The position numbers and the translations under genes are program-made. Positions 1 through 48,251 of a DNA stretch of 48,251 bases are shown in pieces. How positions within the stretch are numbered: the first letter of the stretch is position 1; each line of letters begins with the position of its first letter. The stretch is from a virus. Its lineage: Duplodnaviria; Caudoviricetes. The notes below the pieces were generated by a model. The model had not been told where the DNA came from. It saw only the letters and a program-made list of their open reading frames with translations, and searched no databases. The DNA is taken from positions 1 through 48,251 of IMG/VR virus record IMGVR_UViG_3300027373_000174; one strand, given 5' to 3'.

Positions 1-148
1 TGCCGGTTTTATCCAGCAGGGACCTGTTGATAACTTTTAGACTTATCAACAACCCAAACAAAGCAAGCTTCACCTTAAGTCATCTGGGCCAAAGGGCCTA
101 GGAAATTCTCAAACCTCCTGCAACTTTTTCTCAAACCGCCTGCCAAGT
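1..148. mobile_element. Probable end of an insertion sequence that interrupts hsdS (family not determined)
   Basis: HsdS-like translation stops abruptly at ~150 and there is an in-frame TAG at 38-40. Two 16-bp direct repeats 22 bp apart (TTCTCAAACC(T/G)CCTGC at 106-121 and 128-143) and an imperfect palindrome TGTTGATAA..TTATCAACA (25-51) resemble a transposon end. No transposase is in the window. Confidence 0.5.
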
Positions 149-538
149 TATACTCGCCGTGGCGACAAAATATCATTAGCCTATAATACTACGGAGCGCA
201 CATATCTTGTTTCTTCCATTTCCTCTGTTTTTAAGGTTAACTCCATTGAGAAACTATTGCCAGATTATCTGTTTATGTATTTTACACGCTCGGAATTTGA
301 CCGTTATGCTAGATTTCACTCATGGGGATCTGCACGCGAAACGTTTACTTGGGATGATTTGTCTGAAGTTAAAATTCCCATCCCAGAAGATATCTCTGTA
401 CAGCAAGATATCGTGAATATTTACAAGGCATATATCGCCCGCCGCGAAATTAATGAGGCGCTTAAAACGCAGATAAAGGACATATGCCCTGTTCTTATAA
501 AAGGCTCGTGCGAGGAAGCACGGACTTGTCAAAGGTGA
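149..538 (+). pseudogene. hsdS: Type I RM specificity subunit, C-terminal fragment
   Basis: Frame reads TRRGDKISLAYN...LLPDYLFMYF...FHSWGSARETFTWDDL...IPIP...QQDIV, a TRD plus conserved helix. It lies directly upstream of hsdR; the 5' part is missing. Confidence 0.8.
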
Positions 539-546
539 GGAACGAA

Positions 547-3500
547 ATGGAACGAGAGTTCGCAAAGGGACAATTTACAGAAGCACAGCTTGAATCGGCA
601 ATCATTGAACTCTTCAATGGCCTAGGTTGCTATTCCTACATAAACGGCGATAGTCTTCACCGCAGATTTGATGAAATTTTACTTGAAAACGACCTGCATG
701 CCTTTTTGTCCAGCCAGTATCCAGATTTGACCGAGGCGGAAATATCCAGAGCTATAAGCAATCTGAAAAACATTCCGACTGCCCCTCTGTATGCTGGCAA
801 CAGAGAAACTTTTTGGCTGATTAATGAGGGATTTGACCTGCACAGGGATGATACATCAAAGCTAGCCCAGCACGTCAATTACATTGATTTTGCAAGGCCT
901 GACAAAAACATCTTCAAAATCGTCAATCAGTATTCCGTGCAGGGCGAGCGTCTGAGGCGACCAGACATGCTGCTGTTCATTAATGGAATCCCTGTAGCCA
1001 TATTCGAATTCAAGACCGCAATCGAAGAAGATAAAACTATTTACGATGCTTGGGAGCAGATAAACACTCGTTATTGCCGCGATATCCCCAAGCTGATGAA
1101 ATACTGCTTCTTTTCAGTCATAAGCGACGGTGCGAACACGAAATTGGGGACAATTTTCACTTCATACGAGTATTATTATTCGTGGAACAAGGCAAATGAT
1201 GCCGAAAAGGTTTCAAACGGCATAAGTTCTCTTTTCACGATGATAAAAGGTGTTTTTGCCGTGGAACGCATAACGGCAATTCTACGGGATTTTGTCTATT
1301 ATCCGGATGAAAACAGCCAAGGGCTGCCTGTGGTTAGCCGATATCCGCAGTTCTTTGGCGCGAATAAGATGCTCGTGAATATTAAGGCGCACCTTAAACC
1401 CACTGGGGATGGGAAGGGCGGCACTTACTTCGGTGCGACCGGATGCGGGAAAACGCACACTATGCTTTTTCTGGCCAGATTACTGGCACTGCGGGAAAGG
1501 GAAACCTTCGACAATCCAACTATCGTACTCATCACCGACCGGGAAGATCTGGACACGCAGGCTTCCGAACTGTTTGTCGCCTCAAAACACTTTCTGCACG
1601 ATACCAATGTGCGCAGCATCGAGAGCAGGCAGGATCTTCAAACTGCTATAGGCGGTGCGGCAAGTGGCGGCGTTTTCATTACCACCATTCAAAAGTTTTG
1701 CGAAAGCACAGGACTGCTTTCAACTCGGGCCAATATCATTTGCTTGTCGGATGAAGCTCATAGAACACAGACCAATGTGGGTGCCAAACTCAAGAAAACG
1801 GATGAAGGCGTATTCACCACATTCGGTTTCGCCAAATATCTGCGGGATTCATTCCCGAACGCAACATATTGCGGATTCACCGGAACGCCCATAGACGAGA
1901 CGATAGCGGTTTTCGGCCCGGTGGTGGACAGCTATACCATGAAGGAATCCTGCTCGGATGGTATTACGGTGCGTATTTCATATGAGCCACGTTTGGCCCG
2001 CGTGATACTTTCCGAGACACAAGCGAAGGAAATACAGAAGTATTACGACAAATGCACCGACGATGGCGCGAATCCTGAACAGGTTGAAGAAAGCAAACGC
2101 GCCATGAGTGAAATGCGCAGGGTGCTCGGGCATCCGGATCGGTTGAAACTCTTGGTGAAGGATATTGTCGCCCATTACGAAGCTTTGTGTTATGCCAAGC
2201 CTGGCATTGTACAGAAAGCCATGATAGTTTGTGCGGACAGGATGCTGGCCTTCCGCTTATTGAAAGAAGTAATTGCGCTCCGACCGGCATGGAATGAGCC
2301 TAAAAAGGCGGAAGATGAGTCGAAGCTAAACGAAGAACAGCTCGACAAACTGGTGCCGCTGGAAAAAATCAAGCTGGTCGCCACACAGGGCGAGAACGAC
2401 GAGAAGGAATTATTCGATTTATGTGGCACAACCGAATATCGGAAAAAGCTGGATAAACAGTTCAAAGATACCAACTCGAACTTCAAGATTGCAATAGTGG
2501 TCGACATGTGGATTACCGGTTTTGATGTGCCTTCTCTTGCCGTAATGTATATCGACAAGCCATTGCAGAAGCATACCTTGATCCAGACGATTTCCCGCGT
2601 TAATCGTGTTTTCGAAGGCAAAGACAAAGGCTTGGTGGTAGACTACATCGGTATCAAGCACGACATGCTGGAAGCTGTAAAGAAATATGGCGGCCCGCAG
2701 GAAAATCCTGTGGACGAAATCGCCATTTCAGTTTCCGTTTTCCGGAATCATCTTGCAATCATCGATCAGCTTTTGCACGGATTCGATGCAAAAAAGTTTT
2801 TTACCGGGGAACCGCTGGAACGTTTGGTTTGCCTTAACGCCGCTGCTGAATATGTCCAGCTTAATAAAGAGCTGGAAACTAAGTTTATGGGGCTATCCCG
2901 CAAGATGAAAGCCGCCTATGAGATATGCTTCCCTTCCGGCGAACTGACAGATGAAGAGACGGCAAAAGCTCAATTTTATATGGCAATACGCTCAATCATA
3001 TACAAGCAAACAAAGGGCGATACTCCTGATGCCGAAGTCATGAATCGCGTGGTAGAAAAAATGGTTATGGATGCGATTAGCTGTTCCGGAATGGAAAATA
3101 TAGTCAACTCTGAGGGACCGGACGACTTGTTTGGCGATGAGTTCACCAAGCAGCTAAGCAAGGTCAATCTGCCAATATCAAAATTCAATGCCTTGCTGAA
3201 GTTACTTAAAAAAGCGGTTTCTGCCTATGGGCAAGTAAACAAAGCCAAGGCGATAGTGTTCAATGAGCGGCTTAAAAAGGTGGTTGATAAATACAACAGC
3301 CGGGACAAACTGGTCTTTACCAGCGAAGTCGTTGCAGACTTCATTAACGGCTTGTCCGATGAATTGGTGAAGATATTCACGGATCTTCATGAGGACAAAA
3401 CTTCGTTTGAAAAAATGGGCATATCCTTCGAGGAAAAAGCCTTTTATGACATCCTTGTAAAAGTGCGGGATGAGCATAAATTTAAGTATGAAGATGCGAA

Positions 3501-3711
3501 ATGTATTCTCCTCGCAAAGAAAATCAAAGAGTTGGTCGATGATAAGTCGCAATTTGCAGACTGGTCTTCGCGCGACGACATCAAAAACCAGCTTAACATG
3601 GATTTGACAGTATTGCTGTATAAAAATGGCTATCCGCCAGAATGGGATGACGAAGTGTTCGTTCAGGTTCTAGAACAGGCAGAGAACTTTAAGAAGTATA
3701 ATGGCGTATAG
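547..3711 (+). CDS. hsdR: Type I restriction endonuclease subunit R
   Basis: RRPD..INGIPVAIFEFK nuclease motif, Walker A ATGCGKT, DEAH box, FTGTP, VDMWITGFD, QTISRVNR. Start set at ATG 547 after GAGG. Confidence 0.95.
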   Translation: MEREFAKGQFTEAQLESAIIELFNGLGCYSYINGDSLHRRFDEILLENDLHAFLSSQYPDLTEAEISRAISNLKNIPTAPLYAGNRETFWLINEGFDLHRDDTSKLAQHVNYIDFARPDKNIFKIVNQYSVQGERLRRPDMLLFINGIPVAIFEFKTAIEEDKTIYDAWEQINTRYCRDIPKLMKYCFFSVISDGANTKLGTIFTSYEYYYSWNKANDAEKVSNGISSLFTMIKGVFAVERITAILRDFVYYPDENSQGLPVVSRYPQFFGANKMLVNIKAHLKPTGDGKGGTYFGATGCGKTHTMLFLARLLALRERETFDNPTIVLITDREDLDTQASELFVASKHFLHDTNVRSIESRQDLQTAIGGAASGGVFITTIQKFCESTGLLSTRANIICLSDEAHRTQTNVGAKLKKTDEGVFTTFGFAKYLRDSFPNATYCGFTGTPIDETIAVFGPVVDSYTMKESCSDGITVRISYEPRLARVILSETQAKEIQKYYDKCTDDGANPEQVEESKRAMSEMRRVLGHPDRLKLLVKDIVAHYEALCYAKPGIVQKAMIVCADRMLAFRLLKEVIALRPAWNEPKKAEDESKLNEEQLDKLVPLEKIKLVATQGENDEKELFDLCGTTEYRKKLDKQFKDTNSNFKIAIVVDMWITGFDVPSLAVMYIDKPLQKHTLIQTISRVNRVFEGKDKGLVVDYIGIKHDMLEAVKKYGGPQENPVDEIAISVSVFRNHLAIIDQLLHGFDAKKFFTGEPLERLVCLNAAAEYVQLNKELETKFMGLSRKMKAAYEICFPSGELTDEETAKAQFYMAIRSIIYKQTKGDTPDAEVMNRVVEKMVMDAISCSGMENIVNSEGPDDLFGDEFTKQLSKVNLPISKFNALLKLLKKAVSAYGQVNKAKAIVFNERLKKVVDKYNSRDKLVFTSEVVADFINGLSDELVKIFTDLHEDKTSFEKMGISFEEKAFYDILVKVRDEHKFKYEDAKCILLAKKIKELVDDKSQFADWSSRDDIKNQLNMDLTVLLYKNGYPPEWDDEVFVQVLEQAENFKKYNGV

Positions 3712-3726
3712 GTGCAAGAGGAACCC

Positions 3727-4710
3727 ATGGGTAACAGCACAGATAAAAATTTAGGGAAGTTGCAGCGAATTGACGACCTCCAGAAGATCTGGGAAGACGA
3801 GGCCCGTGAGTTTACGCCATGGCTTGCAAAGCAAGACAATCTGGACTTGCTTGGCGGAGCCATCGGGCTTGATCTGGAGCTAGAGGCGCAAGAAAAGAAT
3901 GTTGGCCCATTCCGCGCGGATATCCTCTGCAAAGACACCTTAACCGGCAATTGGGTACTCATTGAAAACCAGCTTGGCAGAACTGACCACACCCACCTCG
4001 GCCAGTTGATGACCTATGCCGCCGGTTTGAAGGCGGTTACAATCGTTTGGGTGGCCAAGAAATTTACGGAAGAGCACCGGGCTGCGCTGGATTGGCTCAA
4101 TGAAATTACCGACGATAAATTCAATTTTTTCGGCATTGAAATCGAACTCTGGAAGATTGCCGAATCTCCTATCGCGCCCAAACTGAATGTGGTTTGCAAA
4201 CCCAACGACTGGAGTAAGGAAGTTTCCGAAGCCGCAACCCGCATTTCCGATGACAATTTGACTGAAACGAAAGCCATGCAACTTGAATTCTGGCGTGCGT
4301 TCCATGATTATGCATCCCAGCATGCCGAGCGGATACGTCCTACAAAACCATCACCACAGCACTGGATGTATATGTCGATCGGCAAAACGGGCTATTTATT
4401 GAGCGCGGTCGCCGCCTTTAAAGATTCTGTGACCAAGTCATTCGATGCGCACGAAATACGCGTAGAACTGGTTATCCAAGATGATGGGGCCAAAGAACGA
4501 TTCCAAGCATTGTTCGCTAAGAAAGAGGAAATTGAAAAGGCACTCGGGGAATCTCTGGCATGGCACAATCCGGAAGACAAGCAGATGTGCCGCATATATG
4601 TCCGCCGCGAAGTCGATTTAAATAACAAAGACGAGTGGGGAAGCTATGCCCAATGGCTCGTGAAAAAGCTAGACAAAATGTACGAAGTGTTCTACTCAAT
4701 AATTAAATGA
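3727..4710 (+). CDS. DUF4268-domain protein with N-terminal NucS/EndoMS-like nuclease fold
   Basis: EAREFTPWL, VGPFRADIL, LIENQL, DHTHLGQLMTYAAG; this family is common next to RM loci. Confidence 0.8.
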   Translation: MGNSTDKNLGKLQRIDDLQKIWEDEAREFTPWLAKQDNLDLLGGAIGLDLELEAQEKNVGPFRADILCKDTLTGNWVLIENQLGRTDHTHLGQLMTYAAGLKAVTIVWVAKKFTEEHRAALDWLNEITDDKFNFFGIEIELWKIAESPIAPKLNVVCKPNDWSKEVSEAATRISDDNLTETKAMQLEFWRAFHDYASQHAERIRPTKPSPQHWMYMSIGKTGYLLSAVAAFKDSVTKSFDAHEIRVELVIQDDGAKERFQALFAKKEEIEKALGESLAWHNPEDKQMCRIYVRREVDLNNKDEWGSYAQWLVKKLDKMYEVFYSIIK

Positions 4711-4767
4711 TCCATTGATAGCAAATGGAACATTTGTCTTCTGGGATTACATGTGGAGGGTATGTTT

Positions 4768-7296
4768 ATGATAGATTTCAGAAAAAAGTTAGACACTGTA
4801 AAGGTGCGGGCTTTAACAGACCCAATTGAATTGTATGGTACTCTCGATAGAGCTAGTGATAAAGGACTGCTTCGGCCTATTCAGAATGAGATTTTAGGGA
4901 AATGGAATAAAGATTTTCGGAGTAAGCACGATGTCCTTTTAAAGCTTAACACGGGTCAAGGAAAAACTTTAATTGGCTTACTAATTTTGCTGTCAAAAAT
5001 TCATGAAACACGAAAACCAGCATTGTATCTATGTCCCAACAAATATCTAGTAGAGCAAACAATCAAACAAGCTGATGAATTCGGTATCCCTGCTTGCAAA
5101 GTAACAGATGGTGAGTTGCCTTCGGAATTTTGTGATTCCAAGAAGATTTTAGTTACCACCGTGCAAAAACTCTTCAACGGATTAACCAAATTTGGACTTG
5201 GCAATAAATCTATGGCAGTCGATAGCATTGTAATAGATGATGCACATGCTAGTGTTGCAGCTATTCGTGATGCATTCACTATTAAAGCCAATAACGATAC
5301 TGATATTTACAAAAAACTCATTTCTTTATTTGGTCCGGCACTGCAGCAGCAAGGCTTGGCAACTTTTAAGGATATTGAAAGTGGTATGTATGGCGATTTT
5401 TTGCCGGTACCTTACTGGGATTGGAATACCCATATTGATAAGGTAATTGAGATATTGTCAGACAATAAAACAGACGATTCAATTAAGTTCCGTTGGGAAA
5501 TTATGAAAGGTTGTCTAGAAAGCTGCCAATGTTTTATTTCTGGCACATATCTTGAGATAACACCATATTTGCCACCAATAGATTTGTTTGGCACCTATTG
5601 GAAAGCTGCGCATAAAGTTTTCATGTCTGCGACAATTACAAATGATGCTTTTTTAATTAAAGGTTTACAACTACCACCATCGGTCATAACCACACCACTA
5701 AAAGCCGAGAATGAATCTTGGGCAGGGGAAAAAATGATTCTTATTCCCTCGCTGATGAATCCCGATTTGAACAGAAGCGTTATTGTTGAGAGATATGCGA
5801 TTCCCAAAAAACGCTCTTTTGGAGTAGCTGCGTTAGTTCCAAGTTTTGCGAAAACTAATGATTGGAAAGCTTATGGTGCAACAGTAATCACTCGAGATAA
5901 TATCGATACTGAACTCCAATATCTTAAAAATGGACAATTTGAGAATCCGCTAGTATTTGTCAATCGCTATGACGGTATTGATTTGCCAGACAGAATGTGT
6001 CGCATCCTTATTTTCGACTCACAACCGTTCTCGGATTCTCTTTCAGAGCGCTACATGGAACAATGTATTCCAGATAGTGATATTGCACAAATTAGACTTG
6101 CCAGAACAATTGAGCAAGGGCTAGGGCGTGGAGTTAGGGGTGAAAAAGATTACTGCGTGATTGTGATGGTTGGTCCAGATCTAGTAAAAGCTATCCGAAC
6201 AGAGGCCTCTCGCAAATATTTATCTAACCAGACTAAAAAGCAAATTGAAATCGGCTTGCAGATTGTAGATGCATTCAAAGAGGAGTCGGGCGAAACTGCA
6301 GGATCAAATCCTACTCAAGAGTTTGTCTCTGTTCTAAATCAGTGTTTATCCAGAGATCCTGGCTGGAAAGATTTTTATTCTGCACAAATGGACACCGTCA
6401 TCCCGGATGTACCAGAATCTAAAATATTAGATATTTTTGCGCTGGAGTTGCGTGCGGAGCGAAAATTTTTGAGTGGTGATGCTACTGGTGCAATAAATAT
6501 ATTGCAAACGGACATAATTGATGCTCTGAGGCTGGGTGATGCCTGCGATGGCTGGTATTTGCAGGAAATGGCAAGGTATAAATACACAGTTAGTAAAACT
6601 GAGTCGGCCAGTTTACAGATTGCTGCTCATAATAAGAATCACTCCTTGCTAAAGTCTATGGGGATGCGTATCTCTAAGTTGGAAAGCCACACGACAAGAC
6701 TCCAAAATATCAAAAGCTATAGAGAACATTTTCCATCAGCAGAAGAATTTGCATTAGCTATGAACATGACCATATCCGAGATAGCATTTGGAATACCATC
6801 AGCACATTTTGAAAGGGCTATTGATGAAGTGGGAAAGATGCTTGGGTTTGCGACGCAGAGACCAGATAAAGAATGGGGGGCTGGCCCCGATAACCTTTGG
6901 CATGTAGATGGTACATATCTATTAATCGAATGCAAAAATGAAGTGGACTTGAAACGCGCCCAGATAAACAAAGATGAATCCGGGCAAATGAATAACTCTT
7001 GCGCATGGTTTGAGCGAACATATGGAAGAAAATCTAGGAATAATTTGTTAATTATTCCCACAAGAGAATTATCTCATGGGGCTGGATTCAATGAACCAAC
7101 TCTTATTCTTCGAGATAAAGGCTTGAGAGACTTTACCAGAAACCTTAAAGCCTTTTTCTCTGAGCCAAGCATCTTGAATGCCCAAGATCTCTCCGGAGCA
7201 ACTATCACTCGTTTATTGCAAACACACGAACTTACAACCGCCGACCTTTTTAGCAAATATGCAGAAAAACCTAGGGCGGGTAATTCTTTAGAGTAG
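4768..7296 (+). CDS. SF2 (DinG/XPD-like) helicase with C-terminal PD-(D/E)XK nuclease, Hna-like anti-phage protein
   Basis: Walker A NTGQGKT, DDAH, MSAT, DGIDLPD, EQGLGRGVR; C-terminal GPDNLW...LLIECK; ~840 aa; AT-rich. Confidence 0.75.
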   Translation: MIDFRKKLDTVKVRALTDPIELYGTLDRASDKGLLRPIQNEILGKWNKDFRSKHDVLLKLNTGQGKTLIGLLILLSKIHETRKPALYLCPNKYLVEQTIKQADEFGIPACKVTDGELPSEFCDSKKILVTTVQKLFNGLTKFGLGNKSMAVDSIVIDDAHASVAAIRDAFTIKANNDTDIYKKLISLFGPALQQQGLATFKDIESGMYGDFLPVPYWDWNTHIDKVIEILSDNKTDDSIKFRWEIMKGCLESCQCFISGTYLEITPYLPPIDLFGTYWKAAHKVFMSATITNDAFLIKGLQLPPSVITTPLKAENESWAGEKMILIPSLMNPDLNRSVIVERYAIPKKRSFGVAALVPSFAKTNDWKAYGATVITRDNIDTELQYLKNGQFENPLVFVNRYDGIDLPDRMCRILIFDSQPFSDSLSERYMEQCIPDSDIAQIRLARTIEQGLGRGVRGEKDYCVIVMVGPDLVKAIRTEASRKYLSNQTKKQIEIGLQIVDAFKEESGETAGSNPTQEFVSVLNQCLSRDPGWKDFYSAQMDTVIPDVPESKILDIFALELRAERKFLSGDATGAINILQTDIIDALRLGDACDGWYLQEMARYKYTVSKTESASLQIAAHNKNHSLLKSMGMRISKLESHTTRLQNIKSYREHFPSAEEFALAMNMTISEIAFGIPSAHFERAIDEVGKMLGFATQRPDKEWGAGPDNLWHVDGTYLLIECKNEVDLKRAQINKDESGQMNNSCAWFERTYGRKSRNNLLIIPTRELSHGAGFNEPTLILRDKGLRDFTRNLKAFFSEPSILNAQDLSGATITRLLQTHELTTADLFSKYAEKPRAGNSLE

Positions 7297-7309
7297 GAGC
7301 GGATAGAAA

Positions 7310-8233
7310 ATGTTCAGAAAACTTGCCCCTCATATCATTGGCCTGACGAAAGATGCTTGCAATAATGCCTTCTGGTATAAAAGCGATTTGCGTATTTTTT
7401 TGAAAGACTATAGGATTTCTGATAACCGGTTAAATGAGCTTGAACATCAAACCAAACGAGAATTTATTGACATTCTTTTTGAAAAATTATGTGGGCTTCC
7501 TGATAATAAGGGACATCAGATTATACTAGAAATGGCCTTTGCCCTTTCTGTTATGACGTGTTTTCCGTCTCTCAACAAGTGCGATGATGCTGTCCGGAAA
7601 ATCAAACAGGCCCAAGAATCAGTCGCGAAACTCAAAAATGAGGTAGATAAAATTAAAAACCAAGCAGACCTTACTGCTATCAGAGAGCAGAGCCGGCAAC
7701 AATTTGAGAATATGCGGTCGAAGAACCTACAAGTGTTTAAAGATTTATCTAGTCTGAAGAACCGTTTGGATTCATTATTTACCAAAAGAGGAACGCAAGA
7801 GAGTGGATATGATTTTGAACGATGGTTTTACGAATTAGCTGCATTTTTTGACATTGAGCATCGTAGCCCTTTCCGGGACAAAGATAATCGCCAAATAGAT
7901 GGGTCCCTGACGTTAGAAGGAACAACTTTTCTGGTTGAGCTAAAAAACACCCAAAAACCGACTGAAGTTAAAGATATTGATCAATTCTTAGCCAAAGTAA
8001 CATGTAAAGCTGATAATACCATGGGAATATTTGTTTCTATGGCTGGATACACTTCAGGGGCAATTGCCAATGCCTCTCGTGATAAAACCCCTATAATTCT
8101 AATGGATTCGAAACACATCTACAGTATTGTTTTGGTAGGTGTCATGACCTTACCAGAGGTTATCGGTAGAATAAAACGGCATGCTTCTCAAACTGGAGAA
8201 GCATATCTGCCATGCGAGAGCTTCTCTCATTAA
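7310..8233 (+). CDS. Mrr-like restriction endonuclease with N-terminal helical/coiled-coil region
   Basis: GYDFE...QIDG...LVELK...GIFVSMAGYT catalytic pattern. Confidence 0.8.
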   Translation: MFRKLAPHIIGLTKDACNNAFWYKSDLRIFLKDYRISDNRLNELEHQTKREFIDILFEKLCGLPDNKGHQIILEMAFALSVMTCFPSLNKCDDAVRKIKQAQESVAKLKNEVDKIKNQADLTAIREQSRQQFENMRSKNLQVFKDLSSLKNRLDSLFTKRGTQESGYDFERWFYELAAFFDIEHRSPFRDKDNRQIDGSLTLEGTTFLVELKNTQKPTEVKDIDQFLAKVTCKADNTMGIFVSMAGYTSGAIANASRDKTPIILMDSKHIYSIVLVGVMTLPEVIGRIKRHASQTGEAYLPCESFSH

Positions 8234-8299
8234 GTTAGATGCTACCCGGGAATTGGTCGTAGTAAGATTTTTAAGTTTGTTAACTGGGAAAGTTGGATC

Positions 8300-9553
8300 A
8301 TGCTGAACCAAGCACAATTGGAAATATTGGGGGAATACATCCCGACGGCTTTCACGATTAAACTGCCAGGGAAGTTCCCAGATGACTATCGTTCAGGTGA
8401 AGGGTTTTCCACATATATTCATGAATATATTCATTATATCCAAGATATAACAACTGTTTATCCACTACTGGCATTTTTCCGACAAGCAGATATGCTGAAC
8501 CATATAGCTAGAGATATCGAAGTACTATCAACACCCATTGGTTTCCCGCTTGTGTTATCCAAAACCAGTGAAGAGAATATTGCCAAGCATTTTGACTGGA
8601 TGTATTTTCAGCGCGGTGGATACCTGAGATTCCCAAGAGAAGATGAAGATGTCGCCTCATATAAACCGTGTAAATATATTCCTTCAATCATTAAATTGCG
8701 CAATATTTATGATGCAAATCTTAGCCCTGCAAAGCGATATGATTTCCTATGCCAGAATAAGGCTGGGGAGCAAAATACATACTCCCTTGGAGCTAATTGT
8801 ATTATCGAAGGGATGGCCTCCATATCTGAGAAAATCATAGGTCATACCACTCCCAGTTCTCCTTTTATTCCATATTCAATTGCAGAATATTTTCTGCGAA
8901 AAAACTTGCCTGACTTGACTGATCTGGATGTCTACATCGTTTTTGACACCTGCTTATTGCATGAGATACCGGCGATTGCACTTGTTCAGATAATTTCATA
9001 TGGCAAAAAACGCAAATTACAATCTGGAAACGCACTTGCACTGGAATTGTATACATTGCTTAATGCTGCAGGAGAAATCGATAAATCTATGGAAGCAGTC
9101 GTATCTGGATTTGACAATATTTTATCAGCTCGGATTGATAATAATTTTTATGATTCGGTATCCTACCTAAAAAACATAGTAAGCACCGCGTTCGATACTC
9201 GAAAAAATAACCCTGACTTTCTTGTTAGGCCTATCCAGACATTTCGGGCCAATCCCATGGAGTTTTGGAATGTTTTTCCATCGCCACTCATTTTGGATAA
9301 TCAGCATATATCTGCCCTATCTGGCACAGATGTGAATCCAAAACACATATTCCTATTTCTTGCAATGCAACATATTTTTTACCAACTTTTCAGTGCCGAT
9401 AAGCCTGAATGTCCACTATTAGCCTATTGCAATTTAAATAGTAAAAACTGTGAATGCCAAACGAATCCATTATTTAGGTGTAACATGAACAGCCTTTGTC
9501 CATATGGCTATGCCGCGGCACTATTTGGATTCAGAGGCAAGACGTTCAAATAG
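8300..9553 (+). CDS. Putative zincin metallopeptidase (HEXXH) with Cys-rich C-terminus
   Basis: YIHEYIHYIQD, a downstream IEGMA Glu, and a C-terminal CPLLAYC..CEC..C..CPY cluster. Confidence 0.55.
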   Translation: MLNQAQLEILGEYIPTAFTIKLPGKFPDDYRSGEGFSTYIHEYIHYIQDITTVYPLLAFFRQADMLNHIARDIEVLSTPIGFPLVLSKTSEENIAKHFDWMYFQRGGYLRFPREDEDVASYKPCKYIPSIIKLRNIYDANLSPAKRYDFLCQNKAGEQNTYSLGANCIIEGMASISEKIIGHTTPSSPFIPYSIAEYFLRKNLPDLTDLDVYIVFDTCLLHEIPAIALVQIISYGKKRKLQSGNALALELYTLLNAAGEIDKSMEAVVSGFDNILSARIDNNFYDSVSYLKNIVSTAFDTRKNNPDFLVRPIQTFRANPMEFWNVFPSPLILDNQHISALSGTDVNPKHIFLFLAMQHIFYQLFSADKPECPLLAYCNLNSKNCECQTNPLFRCNMNSLCPYGYAAALFGFRGKTFK

Positions 9554-9653
9554 CAATACTTGTTCTCGTATTGTGCTCTCCGCCCCTCCATGTTTTTGCA
9601 TAAACAGAACTCACATCCACATGAATGCGACGGAGAAGGTTCTGTTTTCTGGA

Positions 9654-11330
9654 CTAATCGGGGAGCCACCCTTTACAATCGGACGAAATCTGTCCTGTAG
9701 CGGTTAACGCCTCGCTTGATAAGCGGGGCGTTTCTGCGTTTATAGGAGCGTTTTCCGCAGGGGTTGCCGTTTCCTGCGCCGAGGTTGCCTTCTGCGGGCT
9801 TTCTATATGCATCTTTATCTCAATCCTGCTGTCATACACCACAATCTCCCGTATCAGCGACCGCAGCAGGTCTTTTTGAGCCGCCGGAGCCGCTTCGTCC
9901 AAGTGCCGCATGGCGAAACGGATTCGATTCTGCAATAATTGCCCCGAGTTGGCTGATAATTGCGCGGACTGGCGTTGGGCGGAGAGCTTTTCAAGTTTTT
10001 CCTCCGTTTGCGCTATTTGCGCTTCCAGTTCGGCGAACTTCTCCTTGAAGGCCATGCCCTTGGGGATGTCTCCCGCCATTACCAAATCCAACAGGCGTTT
10101 CGACTCGACCCGCACCGCTTCCAGTTTTTCCTCCTCCGCCCGCATGGCTACCTCGGTCTTATCCAGCTTCATCTGCGATTCCATCATCGCGTCGCCAATG
10201 GCCTTAATCAGGACTTCCTGGTCCGCCGAGGCCTTTTTGAAGTATTCAATTACAGCGTTGTCGAAAGCCGTGGCGGATATGGCCTCGGGCTTACAGCCTA
10301 AGCCCTGCTTACCCCTGCCGCAGACATAGTAGTAGAACTGCTTCCCGGTCTGTCCAGTGCAGGAGACGCTGATATAATGGCTTCCGCACTTCCCGCATCG
10401 AATCAGGCCAGCCAGCAGGTACTCATATGTTTTGGGACGCTTCCCCCAAAAGCGATGCCCCGGCAATTTGGCGGTCAGATACTTGTTGGCCTTTTCCCAA
10501 AGCGCGGGGTCCACTATGCCCTGATGCAATCCCTTGTGCAACTCGTCGTTGTACTGCACATAGCCCTTGTAGAACGGGCTCTTGAGAATGTTTGAAATGC
10601 TTTGCCTGAGCCATACCTTGCCAGCGGGCGACTTTATTCCGCTCGCCATGAGGACATGCCCGATTTCGGTAAGCGACTTGTTTTGCGCCGCCAATTCCCA
10701 GATGGGAAGCAGCTTGGGGGCAATTTCCTCGTTCACCACCAGCTTATGCGGCTGATGCCCGTTGGGCAAAGCCGGACCGTCATTTACGAGCTTATACCCA
10801 TACGGCACCCCGCCCCCCACCCAACGTCCCTGCCTTACACGCGCCAAAGCCGAAGCCTTGACGCGCTCGCCGGTCAGTTCCCTTTCAAAAGCCGACAATA
10901 ATCCCAATATCCCGATTACCACGCGCCCGATAGCCGTAGAGCTGTCGAGGTTTTCCCGCACGGACACAAAGTCGATATTCTTGTCCCTGAACAGGTCTAT
11001 CATGGCGTACAGGTCTCGCGGATTGCGGGTAAGCCGGTCCAGCCGGAAGAAGATGATGCCGTCGAACTCCCGCTTGCCGTTCACGGCCTGGAGTATGGCC
11101 TGTATGCCGGGACGGTTAAGGTCCTTACCTGAATACCCGTCGTCGTTGACCACGCCCTTGTCGCCGAAACACGCCAGCTCATGCCCGAACGCTTCCAGCA
11201 TGTTTTTGCAGTGGTACGACTGCGCATCCAGCGTGGTGAAATCGCCCTGCGCTTGGTCGTCGGTAGAACACCGAGTGTAAATAACATAACGCTTCTTTTC
11301 TGAAGAAGCCTTGCCGGTTAAAGTAGCCAA
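9654..11330 (-). CDS. Large serine recombinase (integrase), integrated-state short form
   Basis: YTRCST catalytic Ser, DDGYSG, RPG, RLDRLTR, recombinase domain, zinc ribbon (CGKC...YYYVC...C) and coiled coil. Likely TTG start at 11330 after GGAGG. Confidence 0.95.
   Translation of the reverse strand: MATLTGKASSEKKRYVIYTRCSTDDQAQGDFTTLDAQSYHCKNMLEAFGHELACFGDKGVVNDDGYSGKDLNRPGIQAILQAVNGKREFDGIIFFRLDRLTRNPRDLYAMIDLFRDKNIDFVSVRENLDSSTAIGRVVIGILGLLSAFERELTGERVKASALARVRQGRWVGGGVPYGYKLVNDGPALPNGHQPHKLVVNEEIAPKLLPIWELAAQNKSLTEIGHVLMASGIKSPAGKVWLRQSISNILKSPFYKGYVQYNDELHKGLHQGIVDPALWEKANKYLTAKLPGHRFWGKRPKTYEYLLAGLIRCGKCGSHYISVSCTGQTGKQFYYYVCGRGKQGLGCKPEAISATAFDNAVIEYFKKASADQEVLIKAIGDAMMESQMKLDKTEVAMRAEEEKLEAVRVESKRLLDLVMAGDIPKGMAFKEKFAELEAQIAQTEEKLEKLSAQRQSAQLSANSGQLLQNRIRFAMRHLDEAAPAAQKDLLRSLIREIVVYDSRIEIKMHIESPQKATSAQETATPAENAPINAETPRLSSEALTATGQISSDCKGWLPD
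9660..9674. repeat. Left att core (15-bp direct repeat GGGGAGCCACCCTTT)
   Basis: Identical to 48162-48176; lies within the last codons of the serine recombinase. Confidence 0.85.
9706..9733 (+). terminator. Terminator-like hairpin just inside the left att
   Basis: AACGCCTCGCTT-GAT-AAGCGGGGCGTT followed by TCTGCGTTT. Confidence 0.45.
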
Positions 11331-11401
11331 ATGAGCCTCCCGTCCTCCCCACATGAACCATTTACATTCAATGTGGGCGGGACATCAAGTCTTTCCAATA
11401 C

Positions 11402-11463
11402 CCATAAATATCCCGTTATCGGCGATTATGCCGACACTTTTCGCCTTTGCGGGATATTTATGG
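11402..11463. promoter_or_regulatory. Back-to-back copies of motif CG(A/G)CA-N14-GGGATATTTATGG (putative phage-sigma promoters or operators)
   Basis: The plus copy (11431-11463) is 28/33 identical to 14386-14418. The minus copy (11434-11402) points at the integrase. 14-bp perfect inverted repeat CCATAAATATCCCG/CGGGATATTTATGG. Confidence 0.7.
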
Positions 11464-11475
11464 ACGGAGGGCTAT

Positions 11476-11649
11476 ATGGGCAAAATTCTAGACAAGAAGT
11501 TTGAACGGCGGTTCGGCGGGAGAATAGTTCTAATCTATGCTTCCAAAACCAATCACTTTTCAACAGCACAAAAACAAAATGTTATTATAGCCACGGCTTT
11601 TGAAACTATACAGCGTGATTTAATGCGGAAGAAGATGAGCACGAACTAA
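11476..11649 (+). CDS. Small basic protein (57 aa), candidate recombination directionality factor
   Basis: GGAGG RBS before the ATG, divergent from the integrase, preceded by the repeated motif. The 3' end overlaps DUF2971. Function inferred from position only. Confidence 0.5.
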   Translation: MGKILDKKFERRFGGRIVLIYASKTNHFSTAQKQNVIIATAFETIQRDLMRKKMSTN

Positions 11650-12337
11650 TCTGATGCGAAACTTTTTCCCCACTTTCGTCGATATGCATAAAATAGCATA
11701 GGATGCCCATGTTATGCGCCAGTTTGACAAGTTTATTCCTGCGACTATTGTATGTGCGTAAAAGTTTGGTCTGTTTAAGTATTTTTTTGCTATTTCTCGC
11801 ATATCCATAAGGATTGCCGAAATGAATAGCCTTAATTGTTCCGATAGGATACAATCCTGAATTTGTGGATTTAACTAAAAAACGCCATTCAGATTCGTGT
11901 TTCCAAGCTGAAAGTTTGGTAGTCAATACTCGCTTGATTTCAGTATAGCGGGAGGCTGAAACGGTAGGTAGGTGTTCCTCATACTTGACAGGCTCAATAG
12001 AATTCATCATTTCATCGATTGAGATAGGAGCAGTCTCAAGTTCTATTGCCACACCTTTGAAACCATTGGCATAATAGCCCCACATTAGGCAATTAGACAA
12101 TGATTCTTCCGCAGCAAGAGAGCAAATGGCATATTCTTGCTTCCCAGCAAATATTTCATCTGGATTTATTCCACATGCATGGAATCCACCTTCCATCGGG
12201 TCATTAAGCTCTGAGAACTTGGCACACCAGAATTTTCCCGTAGCCAAAATTTCTTTAATACGTTTAAAATCTGTTCTACTGCCGAGAGCTCTGAATTTAT
12301 ACAGTTTCATCTTTTCTATTGAAGCCACAGCTTCCAC
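11606..12337 (-). CDS. DUF2971 family protein
   Basis: LYKFR, FSELNDPMEG, MWGYYANGFKGVAIE, TK..AWKHESEWR; AT-rich cargo. True start may be the second Met (MKLYKFR). Confidence 0.8.
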   Translation of the reverse strand: MEAVASIEKMKLYKFRALGSRTDFKRIKEILATGKFWCAKFSELNDPMEGGFHACGINPDEIFAGKQEYAICSLAAEESLSNCLMWGYYANGFKGVAIELETAPISIDEMMNSIEPVKYEEHLPTVSASRYTEIKRVLTTKLSAWKHESEWRFLVKSTNSGLYPIGTIKAIHFGNPYGYARNSKKILKQTKLLRTYNSRRNKLVKLAHNMGILCYFMHIDESGEKVSHQISSCSSSSALNHAV

Positions 12338-13329
12338 TGCTTTATGACAGTATTTGCCAATTTGTCGCCATCAAGGATGTTCCCTCTAAAGATTATCCCA
12401 TCAAGTTTTTTTTCACGATATGGATAGCGTACCCTGTTCTTATAGTAACGTCTAATATAAAAACCTCGCAATTGCTTGTTAGTAGGATGAATTTTGTAAA
12501 AAAGGCCTACATATACAATCTTTTTAGACCGGCCCTTCCATGCTGTAGAAATCCTGAACGATATCATTGGGTTTTCATAAGTGCCATCTTTATTGTCATC
12601 GTACATCGCCAGAAATGGCGCAAACCTGAAGTTTTTCCCCATGCGATGACGCAAGAATTGATCATTATTGGCTTCTTCCCAAACATACTGAAAATACATG
12701 GTCAACTTATGGAAAACAGAAAATGGATTTGTTTTTGAGATAATCTTCTCGGAATATTTAGAAGACGGGTTGCTTATATGAGAAATCTGATTACATGCCG
12801 CAATTAAGTCATGTTTTGTTATTCTCTGCAAACCTATCATTCCAAGCTCCTCAAGATATTGAAGAAATCCTCCGACTAACAATCTGTCGGAATCGGACCA
12901 CCCTGTGCTTCCCGACGCAAGTGCATCATAGAAACCAGACCACTTAAATATCCTAAATTGATGGAGATTGATGTCAAGTTTCGGATACTTCCGTGTAATA
13001 GCGACTACCTTTTTATGCCCTGCTTTCTGATATTTTTTTAGTTGTTTGCCTGTAAGCAATGCGTCAATTTTGTTTTCAATGACACCAAGCTTTTTGCCAT
13101 TACTCGCTGTTATTAAAATGTCTAATCTGCCATTCCCATCAGATGTCGTAATTTGGCTTTTTGCTATGGCGGTGGTGTCAAGAGCAAAACCAAAAAAATT
13201 CAATGCTGTAATTCGGAATAGTGTGCTGTGATTAAAACAGCTCAAGAAAACCTGTGTAAGCCGATCCTCTGCTTCTGGTGAGTAGTGGCCTTTTATGGTT
13301 GTGACTATAAAATCATTAATTTCTATCAT
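12316..13329 (-). CDS. PD-(D/E)XK superfamily nuclease
   Basis: EDRLT...GRLDILI...IENKI...QLKKY; AT-rich. Confidence 0.75.
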   Translation of the reverse strand: MIEINDFIVTTIKGHYSPEAEDRLTQVFLSCFNHSTLFRITALNFFGFALDTTAIAKSQITTSDGNGRLDILITASNGKKLGVIENKIDALLTGKQLKKYQKAGHKKVVAITRKYPKLDINLHQFRIFKWSGFYDALASGSTGWSDSDRLLVGGFLQYLEELGMIGLQRITKHDLIAACNQISHISNPSSKYSEKIISKTNPFSVFHKLTMYFQYVWEEANNDQFLRHRMGKNFRFAPFLAMYDDNKDGTYENPMISFRISTAWKGRSKKIVYVGLFYKIHPTNKQLRGFYIRRYYKNRVRYPYREKKLDGIIFRGNILDGDKLANTVIKQWKLWLQ

Positions 13330-13380
13330 GAAATTTTAGGTCCACGTATCTAGAACTGGTCCTAGCACAAATTTTCCCCA

Positions 13381-13638
13381 TTACCAAAAACAATTTGCGA
13401 CATCATTCGGTCTTTTGAATTTTGTCCCAAGAGCCTTCATCTTTTTCCACTTTTTAAGGTTTCTCTGAAATCTCTCGAAATTGTTTTTGTCTGGATGTTC
13501 GTCATGAAAATGAAGCGCACTTACAGCAAGGTCACAGAAATCGCAAAAATACTGATTATTCGTGCCTTCAATCAAATCTCCGTGCAGATAAAATCTCTCG
13601 CGAGATTTCATTTCCGTGTTTTTTTGTACATGACGCAT
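13381..13638 (-). CDS. Small hypothetical protein with possible C2H2-like Zn site
   Basis: FCDFCD...H.HDEH motif; GGGGGA upstream. Confidence 0.55.
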   Translation of the reverse strand: MRHVQKNTEMKSRERFYLHGDLIEGTNNQYFCDFCDLAVSALHFHDEHPDKNNFERFQRNLKKWKKMKALGTKFKRPNDVANCFW

Positions 13639-13762
13639 GTAAAAATCCCCCCGTGCTTATGGTAGCACAAACGCATAAAAAACGCTAGTTCCCCAGAAAG
13701 TGGCGGTATACCGCTAACCGACAAATAGCTCGCCGGAACCTACCCTAGAAGTGGGCGGGCAG

Positions 13763-13795
13763 ACACACCTCTCAAAAATTAATGAGGAGGTGTGT
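13763..13795 (+). promoter_or_regulatory. Hairpin occluding the Shine-Dalgarno sequence of the sigma gene
   Basis: ACACACCTC (13763-71) pairs perfectly with GAGGTGTGT (13787-95), which overlaps the GAGGAGG SD; ATG at 13797. Confidence 0.6.
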
Positions 13796-13796
13796 A

Positions 13797-14384
13797 ATGC
13801 CAAGCCACAACAAGCAGTACGAAGGACTGTTCCAGCCGTGGGAAGTATCAATAGCCGTAACCGCAGTGTCCCGCCAGAAAAGGAAAAGCCATTGCCTAGA
13901 AAAGGAAGACTTCGACGACCTGTTGCACGAGTGCCTCTCTTGCTGGCAGCTCGCAAAATACAAGTATGACCCGGAATCAAATGTTCCGCCTCAAGCCTTT
14001 ATGCTTAAGGTGGTCCGCAACTGCATGCTCAAAATCGTGCGCGACCTGCTTAGGGACAAGCGGCGCGTCCTGTCGTCCGCCGACTCCCTGGACAGGCCTT
14101 TGACGGATAGAAGCCAAACGACACTGCTTGAAGCATGGGAAGCGAAGAATCCGACCGACAGCATCCATATAGAGGTAGAGCTCAAGCTGGATATCGAGGC
14201 GGTCCTGCCACGCCTTACCGCCCGGCAGAGGGAACTTTGCAGGCTGTTGCGCGATGAAGGCTTGAACCTCAAAGAGGCCAGTGCCGCCATGCAAATTCCC
14301 CGCGCAACGCTCTATGGCGACATGGAACGCATTCGGGCGGTGTTCGCCAAGGCAAAGCTGGGCGAATATCTTGGCGAAAAATAA
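13797..14384 (+). CDS. Phage-encoded sigma-70/ECF-like RNA polymerase sigma factor
   Basis: Region 2-like DFDDLLHE...YDP...AFMLKVVRN; region 4 HTH LTARQRELC...LNLKEASAAMQIPRATL. Confidence 0.85.
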   Translation: MPSHNKQYEGLFQPWEVSIAVTAVSRQKRKSHCLEKEDFDDLLHECLSCWQLAKYKYDPESNVPPQAFMLKVVRNCMLKIVRDLLRDKRRVLSSADSLDRPLTDRSQTTLLEAWEAKNPTDSIHIEVELKLDIEAVLPRLTARQRELCRLLRDEGLNLKEASAAMQIPRATLYGDMERIRAVFAKAKLGEYLGEK

Positions 14385-14385
14385 C

Positions 14386-14418
14386 CCGACACTTTTCCGA
14401 ATCGCGGGATATTTATGG
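14386..14418 (+). promoter_or_regulatory. Third copy of the repeated motif, upstream of the replication operon
   Basis: CCGACACTTTTC-N6-GCGGGATATTTATGG immediately after the sigma stop codon and before the RBS of 14432. Confidence 0.7.
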
Positions 14419-14431
14419 TGCGGAGGAGACT

Positions 14432-14716
14432 ATGCATGAAATTTACATCTTCAAGTTCGGCAAGGGCGCCACCAAGGAATTTCTGGAGGCGCAGGTGACA
14501 CTGGCGGTAATAGCGGTGGAGTGCATGTCGGGCAAGGCGGCGGTACGCATCGGGTTCCGCTACGCAATAAAAAAGGAGAAGGACGCCGTGGTCATGGAGA
14601 CCGGCAATGCGGCGGGCGAAGCAATCGTGCGCGTTTTCACCGGCCTGCTCATCCGGGCTTTCGGCGAAACACGGTTCAAGGTGGAGCACAACCCCAAGGA
14701 GCCGCGCCATGACTGA
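14432..14716 (+). CDS. Hypothetical phage protein
   Basis: GGAGGAG RBS; GC3-rich codon usage; overlaps the next start. Confidence 0.75.
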   Translation: MHEIYIFKFGKGATKEFLEAQVTLAVIAVECMSGKAAVRIGFRYAIKKEKDAVVMETGNAAGEAIVRVFTGLLIRAFGETRFKVEHNPKEPRHD

Positions 14717-16121
14717 TATCCCCTTATATAGGCACCAGCGCGAGGCTGTGGCTTTCGCGGAAAGCGTCGGAGGCAACTGCGCGCTGTTCCATGAACCCGG
14801 CCTTGGCAAAACACGCACCAGCCTTGAGGTGTTCAGCCGTCTGCGCGAACACAATCCGCAACTGCGCCTATTGGTGGTTTGCCCCCTTTCGCTAGTCAAC
14901 GCCGCATGGGGCGAAGACATAAAACGGTTCACAGGCTTCACGTCCTCGGCGTTCAAGGAACTGAACGGGACTTCGCCGGACATAGTCGTCATCAACTACG
15001 AAGCCCTCATCTCCCGGCGGAACCTGCCGGTCATCAAACGCATGGTTGCGGCGCAGCCGTTCATGTGCGTGTTGGATGAAAGCTCGCGGCTGAAAAACAA
15101 CAAGAGCGTGACCACCAAGGTTTTGCTGGAGCTTGCTCCGTTTTTCAGACACAGGATTGTGGCCTCCGGCACGCCGATGCCCAACAGCGAACTGGAGCTT
15201 TGGGGGCAAATCAATTTCCTGCGCCCTGAGTATCTTTGCAAGTCGTTCTATGCTTTCCGCAACACCTACTTCCATCTGGAACGCAACGGGCAGAGGATGC
15301 GCCTCTCAGGCCAGTACGTCAGCAGGGAGTATATGCGCGAAATACTCAGTTCCGGCTGGCGGTACGCCATCACGGGCGAGAACCGGCAAAGGCTGATGGA
15401 GCGCATCCGCCCGCTCGCCAACTGGGTAAAGAAGGCCGACGCGCTGGATTTGCCCGAAAAGGTGGACGAAATCCGCGAGGTGGAACTTTCCCCCGAAGAA
15501 TGGGCGGCGTATGAGGACATGCGGAAATACCTCGTCGCGGAAATCAACGGCACCCAAGTCACGGCCCAAGTCGCGCTGGCGAAGCTGATGAAACTGCGGC
15601 AGGCGACCTCCGGCTTCTTCTATACGCAGGACGGCAAGGTCGTGGAAACGGGCAAGTCCAGCAAGATGAGGGAACTGGAAAACGCCATAGAGGAGCTTGG
15701 CAACCAGCCGGTCATTGTCTGGGTGCAGTTCCATCAGGAAGTGGAGGCTGTCCAGAAGCTGCTCTCCGGCAAATACGGCGCGGAGCAGGTTGTGACGCTC
15801 TATTCCGAAACGCCGGACCGGGACGAGTCCATCCGGCGGTTCAAGGCGGGTGAGGCGCGGTATCTGGTGGCTCATCCCAAGTCTGCTGGGCACGGCCTTA
15901 CATTTACCAATTGCTCGGCTATGGTGTTCTACAGCCTGGACTATTCCTATGAGACCCATGCGCAGGCGCGGGACCGCATCCACCGCATAGGACAGGCCCA
16001 TAGCTGCCTGTACATCTACCTGCTAGCCAACGACACCATAGACGGGCATCTGCTTAAAGTCTTGCAGAAAAAGCAGAGCCTTCAGGAGGCGGTCCATGCC
16101 CTTGTCAGAAACGAGGATTAA
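14709..16121 (+). CDS. SNF2-family helicase
   Basis: EPGLGKT, DESS, SGTP, GHGLT, QARDRIHRIGQ. Confidence 0.92.
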   Translation: MTDIPLYRHQREAVAFAESVGGNCALFHEPGLGKTRTSLEVFSRLREHNPQLRLLVVCPLSLVNAAWGEDIKRFTGFTSSAFKELNGTSPDIVVINYEALISRRNLPVIKRMVAAQPFMCVLDESSRLKNNKSVTTKVLLELAPFFRHRIVASGTPMPNSELELWGQINFLRPEYLCKSFYAFRNTYFHLERNGQRMRLSGQYVSREYMREILSSGWRYAITGENRQRLMERIRPLANWVKKADALDLPEKVDEIREVELSPEEWAAYEDMRKYLVAEINGTQVTAQVALAKLMKLRQATSGFFYTQDGKVVETGKSSKMRELENAIEELGNQPVIVWVQFHQEVEAVQKLLSGKYGAEQVVTLYSETPDRDESIRRFKAGEARYLVAHPKSAGHGLTFTNCSAMVFYSLDYSYETHAQARDRIHRIGQAHSCLYIYLLANDTIDGHLLKVLQKKQSLQEAVHALVRNED

Positions 16122-16401
16122 GGAGAAGGTCCTGGCCTTTCTCAAGGCCGAATATCCCAAAGCATGGGTATATAAGGCGGCGGACAGGTGGACGTCCGGC
16201 ATACCCGACCTACTGATGTGCGTGGATGGGCGGTTCGTGGCAATAGAGCTTAAGGCCGGGAAGAACCAGCCGACAAAAATCCAGAAGTATGTAATCGAAT
16301 CGATTTGCGCTTCCGGCGGACGGGCGACCGTCTGCCGGAGCGTGGAGGAAGTAAAAAACTTCATGAACGGAGGAAACTCAGATGGTGAGAATAGGCGATA
16401 A
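16096..16401 (+). CDS. VRR-NUC domain nuclease
   Basis: SE..I, GIPDL, AIELK, Q motif. Confidence 0.9.
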   Translation: MPLSETRIKEKVLAFLKAEYPKAWVYKAADRWTSGIPDLLMCVDGRFVAIELKAGKNQPTKIQKYVIESICASGGRATVCRSVEEVKNFMNGGNSDGENRR

Positions 16402-16546
16402 GGTGCTGGTCAAAGTCGAAGTGTTCAAGATTGTCGAAACGGAAAACGGCATATCTTACGGCGTAAAGCTCGCCGGGGAAGAGGACCACTACTGCAATAC
16501 CCTCGGGATAACCGACAGGCATATCATCTCTCTGACGGAGAGGTAA
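16382..16546 (+). CDS. Hypothetical protein (54 aa, absent from ORF track)
   Basis: GGAGG RBS; MVRIGDKVLVKVEVFKIVE...; fills the operon gap. Confidence 0.6.
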   Translation: MVRIGDKVLVKVEVFKIVETENGISYGVKLAGEEDHYCNTLGITDRHIISLTER

Positions 16547-16556
16547 AGGAGGCAAT

Positions 16557-16964
16557 ATGCCCGACGATAAAGTATGCGAAAAGGAACTGGTAGCGCGCTT
16601 CAGGGAAGCGAAAGAGCGACGGGACCACCACAAGAAGCAACTGGAGGAGTCCCAGCAGTCATACGAGGAGGCCGAAAGCCGGCTTATCGAGTATCTGGAA
16701 TCCAACTCCGCAACAGCCACCGCCACTTATGAGGGCATCGGCTACGCGCAGCTGCAAAAACCCCGGCTTTACGCCTCTTGCAGGCAGGAGGACACGCATA
16801 AGCTGTTCGACTATCTCAAGGAAAAGGACCGGGCCGACCTGATAAAGACCGGGGTCGCGCCGCAAAGCCTGTCCGGCTTCGTTTCGGAGTGCGTGGAAGG
16901 CGGCGAAACCGTGCCGGAGTTTATCAGCTACTACCTCAAGCCGTCATTGCGGCTTTACAAATAA
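16557..16964 (+). CDS. Phage coiled-coil protein of the replication module (gp33-like)
   Basis: AGGAGG RBS; N-terminal coiled coil; VAPQSLSGFV..E....PEFI pattern. Confidence 0.65.
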   Translation: MPDDKVCEKELVARFREAKERRDHHKKQLEESQQSYEEAESRLIEYLESNSATATATYEGIGYAQLQKPRLYASCRQEDTHKLFDYLKEKDRADLIKTGVAPQSLSGFVSECVEGGETVPEFISYYLKPSLRLYK

Positions 16965-16975
16965 GGAGCGTCACC

Positions 16976-17701
16976 ATGGCAAAAGACATAGCGGTACGAA
17001 AGAAACTGGCGGTTCAGTCATCCGCGCCCCAGCGCGGTTTCGAAGCGGGCGTTACGCAGGAGGACATCATCATCCCCCGCGCAAAGCTCATACAAGCCTT
17101 GTCGCCCGAACTGGCGCAGGGGCTGGAGGGCATAAAGGTCGGCTCAATCATCAACTCGCTGACCAAGGAACCTCTTCCCCAGGAATTCATCCCGGTGTTC
17201 ATGTTCAAGAACTTCATCCGCTTCAACCCGCGCGGCAAGGAAGACCCCAACTACGACGCGGATTTCGAGCCGGGAGCGGTAATCTGGCGGTCTGGCGATA
17301 TTGACGACGCCAAGGTCGCGGAGGCGGCGCGCTTCGGCCCCAACGGCGAAAAACCCGTGGCGACTGCGTTCCTGAACTTCTTCTCCTACTTCCCCGGCGT
17401 TCCCATGCCCGTCATAGTCAGCTTCTCCAAGACCGGCTACAAGACAGGCAAGCAGTTGCTCTCGCTGGCGCGGTTCTGCGGCGGGGACATGTTCAGCCGC
17501 AAGTACAGGCTGTACTCGCAGGCGGAGTCCAACAGCGTGGCGACCTACTGCGTGTTGAAGGTGGCCTCGGCGGGCAACGCCAGCCCTGACGAATACAAGG
17601 CCTGCGAAGCCCTGTGGCGCGACTTTTCCTCGAAGGCCAAGGACATACAGGTCCATGATGAGGAAGCCGCCGAGGAACAGCAGGATTCCCGGCCTTACTG
17701 A
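16976..17701 (+). CDS. Putative phage single-stranded DNA-binding protein
   Basis: DIIIPRAKLIQALSP motif, acidic tail ending ...DSRPY, position upstream of the primase. Confidence 0.55.
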   Translation: MAKDIAVRKKLAVQSSAPQRGFEAGVTQEDIIIPRAKLIQALSPELAQGLEGIKVGSIINSLTKEPLPQEFIPVFMFKNFIRFNPRGKEDPNYDADFEPGAVIWRSGDIDDAKVAEAARFGPNGEKPVATAFLNFFSYFPGVPMPVIVSFSKTGYKTGKQLLSLARFCGGDMFSRKYRLYSQAESNSVATYCVLKVASAGNASPDEYKACEALWRDFSSKAKDIQVHDEEAAEEQQDSRPY

Positions 17702-17706
17702 CCGGC

Positions 17707-17738
17707 AGGGGGCGGTGGAGAACCCGCCGCCCCCCCTT
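17707..17738 (+). terminator. GC-rich hairpin between the SSB-like gene and the primase
   Basis: GGGGGCGGTGG-AGAAC-CCGCCGCCCCC followed by a weak T tract. Confidence 0.35.
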
Positions 17739-17758
17739 CCACCCGATAGAAGGTGCAC

Positions 17759-19867
17759 ATGACGGAACACGCATTGGCTTATGCGGCAAGAGGATGGGCG
17801 GTGTTGCCCTGCAGGGGCAAGGTGCCGCTCACGCCGCACGGCTATAAAGACGCCTCGAAAGACGCCGAAGCGGTAAAGCGGCTGTTCGCAAATTGTCCGC
17901 AGGCAAATACAGGCATAGCCACCGGCAAGGTCTCCGGCATTTTCGTGCTGGACATAGACATCAAAAACGGCGCGGGCGGCGCGGAGTCGCTTACCGGCCT
18001 TGAGCGCGAGCACGTCCCTCTTCCCCCCACCGTGGAGGTTAAGACCTGTTCCGGCGGGCGGCACCTGTATTTCCGTTATCCCGAATCCGGCGTGGGCTGC
18101 AAGACCGGCATACGCAAGGGCATAGACATTCGCGGGGACGGCGGCTATGTTGTTGCCCCGCCAAGCGTGATTGACGGCAAATCCTACGAATGGACGAATG
18201 GCCCGGACACGCCGCTTGCCGACGCGCCGGACTGGCTGCTGGAGTTCATCTCCCCCAAGGGGAGCCAACCCGACCTCTCCGACAAGGACGCGCTTATCAC
18301 GCAGAACCGCAACAACACGCTGATGCTTATGGGCGTGAACCTGCGGAAGATGGGCCTTGAGCATGGCGAAATAGAAAAGAACCTCCAGTCCATCAATGCG
18401 GCGCGCTGTTCCCCGCCGCTGGACAAGGCCGAGGTTTCAAAAATAGCCAGAAGCGTGTCCCGCTACGACAAGGACGGCAAGCAGTCCGAGCCGCTTACGG
18501 ATACATGGAACGCCAGGTTCTTCTATGCGGGCTATGGCGGCGACATACGCTACTGCGACGCGCTTGGCGGCTGGTTTATCTGGGACGGCACCCGCTGGCG
18601 CAAGGATGAGAGCTTCCAAATCATGCGGCTGGCGCAGTCAGCCGTGCAGGACATGCGCTCTCGGGCCAAGGCCACGGACGACAAGGCATTGCTCAAGCAT
18701 GCCGCGCACTGCGAGGCCGAGTCCCGGCTCAAGGCGATGGTGAACCTTGTCCGTTGCGAGGACGGCATTACCGTCACGCCGGACACATTCGACAGCGACG
18801 TGTTCGTGCTCAACTGCCGCAACGGAACGCTGGATTTGCGGACAGGCGGACTGCGTCCGCACAATAAGGCCGATTACCTCACCAGAAGGCTGGAGCTGGA
18901 CTATAAAGCGGACGCGCAGTGCCCGGAGTGGCTCAAGTTCATGGACAGCATATTCCTCGGCGACAAGGAAATCATCGGCTTCATGCAAAAGGCCGTGGGA
19001 TACTCACTGTCCGGCTCAATGAAAGAGCAATGCGTGTTCATCCTCTACGGCGTGGGCATGAACGGCAAGTCCACGTTCCTCAAGCACATCTACCGGATTC
19101 TTGGCGAGTACGCCATGAATACCCCCGCCACCACGCTGATGGAGAAGTACGGAGAGTCCATCCCCAACGATGTGGCGCGGCTTAAGGGAGCGCGGTTTGT
19201 CACCTCCATAGAGTCCGGCAAGGGCCGGGCGCTGGCTGAGGCGCAAATCAAGCAGCTTACGGGTGACGACCCCATCTCGGCCAGGTTCCTGCACAGGGAG
19301 TTCTTCGACTTCTTCGCCACGTTCAAAATCTTCCTGGCGACGAACCACAAGCCGAACATATCCGGCACGGACAAGGGCATCTGGCGCAGGCTGATGACCA
19401 TCCCGTTCGAGAAGGTCATAACACCGGAGGAGCGTGACCCCGCGCTGGACGACAAGCTCGCAAAGGAATATGCGGGAATACTGGCATGGGCGGCAGAAGG
19501 ATTCCGGCAGTGGCAGAAAGATGGCCTTTGCGCGCCGGACAAAATCGCGCGGGCTACGAATGAGTACCGCGAGGAATCCGATATCATCGGCAACTTTATC
19601 ACGGAGAATTGCGTCTTGGGCGATGGGCAGCAAGTCTCAGCCGGTGAAATCCTCAAAGCCATACAGCAATGGGCCAAGGACGGCGGCATGCGCTCCATAA
19701 AGCGCACCGAGTTCATTGACTACATGCAGAAGCGCGGCTTCAAGCGCGACAGGATTACTGGCGGCAAGACTTGCTGGTTCGGAATAACGCTGAAAGGGAA
19801 CGAGCAGGAGACGTTGCCTATGGGTAGAGACTATGAGCCCGAAGACCCGGATGTAAGGCCGTTTTAA
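17759..19867 (+). CDS. Bifunctional primase-polymerase + PriCT + D5/P4-family SF3 helicase
   Basis: VLDID, GGRHLYF, DIRGDGGYVVAPPS; RNNTL PriCT region; GVGMNGKST Walker A; IKQLTGDD, ATNHKP, WRR. Confidence 0.95.
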   Translation: MTEHALAYAARGWAVLPCRGKVPLTPHGYKDASKDAEAVKRLFANCPQANTGIATGKVSGIFVLDIDIKNGAGGAESLTGLEREHVPLPPTVEVKTCSGGRHLYFRYPESGVGCKTGIRKGIDIRGDGGYVVAPPSVIDGKSYEWTNGPDTPLADAPDWLLEFISPKGSQPDLSDKDALITQNRNNTLMLMGVNLRKMGLEHGEIEKNLQSINAARCSPPLDKAEVSKIARSVSRYDKDGKQSEPLTDTWNARFFYAGYGGDIRYCDALGGWFIWDGTRWRKDESFQIMRLAQSAVQDMRSRAKATDDKALLKHAAHCEAESRLKAMVNLVRCEDGITVTPDTFDSDVFVLNCRNGTLDLRTGGLRPHNKADYLTRRLELDYKADAQCPEWLKFMDSIFLGDKEIIGFMQKAVGYSLSGSMKEQCVFILYGVGMNGKSTFLKHIYRILGEYAMNTPATTLMEKYGESIPNDVARLKGARFVTSIESGKGRALAEAQIKQLTGDDPISARFLHREFFDFFATFKIFLATNHKPNISGTDKGIWRRLMTIPFEKVITPEERDPALDDKLAKEYAGILAWAAEGFRQWQKDGLCAPDKIARATNEYREESDIIGNFITENCVLGDGQQVSAGEILKAIQQWAKDGGMRSIKRTEFIDYMQKRGFKRDRITGGKTCWFGITLKGNEQETLPMGRDYEPEDPDVRPF

Positions 19868-19905
19868 GCGTTTCCGGCCTGTGCGGGGCAGTTTTGCGCC
19901 CCTTG

Positions 19906-20091
19906 AGTGACGGTAGTGACGATTCAGTGACAAAACTTTCAAGGCATTATCACTGCGGTTTGTATTGGAGGAAGCCCCAAAAAGTGACGGCAGTGACGAA
20001 ACTTCTATCTTTAGCTCAATTAGGAAAGAAAATAAGAAAACAAATATAGAGGAAAACCCAAAAAGGACAATCGTCACTAAGTTCCGTCACT
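19906..20091. repeat. Putative replication origin with AGTGAC iterons
   Basis: AGTGAC at 19906, 19915, 19926, 19983 and 19992, inverted GTCACT at 20073 and 20086, flanking an A-rich tract, directly after the primase gene. Confidence 0.7.
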
Positions 20092-20097
20092 AAAGGC

Positions 20098-20361
20098 ATG
20101 GAGATGACTATGGACAAACATGACGCATATGAACGGCTATTAAAACGCAAGCTGGACGGCCTACGCTGGCTCAGGAAGAAGGAAACTCTGGGCAAGGACA
20201 CATCGCGGGACCGCGCAGTCTTTGAGGCCGAGGTCCTCAACCCGCTTGCGGCATTGCGGCACTCCCTCCAGCCGGAGGAAGCCGTAGGATGGGACAGGGT
20301 TGAGCATATCGCCGAATTGTTCAACGGCAGAATCATTCTGGAAAACGGAGGCAAGATATGA
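20098..20361 (+). CDS. Hypothetical phage protein
   Basis: Operon continuity; ATGA overlap with the next gene. Confidence 0.6.
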   Translation: MEMTMDKHDAYERLLKRKLDGLRWLRKKETLGKDTSRDRAVFEAEVLNPLAALRHSLQPEEAVGWDRVEHIAELFNGRIILENGGKI

Positions 20362-20543
20362 AAAGGAAAAAGCAAAGCAGGAAGCCGAGCATTCGACTCT
20401 CCACGCTGATGCGTGACAAAGAAATTATGAAGCGGCTCAAGCAGGGCAAAGCCCCGAAAGAAGTCTCTTACGAGATGGGACTATCGTCAGTGTGGGTAGT
20501 TTATGATTTTACAAGAAGACAAAAAGGAAATGCAAACACTTAG
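20358..20543 (+). CDS. Small HTH protein, possible late-gene regulator
   Basis: GGAGG RBS; RDKEI...GKAPKEVSYEMGLSSVWVVY HTH pattern; last gene of the early operon. Confidence 0.6.
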   Translation: MKRKKQSRKPSIRLSTLMRDKEIMKRLKQGKAPKEVSYEMGLSSVWVVYDFTRRQKGNANT

Positions 20544-20998
20544 CGTTCTTTACGATGCTGTGCGTGCGCTTCAAAACATATTTTAGCTGCTTTTAGTTTT
20601 TCAATAAGTTCCGATTTGTTTGCATAGGGATAAATTCCGCATCCCTTAATATTTGAAATTCGGTCTTCGATAATTTGTCGCGAAATAATTTCTGTTCGTT
20701 CAGAACAATATATGGCATATGGTTTTAAAGCGACAGCTAAAGCCATGCCATACTCCAAAATCACATTAGCATTGATGCCATTGCTAGATAATCGCTTGTC
20801 CCCAGTCAAATCGACGATAACATATACATCTTTTATTTGTTCCAAAACTGTTTGATATGCAATTCTGTCTGTATCGTGGCTATCGGGCAGTATTTCATCA
20901 CCAAATTTTATATCCCAACCATCAAAAACAGTTTTTACAGCATCCTTAAGGGATAATGGTCTCCATGCGCCCGTTTCGAAGGACACAAAAAGTTTCAT
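20540..20998 (-). CDS. TIR/nucleoside 2-deoxyribosyltransferase-like domain protein (moron)
   Basis: LFVSF...VIVDLT...NANVILEYGMALA...KP, a flavodoxin-like signature with the catalytic Glu; AT-rich. Confidence 0.7.
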   Translation of the reverse strand: MKLFVSFETGAWRPLSLKDAVKTVFDGWDIKFGDEILPDSHDTDRIAYQTVLEQIKDVYVIVDLTGDKRLSSNGINANVILEYGMALAVALKPYAIYCSERTEIISRQIIEDRISNIKGCGIYPYANKSELIEKLKAAKICFEAHAQHRKER

Positions 20999-21552
20999 AA
21001 TTCGTAATGTCCTTCCAAGAAAAGGAAATCATTTGATGCTATGCGGAAATCCGATGGATTGTTGTGGACAATCGTTTTTATTTGTTCTTGGGATATGCCT
21101 GTTTCATCCGCAAGTAATCTTATGCTCATTGGTACGGCACCATCACTGAACACATTATGTGCTGAAATCATCCAGTATATTTTTAACTTTTCTTCAGGAC
21201 TTGTATCATCATTCTCCATCAATGTCCGTAGTTGTTCATAGTTTGCTTCGGTAAACAACTCGAGAGGGCGTTGCTTCCTTTGAGTTGCAGACAACCATCG
21301 GGTCATACCACCTTCACGCAATCTGTTTTCTAGATGTTTTTTGAATGCAGGGAAAAGTCTATATGCAATTGTCTCAGGGAAACGCGGTTTTTCAGGAAAC
21401 ACATACTGAATCAGACTGTCTGCAATAGCAACTATAACCTCACATTGGTAGGGTTCATGAAAGTCGAAAATAAATGAAGTGCCCCCTGAGAACAAATCTG
21501 GGAGACTGATATACTTATACACCGTTCCATCTAGTGCTCGATATTCGGGCAT
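20995..21552 (-). CDS. Hypothetical protein with C-terminal wHTH-like segment (moron)
   Basis: SIRLLADETGISQEQIKTIV; ATGA-coupled to the TIR/NDT-like gene. Confidence 0.65.
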   Translation of the reverse strand: MPEYRALDGTVYKYISLPDLFSGGTSFIFDFHEPYQCEVIVAIADSLIQYVFPEKPRFPETIAYRLFPAFKKHLENRLREGGMTRWLSATQRKQRPLELFTEANYEQLRTLMENDDTSPEEKLKIYWMISAHNVFSDGAVPMSIRLLADETGISQEQIKTIVHNNPSDFRIASNDFLFLEGHYEL

Positions 21553-21558
21553 ATCGCA

Positions 21559-21587
21559 AGAATACCTTTAGATATTACATTTGTCAA
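21559..21587 (-). promoter_or_regulatory. Near-consensus sigma70 promoter, probably giving a leaderless mRNA
   Basis: TTGACA-17 bp-TATTCT; the ATG begins 7 nt after the -10 box; no SD sequence. Confidence 0.7.
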
Positions 21588-21648
21588 CTTCCAAAATTTT
21601 CCAAAGTAAAACTCGTGACTTAGAAAGGGCCATACGCTAAACTATAAG

Positions 21649-21900
21649 TGTCGAGGCAAGGACATGGGAGAAAACCATGACCAGGCCTCGATTTCTTTTT
21701 AGCGATATAGTCTTTGCCTCGACAACAAAGACCACGCCTTGCGTCCCTACGGGACGCAGGGCCGTTTTGTTTTCTGGCGGCGGCACGGATACGCGCATCG
21801 TGAACGAACCGGTCCGTATGTCTGCCGCCATCCTTTTGCGCCCGAAGCAGGGTAACCCCATACACAGGCATCATGCCGCTGACCTCGCGAGAGGGCGCAA
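21649..21900 (+). ncRNA. Structured leader/candidate cis-regulatory RNA of the late operon
   Basis: 15-bp stem 21649-63/21710-24, terminator-like hairpin 21736-62 with T tract, long stem 21775-21830, multibranch 21836-21900. Confidence 0.5.
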
Positions 21901-21920
21901 CCTTTTCGCCGGAGGGATAT

Positions 21921-23096
21921 ATGCTTAAGCCTGAATATATCCCCGTCGGCAAGCTTAAACTCAATCCGCAGAACCCACGCGTCATCAAAGATGAGGCGTT
22001 CAAGCGCCTGTGCGCCAGCCTGCGCGAGGACAAGGACTACTTCGAGGCGCGGCCCATTCTCGTCAACAAGGACATGGTGATATTCGCTGGCAACCAGCGG
22101 TATCGTGCGGCGGTCGAAATAGGCATGAAGGAAGTGCCGGTCATCGTCATGGACAATCCCGAACTGGAAGCCAAGCGGATGCTCCGCGACAACCTGTCCT
22201 CCGGCGACTGGGATATGGACATGCTCGCCAACGACTTCGATGCAGACTTCCTGCGCGAAGTCGGCTTCTCAGACGACGAGTTAGGCGAGATGGGACAGGG
22301 CGAAGCCCTGCTGGATGAGGACAAGCTGGACGAAGTGCCTGACAAGCCGGAAACAGCCATCACAAAACCCGGCGATTTGTGGCTGCTGGGTGACCACCGC
22401 CTCCTTTGCGGCGATTCCACCAGCGAGGCTGATGTTGCCCGACTGATGGACGGCTGCAAGGCCGACATGATATTCACCGACCCGCCGTATGGCATCGCCT
22501 ATGTCGGTAAGACCAAGAAACGCCTGACCATCCAGAATGATGCCATGTCGGACGAGGATTTTAGCGCGTTCCTCGGCAAAGCGTTCGGTGCCATGCGTTC
22601 GGTATGCGACGGCGGCGCACCCTATTACGTCTGTCACGCTGACGGCAAAACGATGCTGTTCCGGCAGGCGCTCATGGACAGCGGGTTCGAGGTCAAACAG
22701 ACGGTCATCTGGGCCAAACAGAGCTTCGTCCTCGGCAGGCAGGACTACCAGTGGCAGCACGAACCCATCCTGTACGGCTGGGCGTCAGGCGCAAGCCACA
22801 AGTGGTACGGCGGACGCGCTGAAACAACCGTCTGGGAAATAGACCGCCCCACCCGCAGCGAGGAACACCCCACCATGAAGCCCGTGGAACTGTGCGCCCG
22901 CGCAGTACGCAACAGCAGCCGCAAGGGCGACACCGTGCTGGACCTGTTCGGCGGCTCTGGTTCAACGCTCATAGCCTGCGAGCATACAGGGCGCAAGGCT
23001 CGGCTCTGCGAGATAGACCCTCTATACGCAGATGTCATAGTCAAACGCTGGGAGCAGGCAACCGGTAGGAAGGCCGAGGTGCGACATGCCGTATAA
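21921..23096 (+). CDS. ParB-N domain + N4/N6 DNA methyltransferase
   Basis: NPQNPR..AGNQR ParB-like N-terminus; GDLWLLGDHRLLCGDST, TDPPY, HPTMKP, DLFGGSGST. Confidence 0.92.
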   Translation: MLKPEYIPVGKLKLNPQNPRVIKDEAFKRLCASLREDKDYFEARPILVNKDMVIFAGNQRYRAAVEIGMKEVPVIVMDNPELEAKRMLRDNLSSGDWDMDMLANDFDADFLREVGFSDDELGEMGQGEALLDEDKLDEVPDKPETAITKPGDLWLLGDHRLLCGDSTSEADVARLMDGCKADMIFTDPPYGIAYVGKTKKRLTIQNDAMSDEDFSAFLGKAFGAMRSVCDGGAPYYVCHADGKTMLFRQALMDSGFEVKQTVIWAKQSFVLGRQDYQWQHEPILYGWASGASHKWYGGRAETTVWEIDRPTRSEEHPTMKPVELCARAVRNSSRKGDTVLDLFGGSGSTLIACEHTGRKARLCEIDPLYADVIVKRWEQATGRKAEVRHAV

Positions 23097-23442
23097 GCCT
23101 CTGGCACCGTGCGCGTATCCCGGCTGCATCGGCCTTGCACCGGAAGGTGAGCGGTATTGCGCCGCTCATAAGCCCGTGATGGCTATTACGGAGCAGGACA
23201 GGCGGGGCAGCGCCAGCCAGCGTGGCTATGGCAGGCGCTGGCGCAAGTTGAGACTTATGGTACTGGCCCGCGACCATGTGTGCAAACATCCCGGCTGCAA
23301 CGAACTGTCCACCGATGTTGACCATATCGTGCCCAAGGCACTGGGCGGGACGGACGCTATGGACAACTTGCAGGGCCTGTGCCACGCGCATCACAGCGCG
23401 AAGACGGCGTGTGAGGACGGCGGGTTTGGCAATACCCGGTAG
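23086..23442 (+). CDS. Packaging-associated HNH endonuclease (HK97 gp74-like)
   Basis: RGYGRRW, VDHIVP..GG...NLQGLCHAHHSAKT; upstream of terS. Confidence 0.92.
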   Translation: MPYKPLAPCAYPGCIGLAPEGERYCAAHKPVMAITEQDRRGSASQRGYGRRWRKLRLMVLARDHVCKHPGCNELSTDVDHIVPKALGGTDAMDNLQGLCHAHHSAKTACEDGGFGNTR

Positions 23443-23545
23443 GGCGGGTCGAATCCTCCGGGGCGAGCGGGCGAAGACCGCGCCATGCCTACGCGCAAAC
23501 GCGTCCATAATTCGCATAGGGGGTAGCGGGGCATCGAGGGCTATT
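23443..23545. other. Probable cos-containing intergenic region
   Basis: G-rich non-coding gap between HNH and terS, the usual position of the 3'-overhang cos in HK97-like phages. The exact cut site was not determined. Confidence 0.5.
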
Positions 23546-24004
23546 ATGATTCGAGGAAGAAAGCGTATTCCGACGGGAATCAAGCGGAAAACAGGCACTT
23601 TGAAAAAGTGCCGGACCAACCCCGCCGAGCCGAAGCCCGGTCCCGCCGACAGCGAGCCGCCGGAGTTCCTCGACGACGAGGCCAAGGCGAAGTGGCGCGA
23701 GCTGTTCCCGGAACTGTCCGCGCTGGGCGTCATAAGTTCGATAGACCGGGACCTGTTCATGCTGTACTGCTCGGCGTATTCGAACTGGAAGCGGGCGAAC
23801 GATGTCATCAAGGGGCACAAGCAGGTTTACCGCACACCGAACGGTGCGTACCAGCAGATACCCCACGTGTCCATGGCGAAGGGCTGGATGCAGATGATGA
23901 CGAAGCTCGCGGCGGAAATGGGTATCCCGGCCACGATGCGCAGCCGGATAATCCCGAAAGCCGGGAAGGGCAAGGACGAGGATACCGAGTTCTTTGGTTA
24001 CTGA
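23546..24004 (+). CDS. terS: Terminase small subunit (P27-like)
   Basis: RGRKRIPT..K, PPEFL...AKAKW, YCSAY, EMGIPATMRSR. Confidence 0.9.
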   Translation: MIRGRKRIPTGIKRKTGTLKKCRTNPAEPKPGPADSEPPEFLDDEAKAKWRELFPELSALGVISSIDRDLFMLYCSAYSNWKRANDVIKGHKQVYRTPNGAYQQIPHVSMAKGWMQMMTKLAAEMGIPATMRSRIIPKAGKGKDEDTEFFGY

Positions 24005-24009
24005 GGCAT

Positions 24010-25566
24010 ATGGCACAGGCAACGCAAGACTTTTACTTCGACAAAAAAGCAGCCGCCACGGCGGCGCGCTTCTTCGAGCGTTACCTCGTGCACATAAAGG
24101 GCAAGTGGGCGGGCGAGGCGTTCACGCTGGAGCCTTGGCAGGCGGACGACATCATAAACCCTCTGTTCGGGTGCAAACGGGCTGACGGCACCCGGCAATA
24201 CCGCACCTGTTATATCGAAATCCCGCGCAAGAACGGGAAATCGAGCCTGTGTTCGGGCATCGCTTTGTACCTGTTGTATGCCGACAACGAACCCTCGGCG
24301 GAGGTATACAGCGCGGCGGCTGACACCAAGCAGGCGGCCATCGTGTTCAACGTGGCGAAGGGCATGGCTGTGGCGTCGAAATCGCTGATGGCGCGGGGGC
24401 AGGTGTACCGAAATTCAATCTTCATCCCCCGCACAGCGTCCACCTATCAGGTGCTGTCGGCGGACGCGTATACGAAGCACGGGCTTAACGCGCACGGGAT
24501 TATCTTTGACGAACTGCACGCGCAGCCGAGCCGGGACCTGTGGGACGTGCTGGCGACAAGCACCGGGGCACGGGCACAGCCGCTGACCGTGGCTATAACT
24601 ACGGCGGGGTTTGACCGGAACAGCATCTGCTGGGAAATCCACGAATACGCCCGCAAGGTCAAGGAGGGCATCATCACGGACGATTCGTTCCTGCCGGTCA
24701 TATACGCGGCTGACGAGCAGGACGACTGGCGTTCCCCGGCGGTGTGGCGCAAGGCGAACCCCAACCTGGGTGTATCCATCAGCGAGGATTACCTGAAACG
24801 GGAATGCGCCAAGGCCGAGAACATCCCGGCATATGAGAACACCTTCCGGCGGCTGCACCTGAACCAGTGGACGCAGCAGGAATCCCGCTGGATACCCATG
24901 GCAGCTTGGGAGGCCTCGGCTGGCGAAGTGGATGCCGTGGCATTGCATGGCAAGGTCTGTTACGCGGGGCTGGACCTGTCCAGCACGACGGATATCACGG
25001 CCTTGGTGCTGGCCTTCCCGCTGGATGGCGCGATAAAGCTGTTGCCCTTCTTCTGGATACCGGGCGACAACCTGCTGGAGCGTTCCAAACGCGATCATGT
25101 GCCGTATGACCTCTGGGTAAAGCAGGGGCTTATAAACGCCACTGCGGGCAACGTTATCGACTACGACTTTATCGTCGCCAAGATAACGGAGTTGCGGAAG
25201 CAATACAACCTGAAGGAACTGGCCTTTGACCGGTGGGGCGCGGCGAAAATCGTGCAGGACCTGACGGAGTTGGGCGTGACGGTGGTGCCGTTCGGGCAGG
25301 GTTTCGCCTCAATGTCTGGCCCGTCAAAAGAGTTGTTGCGGCTGGTACTGGCCGGGAAACTGCACCATGGCGGCAACCCGGTGCTGCGGTGGATGGCGGA
25401 CAATGCCGTGGTCAAGAGCGACCCCGCCGGAAATATCAAACCTGACAAGGCGAAAAGCACGCAGCGCATCGACGGCATAGTGGCGACGGCAATGGCGCTG
25501 GACAGGGCGATGCGGCACGGCGCGGGCATAAGCGTATACGAGAAGCATGGGGTAACTATTCTATGA
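24010..25566 (+). CDS. terL: Terminase large subunit
   Basis: LEPWQ, IPRKNGKS, FDELH, ITTAG, KANPNLG, GLDLSSTTD, QRIDG. Confidence 0.97.
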   Translation: MAQATQDFYFDKKAAATAARFFERYLVHIKGKWAGEAFTLEPWQADDIINPLFGCKRADGTRQYRTCYIEIPRKNGKSSLCSGIALYLLYADNEPSAEVYSAAADTKQAAIVFNVAKGMAVASKSLMARGQVYRNSIFIPRTASTYQVLSADAYTKHGLNAHGIIFDELHAQPSRDLWDVLATSTGARAQPLTVAITTAGFDRNSICWEIHEYARKVKEGIITDDSFLPVIYAADEQDDWRSPAVWRKANPNLGVSISEDYLKRECAKAENIPAYENTFRRLHLNQWTQQESRWIPMAAWEASAGEVDAVALHGKVCYAGLDLSSTTDITALVLAFPLDGAIKLLPFFWIPGDNLLERSKRDHVPYDLWVKQGLINATAGNVIDYDFIVAKITELRKQYNLKELAFDRWGAAKIVQDLTELGVTVVPFGQGFASMSGPSKELLRLVLAGKLHHGGNPVLRWMADNAVVKSDPAGNIKPDKAKSTQRIDGIVATAMALDRAMRHGAGISVYEKHGVTIL

Positions 25567-26771
25567 ATTGGCTGACCAGACTTTTTAAACGTGACGGGCA
25601 AAAGATGCAAAGCATGCAGCAATTCTTCGCCGACGTGTTCATGCCTCTGTCCGACACGCAAAGCGGCGTGCTGGTGAATGAAACCTTGGCTCTGAACCTG
25701 TCGGCTGTATACGCCTGCGTGCAGGTGCTTTCGCAGACAATCGGTTCCCTGCCGCTGATAGTGTACCAGCGGACGGCTGACGGCAAGGCTCGGGCAGTCA
25801 AGCACCCGCTGTATCGGGTATTGCACGACGCCCCCAACCCGGAGATGACCTCAATGAGCTGGCGGCAGGCGATGCTGCTGCATCTGTGCCTGTGGGGCAA
25901 CCACTATAGCGAAATCGAGCGTGATTCCGGCGGAAACCCAGTGGCCTTGTGGCCGATAACGCCGTGGCGGGTGAACCTAAAGCGCGTGAACGGGCAACTG
26001 GTGTATAGCGTGGGGCTTGATACGGGTATGGTATACGTCCCGTTCGCCAACATGCTGCACATAAAGGGGCTGTCATATGACGGCATGACAGGCTTGCCGC
26101 CCATGCGCGCGGCGCGTGAAAGTATCGGCCTTGGTCTTGCGGCGCAGAAATACGCGGCGAAGTTCTTCGCCAACGATGCCAGGCCGGGCGGCATACTGGA
26201 ACATCCGGGCCAGTTGTCGGATGAAGCCGCTACGCGCCTGCGAAAGTCCTTCGAGCGGGCGCATGAGGGGCTGGATAACAAGTTCCGCGTGGCTGTGCTT
26301 GAGGAAGGGATGAAGTTCAACGCCGTGGGGATACCGCCGGAGGACGCTCAGTTGCTTGAGACGCGCAAATTCGGCGTGTCGGAAATCGCCCGGTACTTCA
26401 GGATGCCGCTGCACAAGATATCGGACCTTGAACGGTCCACGAACAACAACATCGAGCATCAGGCAATAGAGTTCGTCACGGACACGATACGCCCTTGGCT
26501 GGTTAATATCGAGCAGGAGCTGGCGTTCAAATTGTTCACCGGGGATTACTTCGCCGAATTCCTCATCGAAGGCCTGCTGCGGGGCGACATAAAGACGCGG
26601 TATGAGGCCTACGCCATCGGCAGGCAGTGGGGCTGGCTCAGTGCTGACGATATTCGCGAGCGGGAGAACCTTAACAAGCTGCCGAACGGGCAGGGCGCGA
26701 GCTACTTAACGCCGCTGAATATGGGCACTGGAGGACAAAATGGACAGGCAATACAAAATACTGCCGATTGA
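25563..26771 (+). CDS. HK97-family portal protein
   Basis: SAVYACV, PNPEMT, FFANDARPGG, VLEEG, DAQLLETRKF, NNIEHQ. Confidence 0.97.
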   Translation: MNWLTRLFKRDGQKMQSMQQFFADVFMPLSDTQSGVLVNETLALNLSAVYACVQVLSQTIGSLPLIVYQRTADGKARAVKHPLYRVLHDAPNPEMTSMSWRQAMLLHLCLWGNHYSEIERDSGGNPVALWPITPWRVNLKRVNGQLVYSVGLDTGMVYVPFANMLHIKGLSYDGMTGLPPMRAARESIGLGLAAQKYAAKFFANDARPGGILEHPGQLSDEAATRLRKSFERAHEGLDNKFRVAVLEEGMKFNAVGIPPEDAQLLETRKFGVSEIARYFRMPLHKISDLERSTNNNIEHQAIEFVTDTIRPWLVNIEQELAFKLFTGDYFAEFLIEGLLRGDIKTRYEAYAIGRQWGWLSADDIRERENLNKLPNGQGASYLTPLNMGTGGQNGQAIQNTAD

Positions 26772-28509
26772 AGGCGGCAAAATCACGCAGGAAAACGGCG
26801 CGGTGTACCTTGAAGGCTACGCCAATACCAAGGGGCAGGCCGACCGCTATGGCGATATCCCGACGGTGTATAAATCGAAGCGCGACTACGTTTACGACCT
26901 GAAGGAATATCTCAAGAACCCTGTGCTGCTGGTGGACCATGTGAACGCGATAGACCATGTTGCCGGTTCCATGGCAGAGATACGCGAGGACGCGCGCGGG
27001 CTCTACTTCAAGGCCAAGTTTTCCGCTTCGGATTACCCGGTAGTGGAACACGCCCGCCGCATCTACACGGAAGGCCACGCGAAGGGCATATCCATAGCGG
27101 GCAAATTCCATTACGAGAACCCCGACGCGCCGAACCAGCTCACGCTGGCCGAGATATACGAGATATCGCTTGTAGCGGTGCCCGCCGACCCAGACGCGCT
27201 GGCGGAGGCGGTACAGAAGGCCCTGAAAAGTTTAAGCAAATCCGATAAAGACGGAGGCAACACGATGGAAGCACAGACCGAGAAACAACCGTCCGGCGAG
27301 AAGCCGGACATCAACGCGCCCTTGGGCGAGTTGCGCAGGACGCTGGAGGGCAGAATAGACGACTGCCTGACCAAGGACAAGGCCGAGAAGCTGGTAGAGG
27401 AAATAGTCCGCAAGATGCACCCGCAGGCCACGGGCAGGCAGGTCCCGCCCCAGACGCCGGAAGAGGTTCTTGAACGCGCCGAAACTTTCAAGGCGTCACC
27501 CAAGAACGTGGCTGAAAAGCCGTGGACCAGCGAATACGGCAGGAAGTTCGGCGGCATGCGCAATTTCCTGCTGGCGGCGAAAGAACGGCACCCCATGCTG
27601 GCTGACGCGAAGGCGCTTATGGTGGAAGGCGCACCCGCATCGGGCGGCTACCTTGTCCCGACCGAGTTTTCCTACGAGGTCATACGGTTGCTGCGCGACG
27701 CGTCGCCCATCATGCGGCTGGCGAACGTGTTGCCGATGAGCACCTGGAAGCGCCAGTTGCCCCGGCAGCTTACCAACGTGAGCATCGGCTGGGTGAGCGA
27801 GGCCGGGACAAAACCCACCACCAGCCCCACGTTCGGCCAGTTGGAGCAGGTGGCGAAGGTGATGGCGGCTGTGATCAAGTGCACCGATGAACTTCTGCGG
27901 GACAGCGCCATCAACCTGACGGCCTTCCTGTCGGAGCTTATCAGCGAGGCGATGGCGCTTGAAATCGAGCGCGTGGCGCTTACCGGCGCTGTCGGCCCCG
28001 TGGGCATGACGGGCGACCCGTTCGCAGGGGTGCTGTACAGCTCCGGCGTGAACGTCGTCAGCATGTCTGGCGCTTCGGTCAGCTTTGACGATATCGCGGA
28101 GCTGATATTTTCCCAGAGCGGCGTCTATTCGCAGGGCGCGACGATAGTGCTCAACCGCACGGGGCTGAAGAAGCTGCTTAAAATCCGCGACACGGTGGGC
28201 AACTACATCTGGCAGCCGCCCGCAGGGAACATCCCGGCGACCATCTGGAACGTGCCGTATGAAATCTGCCCCACGCTGCCGAATACGCTGGGCGACGGCA
28301 GCCAGACCGTGGCGATATTCGGGCGGTTCGACAAGGGTCTGTTCATATCCCCGCGCGAGGGCATGGCGGTGAAGGTATCGCAGGACGCCTACGACGCGGG
28401 CGACGCAAGCAACGCGTTCATGCAGGACCAGACCTGGCTGAGGTTCACGCAGGCGCTGTCGATAGACGTGGCGCAGCCCGCGCTGTTCAGCTACCTGCTG
28501 TTCAAGTGA
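26740..28509 (+). CDS. HK97 prohead protease fused in frame to major capsid protein (internal capsid start at 27265)
   Basis: Protease motifs LEGYA, NPVLLVDH, GISIAG, EISLVAVPAD; capsid motifs GGYLVP, WVSE, YIWQP; internal GGAGG-N7-ATG at 27265. Confidence 0.93.
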   Translation: MDRQYKILPIEGGKITQENGAVYLEGYANTKGQADRYGDIPTVYKSKRDYVYDLKEYLKNPVLLVDHVNAIDHVAGSMAEIREDARGLYFKAKFSASDYPVVEHARRIYTEGHAKGISIAGKFHYENPDAPNQLTLAEIYEISLVAVPADPDALAEAVQKALKSLSKSDKDGGNTMEAQTEKQPSGEKPDINAPLGELRRTLEGRIDDCLTKDKAEKLVEEIVRKMHPQATGRQVPPQTPEEVLERAETFKASPKNVAEKPWTSEYGRKFGGMRNFLLAAKERHPMLADAKALMVEGAPASGGYLVPTEFSYEVIRLLRDASPIMRLANVLPMSTWKRQLPRQLTNVSIGWVSEAGTKPTTSPTFGQLEQVAKVMAAVIKCTDELLRDSAINLTAFLSELISEAMALEIERVALTGAVGPVGMTGDPFAGVLYSSGVNVVSMSGASVSFDDIAELIFSQSGVYSQGATIVLNRTGLKKLLKIRDTVGNYIWQPPAGNIPATIWNVPYEICPTLPNTLGDGSQTVAIFGRFDKGLFISPREGMAVKVSQDAYDAGDASNAFMQDQTWLRFTQALSIDVAQPALFSYLLFK

Positions 28510-28517
28510 GGATAACC

Positions 28518-28664
28518 ATGGGCATATACAAAGTCAAAAAGGCGTTCGGGCATTACTCGGTCGGCTCCATTGTTCAGCTGTCGGACGGCGACGCCGAGAA
28601 GTACAAGGACTTCATCGAGGCGGTGAAGGACAACAAGAAGGCGACCGCCTCCGGGGGCAAATAG
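28518..28664 (+). CDS. Small head-region protein (48 aa, absent from ORF track)
   Basis: GAGG RBS; MGIYKVKKAFGHYSVGSIVQLSDGDAEKY...; fills the gap exactly. Confidence 0.65.
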   Translation: MGIYKVKKAFGHYSVGSIVQLSDGDAEKYKDFIEAVKDNKKATASGGK

Positions 28665-28666
28665 CC

Positions 28667-29221
28667 ATGGGTTCCCGCCTGCTGGTGCCGCCATCTGTCG
28701 AGCCTGTCAGCGTAGCCGAACAGAAAGCGTTCATGCGCGTGGAAATCGCGGATGAGGACGCGCTGACGGCTTCGTTCATCACGGCGGCTCGGCAGGCGGT
28801 GGAATCCATAACCGGGCGGGCGCTGATAACGCAGCAATGGCTGGCGACGTTCGAAAGTTCCCGGCGCACCGGCAGGCGGCTGGAACTGCCGGTAACACCG
28901 GTGCGGGCGGTGGAGTCCGTCATTGTGGACGGTGTGGCGCTGGATAAAAGCGCATATGTGGCTGACATTGTGTCGGAACCCGGCACCATAACGCTGCCGA
29001 AGATGTGCTGGAAAACCGCCGAAGTCACGTTCACCTGCGGTTACGGTGCCAGTGCCACGGATGTGCCGGAAGCGCTCCGGCTGGCGATCAAGCTGATGGC
29101 GGGCCACTGGTCGGAAAACCGCCTCGCGGTGTCCGACGCCAGCCATGCGAAGTTCGAGGAGCTGCCGATGGGCGTGCGCTATCTGTTGGCCACATACCGG
29201 CTGTGGGGACGGGCGTTATGA
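28667..29221 (+). CDS. Head-tail connector (gp6-like)
   Basis: EPVSVAEQKAFMRV..DEDAL, GRALITQQW, VPEALRLAI. Confidence 0.9.
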   Translation: MGSRLLVPPSVEPVSVAEQKAFMRVEIADEDALTASFITAARQAVESITGRALITQQWLATFESSRRTGRRLELPVTPVRAVESVIVDGVALDKSAYVADIVSEPGTITLPKMCWKTAEVTFTCGYGASATDVPEALRLAIKLMAGHWSENRLAVSDASHAKFEELPMGVRYLLATYRLWGRAL

Positions 29222-29532
29222 ACCCCGGCATGCTGAACCGGCGGGTGACGCTGCAAAAGCCGGGTGAAACACGCGACGGCGCGGGCCAGCTTGGCGGTTG
29301 GACGGATGTAGCGACGGTGTGGGCGGCGGTGCTGCCGTTGCGCGGGCGGGAATACTTCGCGGCGGAGCGCGTGGACAGCGAGGTGACGATCCGCATAATC
29401 GTCCGTTATCGCGCGGATGTGGGAACGAACTGGCGGGCATTGTGCGGCGGGCAGGCGTACCACATCGTGGAGATAATCAATCCGGCTGACGGCAAAGAAC
29501 AGTTGCAGCTTATGTGCAAGTGGGTGGACTGA
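29218..29532 (+). CDS. Head closure protein (SPP1 gp16-like)
   Basis: MNPGMLNRRVTLQ, WTDVATVWA, GREYF, IVRYR. Confidence 0.9.
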   Translation: MNPGMLNRRVTLQKPGETRDGAGQLGGWTDVATVWAAVLPLRGREYFAAERVDSEVTIRIIVRYRADVGTNWRALCGGQAYHIVEIINPADGKEQLQLMCKWVD

Positions 29533-29533
29533 C

Positions 29534-30013
29534 ATGGCAAAGATTGCGCTTAACGGCAGGGACGAACTGATAGCGGCGCTTAACCGGCTGGGCGCGGACG
29601 TACAGGTTGGTGCTGCGGAAGCCCTGCAAGGTCACGGGAAGGACGTGGCTAAAGCCTTGCGCGCGGCCCTGCCGGAGGGCGGCGGCGTATCCAAGCCGGG
29701 CGAAGCGCCGCATTCGCAGGAAACCCGCGCCAACCGCAGCGAAACGGCGAGAAAGGCCGTGCAGGTGATTGACCTCAAGGGCAGCGTGCATTGGGCAATG
29801 CGCAAGGCCGAGCTCGGCAAAGAGATCCTCGTCAGCGTCTATGTGCGCTTCAAGGGCAGCAACGGTTTCTACGGGCACATGCTGGAATACGGCACGTCGA
29901 AGCTGGCGGCGAGGCCGTTCTTCTGGCCGACGTTACTGAAACTGGCACCTGATGCCACCAAGCGTATAGAGCAGGTCATTCGCAAGGCCACGGAGCGCTT
30001 CAATGCTCGCTGA
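29534..30013 (+). CDS. HK97 gp10-like tail completion/neck protein
   Basis: SKPGEAP, YGHMLEYGTSKLAARPFFWP. Confidence 0.88.
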   Translation: MAKIALNGRDELIAALNRLGADVQVGAAEALQGHGKDVAKALRAALPEGGGVSKPGEAPHSQETRANRSETARKAVQVIDLKGSVHWAMRKAELGKEILVSVYVRFKGSNGFYGHMLEYGTSKLAARPFFWPTLLKLAPDATKRIEQVIRKATERFNAR

Positions 30014-30392
30014 CTTCTACGCTTATCTGTCGGCTGATACGGCGCTTGCAACGCTGCTTGGCGGCGAGGGCCGTATATACCCGGATGTTGCCCCGGAAGG
30101 GGCCACAGCGCCATATCTGGTCTACGGGATAGCGAGCGATGGCGGAGCGGAGGAAGTGCTTGGCGAGCTGTCCATCCGGGTGTCGGTATACGCGGACAGC
30201 GCGCTCAAGGCCGAGGCCATAGTGGAAAGGGTCAAGAGGTTGCTGGACGTTCAGGACGCCATAGCGATACCGTCGGCAATATACCGCATACGCTGGTGCA
30301 AGCAACTGGCCGGTTCCGGCATGTACGAGCCCGACACGCGGCTTTACAATCGGGCGCTGGTGTTTTCATTCAAGTTTACGGAGGTCATTTAA
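30003..30392 (+). CDS. Tail terminator (DUF3168-like)
   Basis: RIYPDVAPEGATAPYLVY; position in the operon. Confidence 0.8.
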   Translation: MLADFYAYLSADTALATLLGGEGRIYPDVAPEGATAPYLVYGIASDGGAEEVLGELSIRVSVYADSALKAEAIVERVKRLLDVQDAIAIPSAIYRIRWCKQLAGSGMYEPDTRLYNRALVFSFKFTEVI

Positions 30393-30923
30393 ATGGCGGG
30401 AAACAAAGGGAACGTGATAGTAGGCTTGCAGGACGGAACCATCAAGGTGGGCGAATACGGCGCGGCTGAAACGGCAGCCGTGGACGTCGGCTACATCAAG
30501 GGCGGCGTGCAGATACAGCACAGTGTGGACTGGGTGGATATAGAGGTGGATCAGGCGCTGGGCAAAATAGACATGGTGCCGAAGAAGGAGGAGATCACGC
30601 TGAAGTTCAGTATGGCGGAAGCGACGCTGGCGAACCTACAGACCGCGCTGGGCCACGGCGGCGCGAGCGTGTCCGGCACCACCCTGAAACTGACTGACGG
30701 CGCGTCGGCTAACGTGAAGACCGTGTTCGTGAACGTGAAGGGACCGGCGGGCGGAACGCGGAAATATTCCTTCTGGCGGGTGGTGTTCACCGGGAAGATA
30801 TCGCCCGCGTACAAGAAGGATGCCGAGACGTTGTTTGACGTAGAGGCCGACGTGCTGTGCGACACGTCCAAGGCGGCTGACGTCCGCTTCGGGCAAGTGG
30901 AGGACACGGCTGCAGCCGTGTAA
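30393..30923 (+). CDS. Major tail protein
   Basis: DVGYIKGGV, IEVDQ, MAEATLANL; position in the operon. Confidence 0.8.
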   Translation: MAGNKGNVIVGLQDGTIKVGEYGAAETAAVDVGYIKGGVQIQHSVDWVDIEVDQALGKIDMVPKKEEITLKFSMAEATLANLQTALGHGGASVSGTTLKLTDGASANVKTVFVNVKGPAGGTRKYSFWRVVFTGKISPAYKKDAETLFDVEADVLCDTSKAADVRFGQVEDTAAAV

Positions 30924-30929
30924 ACGAAC

Positions 30930-31358
30930 ATGAACGACAAGACACCCGATACCGTGGCCGCATTGATGCCCAAGAGTCGGCAAATCACGCTCGCCGGGAC
31001 GGACTATACCATCACGCCGCTGACCATACGGCAAATCATGGGGCTTATGCGGCTGGCCGGGAACTTCAAGCCGGTGGAACCCAGTACCAACCAGAAGGGC
31101 ATGCTGTTCGCCCTGCTGGCGCAGGCCGAGCCGAAACTGCCGGAGGTACTCGGCATATTGCTTGGCAATGGCGAGCCGGACGCGGCGCTTGTCGAGCGGT
31201 GCGCCAGCCTGACGCTGGAAGATGTTGCCATGCTGTCGCTGGCCGTAGCCGAGGTCAACGACTTCGGGAAGCTGCAGGCGACTTTTATGGCGGCGGTGGC
31301 GAGGATCAAGGCCGGTCTGTCGGCGGCGGGGACGGGCTCGGCGTCGCCTTCCGCCTGA
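30930..31358 (+). CDS. Tail assembly chaperone (gpG-like)
   Basis: Lies between the major tail and tape measure genes; overlapped by a -1 frame ORF. Confidence 0.75.
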   Translation: MNDKTPDTVAALMPKSRQITLAGTDYTITPLTIRQIMGLMRLAGNFKPVEPSTNQKGMLFALLAQAEPKLPEVLGILLGNGEPDAALVERCASLTLEDVAMLSLAVAEVNDFGKLQATFMAAVARIKAGLSAAGTGSASPSA

Positions 31359-31558
31359 TAGCGGCGAAATTCCCGCAGTACGGCTTCGAGGCGTTGCTGG
31401 ACAAGACGCCGCAGTGGCTGGAGTGGGTCGCATATCAAGCGGCTATGTGCGACGTGGACATGGTGAAAAAGATTCAGGCGGCAATAACGGGCGGTTATTC
31501 AACGGAACAGGATACGGACGCAACACTGGCGGATATGGGCATAGGAAAGAGGCAGTAA
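31290..31558 (+). CDS. Tail assembly chaperone extension (gpT-like), probably made by a -1 frameshift; 5' boundary approximate
   Basis: Open -1 frame (31199-31558) with no good RBS; LGVAFRLIAAKFPQYGFEALLDKTPQWL. No canonical slippery heptamer seen. Confidence 0.55.
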
Positions 31559-31585
31559 AAAACCGCACCCCGAAGGATGCGGCTT
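31557..31585 (-). terminator. Rho-independent terminator of the sRNA
   Basis: CCGCAUCC-UUCG-GGGUGCGG followed by U6; the C(UUCG)G loop, G-U pair and U tract all fit the minus strand. Confidence 0.8.
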
Positions 31586-31628
31586 CAAAAGGTTCCCGAT
31601 AGGCCCAATGAAGGGGAACTACCGGGCA
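31557..31628 (-). ncRNA. Candidate ~72-nt small RNA antisense to the tail operon
   Basis: Has its own promoter and terminator; stem CCCGGUAG/CUAUCGGG; no ORF. Confidence 0.7.
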
Positions 31629-31633
31629 CCATT

Positions 31634-31662
31634 AGCATAGCAGGTATTTTTTCTTGAGGCAA
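31634..31662 (-). promoter_or_regulatory. sigma70 promoter of the sRNA
   Basis: TTGCCT-17 bp-TATGCT with extended -10 TG and an AT-rich spacer. Confidence 0.7.
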
Positions 31663-31677
31663 GTTGGATGGACGATT

Positions 31678-33672
31678 ATGGCTAATCAGGCGTTATCGGT
31701 GGATTTCGGGCTTAACATCGACTGGGACAGCTTTAACTCGGCGGTCAATTCCGTCAACAAGCTGGACCGGCAGGTGTCTAAGTTCATATCCGGCGCGGAA
31801 AAAATCGCCACGGTATTCGCGGCTGGCGGCATCGCGCATACGCTGTTTGAGTGGGCCGAGGGCGCGGTCGAGAAGTACGCAGAGGTACAGAAGGCCGTGA
31901 TGGGCTTCGAACACGCCATGAACAACCTCGGCATAACCAGCAAGGCCGCCATAGCCGATTACGTTGCCTTCGCCGAGGCGCAGGCCAAATGCGCGATGTC
32001 CACCAAGGAACAGATACTGGAAACCGAACGCTTGCTGACGACGTTCGGCCTGTCGGGCGAAGCGCTGAAGCGCTCTACAAAGGCCGCGCTGGACCTGTCC
32101 TCCGGCCTTGGCGTGGACCTGCGCACGGCGACTATGATGCTTGGCAAGGCGTTCGAGGGCAACACCGCGTCGCTAGCGAAACTTGGTATCCAGATAGACG
32201 AAAACACGCCCAAGTCCAAGATCTTCGGCGAGGTGATGCGGCAGGTGGAGGAACGCTTTGGCGGCAGCGCCTCCGCTGAAATGAACACCTACGCCGGTAA
32301 GCTGAACCTGCTGAAGAAACAGTTCGACGATATCACGGAGACCATAGGCCGGTCGCTGATGCCTGTAGCCGTGAAGGTGCTGAACTGGTTCAAGGACCTC
32401 GGCACCGTACTGGAATGGCTGCTGCCGAAACTGGGCTTCTTCCAGAACGAGGACGAGCAACTGCGGGCCCATCTTGAGCGCGAGCTGAAAATCGCCGAAT
32501 CCCGTCTTGAGGGTTGGGAGAAAATGCTGGCGGCGCGACAGGGCAAAGACGGCTGGCTGTCGAACCTGCTGATAAACCGGAGCGAGCAGGCCATCAAGGA
32601 CGCGGACGAGATGGTGGAGAAGTACAAGGCCAAGATAGCCGAGATACACGCCCAGCTGGCATCCATAGGCAAGAGCCAATCCACCGGCAGCACCGTGCCT
32701 ACGCGAACAACTGGCGCGGTGGATAAACCCGCCGATACGCGGAAGGCCGACCTTGCCACCTTCCGGGAGTTGCAACGCGAGCTGGCGGAGTACCGCCGGG
32801 AGCAGGAAGCTCTTGCCGAAGCCTACACCGATGCCGACAGGAAGTTCACGGAACTGTCGCTGACCGAACAGGGCAAATCCTACGCCGAATACTTCGGCAC
32901 GGTACGCGTGGATTCATACATTACCGCCGCTAAACAGGGCGAGGATGCCAAGGCCGTGCGGCGGAATACCGAACTTGCCCTCCGGCAGATGAAGGCCGAC
33001 TACGCGGAGGCGGGCAAATCCATAGTATCCGGCTGGAAGCAGGCTGTCATAGAGCTTAAGAACGCCGGTCTGGACTGGAAGGCGTCGTTTTCGGGGCTGC
33101 TCGGTTCCGCAACAAGCAGCTTCGCCACCGCCTTCCGGCAGATATTGACCACGGCGCAAGGCGTGTTCGACGTCATACTGGAATCGGTCAACGCGCTGTT
33201 CCAGAGCATACTGGACGCCTTCCTGGACCTTATAGCGCAGATGGTCGCCAAACTGGCCATCTACGGGCTGCTGAACTTTTTCACCGGCGGGACAGGCGGT
33301 CTTGTTGGCAAGCTGTTCGGCTTTGCCGAGGGCGGACTGGTGCCGGGCGCGGCAGGGGCGGCGGTTCCCGCGATAGTCCACGGCGGCGAGTATGTGCTGC
33401 CCGCCAGCGTGGTGTCGGCCATCCGTTCCGGGCAGTCCACTGGGCAAGCAACTGGCGGCATGGCTCTTGCCGGGGCTTACGCCGGGTCAGGGGCGGTCAA
33501 TATCAGCATACCGGCGGTAAACATCTACGGGAACATGGCTAACACGCTGGATGTGAAGGCCGTGGCTGGCGAACTGTCGGAAGCCATACGGCGCGGCGTG
33601 TCGCAGGCGGTTGATCTGGCGAAGGTCAGCTACAAGGTAGGCTATGCCCGCAAAGGGGAGTCCTCGCTATGA
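31678..33672 (+). CDS. Tape measure protein
   Basis: Ala-rich helical protein, 664 aa; C-terminal FAEGGLVPG...PAIVHGGEYV. Confidence 0.9.
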   Translation: MANQALSVDFGLNIDWDSFNSAVNSVNKLDRQVSKFISGAEKIATVFAAGGIAHTLFEWAEGAVEKYAEVQKAVMGFEHAMNNLGITSKAAIADYVAFAEAQAKCAMSTKEQILETERLLTTFGLSGEALKRSTKAALDLSSGLGVDLRTATMMLGKAFEGNTASLAKLGIQIDENTPKSKIFGEVMRQVEERFGGSASAEMNTYAGKLNLLKKQFDDITETIGRSLMPVAVKVLNWFKDLGTVLEWLLPKLGFFQNEDEQLRAHLERELKIAESRLEGWEKMLAARQGKDGWLSNLLINRSEQAIKDADEMVEKYKAKIAEIHAQLASIGKSQSTGSTVPTRTTGAVDKPADTRKADLATFRELQRELAEYRREQEALAEAYTDADRKFTELSLTEQGKSYAEYFGTVRVDSYITAAKQGEDAKAVRRNTELALRQMKADYAEAGKSIVSGWKQAVIELKNAGLDWKASFSGLLGSATSSFATAFRQILTTAQGVFDVILESVNALFQSILDAFLDLIAQMVAKLAIYGLLNFFTGGTGGLVGKLFGFAEGGLVPGAAGAAVPAIVHGGEYVLPASVVSAIRSGQSTGQATGGMALAGAYAGSGAVNISIPAVNIYGNMANTLDVKAVAGELSEAIRRGVSQAVDLAKVSYKVGYARKGESSL

Positions 33673-34433
33673 AGATGAGCCCGATGGAAATCTATTCCGG
33701 GAACTTCCTGTCCGCGCAATGCCTTGTCACGGCAAGCAGCGGCGCGGGCGGCGTTGCGCTGCTCTATGACCAGAAGCCCGCCACGGCATGGTCCAGCGTT
33801 GCCTCCAGCGACAGCGTTACGGAAACGCTGGCCATAACCTTCCGCGATAACGCCGGACAATCGGTCGCCCGCGCGTTCGACGCCATCATGCTGCTGAACC
33901 ACAACGTGAAGGCGATGAGCGCGCGCTATCAGGACACCGCTGGTATGCAACAGGCCATAACCGAAGCCGTCATAGCCAATTGCCTGATGTCGGACCTGTT
34001 CATTGACCTGCCAGCGACGGTTACCGGCTCCGGCCTGACGCTGAACCTGTCGGCCACGCAAATCGCCGACCGCGAGAAATCCATTGGCGAGCTGAAGGTA
34101 TGCAAGCGGGTACTGACGCTTGGCAACGCAAAAGCAAGCTTCGAGCGGCGCGACCAGTCAAAGCAGGGGTATTACTACACAGCCGACGGCAGCCTCGTGT
34201 CTTGGCGGGAGTACACCAAACGCGCCGGAACACTTACCCTGGAGAACCTTCCCCTGCCCGACCGCAACACGCTGCTATCCGCCGTGGAGACTTACGACTT
34301 CCTGACCTTCGTGTTCCACCGCGATTTCTACGCGCGCGAGGTGTTTGAGTTCGCCGTCATAGCCCCGGTGAGCGAAACGCTGTCGCGCGATACCGGGCGT
34401 TACACGCTTTCGCTGGAGGTTGCGGAGCGATGA
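33669..34433 (+). CDS. Distal tail/baseplate protein
   Basis: ATGA-coupled after the tape measure gene; beta-rich. Confidence 0.6.
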   Translation: MKMSPMEIYSGNFLSAQCLVTASSGAGGVALLYDQKPATAWSSVASSDSVTETLAITFRDNAGQSVARAFDAIMLLNHNVKAMSARYQDTAGMQQAITEAVIANCLMSDLFIDLPATVTGSGLTLNLSATQIADREKSIGELKVCKRVLTLGNAKASFERRDQSKQGYYYTADGSLVSWREYTKRAGTLTLENLPLPDRNTLLSAVETYDFLTFVFHRDFYAREVFEFAVIAPVSETLSRDTGRYTLSLEVAER

Positions 34434-36961
34434 AAACACTTTCAAGCACGCTGGCAAACAGCCTCGCAAGCCCCGCGCCTAAATATTTCAAGCGGATACT
34501 GCTGATGGCGCGGACTTGGAACGGTTCGGCCTACGCGTGGTCGGCTGCGGAGGACGTTACCGCCGAGCTTAAAGAGATGTCCACGGTGCGCTGGAAGCTG
34601 GACACGGAAAGCTTCGGCGTGTGGTCGCTGTCAAACGTGACGCTTGCCTTCCGCAACGACCGCAACCAGTGGCGGCAGGGGAAGGCTGGCGGGCATTTTT
34701 CCACATCGCAAAACCGGCTGCTGTACAAGAGCCAGCTCCAGGTGCAGGCCGGGATAGTTCGCGCTGACGGCACCGAGGAACTGGAATACGTCTTTACCGG
34801 GCTGATAATAAATGACCCGGCCTACGACCCTGACGGCAAGACAGCCTCCATAACGATTGTAGGCAAGATGGCGCTGTTCGACGAGGTGTCGGCGGAGGAC
34901 ATATCCATGACGGTCACGGATGAATGCCTCGGCGGCGACAGCGGCACGGCGTTTGTCACGGCGCATACGGGCGTTGGCATAATCAAGGCGGTCAGGCGCG
35001 GGCTTACGGCTGACGGTGTCGGTGCCGCATCCACGCTGCGGGCGCAGTCGGACTATACGGTAACCGACCTTAACGATGCCGCCAAGGCGGCTACCATAAC
35101 GCTGACGGACGAACTGACATCCGGCAACAGCCTGTGGGCGAGCTATATCCGCTGGTACCAGAACAAGACAATCGAATGGGTAGTGGCGCAGCTGTGCGCG
35201 GCGGCTGGCGTGAGCGATACGGCCATAACGCCTGCGGTGTTCGAAAACAATGCCAAGAATACATTCACGCAGACGGACAAAGCCGGTTTTGATACGGGGA
35301 CGGGAGAGCATACCGTTTGGGACAGCGGCGATGTCGGGCTGAGGAACGATTTCCCGGTAGCGACTAACTTCACCTGGCAGTACATGGAGTCGCTCGCCAT
35401 CCTGTGGGATTTACGGCCCACCTTCCCGGAGTTCTACACCTCCGGCGAGCGTGTGTCAGCCGCGTCCAGCTGGCCGAACACGACCGCGCGGTGGGCATCG
35501 GCCAGAGCCGCGTCCACCAGGGCATACGGCACCTGGCAGTTCACCTGCGACGCAGGGGCGCTTTACGGCATAGGGACGGTGCCACATTACTTCCATTTCG
35601 TGTCGGACACGGGTGACAGGGCTACAACCACCGGGTATTGCCTGCTGGTTGATTTCTACAGCCCCGCTACCAATACGCTTCGTTTCACGCTGTACAGAGC
35701 CAACGCTGGGACGCTTACGCAGCTTTGGAGCACGACCTATAATGCCACGCGCCAGCCTTGGGGCAACGCCTTCGTATACCTGCGCTTCCGGCTGGCGCGC
35801 AACGGTTCGGCGTTCAGCCTGCGCGTGCTGCACGGCGCGAGCGGGCAATGGACCGACTACGGCACCATAGCGCAGGATGGCACAATTACAGTCTCGGCCT
35901 ATGTAATCGCGGCCTTCAGCTTCCCGGCCTGGACTAGCAGCTACCCTATTGGGACTTTTCAGGGTATCGGCTATGACGCGCAGGTGATGACCGGCACCGG
36001 CGACTATTACCCTTACGGCGAATATTTATCGCCCGCTATCGACGGCACGGCCTCGCTGAAGGGCTGGGGCGTGCTGACGCCGCTTGAGGACATACCGTCA
36101 GGCTGTGGCACGGGGTTTGACGTGCGCGAACGGGCATCTGAAAGTGAGCCATGGGGCGCATGGTCGCCTATTTCCAACACGGGAGCCATACCCGCTACAA
36201 AACGCTATATACAGTTGCGCTGGCGGGCGTATGCCGACGCCGGGCAGTCGGCCACGCCGCTGCTTCAGCAGTGGACAGCCACCTACTACACCAGCACCGT
36301 GACCATACCGCTGGTGAACCTTACCGGGCTAACCTGCAGGCAGGCGCTTGAGGAACTGGCGAAGATGACCGGCTACGAGATCGGCTTCAACACGGCTGAT
36401 ACCTTCCTGTTCAGGCCGCGCTCGTCCAGCATGGCGGCGGTGGAAAACTTCGACCGGGGTAATATCGTGGAGGTGTCGTCCATCGGCACCGGCATAGAGC
36501 GGCACTACAACCGCGTGAAGGTGGCATTCGGCGAATACAGCAATACTGTGGACGCGCGCACGCGGGGCGAAGCGCGCCCCGACAGCATCGATAAATACGG
36601 CGTTCGGGAGCTATCCATCAGCTCCGGCGGTTTGCTGCCCGCGACCTCGGTCGACCTTGCCTACGCCATAGCGCCCACGGTTTACGCCTATACGTCTAAA
36701 CTGCGGTTGCAGGCTAGGGTGAAGACGCGTTTCGCGCTGAACCTGGAACTGGGCGACAGGGTTACGGTGGCCTTCGATGACATGTTCCGGCTGTGGGTAT
36801 GGGGCGGCGACGCGCGGTACGGTCAAGCGGGGCTGGCCTATTACAGCGCGGCATACCTGTCGGCTAACGGGATTGATTGCTCGCTCGGCATGCGCGTGGA
36901 AGGCATAGAGTACGACCTGGATAACTGGCAGACGACTTTCGACCTGGTGGAATCGCTGTAG
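34430..36961 (+). CDS. Tail tip/hub protein with inserted beta-rich (lectin-like) domain
   Basis: C-terminal SIDKYGVREL, LELGDRV hub motifs; aromatic/Thr-rich central insertion. Confidence 0.7.
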   Translation: MKTLSSTLANSLASPAPKYFKRILLMARTWNGSAYAWSAAEDVTAELKEMSTVRWKLDTESFGVWSLSNVTLAFRNDRNQWRQGKAGGHFSTSQNRLLYKSQLQVQAGIVRADGTEELEYVFTGLIINDPAYDPDGKTASITIVGKMALFDEVSAEDISMTVTDECLGGDSGTAFVTAHTGVGIIKAVRRGLTADGVGAASTLRAQSDYTVTDLNDAAKAATITLTDELTSGNSLWASYIRWYQNKTIEWVVAQLCAAAGVSDTAITPAVFENNAKNTFTQTDKAGFDTGTGEHTVWDSGDVGLRNDFPVATNFTWQYMESLAILWDLRPTFPEFYTSGERVSAASSWPNTTARWASARAASTRAYGTWQFTCDAGALYGIGTVPHYFHFVSDTGDRATTTGYCLLVDFYSPATNTLRFTLYRANAGTLTQLWSTTYNATRQPWGNAFVYLRFRLARNGSAFSLRVLHGASGQWTDYGTIAQDGTITVSAYVIAAFSFPAWTSSYPIGTFQGIGYDAQVMTGTGDYYPYGEYLSPAIDGTASLKGWGVLTPLEDIPSGCGTGFDVRERASESEPWGAWSPISNTGAIPATKRYIQLRWRAYADAGQSATPLLQQWTATYYTSTVTIPLVNLTGLTCRQALEELAKMTGYEIGFNTADTFLFRPRSSSMAAVENFDRGNIVEVSSIGTGIERHYNRVKVAFGEYSNTVDARTRGEARPDSIDKYGVRELSISSGGLLPATSVDLAYAIAPTVYAYTSKLRLQARVKTRFALNLELGDRVTVAFDDMFRLWVWGGDARYGQAGLAYYSAAYLSANGIDCSLGMRVEGIEYDLDNWQTTFDLVESL

Positions 36962-36971
36962 AAGAGGGCTT

Positions 36972-37211
36972 ATGGGATTACCGAACAACATACAAAACGG
37001 CGACGTGCCTGACGCCGACAAGCTGATGGCCAACTTCAATTACCTCGACAGCAAGAGCGGCGTGCGCGTGGATACCTTCGACAACTTGGTTGCCAGCGCG
37101 GCCTCGGCACCGGCCCGAACGTTCCTGTGCTACGCGTCGGACCTGGCGCAATTGTTCTTCTACACCGGCGATACAAGCGTCGGTAATGGCGGTTTCAAGC
37201 TGATAGCTTAG
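36972..37211 (+). CDS. Small tail-associated protein
   Basis: LPNNIQNG..DADKLMANFNYL resembles fibre N-terminal anchor segments. Confidence 0.6.
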   Translation: MGLPNNIQNGDVPDADKLMANFNYLDSKSGVRVDTFDNLVASAASAPARTFLCYASDLAQLFFYTGDTSVGNGGFKLIA

Positions 37212-37220
37212 GAGGCTTCA

Positions 37221-40079
37221 ATGAAAAAGATACTTGCCGTAGTCCTGCTGATGCTGTACCCCGCGCGCATATACGCCGCGTCGCCCTATTACGACCTTTC
37301 CATGTCGACAGCGATGGGGAAGGCTACCATGCGGCTGTCCGGCCCGATAAGGCTGTCAGCCAACGCGTCTTCGTATGCCTCGCCCGGCATGCAGCTGGCG
37401 GCTGACGCGAACGACGCCTATATCGATTATGGCGGTATTCTGGGACGGCTGTTTTTCCGCTCTGGCATAGAGGGCCCCTCGCGCGTCACGTTTGATCCCT
37501 TGGGAAACATATCCGCCACGGCTTATTATGGCGACGGCTCGCACCTGACCGGCCTCGGGTCAGTGATTACGGGCAATATAACAGCGTCCTCGAACACCTT
37601 TACGGGCATAAACACCTTCCGTAATATCGGCGCGGGCTATTCGCCGCACCCGGATGCGCCCGTCAGCGTGTTCAACACCTATGTTTCAACGTATACCTCC
37701 GGCATAGCCAATGCCGTGGTTGGCGTGCTGTCAGCCGCCGAAAGTTACATCCACCCGGCGTTTGGCCTGTTCGGCCTTGCCAACAACGTATCCGACAACA
37801 GCGCGGGCGACCTTTACGGCGTCTATGGGAAAACGCGCAAGACCGGCGTCGGCGGCGGGATAACGCACGCCTATGGCACCTATGGCGATTCTTCGGAGAA
37901 CAATACCCACAATTACGGGGCCTATGGACATGCGGGCAGCCCTTACGGTTCGGGCAACAACTACGGTGTGTATGGCGTGGCGGACGGCGCTAGCGGCCTG
38001 AAGAACAATTACGGCGTGTACGGCAAAGCGCTGAACGGGTTCAACAACTACGCGGGCTACTTCGAGGGGAACACCTACGTCAGCGGTGAGCTTGGCGTGG
38101 GCTCCAACGACCTGCTGGTAAGCGGCGGCAAGGTCGGCATAGGTACGGTGGCGATGGTTTCAAAGCTGAACGTCGCGGGAACCATACGCTCGACCGAGGG
38201 CGGCTTCGTGTTCCCCGACGGCACCACGCAGGCCAGCGCCGGGATAAGCGCAGGCGCAGACCTGACCTTCACCGGCAACGACTATTTCACCAACTACGTC
38301 ACGTTGGCGAAAAATGGGAACTATACCGTCAATATCGGCACGGCGGGGTATACGGGCTACGCTGGCGACGGGACCACGGACGTATACCTTAACGGCAACC
38401 TGAACTTCATGAGCGCGCAGCCGCTTATAACGGCATGGAACAACGCCAATATCCGGCTCGGCAGCTCGCTGGAGACAACCGACGGATACTTGGGCCTTGG
38501 GCCGCAGTGGAACGGCATCCACGTGTTCAGCCCGCGCAAGCTTACCGTGGACGGTACCGCTACGCTCGGGACGGTCGAGGCCAGTACCATCGCGGTAGCG
38601 AACACGCTGACCGGCTCAACGGCAACATTCACGGGCACGCTTACGGCAGGCACCATATACGGCAACCTGCCCGGCTATGTGCCCTATACGGGCGCTACCG
38701 GCACGGTAAACCTTAACGATAACGATATCTACGTCGGCAACCTGCATAACCACGGGCATATCTATGTCACGCGCGCCTTCGGGCCCACGTTGTTCCTGAA
38801 TTCGGAACGTACTGGGCTCGATAGCTGGATGGGTATAGACTTCACTTCGGCTGGCAATAACAACCATTCCATCTACAGCTTCCAGCAGAGCAACCCGTAC
38901 AACCCGTCGCGGCTGACCTTCCTCGGCAGGCAGGACGCGGCCAGCTTCCTGTTCTGTGGCGGCAATTGCGGCGTACAGAACCCCACGCCGGGGCTGGTTA
39001 TAACCTCCGGCAACAAGGTCGGCATAGGGACAGCCAACCCGTCAATGGCGCTGGACGTTATCGGCATCATCAAAAGCAGCGGCAGCACCAATTCGCTGAT
39101 GTTCGGCGACCGAGTCAATTCAGCAAATAGCTGGGAATGGTACTCATCGGATGGCACGGCTGGGCTCTATAAAAACCACAACACGGCGGGGACGGTGTTA
39201 TCCATATCGCCCAGCGGCAGGCTTGGCGTCGGGATAGCCACACCGGCAAGCGTATTGCATGTTCAAGGCAGCGATGGGCGACAACTGACGCTGCGTAGTT
39301 CGAACGGATACCAGACCGGCATGCAGTTCCTTGATTCCGGCGGGAGCGTCATCGCCAACATAGACGCGGGGACGACAAGCAACGTGGGGCTTCGTTTCGA
39401 CAGCGGGAAGTTTTCATTCGTGACCGGGCAGGTCGGCATAGGGACAACGGCACCCGCGCATCTTCTGGATGTATATGGCTCTGGAGCCGCTGTTCGCGTG
39501 AATGGGAATGCCAGCGCCTCGCATATGTACATGGCAAAGTCCGGCACCAATTACGCCCAGTTCGCGGTGGACGGAACGGACACATATTTGGACTACGGCG
39601 GTTCGACGGGACGCTTATTATTCCGCGCTGGCGTCGAAGGGACTATCAAGGCCGTCATGGGCACGGGTGGTGAGCTTACATCCGCATCGCTTGCCGGAAC
39701 GGGCAATCGCGCGGTATATAGCGATTCCACCGGACAGCTGACCAATTCATCGTCGGATGCCCGGCTAAAGAAAGATGTCGTTTCGCTTTCGACCGCCACG
39801 GCACTCGGGCAGACGCTTCAGTTGAGGCCGGTCGCTTTCCACTGGGACACTTCGCTAAAGCGCGCGGAAAGCCTTGGCAACCAGCAGGAACTCGGCCTCA
39901 TCGCGCAGGAGGTAGAGGGCATAGTCCCGCAGGTGGTTGGAGAGAACGCCGACGGCTACAAATCGCTGGACTACGCCAAGCTGGTGCCCGTCCTTATCGG
40001 CGCGGTACAGGCGCAGCAAGCGATGATTGACGGACTGAAGGCACGGATAGCGGCGCTTGACGCTGCGGGAGGCAATTGA
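37221..40079 (+). CDS. Trimeric fibre with C-terminal peptidase S74 intramolecular chaperone and N-terminal signal-peptide-like sequence
   Basis: VGIGT and GVYG repeats; SSDARLKKD, LRPV.F.W, GLIAQEVE, LDYAKL; N-terminus MKKILAVVLLMLYPARIYA. Confidence 0.85.
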   Translation: MKKILAVVLLMLYPARIYAASPYYDLSMSTAMGKATMRLSGPIRLSANASSYASPGMQLAADANDAYIDYGGILGRLFFRSGIEGPSRVTFDPLGNISATAYYGDGSHLTGLGSVITGNITASSNTFTGINTFRNIGAGYSPHPDAPVSVFNTYVSTYTSGIANAVVGVLSAAESYIHPAFGLFGLANNVSDNSAGDLYGVYGKTRKTGVGGGITHAYGTYGDSSENNTHNYGAYGHAGSPYGSGNNYGVYGVADGASGLKNNYGVYGKALNGFNNYAGYFEGNTYVSGELGVGSNDLLVSGGKVGIGTVAMVSKLNVAGTIRSTEGGFVFPDGTTQASAGISAGADLTFTGNDYFTNYVTLAKNGNYTVNIGTAGYTGYAGDGTTDVYLNGNLNFMSAQPLITAWNNANIRLGSSLETTDGYLGLGPQWNGIHVFSPRKLTVDGTATLGTVEASTIAVANTLTGSTATFTGTLTAGTIYGNLPGYVPYTGATGTVNLNDNDIYVGNLHNHGHIYVTRAFGPTLFLNSERTGLDSWMGIDFTSAGNNNHSIYSFQQSNPYNPSRLTFLGRQDAASFLFCGGNCGVQNPTPGLVITSGNKVGIGTANPSMALDVIGIIKSSGSTNSLMFGDRVNSANSWEWYSSDGTAGLYKNHNTAGTVLSISPSGRLGVGIATPASVLHVQGSDGRQLTLRSSNGYQTGMQFLDSGGSVIANIDAGTTSNVGLRFDSGKFSFVTGQVGIGTTAPAHLLDVYGSGAAVRVNGNASASHMYMAKSGTNYAQFAVDGTDTYLDYGGSTGRLLFRAGVEGTIKAVMGTGGELTSASLAGTGNRAVYSDSTGQLTNSSSDARLKKDVVSLSTATALGQTLQLRPVAFHWDTSLKRAESLGNQQELGLIAQEVEGIVPQVVGENADGYKSLDYAKLVPVLIGAVQAQQAMIDGLKARIAALDAAGGN

Positions 40080-40081
40080 CC

Positions 40082-40342
40082 ATGGGCAAGATAGACGAGA
40101 TATTGGAGCGCCTCGCGCGCATAGAGGCCAAGCAGGACACGCACCTCGCGGCTTACGCGACCGACAAGGCTGGCAGCGACGGGCGCATAGCCAAGCTGGA
40201 GCATACGGTAAACGGCAACGGGCAGGTCGGCCTTGCCGAGGAGATGCGCAACATGAAAATGCGCATTTCATGGATAGTGGGCGGCATAACGCTGGCAGCT
40301 AACGCGGCGTTCCAGCTAGCCCTCAAGTGGGGTGGTAAATGA
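40082..40342 (+). CDS. Putative holin/antiholin (coiled coil + single C-terminal TM)
   Basis: ERLARIEAK, C-terminal hydrophobic helix, immediately before the endolysin. Confidence 0.6.
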   Translation: MGKIDEILERLARIEAKQDTHLAAYATDKAGSDGRIAKLEHTVNGNGQVGLAEEMRNMKMRISWIVGGITLAANAAFQLALKWGGK

Positions 40343-40779
40343 ACGACTTCAACCTGACGGAGCATTTCACGTTCCTGGAACTGACCAAGACCGATAAAGC
40401 AGAGTTCCAAGAGCTGAACCGCCGCAAGGCGCTGTGCTACACCGGCAGCCTGACCGAGCTATGCCGCACGGTGCTGGAGCCGATACGCCTGCACTATGGC
40501 AAGCAGGTCATCGTGCATTCGGGGTTCCGCTGTTACGAACTGAATAAGGCTTTAAGCGGCAACCCCGCCAGCCAGCACATGATTGGCGAGGCGGCGGACT
40601 TCCACGTTGAGGGCGTGGCGCTTGAGGAGGCCTTTAACTGGCTGTGGAAAGAGTCAGGCATTCCGTTCGGGCAGCTTATAGACGAGCGTCGTGGTGGTGA
40701 CCGTTGGTTGCACACCAGCACTGGTGGCAAGCGGGAGGTTCTTGCCTTCCAGAACGGGGCATATGCACGGCTGGCTTGA
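40339..40779 (+). CDS. Endolysin, peptidase M15A family
   Basis: HFTFLEL, LEPIR, SGFRC..LN, SQHMIGEAADF, WLH. Confidence 0.9.
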   Translation: MNDFNLTEHFTFLELTKTDKAEFQELNRRKALCYTGSLTELCRTVLEPIRLHYGKQVIVHSGFRCYELNKALSGNPASQHMIGEAADFHVEGVALEEAFNWLWKESGIPFGQLIDERRGGDRWLHTSTGGKREVLAFQNGAYARLA

Positions 40780-40874
40780 GAATCTTCTGTCGCTGGTGAT
40801 AGGCAGGACAGGCGACAAGAAATGGCATATCGGCGTAAGCCTTGATTTGCCGTTATTCAAAAACTGGAGGAACC

Positions 40875-41192
40875 ATGGACTACGAAAAGAAGGCGGAGGA
40901 ACTGGTGGCGAAGCTGGACGAAGTGAAGGGCAAAATACAGGGTGTGGGCAGCATCAAGGCCGCGCTTGATATCGTGCCCGACGTGGTGTCGCTGGTGGAG
41001 GCCGAGGCAGCCGACCTCGCCGGGGCGGACAAGAAGAAGCTGGCCGTCGCCGTGCTGAACAAGCTGATCGATATCCCGTTCATCCCGGAGTCGGTCGAGG
41101 CCATTATCATCGGCTGGGCCATCGACGCGGCAGTCGCGGCCCTGAACAGGCTAGTGGGCAAGGACTGGCTGGCGAAGCTGCAGCTCGCGTGA
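40875..41192 (+). CDS. Holin-like lysis-cassette protein
   Basis: GGAGG RBS; GADKKKLAV...IDAAVAALN pattern seen in phage holin-like proteins. Confidence 0.55.
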   Translation: MDYEKKAEELVAKLDEVKGKIQGVGSIKAALDIVPDVVSLVEAEAADLAGADKKKLAVAVLNKLIDIPFIPESVEAIIIGWAIDAAVAALNRLVGKDWLAKLQLA

Positions 41193-41202
41193 GCGTGAAA
41201 AT

Positions 41203-41242
41203 GCCCGCCTTGTCTTCGATATTTTACGGAGGCAGGGCGGGC
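41203..41242. terminator. Hairpin ending the late operon
   Basis: GCCCGCCTTGTCTTCG-8 nt-CGGAGGCAGGGCGGGC; no plus-strand U tract. Confidence 0.55.
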
Positions 41243-41386
41243 TAAAAATAAAGGGTTTCCGGCATGAAGTCAAGGGCTGTTTTTCAGACGGCAAAATGGC
41301 CTCCAGAATGGACTGGATTAATCGTTGAAGTCATTGTATGTTCATGATGACGGCAGACACAACCCAGACGGAAAACGGAGGCAAAT

Positions 41387-41620
41387 ATGAAGGCACTAAA
41401 GACGGGCAAATACCAGCTAAGGGCAGTATCGGTGGCATGCGCGGGAACAAGGTTTCGCAGCACGCTACGCAAGGAACTGGGCAGGTTCGAAACGCTGAAA
41501 GCGGCGAAAGCCGAAGCCAGCAAGCAGGCCGCGAGGCCGGAAGTAAAGCGCGCCATCGCGCCGATACACTTCGAGATACGCCACGACGGGAAAGTCGTGG
41601 CGAGGGTGGAAGCGATATGA
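41387..41620 (+). CDS. Hypothetical phage protein
   Basis: GGAGG RBS; ATGA overlap with the next gene. Confidence 0.7.
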   Translation: MKALKTGKYQLRAVSVACAGTRFRSTLRKELGRFETLKAAKAEASKQAARPEVKRAIAPIHFEIRHDGKVVARVEAI

Positions 41621-41934
41621 AAACCAAGCTGACGATGGACCTGGAAGTAAAGATGGGCAATGCAAGCACAACCGGCACCGGCTGCGTAGGCTACTTGCCG
41701 AAAGGCGCCACCTACAAGACGCTGGTGAAAGTATTCGGCAAGCCGCAACGCCTTGGCCTGTCGGAGGATGGCAAGACTGAAGCCGAGTGGACCGGCAGGA
41801 TAAACGGCCTGGACTTCACCATCTACGATTACAAATCCGGCCTAGCCGCCAAGGCCAACACCGATTGGCACATCGGCGGCAAGGTCCATGTGGTCGCTGA
41901 ACTGGTCAACGCCTTCTTCAAGGCGGCAACGTAG
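41617..41934 (+). CDS. Conserved-looking hypothetical phage protein
   Basis: TYKTLVKVFGKP..DGKTEAEW..FTIYDYK..WHIGG. Confidence 0.7.
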   Translation: MKTKLTMDLEVKMGNASTTGTGCVGYLPKGATYKTLVKVFGKPQRLGLSEDGKTEAEWTGRINGLDFTIYDYKSGLAAKANTDWHIGGKVHVVAELVNAFFKAAT

Positions 41935-41998
41935 CATGGTTTAGAAGCTGTATTGTGGCAGGGGTTTAAGGTAAAATATCAATTAGAGAGGAACGGAT

Positions 41999-42211
41999 AT
42001 GAAAAGGTTCAAGATATATAATGTGCGCGACCATAAGGTAATGGCATGGGCTGCTACTGCGGAAGAGCTTAAGGCCGCTTTGGCCGAATATCCTATATCC
42101 GGGTGGTACGAGGCAATCGACACCACTAACAACCATCGAGTTGGAATCGTTGAAGGAAAAGTTTATGACCGCGACACAGAGACATTCCCAACAATACTTT
42201 CAAATTGTTAA
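41999..42211 (+). CDS. Hypothetical protein
   Basis: GAGG RBS; lower GC. Confidence 0.55.
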   Translation: MKRFKIYNVRDHKVMAWAATAEELKAALAEYPISGWYEAIDTTNNHRVGIVEGKVYDRDTETFPTILSNC

Positions 42212-42339
42212 GCATGCAGATGAGTGGAATCCGCCGACTATGAGTGTAGGCCTCTATTAGTGATTTCGCCAGATGCCAACTATCTCACAAGTTTTGCAGC
42301 GATATGACCAATATTTTTTGGGCAATATACGTGCCTGTA

Positions 42340-42575
42340 AATCATGTCAGCAGGTGGGGGCATCCGTTGTCACCAGAGCCAAAAACAACCTCGTTTACGT
42401 GATACCCGGACAGCAGCTCAATAACCTGCCCAAGGGAATTATTCCGGATGCCGTAATACGACTTAATAGGCATAGAGGTTGTCAAGATCTTTCCCGACAA
42501 GCTGAGACTGGTTCACTATCACGATGAGGAAATGTGCCGGTTCATTGAGTTCCTTACCAGCAACTTCACGTGCAA
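42340..42575 (+). pseudogene. Degraded IS4-family transposase fragment
   Basis: VTRAKNNLVY...GIIPDAVIRL, then frameshifted to FPDKLRLVHYHDEEMCRFIEFLTSNF. Confidence 0.65.
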
Positions 42576-42732
42576 TATTTTTATGCTATTATAATGATAG
42601 CGGTATTTCAGCACGCAATGAGGATAAGGTCATAACTAAAAAATCTCCCGCAATTCGGTTCAAATTGCTGGTCAATCTGGTCGTCTGGGAGCCGAAGTGC
42701 GATGTGTTACTTAACCAAGGCAAGAACATACT

Positions 42733-43860
42733 ATGCCGAAAACTCCCTATAAATTGATAGATCTATTTTGTGGCGCTGGTGGAATGACTCTTGGTTTTAC
42801 TAAATCTTTCGGGCACCACTTTAAGCCCATATGGGCCAATGACTACAATAAATATTGCATTGATACATATAATTACAATTTTGGCGAACATGGAGTATTC
42901 GGTGACATTGTAGACATTCTTCATAATCGGTCTATAAAAATTCCTGAAGCAGATATAGTGATTGGCGGACCTCCTTGTCAGGGGTTCAGCTTGTTGAATA
43001 AAAACCGCATTAATGACCCGCGACGCCAACTCTGGCGTCACTATCTTGAAGTCGTCCGCAGAGTTAATGCAAAGATTTTTGTGATTGAAAATGTTCCCCA
43101 ACTTTTAGGGTCTGATGAGAATCGACAAATTATAGATACAGCAATGAGTCTTGGATTTACCAAGATATGGCAAGGAAAACTTTGCGCAGCCGACTATGGC
43201 GTACCACAGGTCCGCTGGCGTGCCTTTATCATTGGCTCAAAATTAGCAGATCCAGCACAGGTGTTCCCACCTAAGAAAAGCAATTATAACCCGCGAGATA
43301 GTCGGAAGTTAGACAAAGAGGGCTTTGTGAGAAACCCTGAAAATTGGCGAACGGTACGGGACGCAATAATGGACTTGCCCGCACCGATAGGAACAGACAT
43401 TCGGGATATTCTTCCCCCGCTAAATCTGCATTTTGGGCGAAATCCCACTCATACCAGTCTAAAAAGATATAAGGCAATTCCCAAAGAGGGGATGAATCGC
43501 TTTGATCTACAACGTCTTGCTCCCGAACTAACACCTACTTGCTGGATACGCAAAAAAAGTGGGGGAACAGACCTTTTCGGCAGATTATGGTGGGATCGAC
43601 CAGCATTAACCATAAGAACCGAATTTTTTAAACCGGAAAAAGGCCGCTATTTGCATCCTAGCCAACACCGTCCAATAACACATCGCGAAGCGGCCAGACT
43701 TCAGACTTTCCCTGATAATTTCATCTTTAAAGGGACAAAAACTGAAATAGCCAAGCAAATTGGAAATGCTGTCCCACCGGTATTTGCTACCAAAATTGCA
43801 AATTGCATTTATGCGATGCTTTCTGGAAGTAGAACAACAAAAGATGGATGTGTTCTCTAA
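42733..43860 (+). CDS. dcm: C5-cytosine DNA methyltransferase
   Basis: DLFCGAGG, GGPPCQGFS, ENV, YGVPQ.R.R, REAARLQTFP, QIGNAVP. Confidence 0.97.
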   Translation: MPKTPYKLIDLFCGAGGMTLGFTKSFGHHFKPIWANDYNKYCIDTYNYNFGEHGVFGDIVDILHNRSIKIPEADIVIGGPPCQGFSLLNKNRINDPRRQLWRHYLEVVRRVNAKIFVIENVPQLLGSDENRQIIDTAMSLGFTKIWQGKLCAADYGVPQVRWRAFIIGSKLADPAQVFPPKKSNYNPRDSRKLDKEGFVRNPENWRTVRDAIMDLPAPIGTDIRDILPPLNLHFGRNPTHTSLKRYKAIPKEGMNRFDLQRLAPELTPTCWIRKKSGGTDLFGRLWWDRPALTIRTEFFKPEKGRYLHPSQHRPITHREAARLQTFPDNFIFKGTKTEIAKQIGNAVPPVFATKIANCIYAMLSGSRTTKDGCVL

Positions 43861-44257
43861 AAATAAAAGAAGTTGGATTATGTCGCGCATAAAAGGACGC
43901 GACACAAAGCCTGAACTTGAGATACGGTCGTTGGTACACAAGATGGGGTTTCGTTTTCGTTTAGCTGACCGGACTCTTCCTGGAAATCCGGATTTGCGGT
44001 TACCCCGCTTGAAAAAGGTTATTTTTGTCCATGGTTGTTTTTGGCACGGACACAAAAATTGTAGCCGCGCCAAGTTGCCTTTATCAAACGTGCAGTTCTG
44101 GGAAGAAAAAATTGAAAAAAACAAACAAAGGGATCACCAGAATATTATAGTCTTAAAAAAATTAGGTTGGCAATCACTTCTTATATGGCAATGTGAATTA
44201 AAAAATCATTTAAAGGTTAAATCAAAGATAGAGAAGTTTTTACAGGGGGCAGCATGA
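43844..44257 (+). CDS. vsr: Very short patch repair endonuclease
   Basis: MDVFS..RSWIMSRIKGRDTKPE, LPGNPD, FVHGCFWHGH. Confidence 0.97.
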   Translation: MDVFSKNKRSWIMSRIKGRDTKPELEIRSLVHKMGFRFRLADRTLPGNPDLRLPRLKKVIFVHGCFWHGHKNCSRAKLPLSNVQFWEEKIEKNKQRDHQNIIVLKKLGWQSLLIWQCELKNHLKVKSKIEKFLQGAA

Positions 44258-45177
44258 CTGATTCAACCAACGATATTTTGCAGAAAACCGACGCACTTAA
44301 AGGGTTCTTGGCCAACTTTGAGAAAGAGTTGGGCAATGTTGACTTGCGGGCAAAGGTTTTAGCTTTAGTCCCGGTTTTTTACAAATTACGCGAAGTCGGG
44401 AAATCCATTTTGCCTGGGCAGTTCGCTGCCAGTGCTAGGGATCGGATACTGTTCTATTTTCGAAAATATCCGATGCTTGTCATTAGCGGCGACGAATTTC
44501 TTGTTGTCTCTGGCATACAAGAGTATGCCCGAAGAATACGAGAACTACGCGTAGAGCATGGATGGCAAATAATAAGCGGTGTTACCGCAAACGAGATGTT
44601 TAAAGAAGGGGAGCTCCCGTTGGAACAGAAAGTAATCGAAAGCATGGGAACGGATGATTATATGCTGCTGTCAGTGGTACAAGACAGAGAAGCAGCTTAC
44701 CGCTGGCATGTAGCCAATGAAATCCGCGGATCTGCCGACGGGGTCCGAGAAAAAATACTTTGTTTTTTCCGACGAAATATCGGCAAGCAAATAACCGGAG
44801 AAGAGTTGCGGTATGTAGCAAAAGACAAAACAGAGTGGGCTCGGAGAGTTCGAGAATTGCGGACTGAATTCGGTTGGCCCATTGTGTCCAAACAAACTGG
44901 CAGGCCAGAACTTCCGATAGGCGTCTATCTTTTGGAATCAGCGAGACAAAGTCCTGAACATGACAGGAAAATTCCAGATGATGTCCGTGGGGCAGTTTTG
45001 CGCCGAGATGGGTATAAATGCACTGAATGTGACTGGTCTCATAAAGAATGGAACTCGTCAGATCCAAGGCATCTAGAACTCCATCATATAAAAGAGCATG
45101 TCAAAGGCGGTGAGAATACTGCGGAGAACCTAAAGACCTTATGCAACGTTTGTCATGATAAAATGCATAGGAAATAA
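44254..45177 (+). CDS. HNH endonuclease with tandem wHTH-like repeats, probable type II restriction enzyme
   Basis: Two ARR.RELR.E.GW repeats; CTEC...LELHH...GGEN...NL..LCNVCH; in an operon with dcm-vsr. Confidence 0.8.
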   Translation: MTDSTNDILQKTDALKGFLANFEKELGNVDLRAKVLALVPVFYKLREVGKSILPGQFAASARDRILFYFRKYPMLVISGDEFLVVSGIQEYARRIRELRVEHGWQIISGVTANEMFKEGELPLEQKVIESMGTDDYMLLSVVQDREAAYRWHVANEIRGSADGVREKILCFFRRNIGKQITGEELRYVAKDKTEWARRVRELRTEFGWPIVSKQTGRPELPIGVYLLESARQSPEHDRKIPDDVRGAVLRRDGYKCTECDWSHKEWNSSDPRHLELHHIKEHVKGGENTAENLKTLCNVCHDKMHRK

Positions 45178-45444
45178 GTAGGGGTGGTATCTCACCTTCT
45201 ATTTCGGTTCCGCAAGCCCACTATCGGCGGGGTTTATTTTCAGAATCTATCTACATCAGATGCCTTGGCTTGCGTTAACATCACGCGGCAATTGTGTGCC
45301 AAGAAAAACTTCAATTTGTCCAGGGAACACTGTATCCCGCCGATTCTTGGCCGAGATGATGTGTTTGTCGTTGGCATGAGAGACAACCGGCAATTGATAC
45401 GCAATAACGCATAATGCCCCCTTCCCCCGCCTTCAGACTAATTT

Positions 45445-45474
45445 TTGACTTCAATGACCACCTAGCAGTAGAAT
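45445..45474 (+). promoter_or_regulatory. sigma70 promoter
   Basis: TTGACT-18 bp-TAGAAT upstream of 45509. Confidence 0.55.
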
Positions 45475-45508
45475 CTATATAGGCGCTTCCGCGCTAAGGG
45501 GGTATGAC

Positions 45509-46606
45509 ATGTCCAAGCAACGCTCGACCGGTTTCGACACTTTTATAAGCCTCGCAGACTCCGAACTTCTTCGCAAATACCTTCAAAAGGTAAAGGCCCT
45601 TCCAGAGGGCGATAACAGTCCCATAACGATAGAATCCATTCACAAGATTCTCTCTGATATGGAAGACCGAACCAAAGCCATTGATATTGAAGACGATATT
45701 CTGTGCTTTCAGGAGATTGCCGAAAGAGGCGTCTACGACCTCCACGCAATCGCAAGACACTACAAAATTGAGGTAAAATCTGACGAGGCTCCTCAGAATA
45801 TTGCCCTCAAGGTGTTCCTGCACCAGGACCAGAATGCCTTCGATACGCTTTATGATTCCTATGTTTGCAAAACCTGCTACGCCAAGCTTACATACTACCC
45901 CGTAAAAGCTGAAACAGTGGATTGTGGCGCGGAGGCATTCGAAGCTTTCAAGCAAGAGATTTCGGAAACCATAAAAGAGCAAAAGCCAGACGAATGTCTT
46001 ATCCGGCATCACGACTACAAGGGCGGGCAGTATATATTGATAACCCGGCAAGACAAAGCACATTCCTACCGCACCTTGGAAGGCAAACGCGTTAGGCCTA
46101 GGCTTTATCGCCCAGCGAAAGAAGATGCCATATATTACGACCAAAAGCGCGGGGTGATTGGCGTAAGCTCCGGCTTTCGGGGCTCGGCAACTAAAAAGCT
46201 GTGTGTCCGGGCATTCGCAAAAGCAGTATTAAAGTTGCCGACTGTCGATGAAAAGGTTTTTTCCAGTGAAAATGGCCTAATGGCTTTGGCACCATTAAAA
46301 ACCTCAGCGTTTTATGAACCGACAAAACAAGTTGCCAAGATAGAACTGATTTGCGCGGAATATTCTCATAAAGGCACTGCGGATATCTGCATATCCTCGG
46401 AAGATGTCCGCGCTACCGTTAAGGAATTGGCATTCCCTGAAACAGACTGTGAGTTCGTTTCCGCGAAAGTGCGTTTTTCCATAACTGGGCAATCACGGAC
46501 GCAAACTGTTCATATCAACAAAAAAGGTTTTACTGCCCTAAAGAATCATGCGGCACGGGAAATAATCGAGGCATATCTGCGTGAACAAAAAGTTGTCCTT
46601 TTCTGA
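45509..46606 (+). CDS. Hypothetical protein (YRPxxxDxxxYD motif)
   Basis: 365 aa, AAGGGGG RBS, overlaps the next gene. Confidence 0.75.
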   Translation: MSKQRSTGFDTFISLADSELLRKYLQKVKALPEGDNSPITIESIHKILSDMEDRTKAIDIEDDILCFQEIAERGVYDLHAIARHYKIEVKSDEAPQNIALKVFLHQDQNAFDTLYDSYVCKTCYAKLTYYPVKAETVDCGAEAFEAFKQEISETIKEQKPDECLIRHHDYKGGQYILITRQDKAHSYRTLEGKRVRPRLYRPAKEDAIYYDQKRGVIGVSSGFRGSATKKLCVRAFAKAVLKLPTVDEKVFSSENGLMALAPLKTSAFYEPTKQVAKIELICAEYSHKGTADICISSEDVRATVKELAFPETDCEFVSAKVRFSITGQSRTQTVHINKKGFTALKNHAAREIIEAYLREQKVVLF

Positions 46607-47765
46607 CAAATTGCTCCAATTCGTGCTATTGGAACTGGAAAAAGCGCCTGCCAGGCTGTTCTCCCGGCACGAGTTGGAGTGCTGTGACGCCTCCGCTTTC
46701 CCTCGGCTAACAGACGCCGGACTATTAAAAAGAGCTCCATACTCTGACCCGGAAGGCCGCATGGGCTTCAATTCTGAGGGTGTGCCATGCCGTGTGCGGA
46801 AAATTGGCACTGAATGGAACCTCGTGCCAACAACTGGCGATTTGGACGAGATGGAGCCTGTCTCCACATCTGTATTGGAACTATGGCGATTTAATCTCCC
46901 GGGATTTGTTCAGATAATCAAGCAGGCAAATAGCCTTTCTTTGCCCGTATCTGAAATTACTGACAGGCTGCATTACATAGGGGAATTCAAAACGGGAGAC
47001 GCCAATATTGCAGTTTGCCTCGGATTATTTTCTTCAGACACACACATTGAACGACATGCCGGACTGAAGATGGAGCTGGCATGCGACAAAGCCCTCCTGC
47101 TCACGCCTTCATACGAAATACAGGTACCCAAATTACGCGCTGACTTTGAGCGGAATGGAATTTTTTGCCGTACATTTGCAATGGCGATGCGTACCAACGA
47201 CCTTGCCATTGATTTCAGCGATCTTCGCGCTCCTGCCCCCATGCCGGAAACCAAGTTCGTAGTACCCCCTCTTACCACTGCGGAGCAAAAGTACCGCAAG
47301 ACATATCATCGTCGTGACACAATCAAATTTACCGACAAGAAGGATGGTGCACGAGCATATATTATAGAAGTCAATGGGGGCGAGACTTCTCTCAATTATC
47401 CAGAATTGCTTGTCCTTATCCGCCTCGCAAGCCAAAGCAAACAGGGGACATTGGAGGGGTGGGTGCCGGTGAAAGAAATGGCAGAGGCCGGGATTGTTAA
47501 TTCGGAAGACAAAAAAGCCGTGGGCCGTGCAGTCTCTGTTATACTTGCGGCAATGAAGCCGTATCTGGAAAAAAGCAGCGTGCCTATCATTGAGAACCAA
47601 AGGCGTGCGGGGAAATACCGTCTTTCCACAGTGCCTACTCGCATAAAAACGCCAGACACGCGCTGGCTGGGAAATATGTCTGCGAAGATTCTGAAAGAAG
47701 TAGTAGCGGAACGTTCCAAACGGATTCAACGAATATCGAATGCGCGGGCAAAGTCTAGACCATAG
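46581..47765 (+). CDS. Hypothetical protein with C-terminal OmpR-like winged helix
   Basis: LNYPELLVLIRLA...IIENQRRAGKYRL; GTG start; stop codon abuts the stop of the opposite ORF. Confidence 0.7.
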   Translation: MNKKLSFSDKLLQFVLLELEKAPARLFSRHELECCDASAFPRLTDAGLLKRAPYSDPEGRMGFNSEGVPCRVRKIGTEWNLVPTTGDLDEMEPVSTSVLELWRFNLPGFVQIIKQANSLSLPVSEITDRLHYIGEFKTGDANIAVCLGLFSSDTHIERHAGLKMELACDKALLLTPSYEIQVPKLRADFERNGIFCRTFAMAMRTNDLAIDFSDLRAPAPMPETKFVVPPLTTAEQKYRKTYHRRDTIKFTDKKDGARAYIIEVNGGETSLNYPELLVLIRLASQSKQGTLEGWVPVKEMAEAGIVNSEDKKAVGRAVSVILAAMKPYLEKSSVPIIENQRRAGKYRLSTVPTRIKTPDTRWLGNMSAKILKEVVAERSKRIQRISNARAKSRP

Positions 47766-48176
47766 CTATTGGAGTCCCCCCATCCCAAGAGTCTTTGTTC
47801 GTCCGGCCATACGCAATAATTCCTTGCCAGAAAACCTTTTCAACTCCTCCCGTTCATTGCATACCGCCATATGGGCTACAAATTCTGGTGGCATAGCTTT
47901 CAAAATTCTCAACAACTGAGAAATACGGGCTTTCGTAATGCCGAACTCCTCTGCAGCGTGGCGATAGCTTCGGCTTGGGTCTGAGAACAGGAAATCCTGG
48001 ACTTTCAACGCCTCTGCCACGATATTCTTGGGCATTGGCTGGACATGTGGTGCTTTCGGCGGCAATGGCTCGCCTAAAACGATTCTGGGCCCTCTGGTGC
48101 GATATCGGTACATATCGACGAGAAGTTGGGCAAATTCTGGATTATGTTTCCTGTCGCGGCAGGGGAGCCACCCTTT
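47766..48176 (-). CDS. Stranded C-terminal HTH domain of the integrase, joined on excision
   Basis: Same reading frame through the att core (KGWLP); SYRHAAEEFGITKARISQLLRIL HTH. The track's ATG (48200) lies outside the att and lacks a clear SD. Confidence 0.75.
   Translation of the reverse strand, partial: KGWLPCRDRKHNPEFAQLLVDMYRYRTRGPRIVLGEPLPPKAPHVQPMPKNIVAEALKVQDFLFSDPSRSYRHAAEEFGITKARISQLLRILKAMPPEFVAHMAVCNEREELKRFSGKELLRMAGRTKTLGMGGLQ
48162..48176. repeat. Right att core (15-bp direct repeat)
   Basis: Identical to 9660-9674. Confidence 0.85.
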
Positions 48177-48192
48177 TCTAAAGATAGAACTT

Positions 48193-48223
48193 CTGCCCAT
48201 TTAGCGTCCGGCGCTATGGGCAG
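48193..48223 (+). terminator. Hairpin in the flank just outside the right att
   Basis: CTGCCCA-TT-TAGCG-TCCGG-CGCTA-TGGGCAG followed by AT-rich sequence. Confidence 0.4.
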
Positions 48224-48251
48224 TACGTATTTTATGTACCCCCCCCCCCCC

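Follow-up and report, generated by a model that had tools for sequence, protein, structure and literature searches.

The attachment site of this 38.5-kb prophage falls within the gene for its own serine integrase, and because it lies in frame in the 3' part of that gene, integration at tRNA-Asn splits the gene. The frame across the site is conserved among relatives, the severed 3' part is under selection, and natural integrase-tail fusions occur. We propose that the undivided 688-aa protein serves integration, in which its tail assists, and that the 558-aa protein left after integration excises with a 57-aa partner as RDF; we consider this full scheme about equally likely to be right or wrong.

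Results

Attachment cores and prophage ends

The window, the whole 48,251-nt stretch of DNA analysed, contains exactly two copies of a 15-nt core (Table 1), whereas two matches arose in 0/100 shuffles, even when two mismatches were allowed. Flanking identity ends at the core on both sides. Both copies read K-G-W-L-P in one common minus-strand frame, as an earlier note on this DNA had reported, and the prophage ends proposed there are the real att ends. That note is corrected on the identity of the core, which is the 3' end of a tRNA-Asn gene. The left copy borders a neighbouring element and not the tRNA itself, and Rfam and ARAGORN gave no hits in the window, tRNAs included. In a second contig, however, a tRNA T-arm immediately precedes the right core, with the same flank behind the core as in the window. 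Shared cores in relatives span 3-10 nt, with tRNA nt 73-71 as the minimum, compared to 15 nt in this prophage. Inverted symmetry of attP was unconvincing (4-11/30 matches).

Table 1. Positions of the features discussed, in window coordinates.
Feature	Position	Strand	Description
Left flank, outside prophage	9600..9659	-	End of left neighbour island
Large serine integrase, integrated (short) form	9654..11330	-	558 aa; residues 513-558 predicted disordered
Left att core	9660..9674	+	tRNA-Asn 3' end (acceptor strand and CCA) plus 6 nt
Strong hairpin, 12-bp inner stem	9700..9737	+ (tRNA sense)	Inside integrase linker codons
57-aa gene divergent from integrase	11476..11649	+	Conserved family; RDF candidate by position and conservation
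Phage body	13782..40779	+	Sigma-70-like regulator, SNF2 helicase, primase, terminase, portal, protease-capsid, tail, holins, peptidase M15
394-aa gene, no known family	46581..47765	+	Convergent with extension, zero gap
Stranded 3' part of integrase gene	47766..48161	-	131 codons; predicted beta-hairpin and ParB/KorB-like helix-turn-helix
Right att core	48162..48176	+	Supported by second contig
Right flank, outside prophage	48177..48251	-	3' end of second-lineage 'C-type' serine integrase gene

Short and long forms of the integrase

The integrase (database protein P0001) starts at a TTG at 11330 preceded by GGAGG, and contains Resolvase (PF00239), Recombinase (PF07508), and zinc-ribbon (PF13408) domains; across the family, S22 is nearly invariant and four Cys are invariant. 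A structure model places a coiled coil within the zinc-ribbon domain (helices 371-418 and 426-460). The short form retains every catalytic and att-binding domain, with the catalytic, recombinase, zinc-ribbon, and coiled-coil regions intact in the model and followed by a predicted disordered linker of 45 residues. Excision in silico added the 131 codons with no intervening stop, giving 688 aa from the TTG or 696 aa from an ATG at 11354, in agreement with the earlier estimates of about 558 aa integrated and 688 aa joined. The integrated gene does end in KGWLPD-stop as previously described, but the prophage sits in a tandem array with a different element on either side, so the 'D-stop' is an accident of the tandem neighbour. 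In relatives sitting directly at the tRNA, the C-terminus is an antisense-tRNA peptide of variable length. The hairpin within the linker codons is likely a terminator for the upstream tRNA, with z < -2 in 91% of 75 relatives compared to 5% of control windows.

The stranded tail

The stop of the tail at 47766 directly adjoins that of the convergent 394-aa gene at 47765, which bears out the zero gap described earlier, and homologues of the 394-aa gene adjoin the extension in other elements. The tail is under purifying selection, with dN/dS of 0.12-0.47 from 43 pairs with pS up to 0.55, the window's own extension being too distant for any pair. Its predicted fold resembles ParB/KorB DNA-binding domains. 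Structure comparison with KorB gave the best Z of 7.0 (rmsd 3.0, 73 aligned), KorB, VirB, SorC, and DeoR repressor domains topped the list of fold matches, and Atlas HTH_ParB clusters scored 0.93. Foldseek placed ParB in its top rows for the model, although with E > 0.08, and PF17762 was detected weakly (E up to 0.1) in 3/44 tail-family members. The N-terminal CTPase domain of the ParB/KorB family is missing, and the 131 aa comprise the hairpin and helical domain alone.

Searches with the tail returned no match in a viral fold library at E 0.001 and none among cultured phages. Single-protein scans of viral contigs gave no match or orphan copies alone, an exact motif scan of viral contigs gave 0 matches, and no long protein turned up in a weak search queried with the tail. 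In the class around G042, 0/251 genomes matched, an uninformative result as the search lacked a positive control. Searches for a binding site of the tail came up empty, and no parS-like palindrome recurred near the prophage ends or the promoter.

Neighbouring elements of the tandem array

Both flanks belong to other elements. To the right, a C-type integrase gene crosses the same core in a G-S-P frame, which led us to reject plain host DNA as the identity of this flank; on the left, the other frame yields a short C-type arm (G-S-P...R-T-F-S). The left arm was also considered as a decayed copy of the tail, and this was rejected (E > 0.3, with no detectable extension-family remnant). Assignment of the tail to the right-hand C-type integrase was likewise rejected, since the tail is absent from all five close C-type loci that had been identified by a route other than the tail, and C-type integrases have a tail of their own. 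The C-type lineage is independent; it, too, includes integrases fused to a ParB-HTH of their own, in the other frame (P0256, P0265), so that two integrase lineages each hold their own frame across att. In one complete chromosome, a double lysogen encodes both forms: the long one, intact, at the same-lineage tandem junction, and the short one at the tRNA.

Conservation of the layout

On comparative sequence evidence, the layout is a trait of the family and extends beyond this one prophage. Among 80 distinct related integrases that overlap an antisense tRNA 3' end, tRNA nt 76-74 form an in-frame codon in 78 (TGG in 74). The frame across att, whose loss in homologues the earlier note had named as grounds for doubt, is therefore conserved, and it is kept over six tRNA types (Asn, Gln, His, Ser, Glu, and Arg) with at least nine target changes on a quick tree. 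An unanchored core search (11/15 pairs in frame, chance matches included) was replaced by a tRNA-anchored test, in which 11/13 end pairs were in frame automatically, while the other two share only nt 73-71 and were in frame by eye. Core codons stand in the tail's own frame in 31/31 distinct full-length extensions, with spacing that varies by whole codons. Tail type tracks the tRNA target in 11/11 pairs, which linkage to the P arm alone can explain. Elements at tRNA-Ser have only about 50-63 codons and no HTH yet are found integrated; therefore, the HTH is not universally required.

Natural integrase-tail fusions were present in 6/120 homologues and 7/75 distinct metagenome copies. The earlier note had proposed to look for fused forms in free phages and split forms in prophages; all fusions with readable context are tandem junctions (G001, G016, L229/L230). 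No terminal repeats occurred in nine fused loci, and searches brought up neither a circular nor an attP-state record for this phage or a relative. The attP junction that the note had also proposed to look for was not seen in the contigs of run X1, which may have yielded this DNA; contigs drop rare variants, so the result does not show absence.

The small divergent gene

A family of small divergent genes occupies the usual RDF position in 89/119 loci. The window's 57-aa copy is shortened, a full-length relative having 73 aa, and lacks the C-terminal motif of 70/89 members; it had no PHROG or Atlas match and matches no known RDF. No second, DsiA-like serine recombinase was present among the 49 ORFs scanned.

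Discussion

According to the model we favour, the 688-aa form would be encoded only on unintegrated phage DNA or at a same-lineage tandem junction. An infecting phage encodes the long form only, from which we deduce that this form must be able to integrate, and it is likely the integration form. In line with this, an RDF fused to the integrase C-terminus is described as blocking attP x attB (PMC12286644), which an infecting phage could not afford. The predicted ParB-type domain would probably provide an extra DNA contact via the long flexible linker and may aid target capture or synapsis, becoming dispensable afterwards, when the short form would excise with the separately encoded 57-aa protein. 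State-specific isoforms, as suggested previously, are thus retained insofar as two state-dependent forms are encoded, but the long form is not limited to the circle.

In its strong form, the reading of the earlier note would make the tail itself the directionality switch, a built-in RDF or anti-RDF that needs no partner, which we regard as improbable. The linker is long enough, and engineered integrases with an RDF at the C-terminus do switch direction (PMC12286644, PMC11722253). However, long and short forms coexist in the double lysogen, so neither alone forces excision, and a long form encoded in such a stable state makes the tail alone an unlikely switch; a self-contained switch is also not needed, given the separate small gene conserved in the usual RDF position. 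Alternatively, the same split could serve regulation, an unlikely reading in which the long form, expressed from the circle, acts as repressor of either the integrase promoter or the divergent small gene, thereby reporting the 'not integrated' state. The repressor domains leading the fold list fit this idea, as do a strong sigma-70-like promoter conserved upstream of relatives (CTTGAC in 82/125) and the autorepression documented for tyrosine integrases (PMC2951348), but the HTH-less tRNA-Ser clade conserves the promoter motif just as well, and the operator search exceeded shuffles only for Gln-clade palindromes, with no tail-specific operator.

We think it quite unlikely that the short form is inactive or unstable, with the tail's beta-hairpin completing the zinc-ribbon domain and excision depending on long-form protein supplied by a tandem neighbour or a superinfecting phage. 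Such behaviour was speculated for dsiB (PMC3146451) and is the model for archaeal suicidal integrases (PMC8371274), and the tail's first ~38 residues, which bear the hairpin, are the sole part kept in all clades; against it stand the intact domains and disordered linker of the short form, and the conservation of promoter and small partner gene in single lysogens. We give very little probability to the HTH being translated on its own from an internal Met as a small separate protein, with fusion as a by-product. Gene callers annotate stand-alone tail ORFs, an ATG occurs at codon 16-24 in 19/23 stand-alone copies, and in 6/23 a Shine-Dalgarno motif precedes some internal start, but the Met is not in one alignment column and is missing from four copies, core-to-HTH spacing always changes by whole codons, and two lineages each keep their own frame. 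The earlier statement that the HTH has no clear start needs one amendment: an in-frame ATG stands eight codons upstream of the core, at 48200. This ATG lacks a Shine-Dalgarno motif, overlaps the integrase gene of the neighbouring element in a different frame, and belongs to no conserved start. Upstream starts occur in 8/23 stand-alone copies, none with Shine-Dalgarno, compared to 11/24 window genes.

Myxococcus phage Mx8 reportedly has attP within its integrase gene (IntP/IntX), such that integration replaces the C-terminus and changes activity; unlike the enzyme here, this is a tyrosine integrase. The 'suicidal' integrases of SSV1, pTN3, and pT26-2 also have att inside the integrase gene, are partitioned on integration, and target tRNA genes, and chimeric integrases can arise between elements, but they are tyrosine recombinases described as archaea-exclusive, and integration splits off their catalytic part (PMC8371274), in contrast to the present enzyme, whose catalytic and att-binding domains remain in one piece. 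Mycobacteriophage BPs likewise has attP inside a coding sequence, with viral and prophage forms and removal of a C-terminal part (PMC3694055); there the gene is a repressor that loses a degradation tag, while here an integrase loses a folded 131-aa domain. Although the earlier note knew of no characterised example, a serine-integrase precedent is in print (McMurdie et al. 2011, PMC3146451). The gene of DsiB, a large serine recombinase from ssrA-specific genomic islands of Dehalococcoides, invariably overlaps attL with its 3' end and has its stop codon outside the island, and the islands form tandem arrays. The authors speculated that DsiB functions fully only on the circle or beside an adjacent island with the 3' fragment. 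DsiB differs in its tmRNA target and DsiA partner module, compared to tRNA-Asn, a tailed prophage as carrier, and the single serine recombinase found here, and the description of DsiB itself in that article identifies no stranded domain or conserved frame. Domain order, coiled coil, and an RDF-size small neighbour gene recall SPbeta SprA/SprB, phiC31, and Bxb1 (PMC11722253, PMC12286644), although the best cultured-phage matches of the integrase have <30% identity and the tail is unmatched there.

A broader reading, which is possible but somewhat unlikely, is that a widespread class of tRNA-targeting serine integrases produces an integration-only isoform through its own recombination and is retargeted by tail swaps with tandem neighbours; the extra ParB-type arm would help read the target tRNA gene, combining state sensing and retargeting in one gene. 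Serine integrases, major tools of genome engineering, are usually cloned on the basis of prophage annotations, a practice that for this family yields a truncated enzyme with a spurious antisense-tRNA tail, and activity screens may have tested the wrong isoform. The 2011 dsiB speculation becomes directly testable in a defined two-isoform, one-partner system. Placement of att inside the integrase gene, a design described as tyrosine-specific and archaeal (PMC8371274), is extended here to serine integrases of bacteria that have a folded accessory domain.

The att core within the integrase gene

Exact copies of a 15-nt repeat, far above chance expectation, flank a tailed prophage that carries genes for terminase, portal, capsid, tail and lysis. 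As the earlier note had read them, both copies encode K-G-W-L-P in a shared minus-strand frame, which continues into D and a stop after the left copy and into 131 open codons (the tail) after the right. Its two product lengths were reproduced on recomputation: a large serine recombinase of 558 aa in the integrated state (the short form) and, on in-silico joining of the prophage ends, a product of 688 aa counted from TTG (the long form). The closest labelled integrase relatives came from Elusimicrobiales (76%) and Omnitrophota bins. A highly conserved promoter-like motif, its flanks conserved too, was seen upstream of integrases at 82 of 125 loci (e.g. L004, L018, L054) and is degenerate in the window.

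Features of the window and their coordinates
Feature	Coordinates	Remarks
Left neighbour island	484-9553	Low GC; type I restriction R subunit, DUF4268, helicase, Mrr-like nuclease
Left-junction match	9628-9756	Run X3, record 23; 4 differences
Integrase gene	9654-11330	Minus strand
Left core	9660-9674	
Linker hairpin	9700-9737	
57-aa gene	11476-11649	Divergent from integrase; relatives in 89/119 loci with enough upstream DNA
Cargo beside integrase	11606-13638	Low GC, within prophage; DUF2971 and PD-(D/E)XK genes
Cargo near right end	41338-47765	Low GC, within prophage; cytosine methylase, Vsr, HNH, two unknown genes
Tail	47766-48161	Minus strand
Right core	48162-48176	
Right flank	48177-48251	3' end of C-type serine integrase
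ATG	48200	Within right flank; no Shine-Dalgarno motif

A tRNA search of the window found none. On a second contig (run X1, possibly the sample from which this DNA came), a tRNA T-arm closely matching the tRNA-Asn of related loci stands immediately before the right core, with the same flank behind (7 differences in 87 nt). Together, T-arm and flank show that the prophage has a genuine junction on the right, in agreement with the ends first called, and identify the core as the 3' end of tRNA-Asn. Plain host DNA lies on neither side: the right flank belongs to another lineage of serine integrases (C-type), whose gene runs through this core in a different frame, and the left one, read in the C-type frame, resembles the start of a C-type arm. 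With other elements on both sides, the prophage most likely sits mid tandem array, and the D-stop, given earlier as the integrated C-terminus, would be an accident of its neighbour. A contig of 364 nt, taken from a different study, covers the left junction, which suggests that the same arrangement is present elsewhere.

Frame conservation among relatives

The integrase was used to fetch 130 loci; of these, 80 distinct loci had an antisense tRNA overlap with a readable T-loop (one more was dropped). The expectation that homologues keep the frame was borne out: tRNA nucleotides 76-74 form an in-frame integrase codon in 78 of the 80, TGG in 74, across tRNAs for Asn, Gln, His, Ser, Glu and Arg, with at least 9 target changes on a quick 73-member tree, where tandem context supplied one of the labels. 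Between 3 and hundreds of residues follow this codon. Where both ends lay on one contig, 11 of 13 tRNA-anchored pairings were in frame automatically; the remaining two have only nucleotides 73-71 in common and were in frame by eye. This conserved Trp codon corresponds to CCA on the opposite strand, and does so even if CCA is not encoded on the host side. At four loci (L084, L088, L091, L012), an antisense tRNA-Asn-like sequence missed by ARAGORN follows the integrase and diverges past the anticodon stem, possibly representing intron-containing tRNAs.

C-type integrases use these tRNA ends as targets too, in another frame (L191, L192, L274-L280), and their fused forms P0256 and P0265 carry, in that frame, a Pfam ParB HTH tail of their own. 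Mixed junctions between the lineages are out of frame and serve as a natural control: the frame across att is a lineage property that the tRNA does not force. The last 45 residues of the short form are a linker predicted to be disordered; in the tRNA sense, its DNA forms a strong hairpin (z < -2 in 91% of 75 related loci, control 5%), likely a terminator for the restored tRNA.

The stranded extension and its natural fusions

A search of 1.84 billion representatives returned 86 relatives of the far-end extension, and a match was present in 34 of 48 genomes (50 of the 80 genome loci, picked mostly for long contigs). The core codons lie in the extension's own frame in 31 of 31 distinct full-length extensions, with spacing that changes by whole codons, and dN/dS was 0.12-0.47 (43 pairs, not independent, with pS no higher than 0.55; none includes the window copy, which is too distant). 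In tRNA-Ser elements (L163, L164, L175, L179 and others), the extension is cut to about 50-63 codons, the beta-hairpin part only, with no HTH.

The tail was modelled as a beta-hairpin plus a helical HTH domain (pLDDT 92.5). KorB/ParB/SopB/VirB domains topped three tail searches, each with a modest score (Z 7.0; E above 0.08; Atlas 0.93), pointing to a likeness rather than family membership. Integrase and tail identities were correlated (11 end pairs, Mantel rho 0.61, p 0.0002, pairs non-independent). The tail recognition helix tracks the tRNA target, not integrase ancestry; P-arm linkage alone could account for this match, with no function needed.

Natural integrase-tail fusions occurred in 6 of 120 homologues and in 7 of 75 distinct metagenome copies (90 loci), and those with readable context are tandem junctions. 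In the complete chromosome of Ca. Velamenicoccus (G001:C1:1839177-1935300; L013, L037, L161), two ~48-kb lambda-like prophages occupy tRNA-Gln, and the inner element's tail is fused in frame to the outer integrase (699 open codons). The attP joint predicted earlier was absent from the contigs searched. Nor did a domain fused in free phage and split in prophages emerge: the 38 virus records, all 'linear' or 'provirus', contained split copies or tandem junctions only, and no free circle.

Proposed role of the tail

The gene is split, its frame is conserved, its extension is under selection and natural fusions exist; that integration makes the split is highly probable. Infecting phage DNA would have an intact attP and so encode the long form alone, which, from serine-integrase biology, would have to carry out integration. 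A stable lysogen encodes both forms, so neither should force excision. These two points favour a tail that aids integration and is discarded once used, leaving excision to the short form with the 57-aa protein, a reading to which we give about an even chance. The same lysogen speaks against the self-sufficient directionality switch proposed earlier, which is highly improbable as the tail's sole role, and a tail acting as a fused recombination directionality factor (RDF) would block integration by the long form (PMC12286644).

Autorepression by the tail is unlikely; an operator search found none for it. That the short form is inactive or unstable is decidedly unlikely. Most doubtful is a tail made as a separate protein. 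The earlier observation that the HTH frame has no clear start held for upstream starts with a Shine-Dalgarno motif (0 of 23 stand-alone copies versus 11 of 24 window genes), but not for starts in general, given the ATG in the right flank and one at codon 16-24 in 19 of the 23; some internal start with the motif occurs in 6 of 23.

For the integration-aid reading, the 57-aa gene is a candidate RDF, judged by size and position. A C-terminal motif is present in 70 of its 89 relatives and missing from the window copy and its nearest relative, and the protein matched no PHROG or Atlas cluster.

The phage Mx8 is reportedly among the precedents. Others are archaeal suicidal tyrosine integrases (PMC8371274, PMC5861418) and the BPs repressor (PMC3694055). 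A further one is dsiB, an attL-overlapping gene for which full function was suggested only on the circle or in tandem (PMC3146451). A full-text literature search, with most subscription papers outside its scope, did not turn up any account of a serine integrase whose folded HTH domain is lost upon integration. The word 'tRNA' is absent from the main text of a large LSR survey (PMC10083194), whose supplements may bear on novelty. The layout is real, conserved, unusual and in part foreseen in print, and the Ca. Velamenicoccus tandem prophages lend themselves readily to testing the long form within a lysogen.
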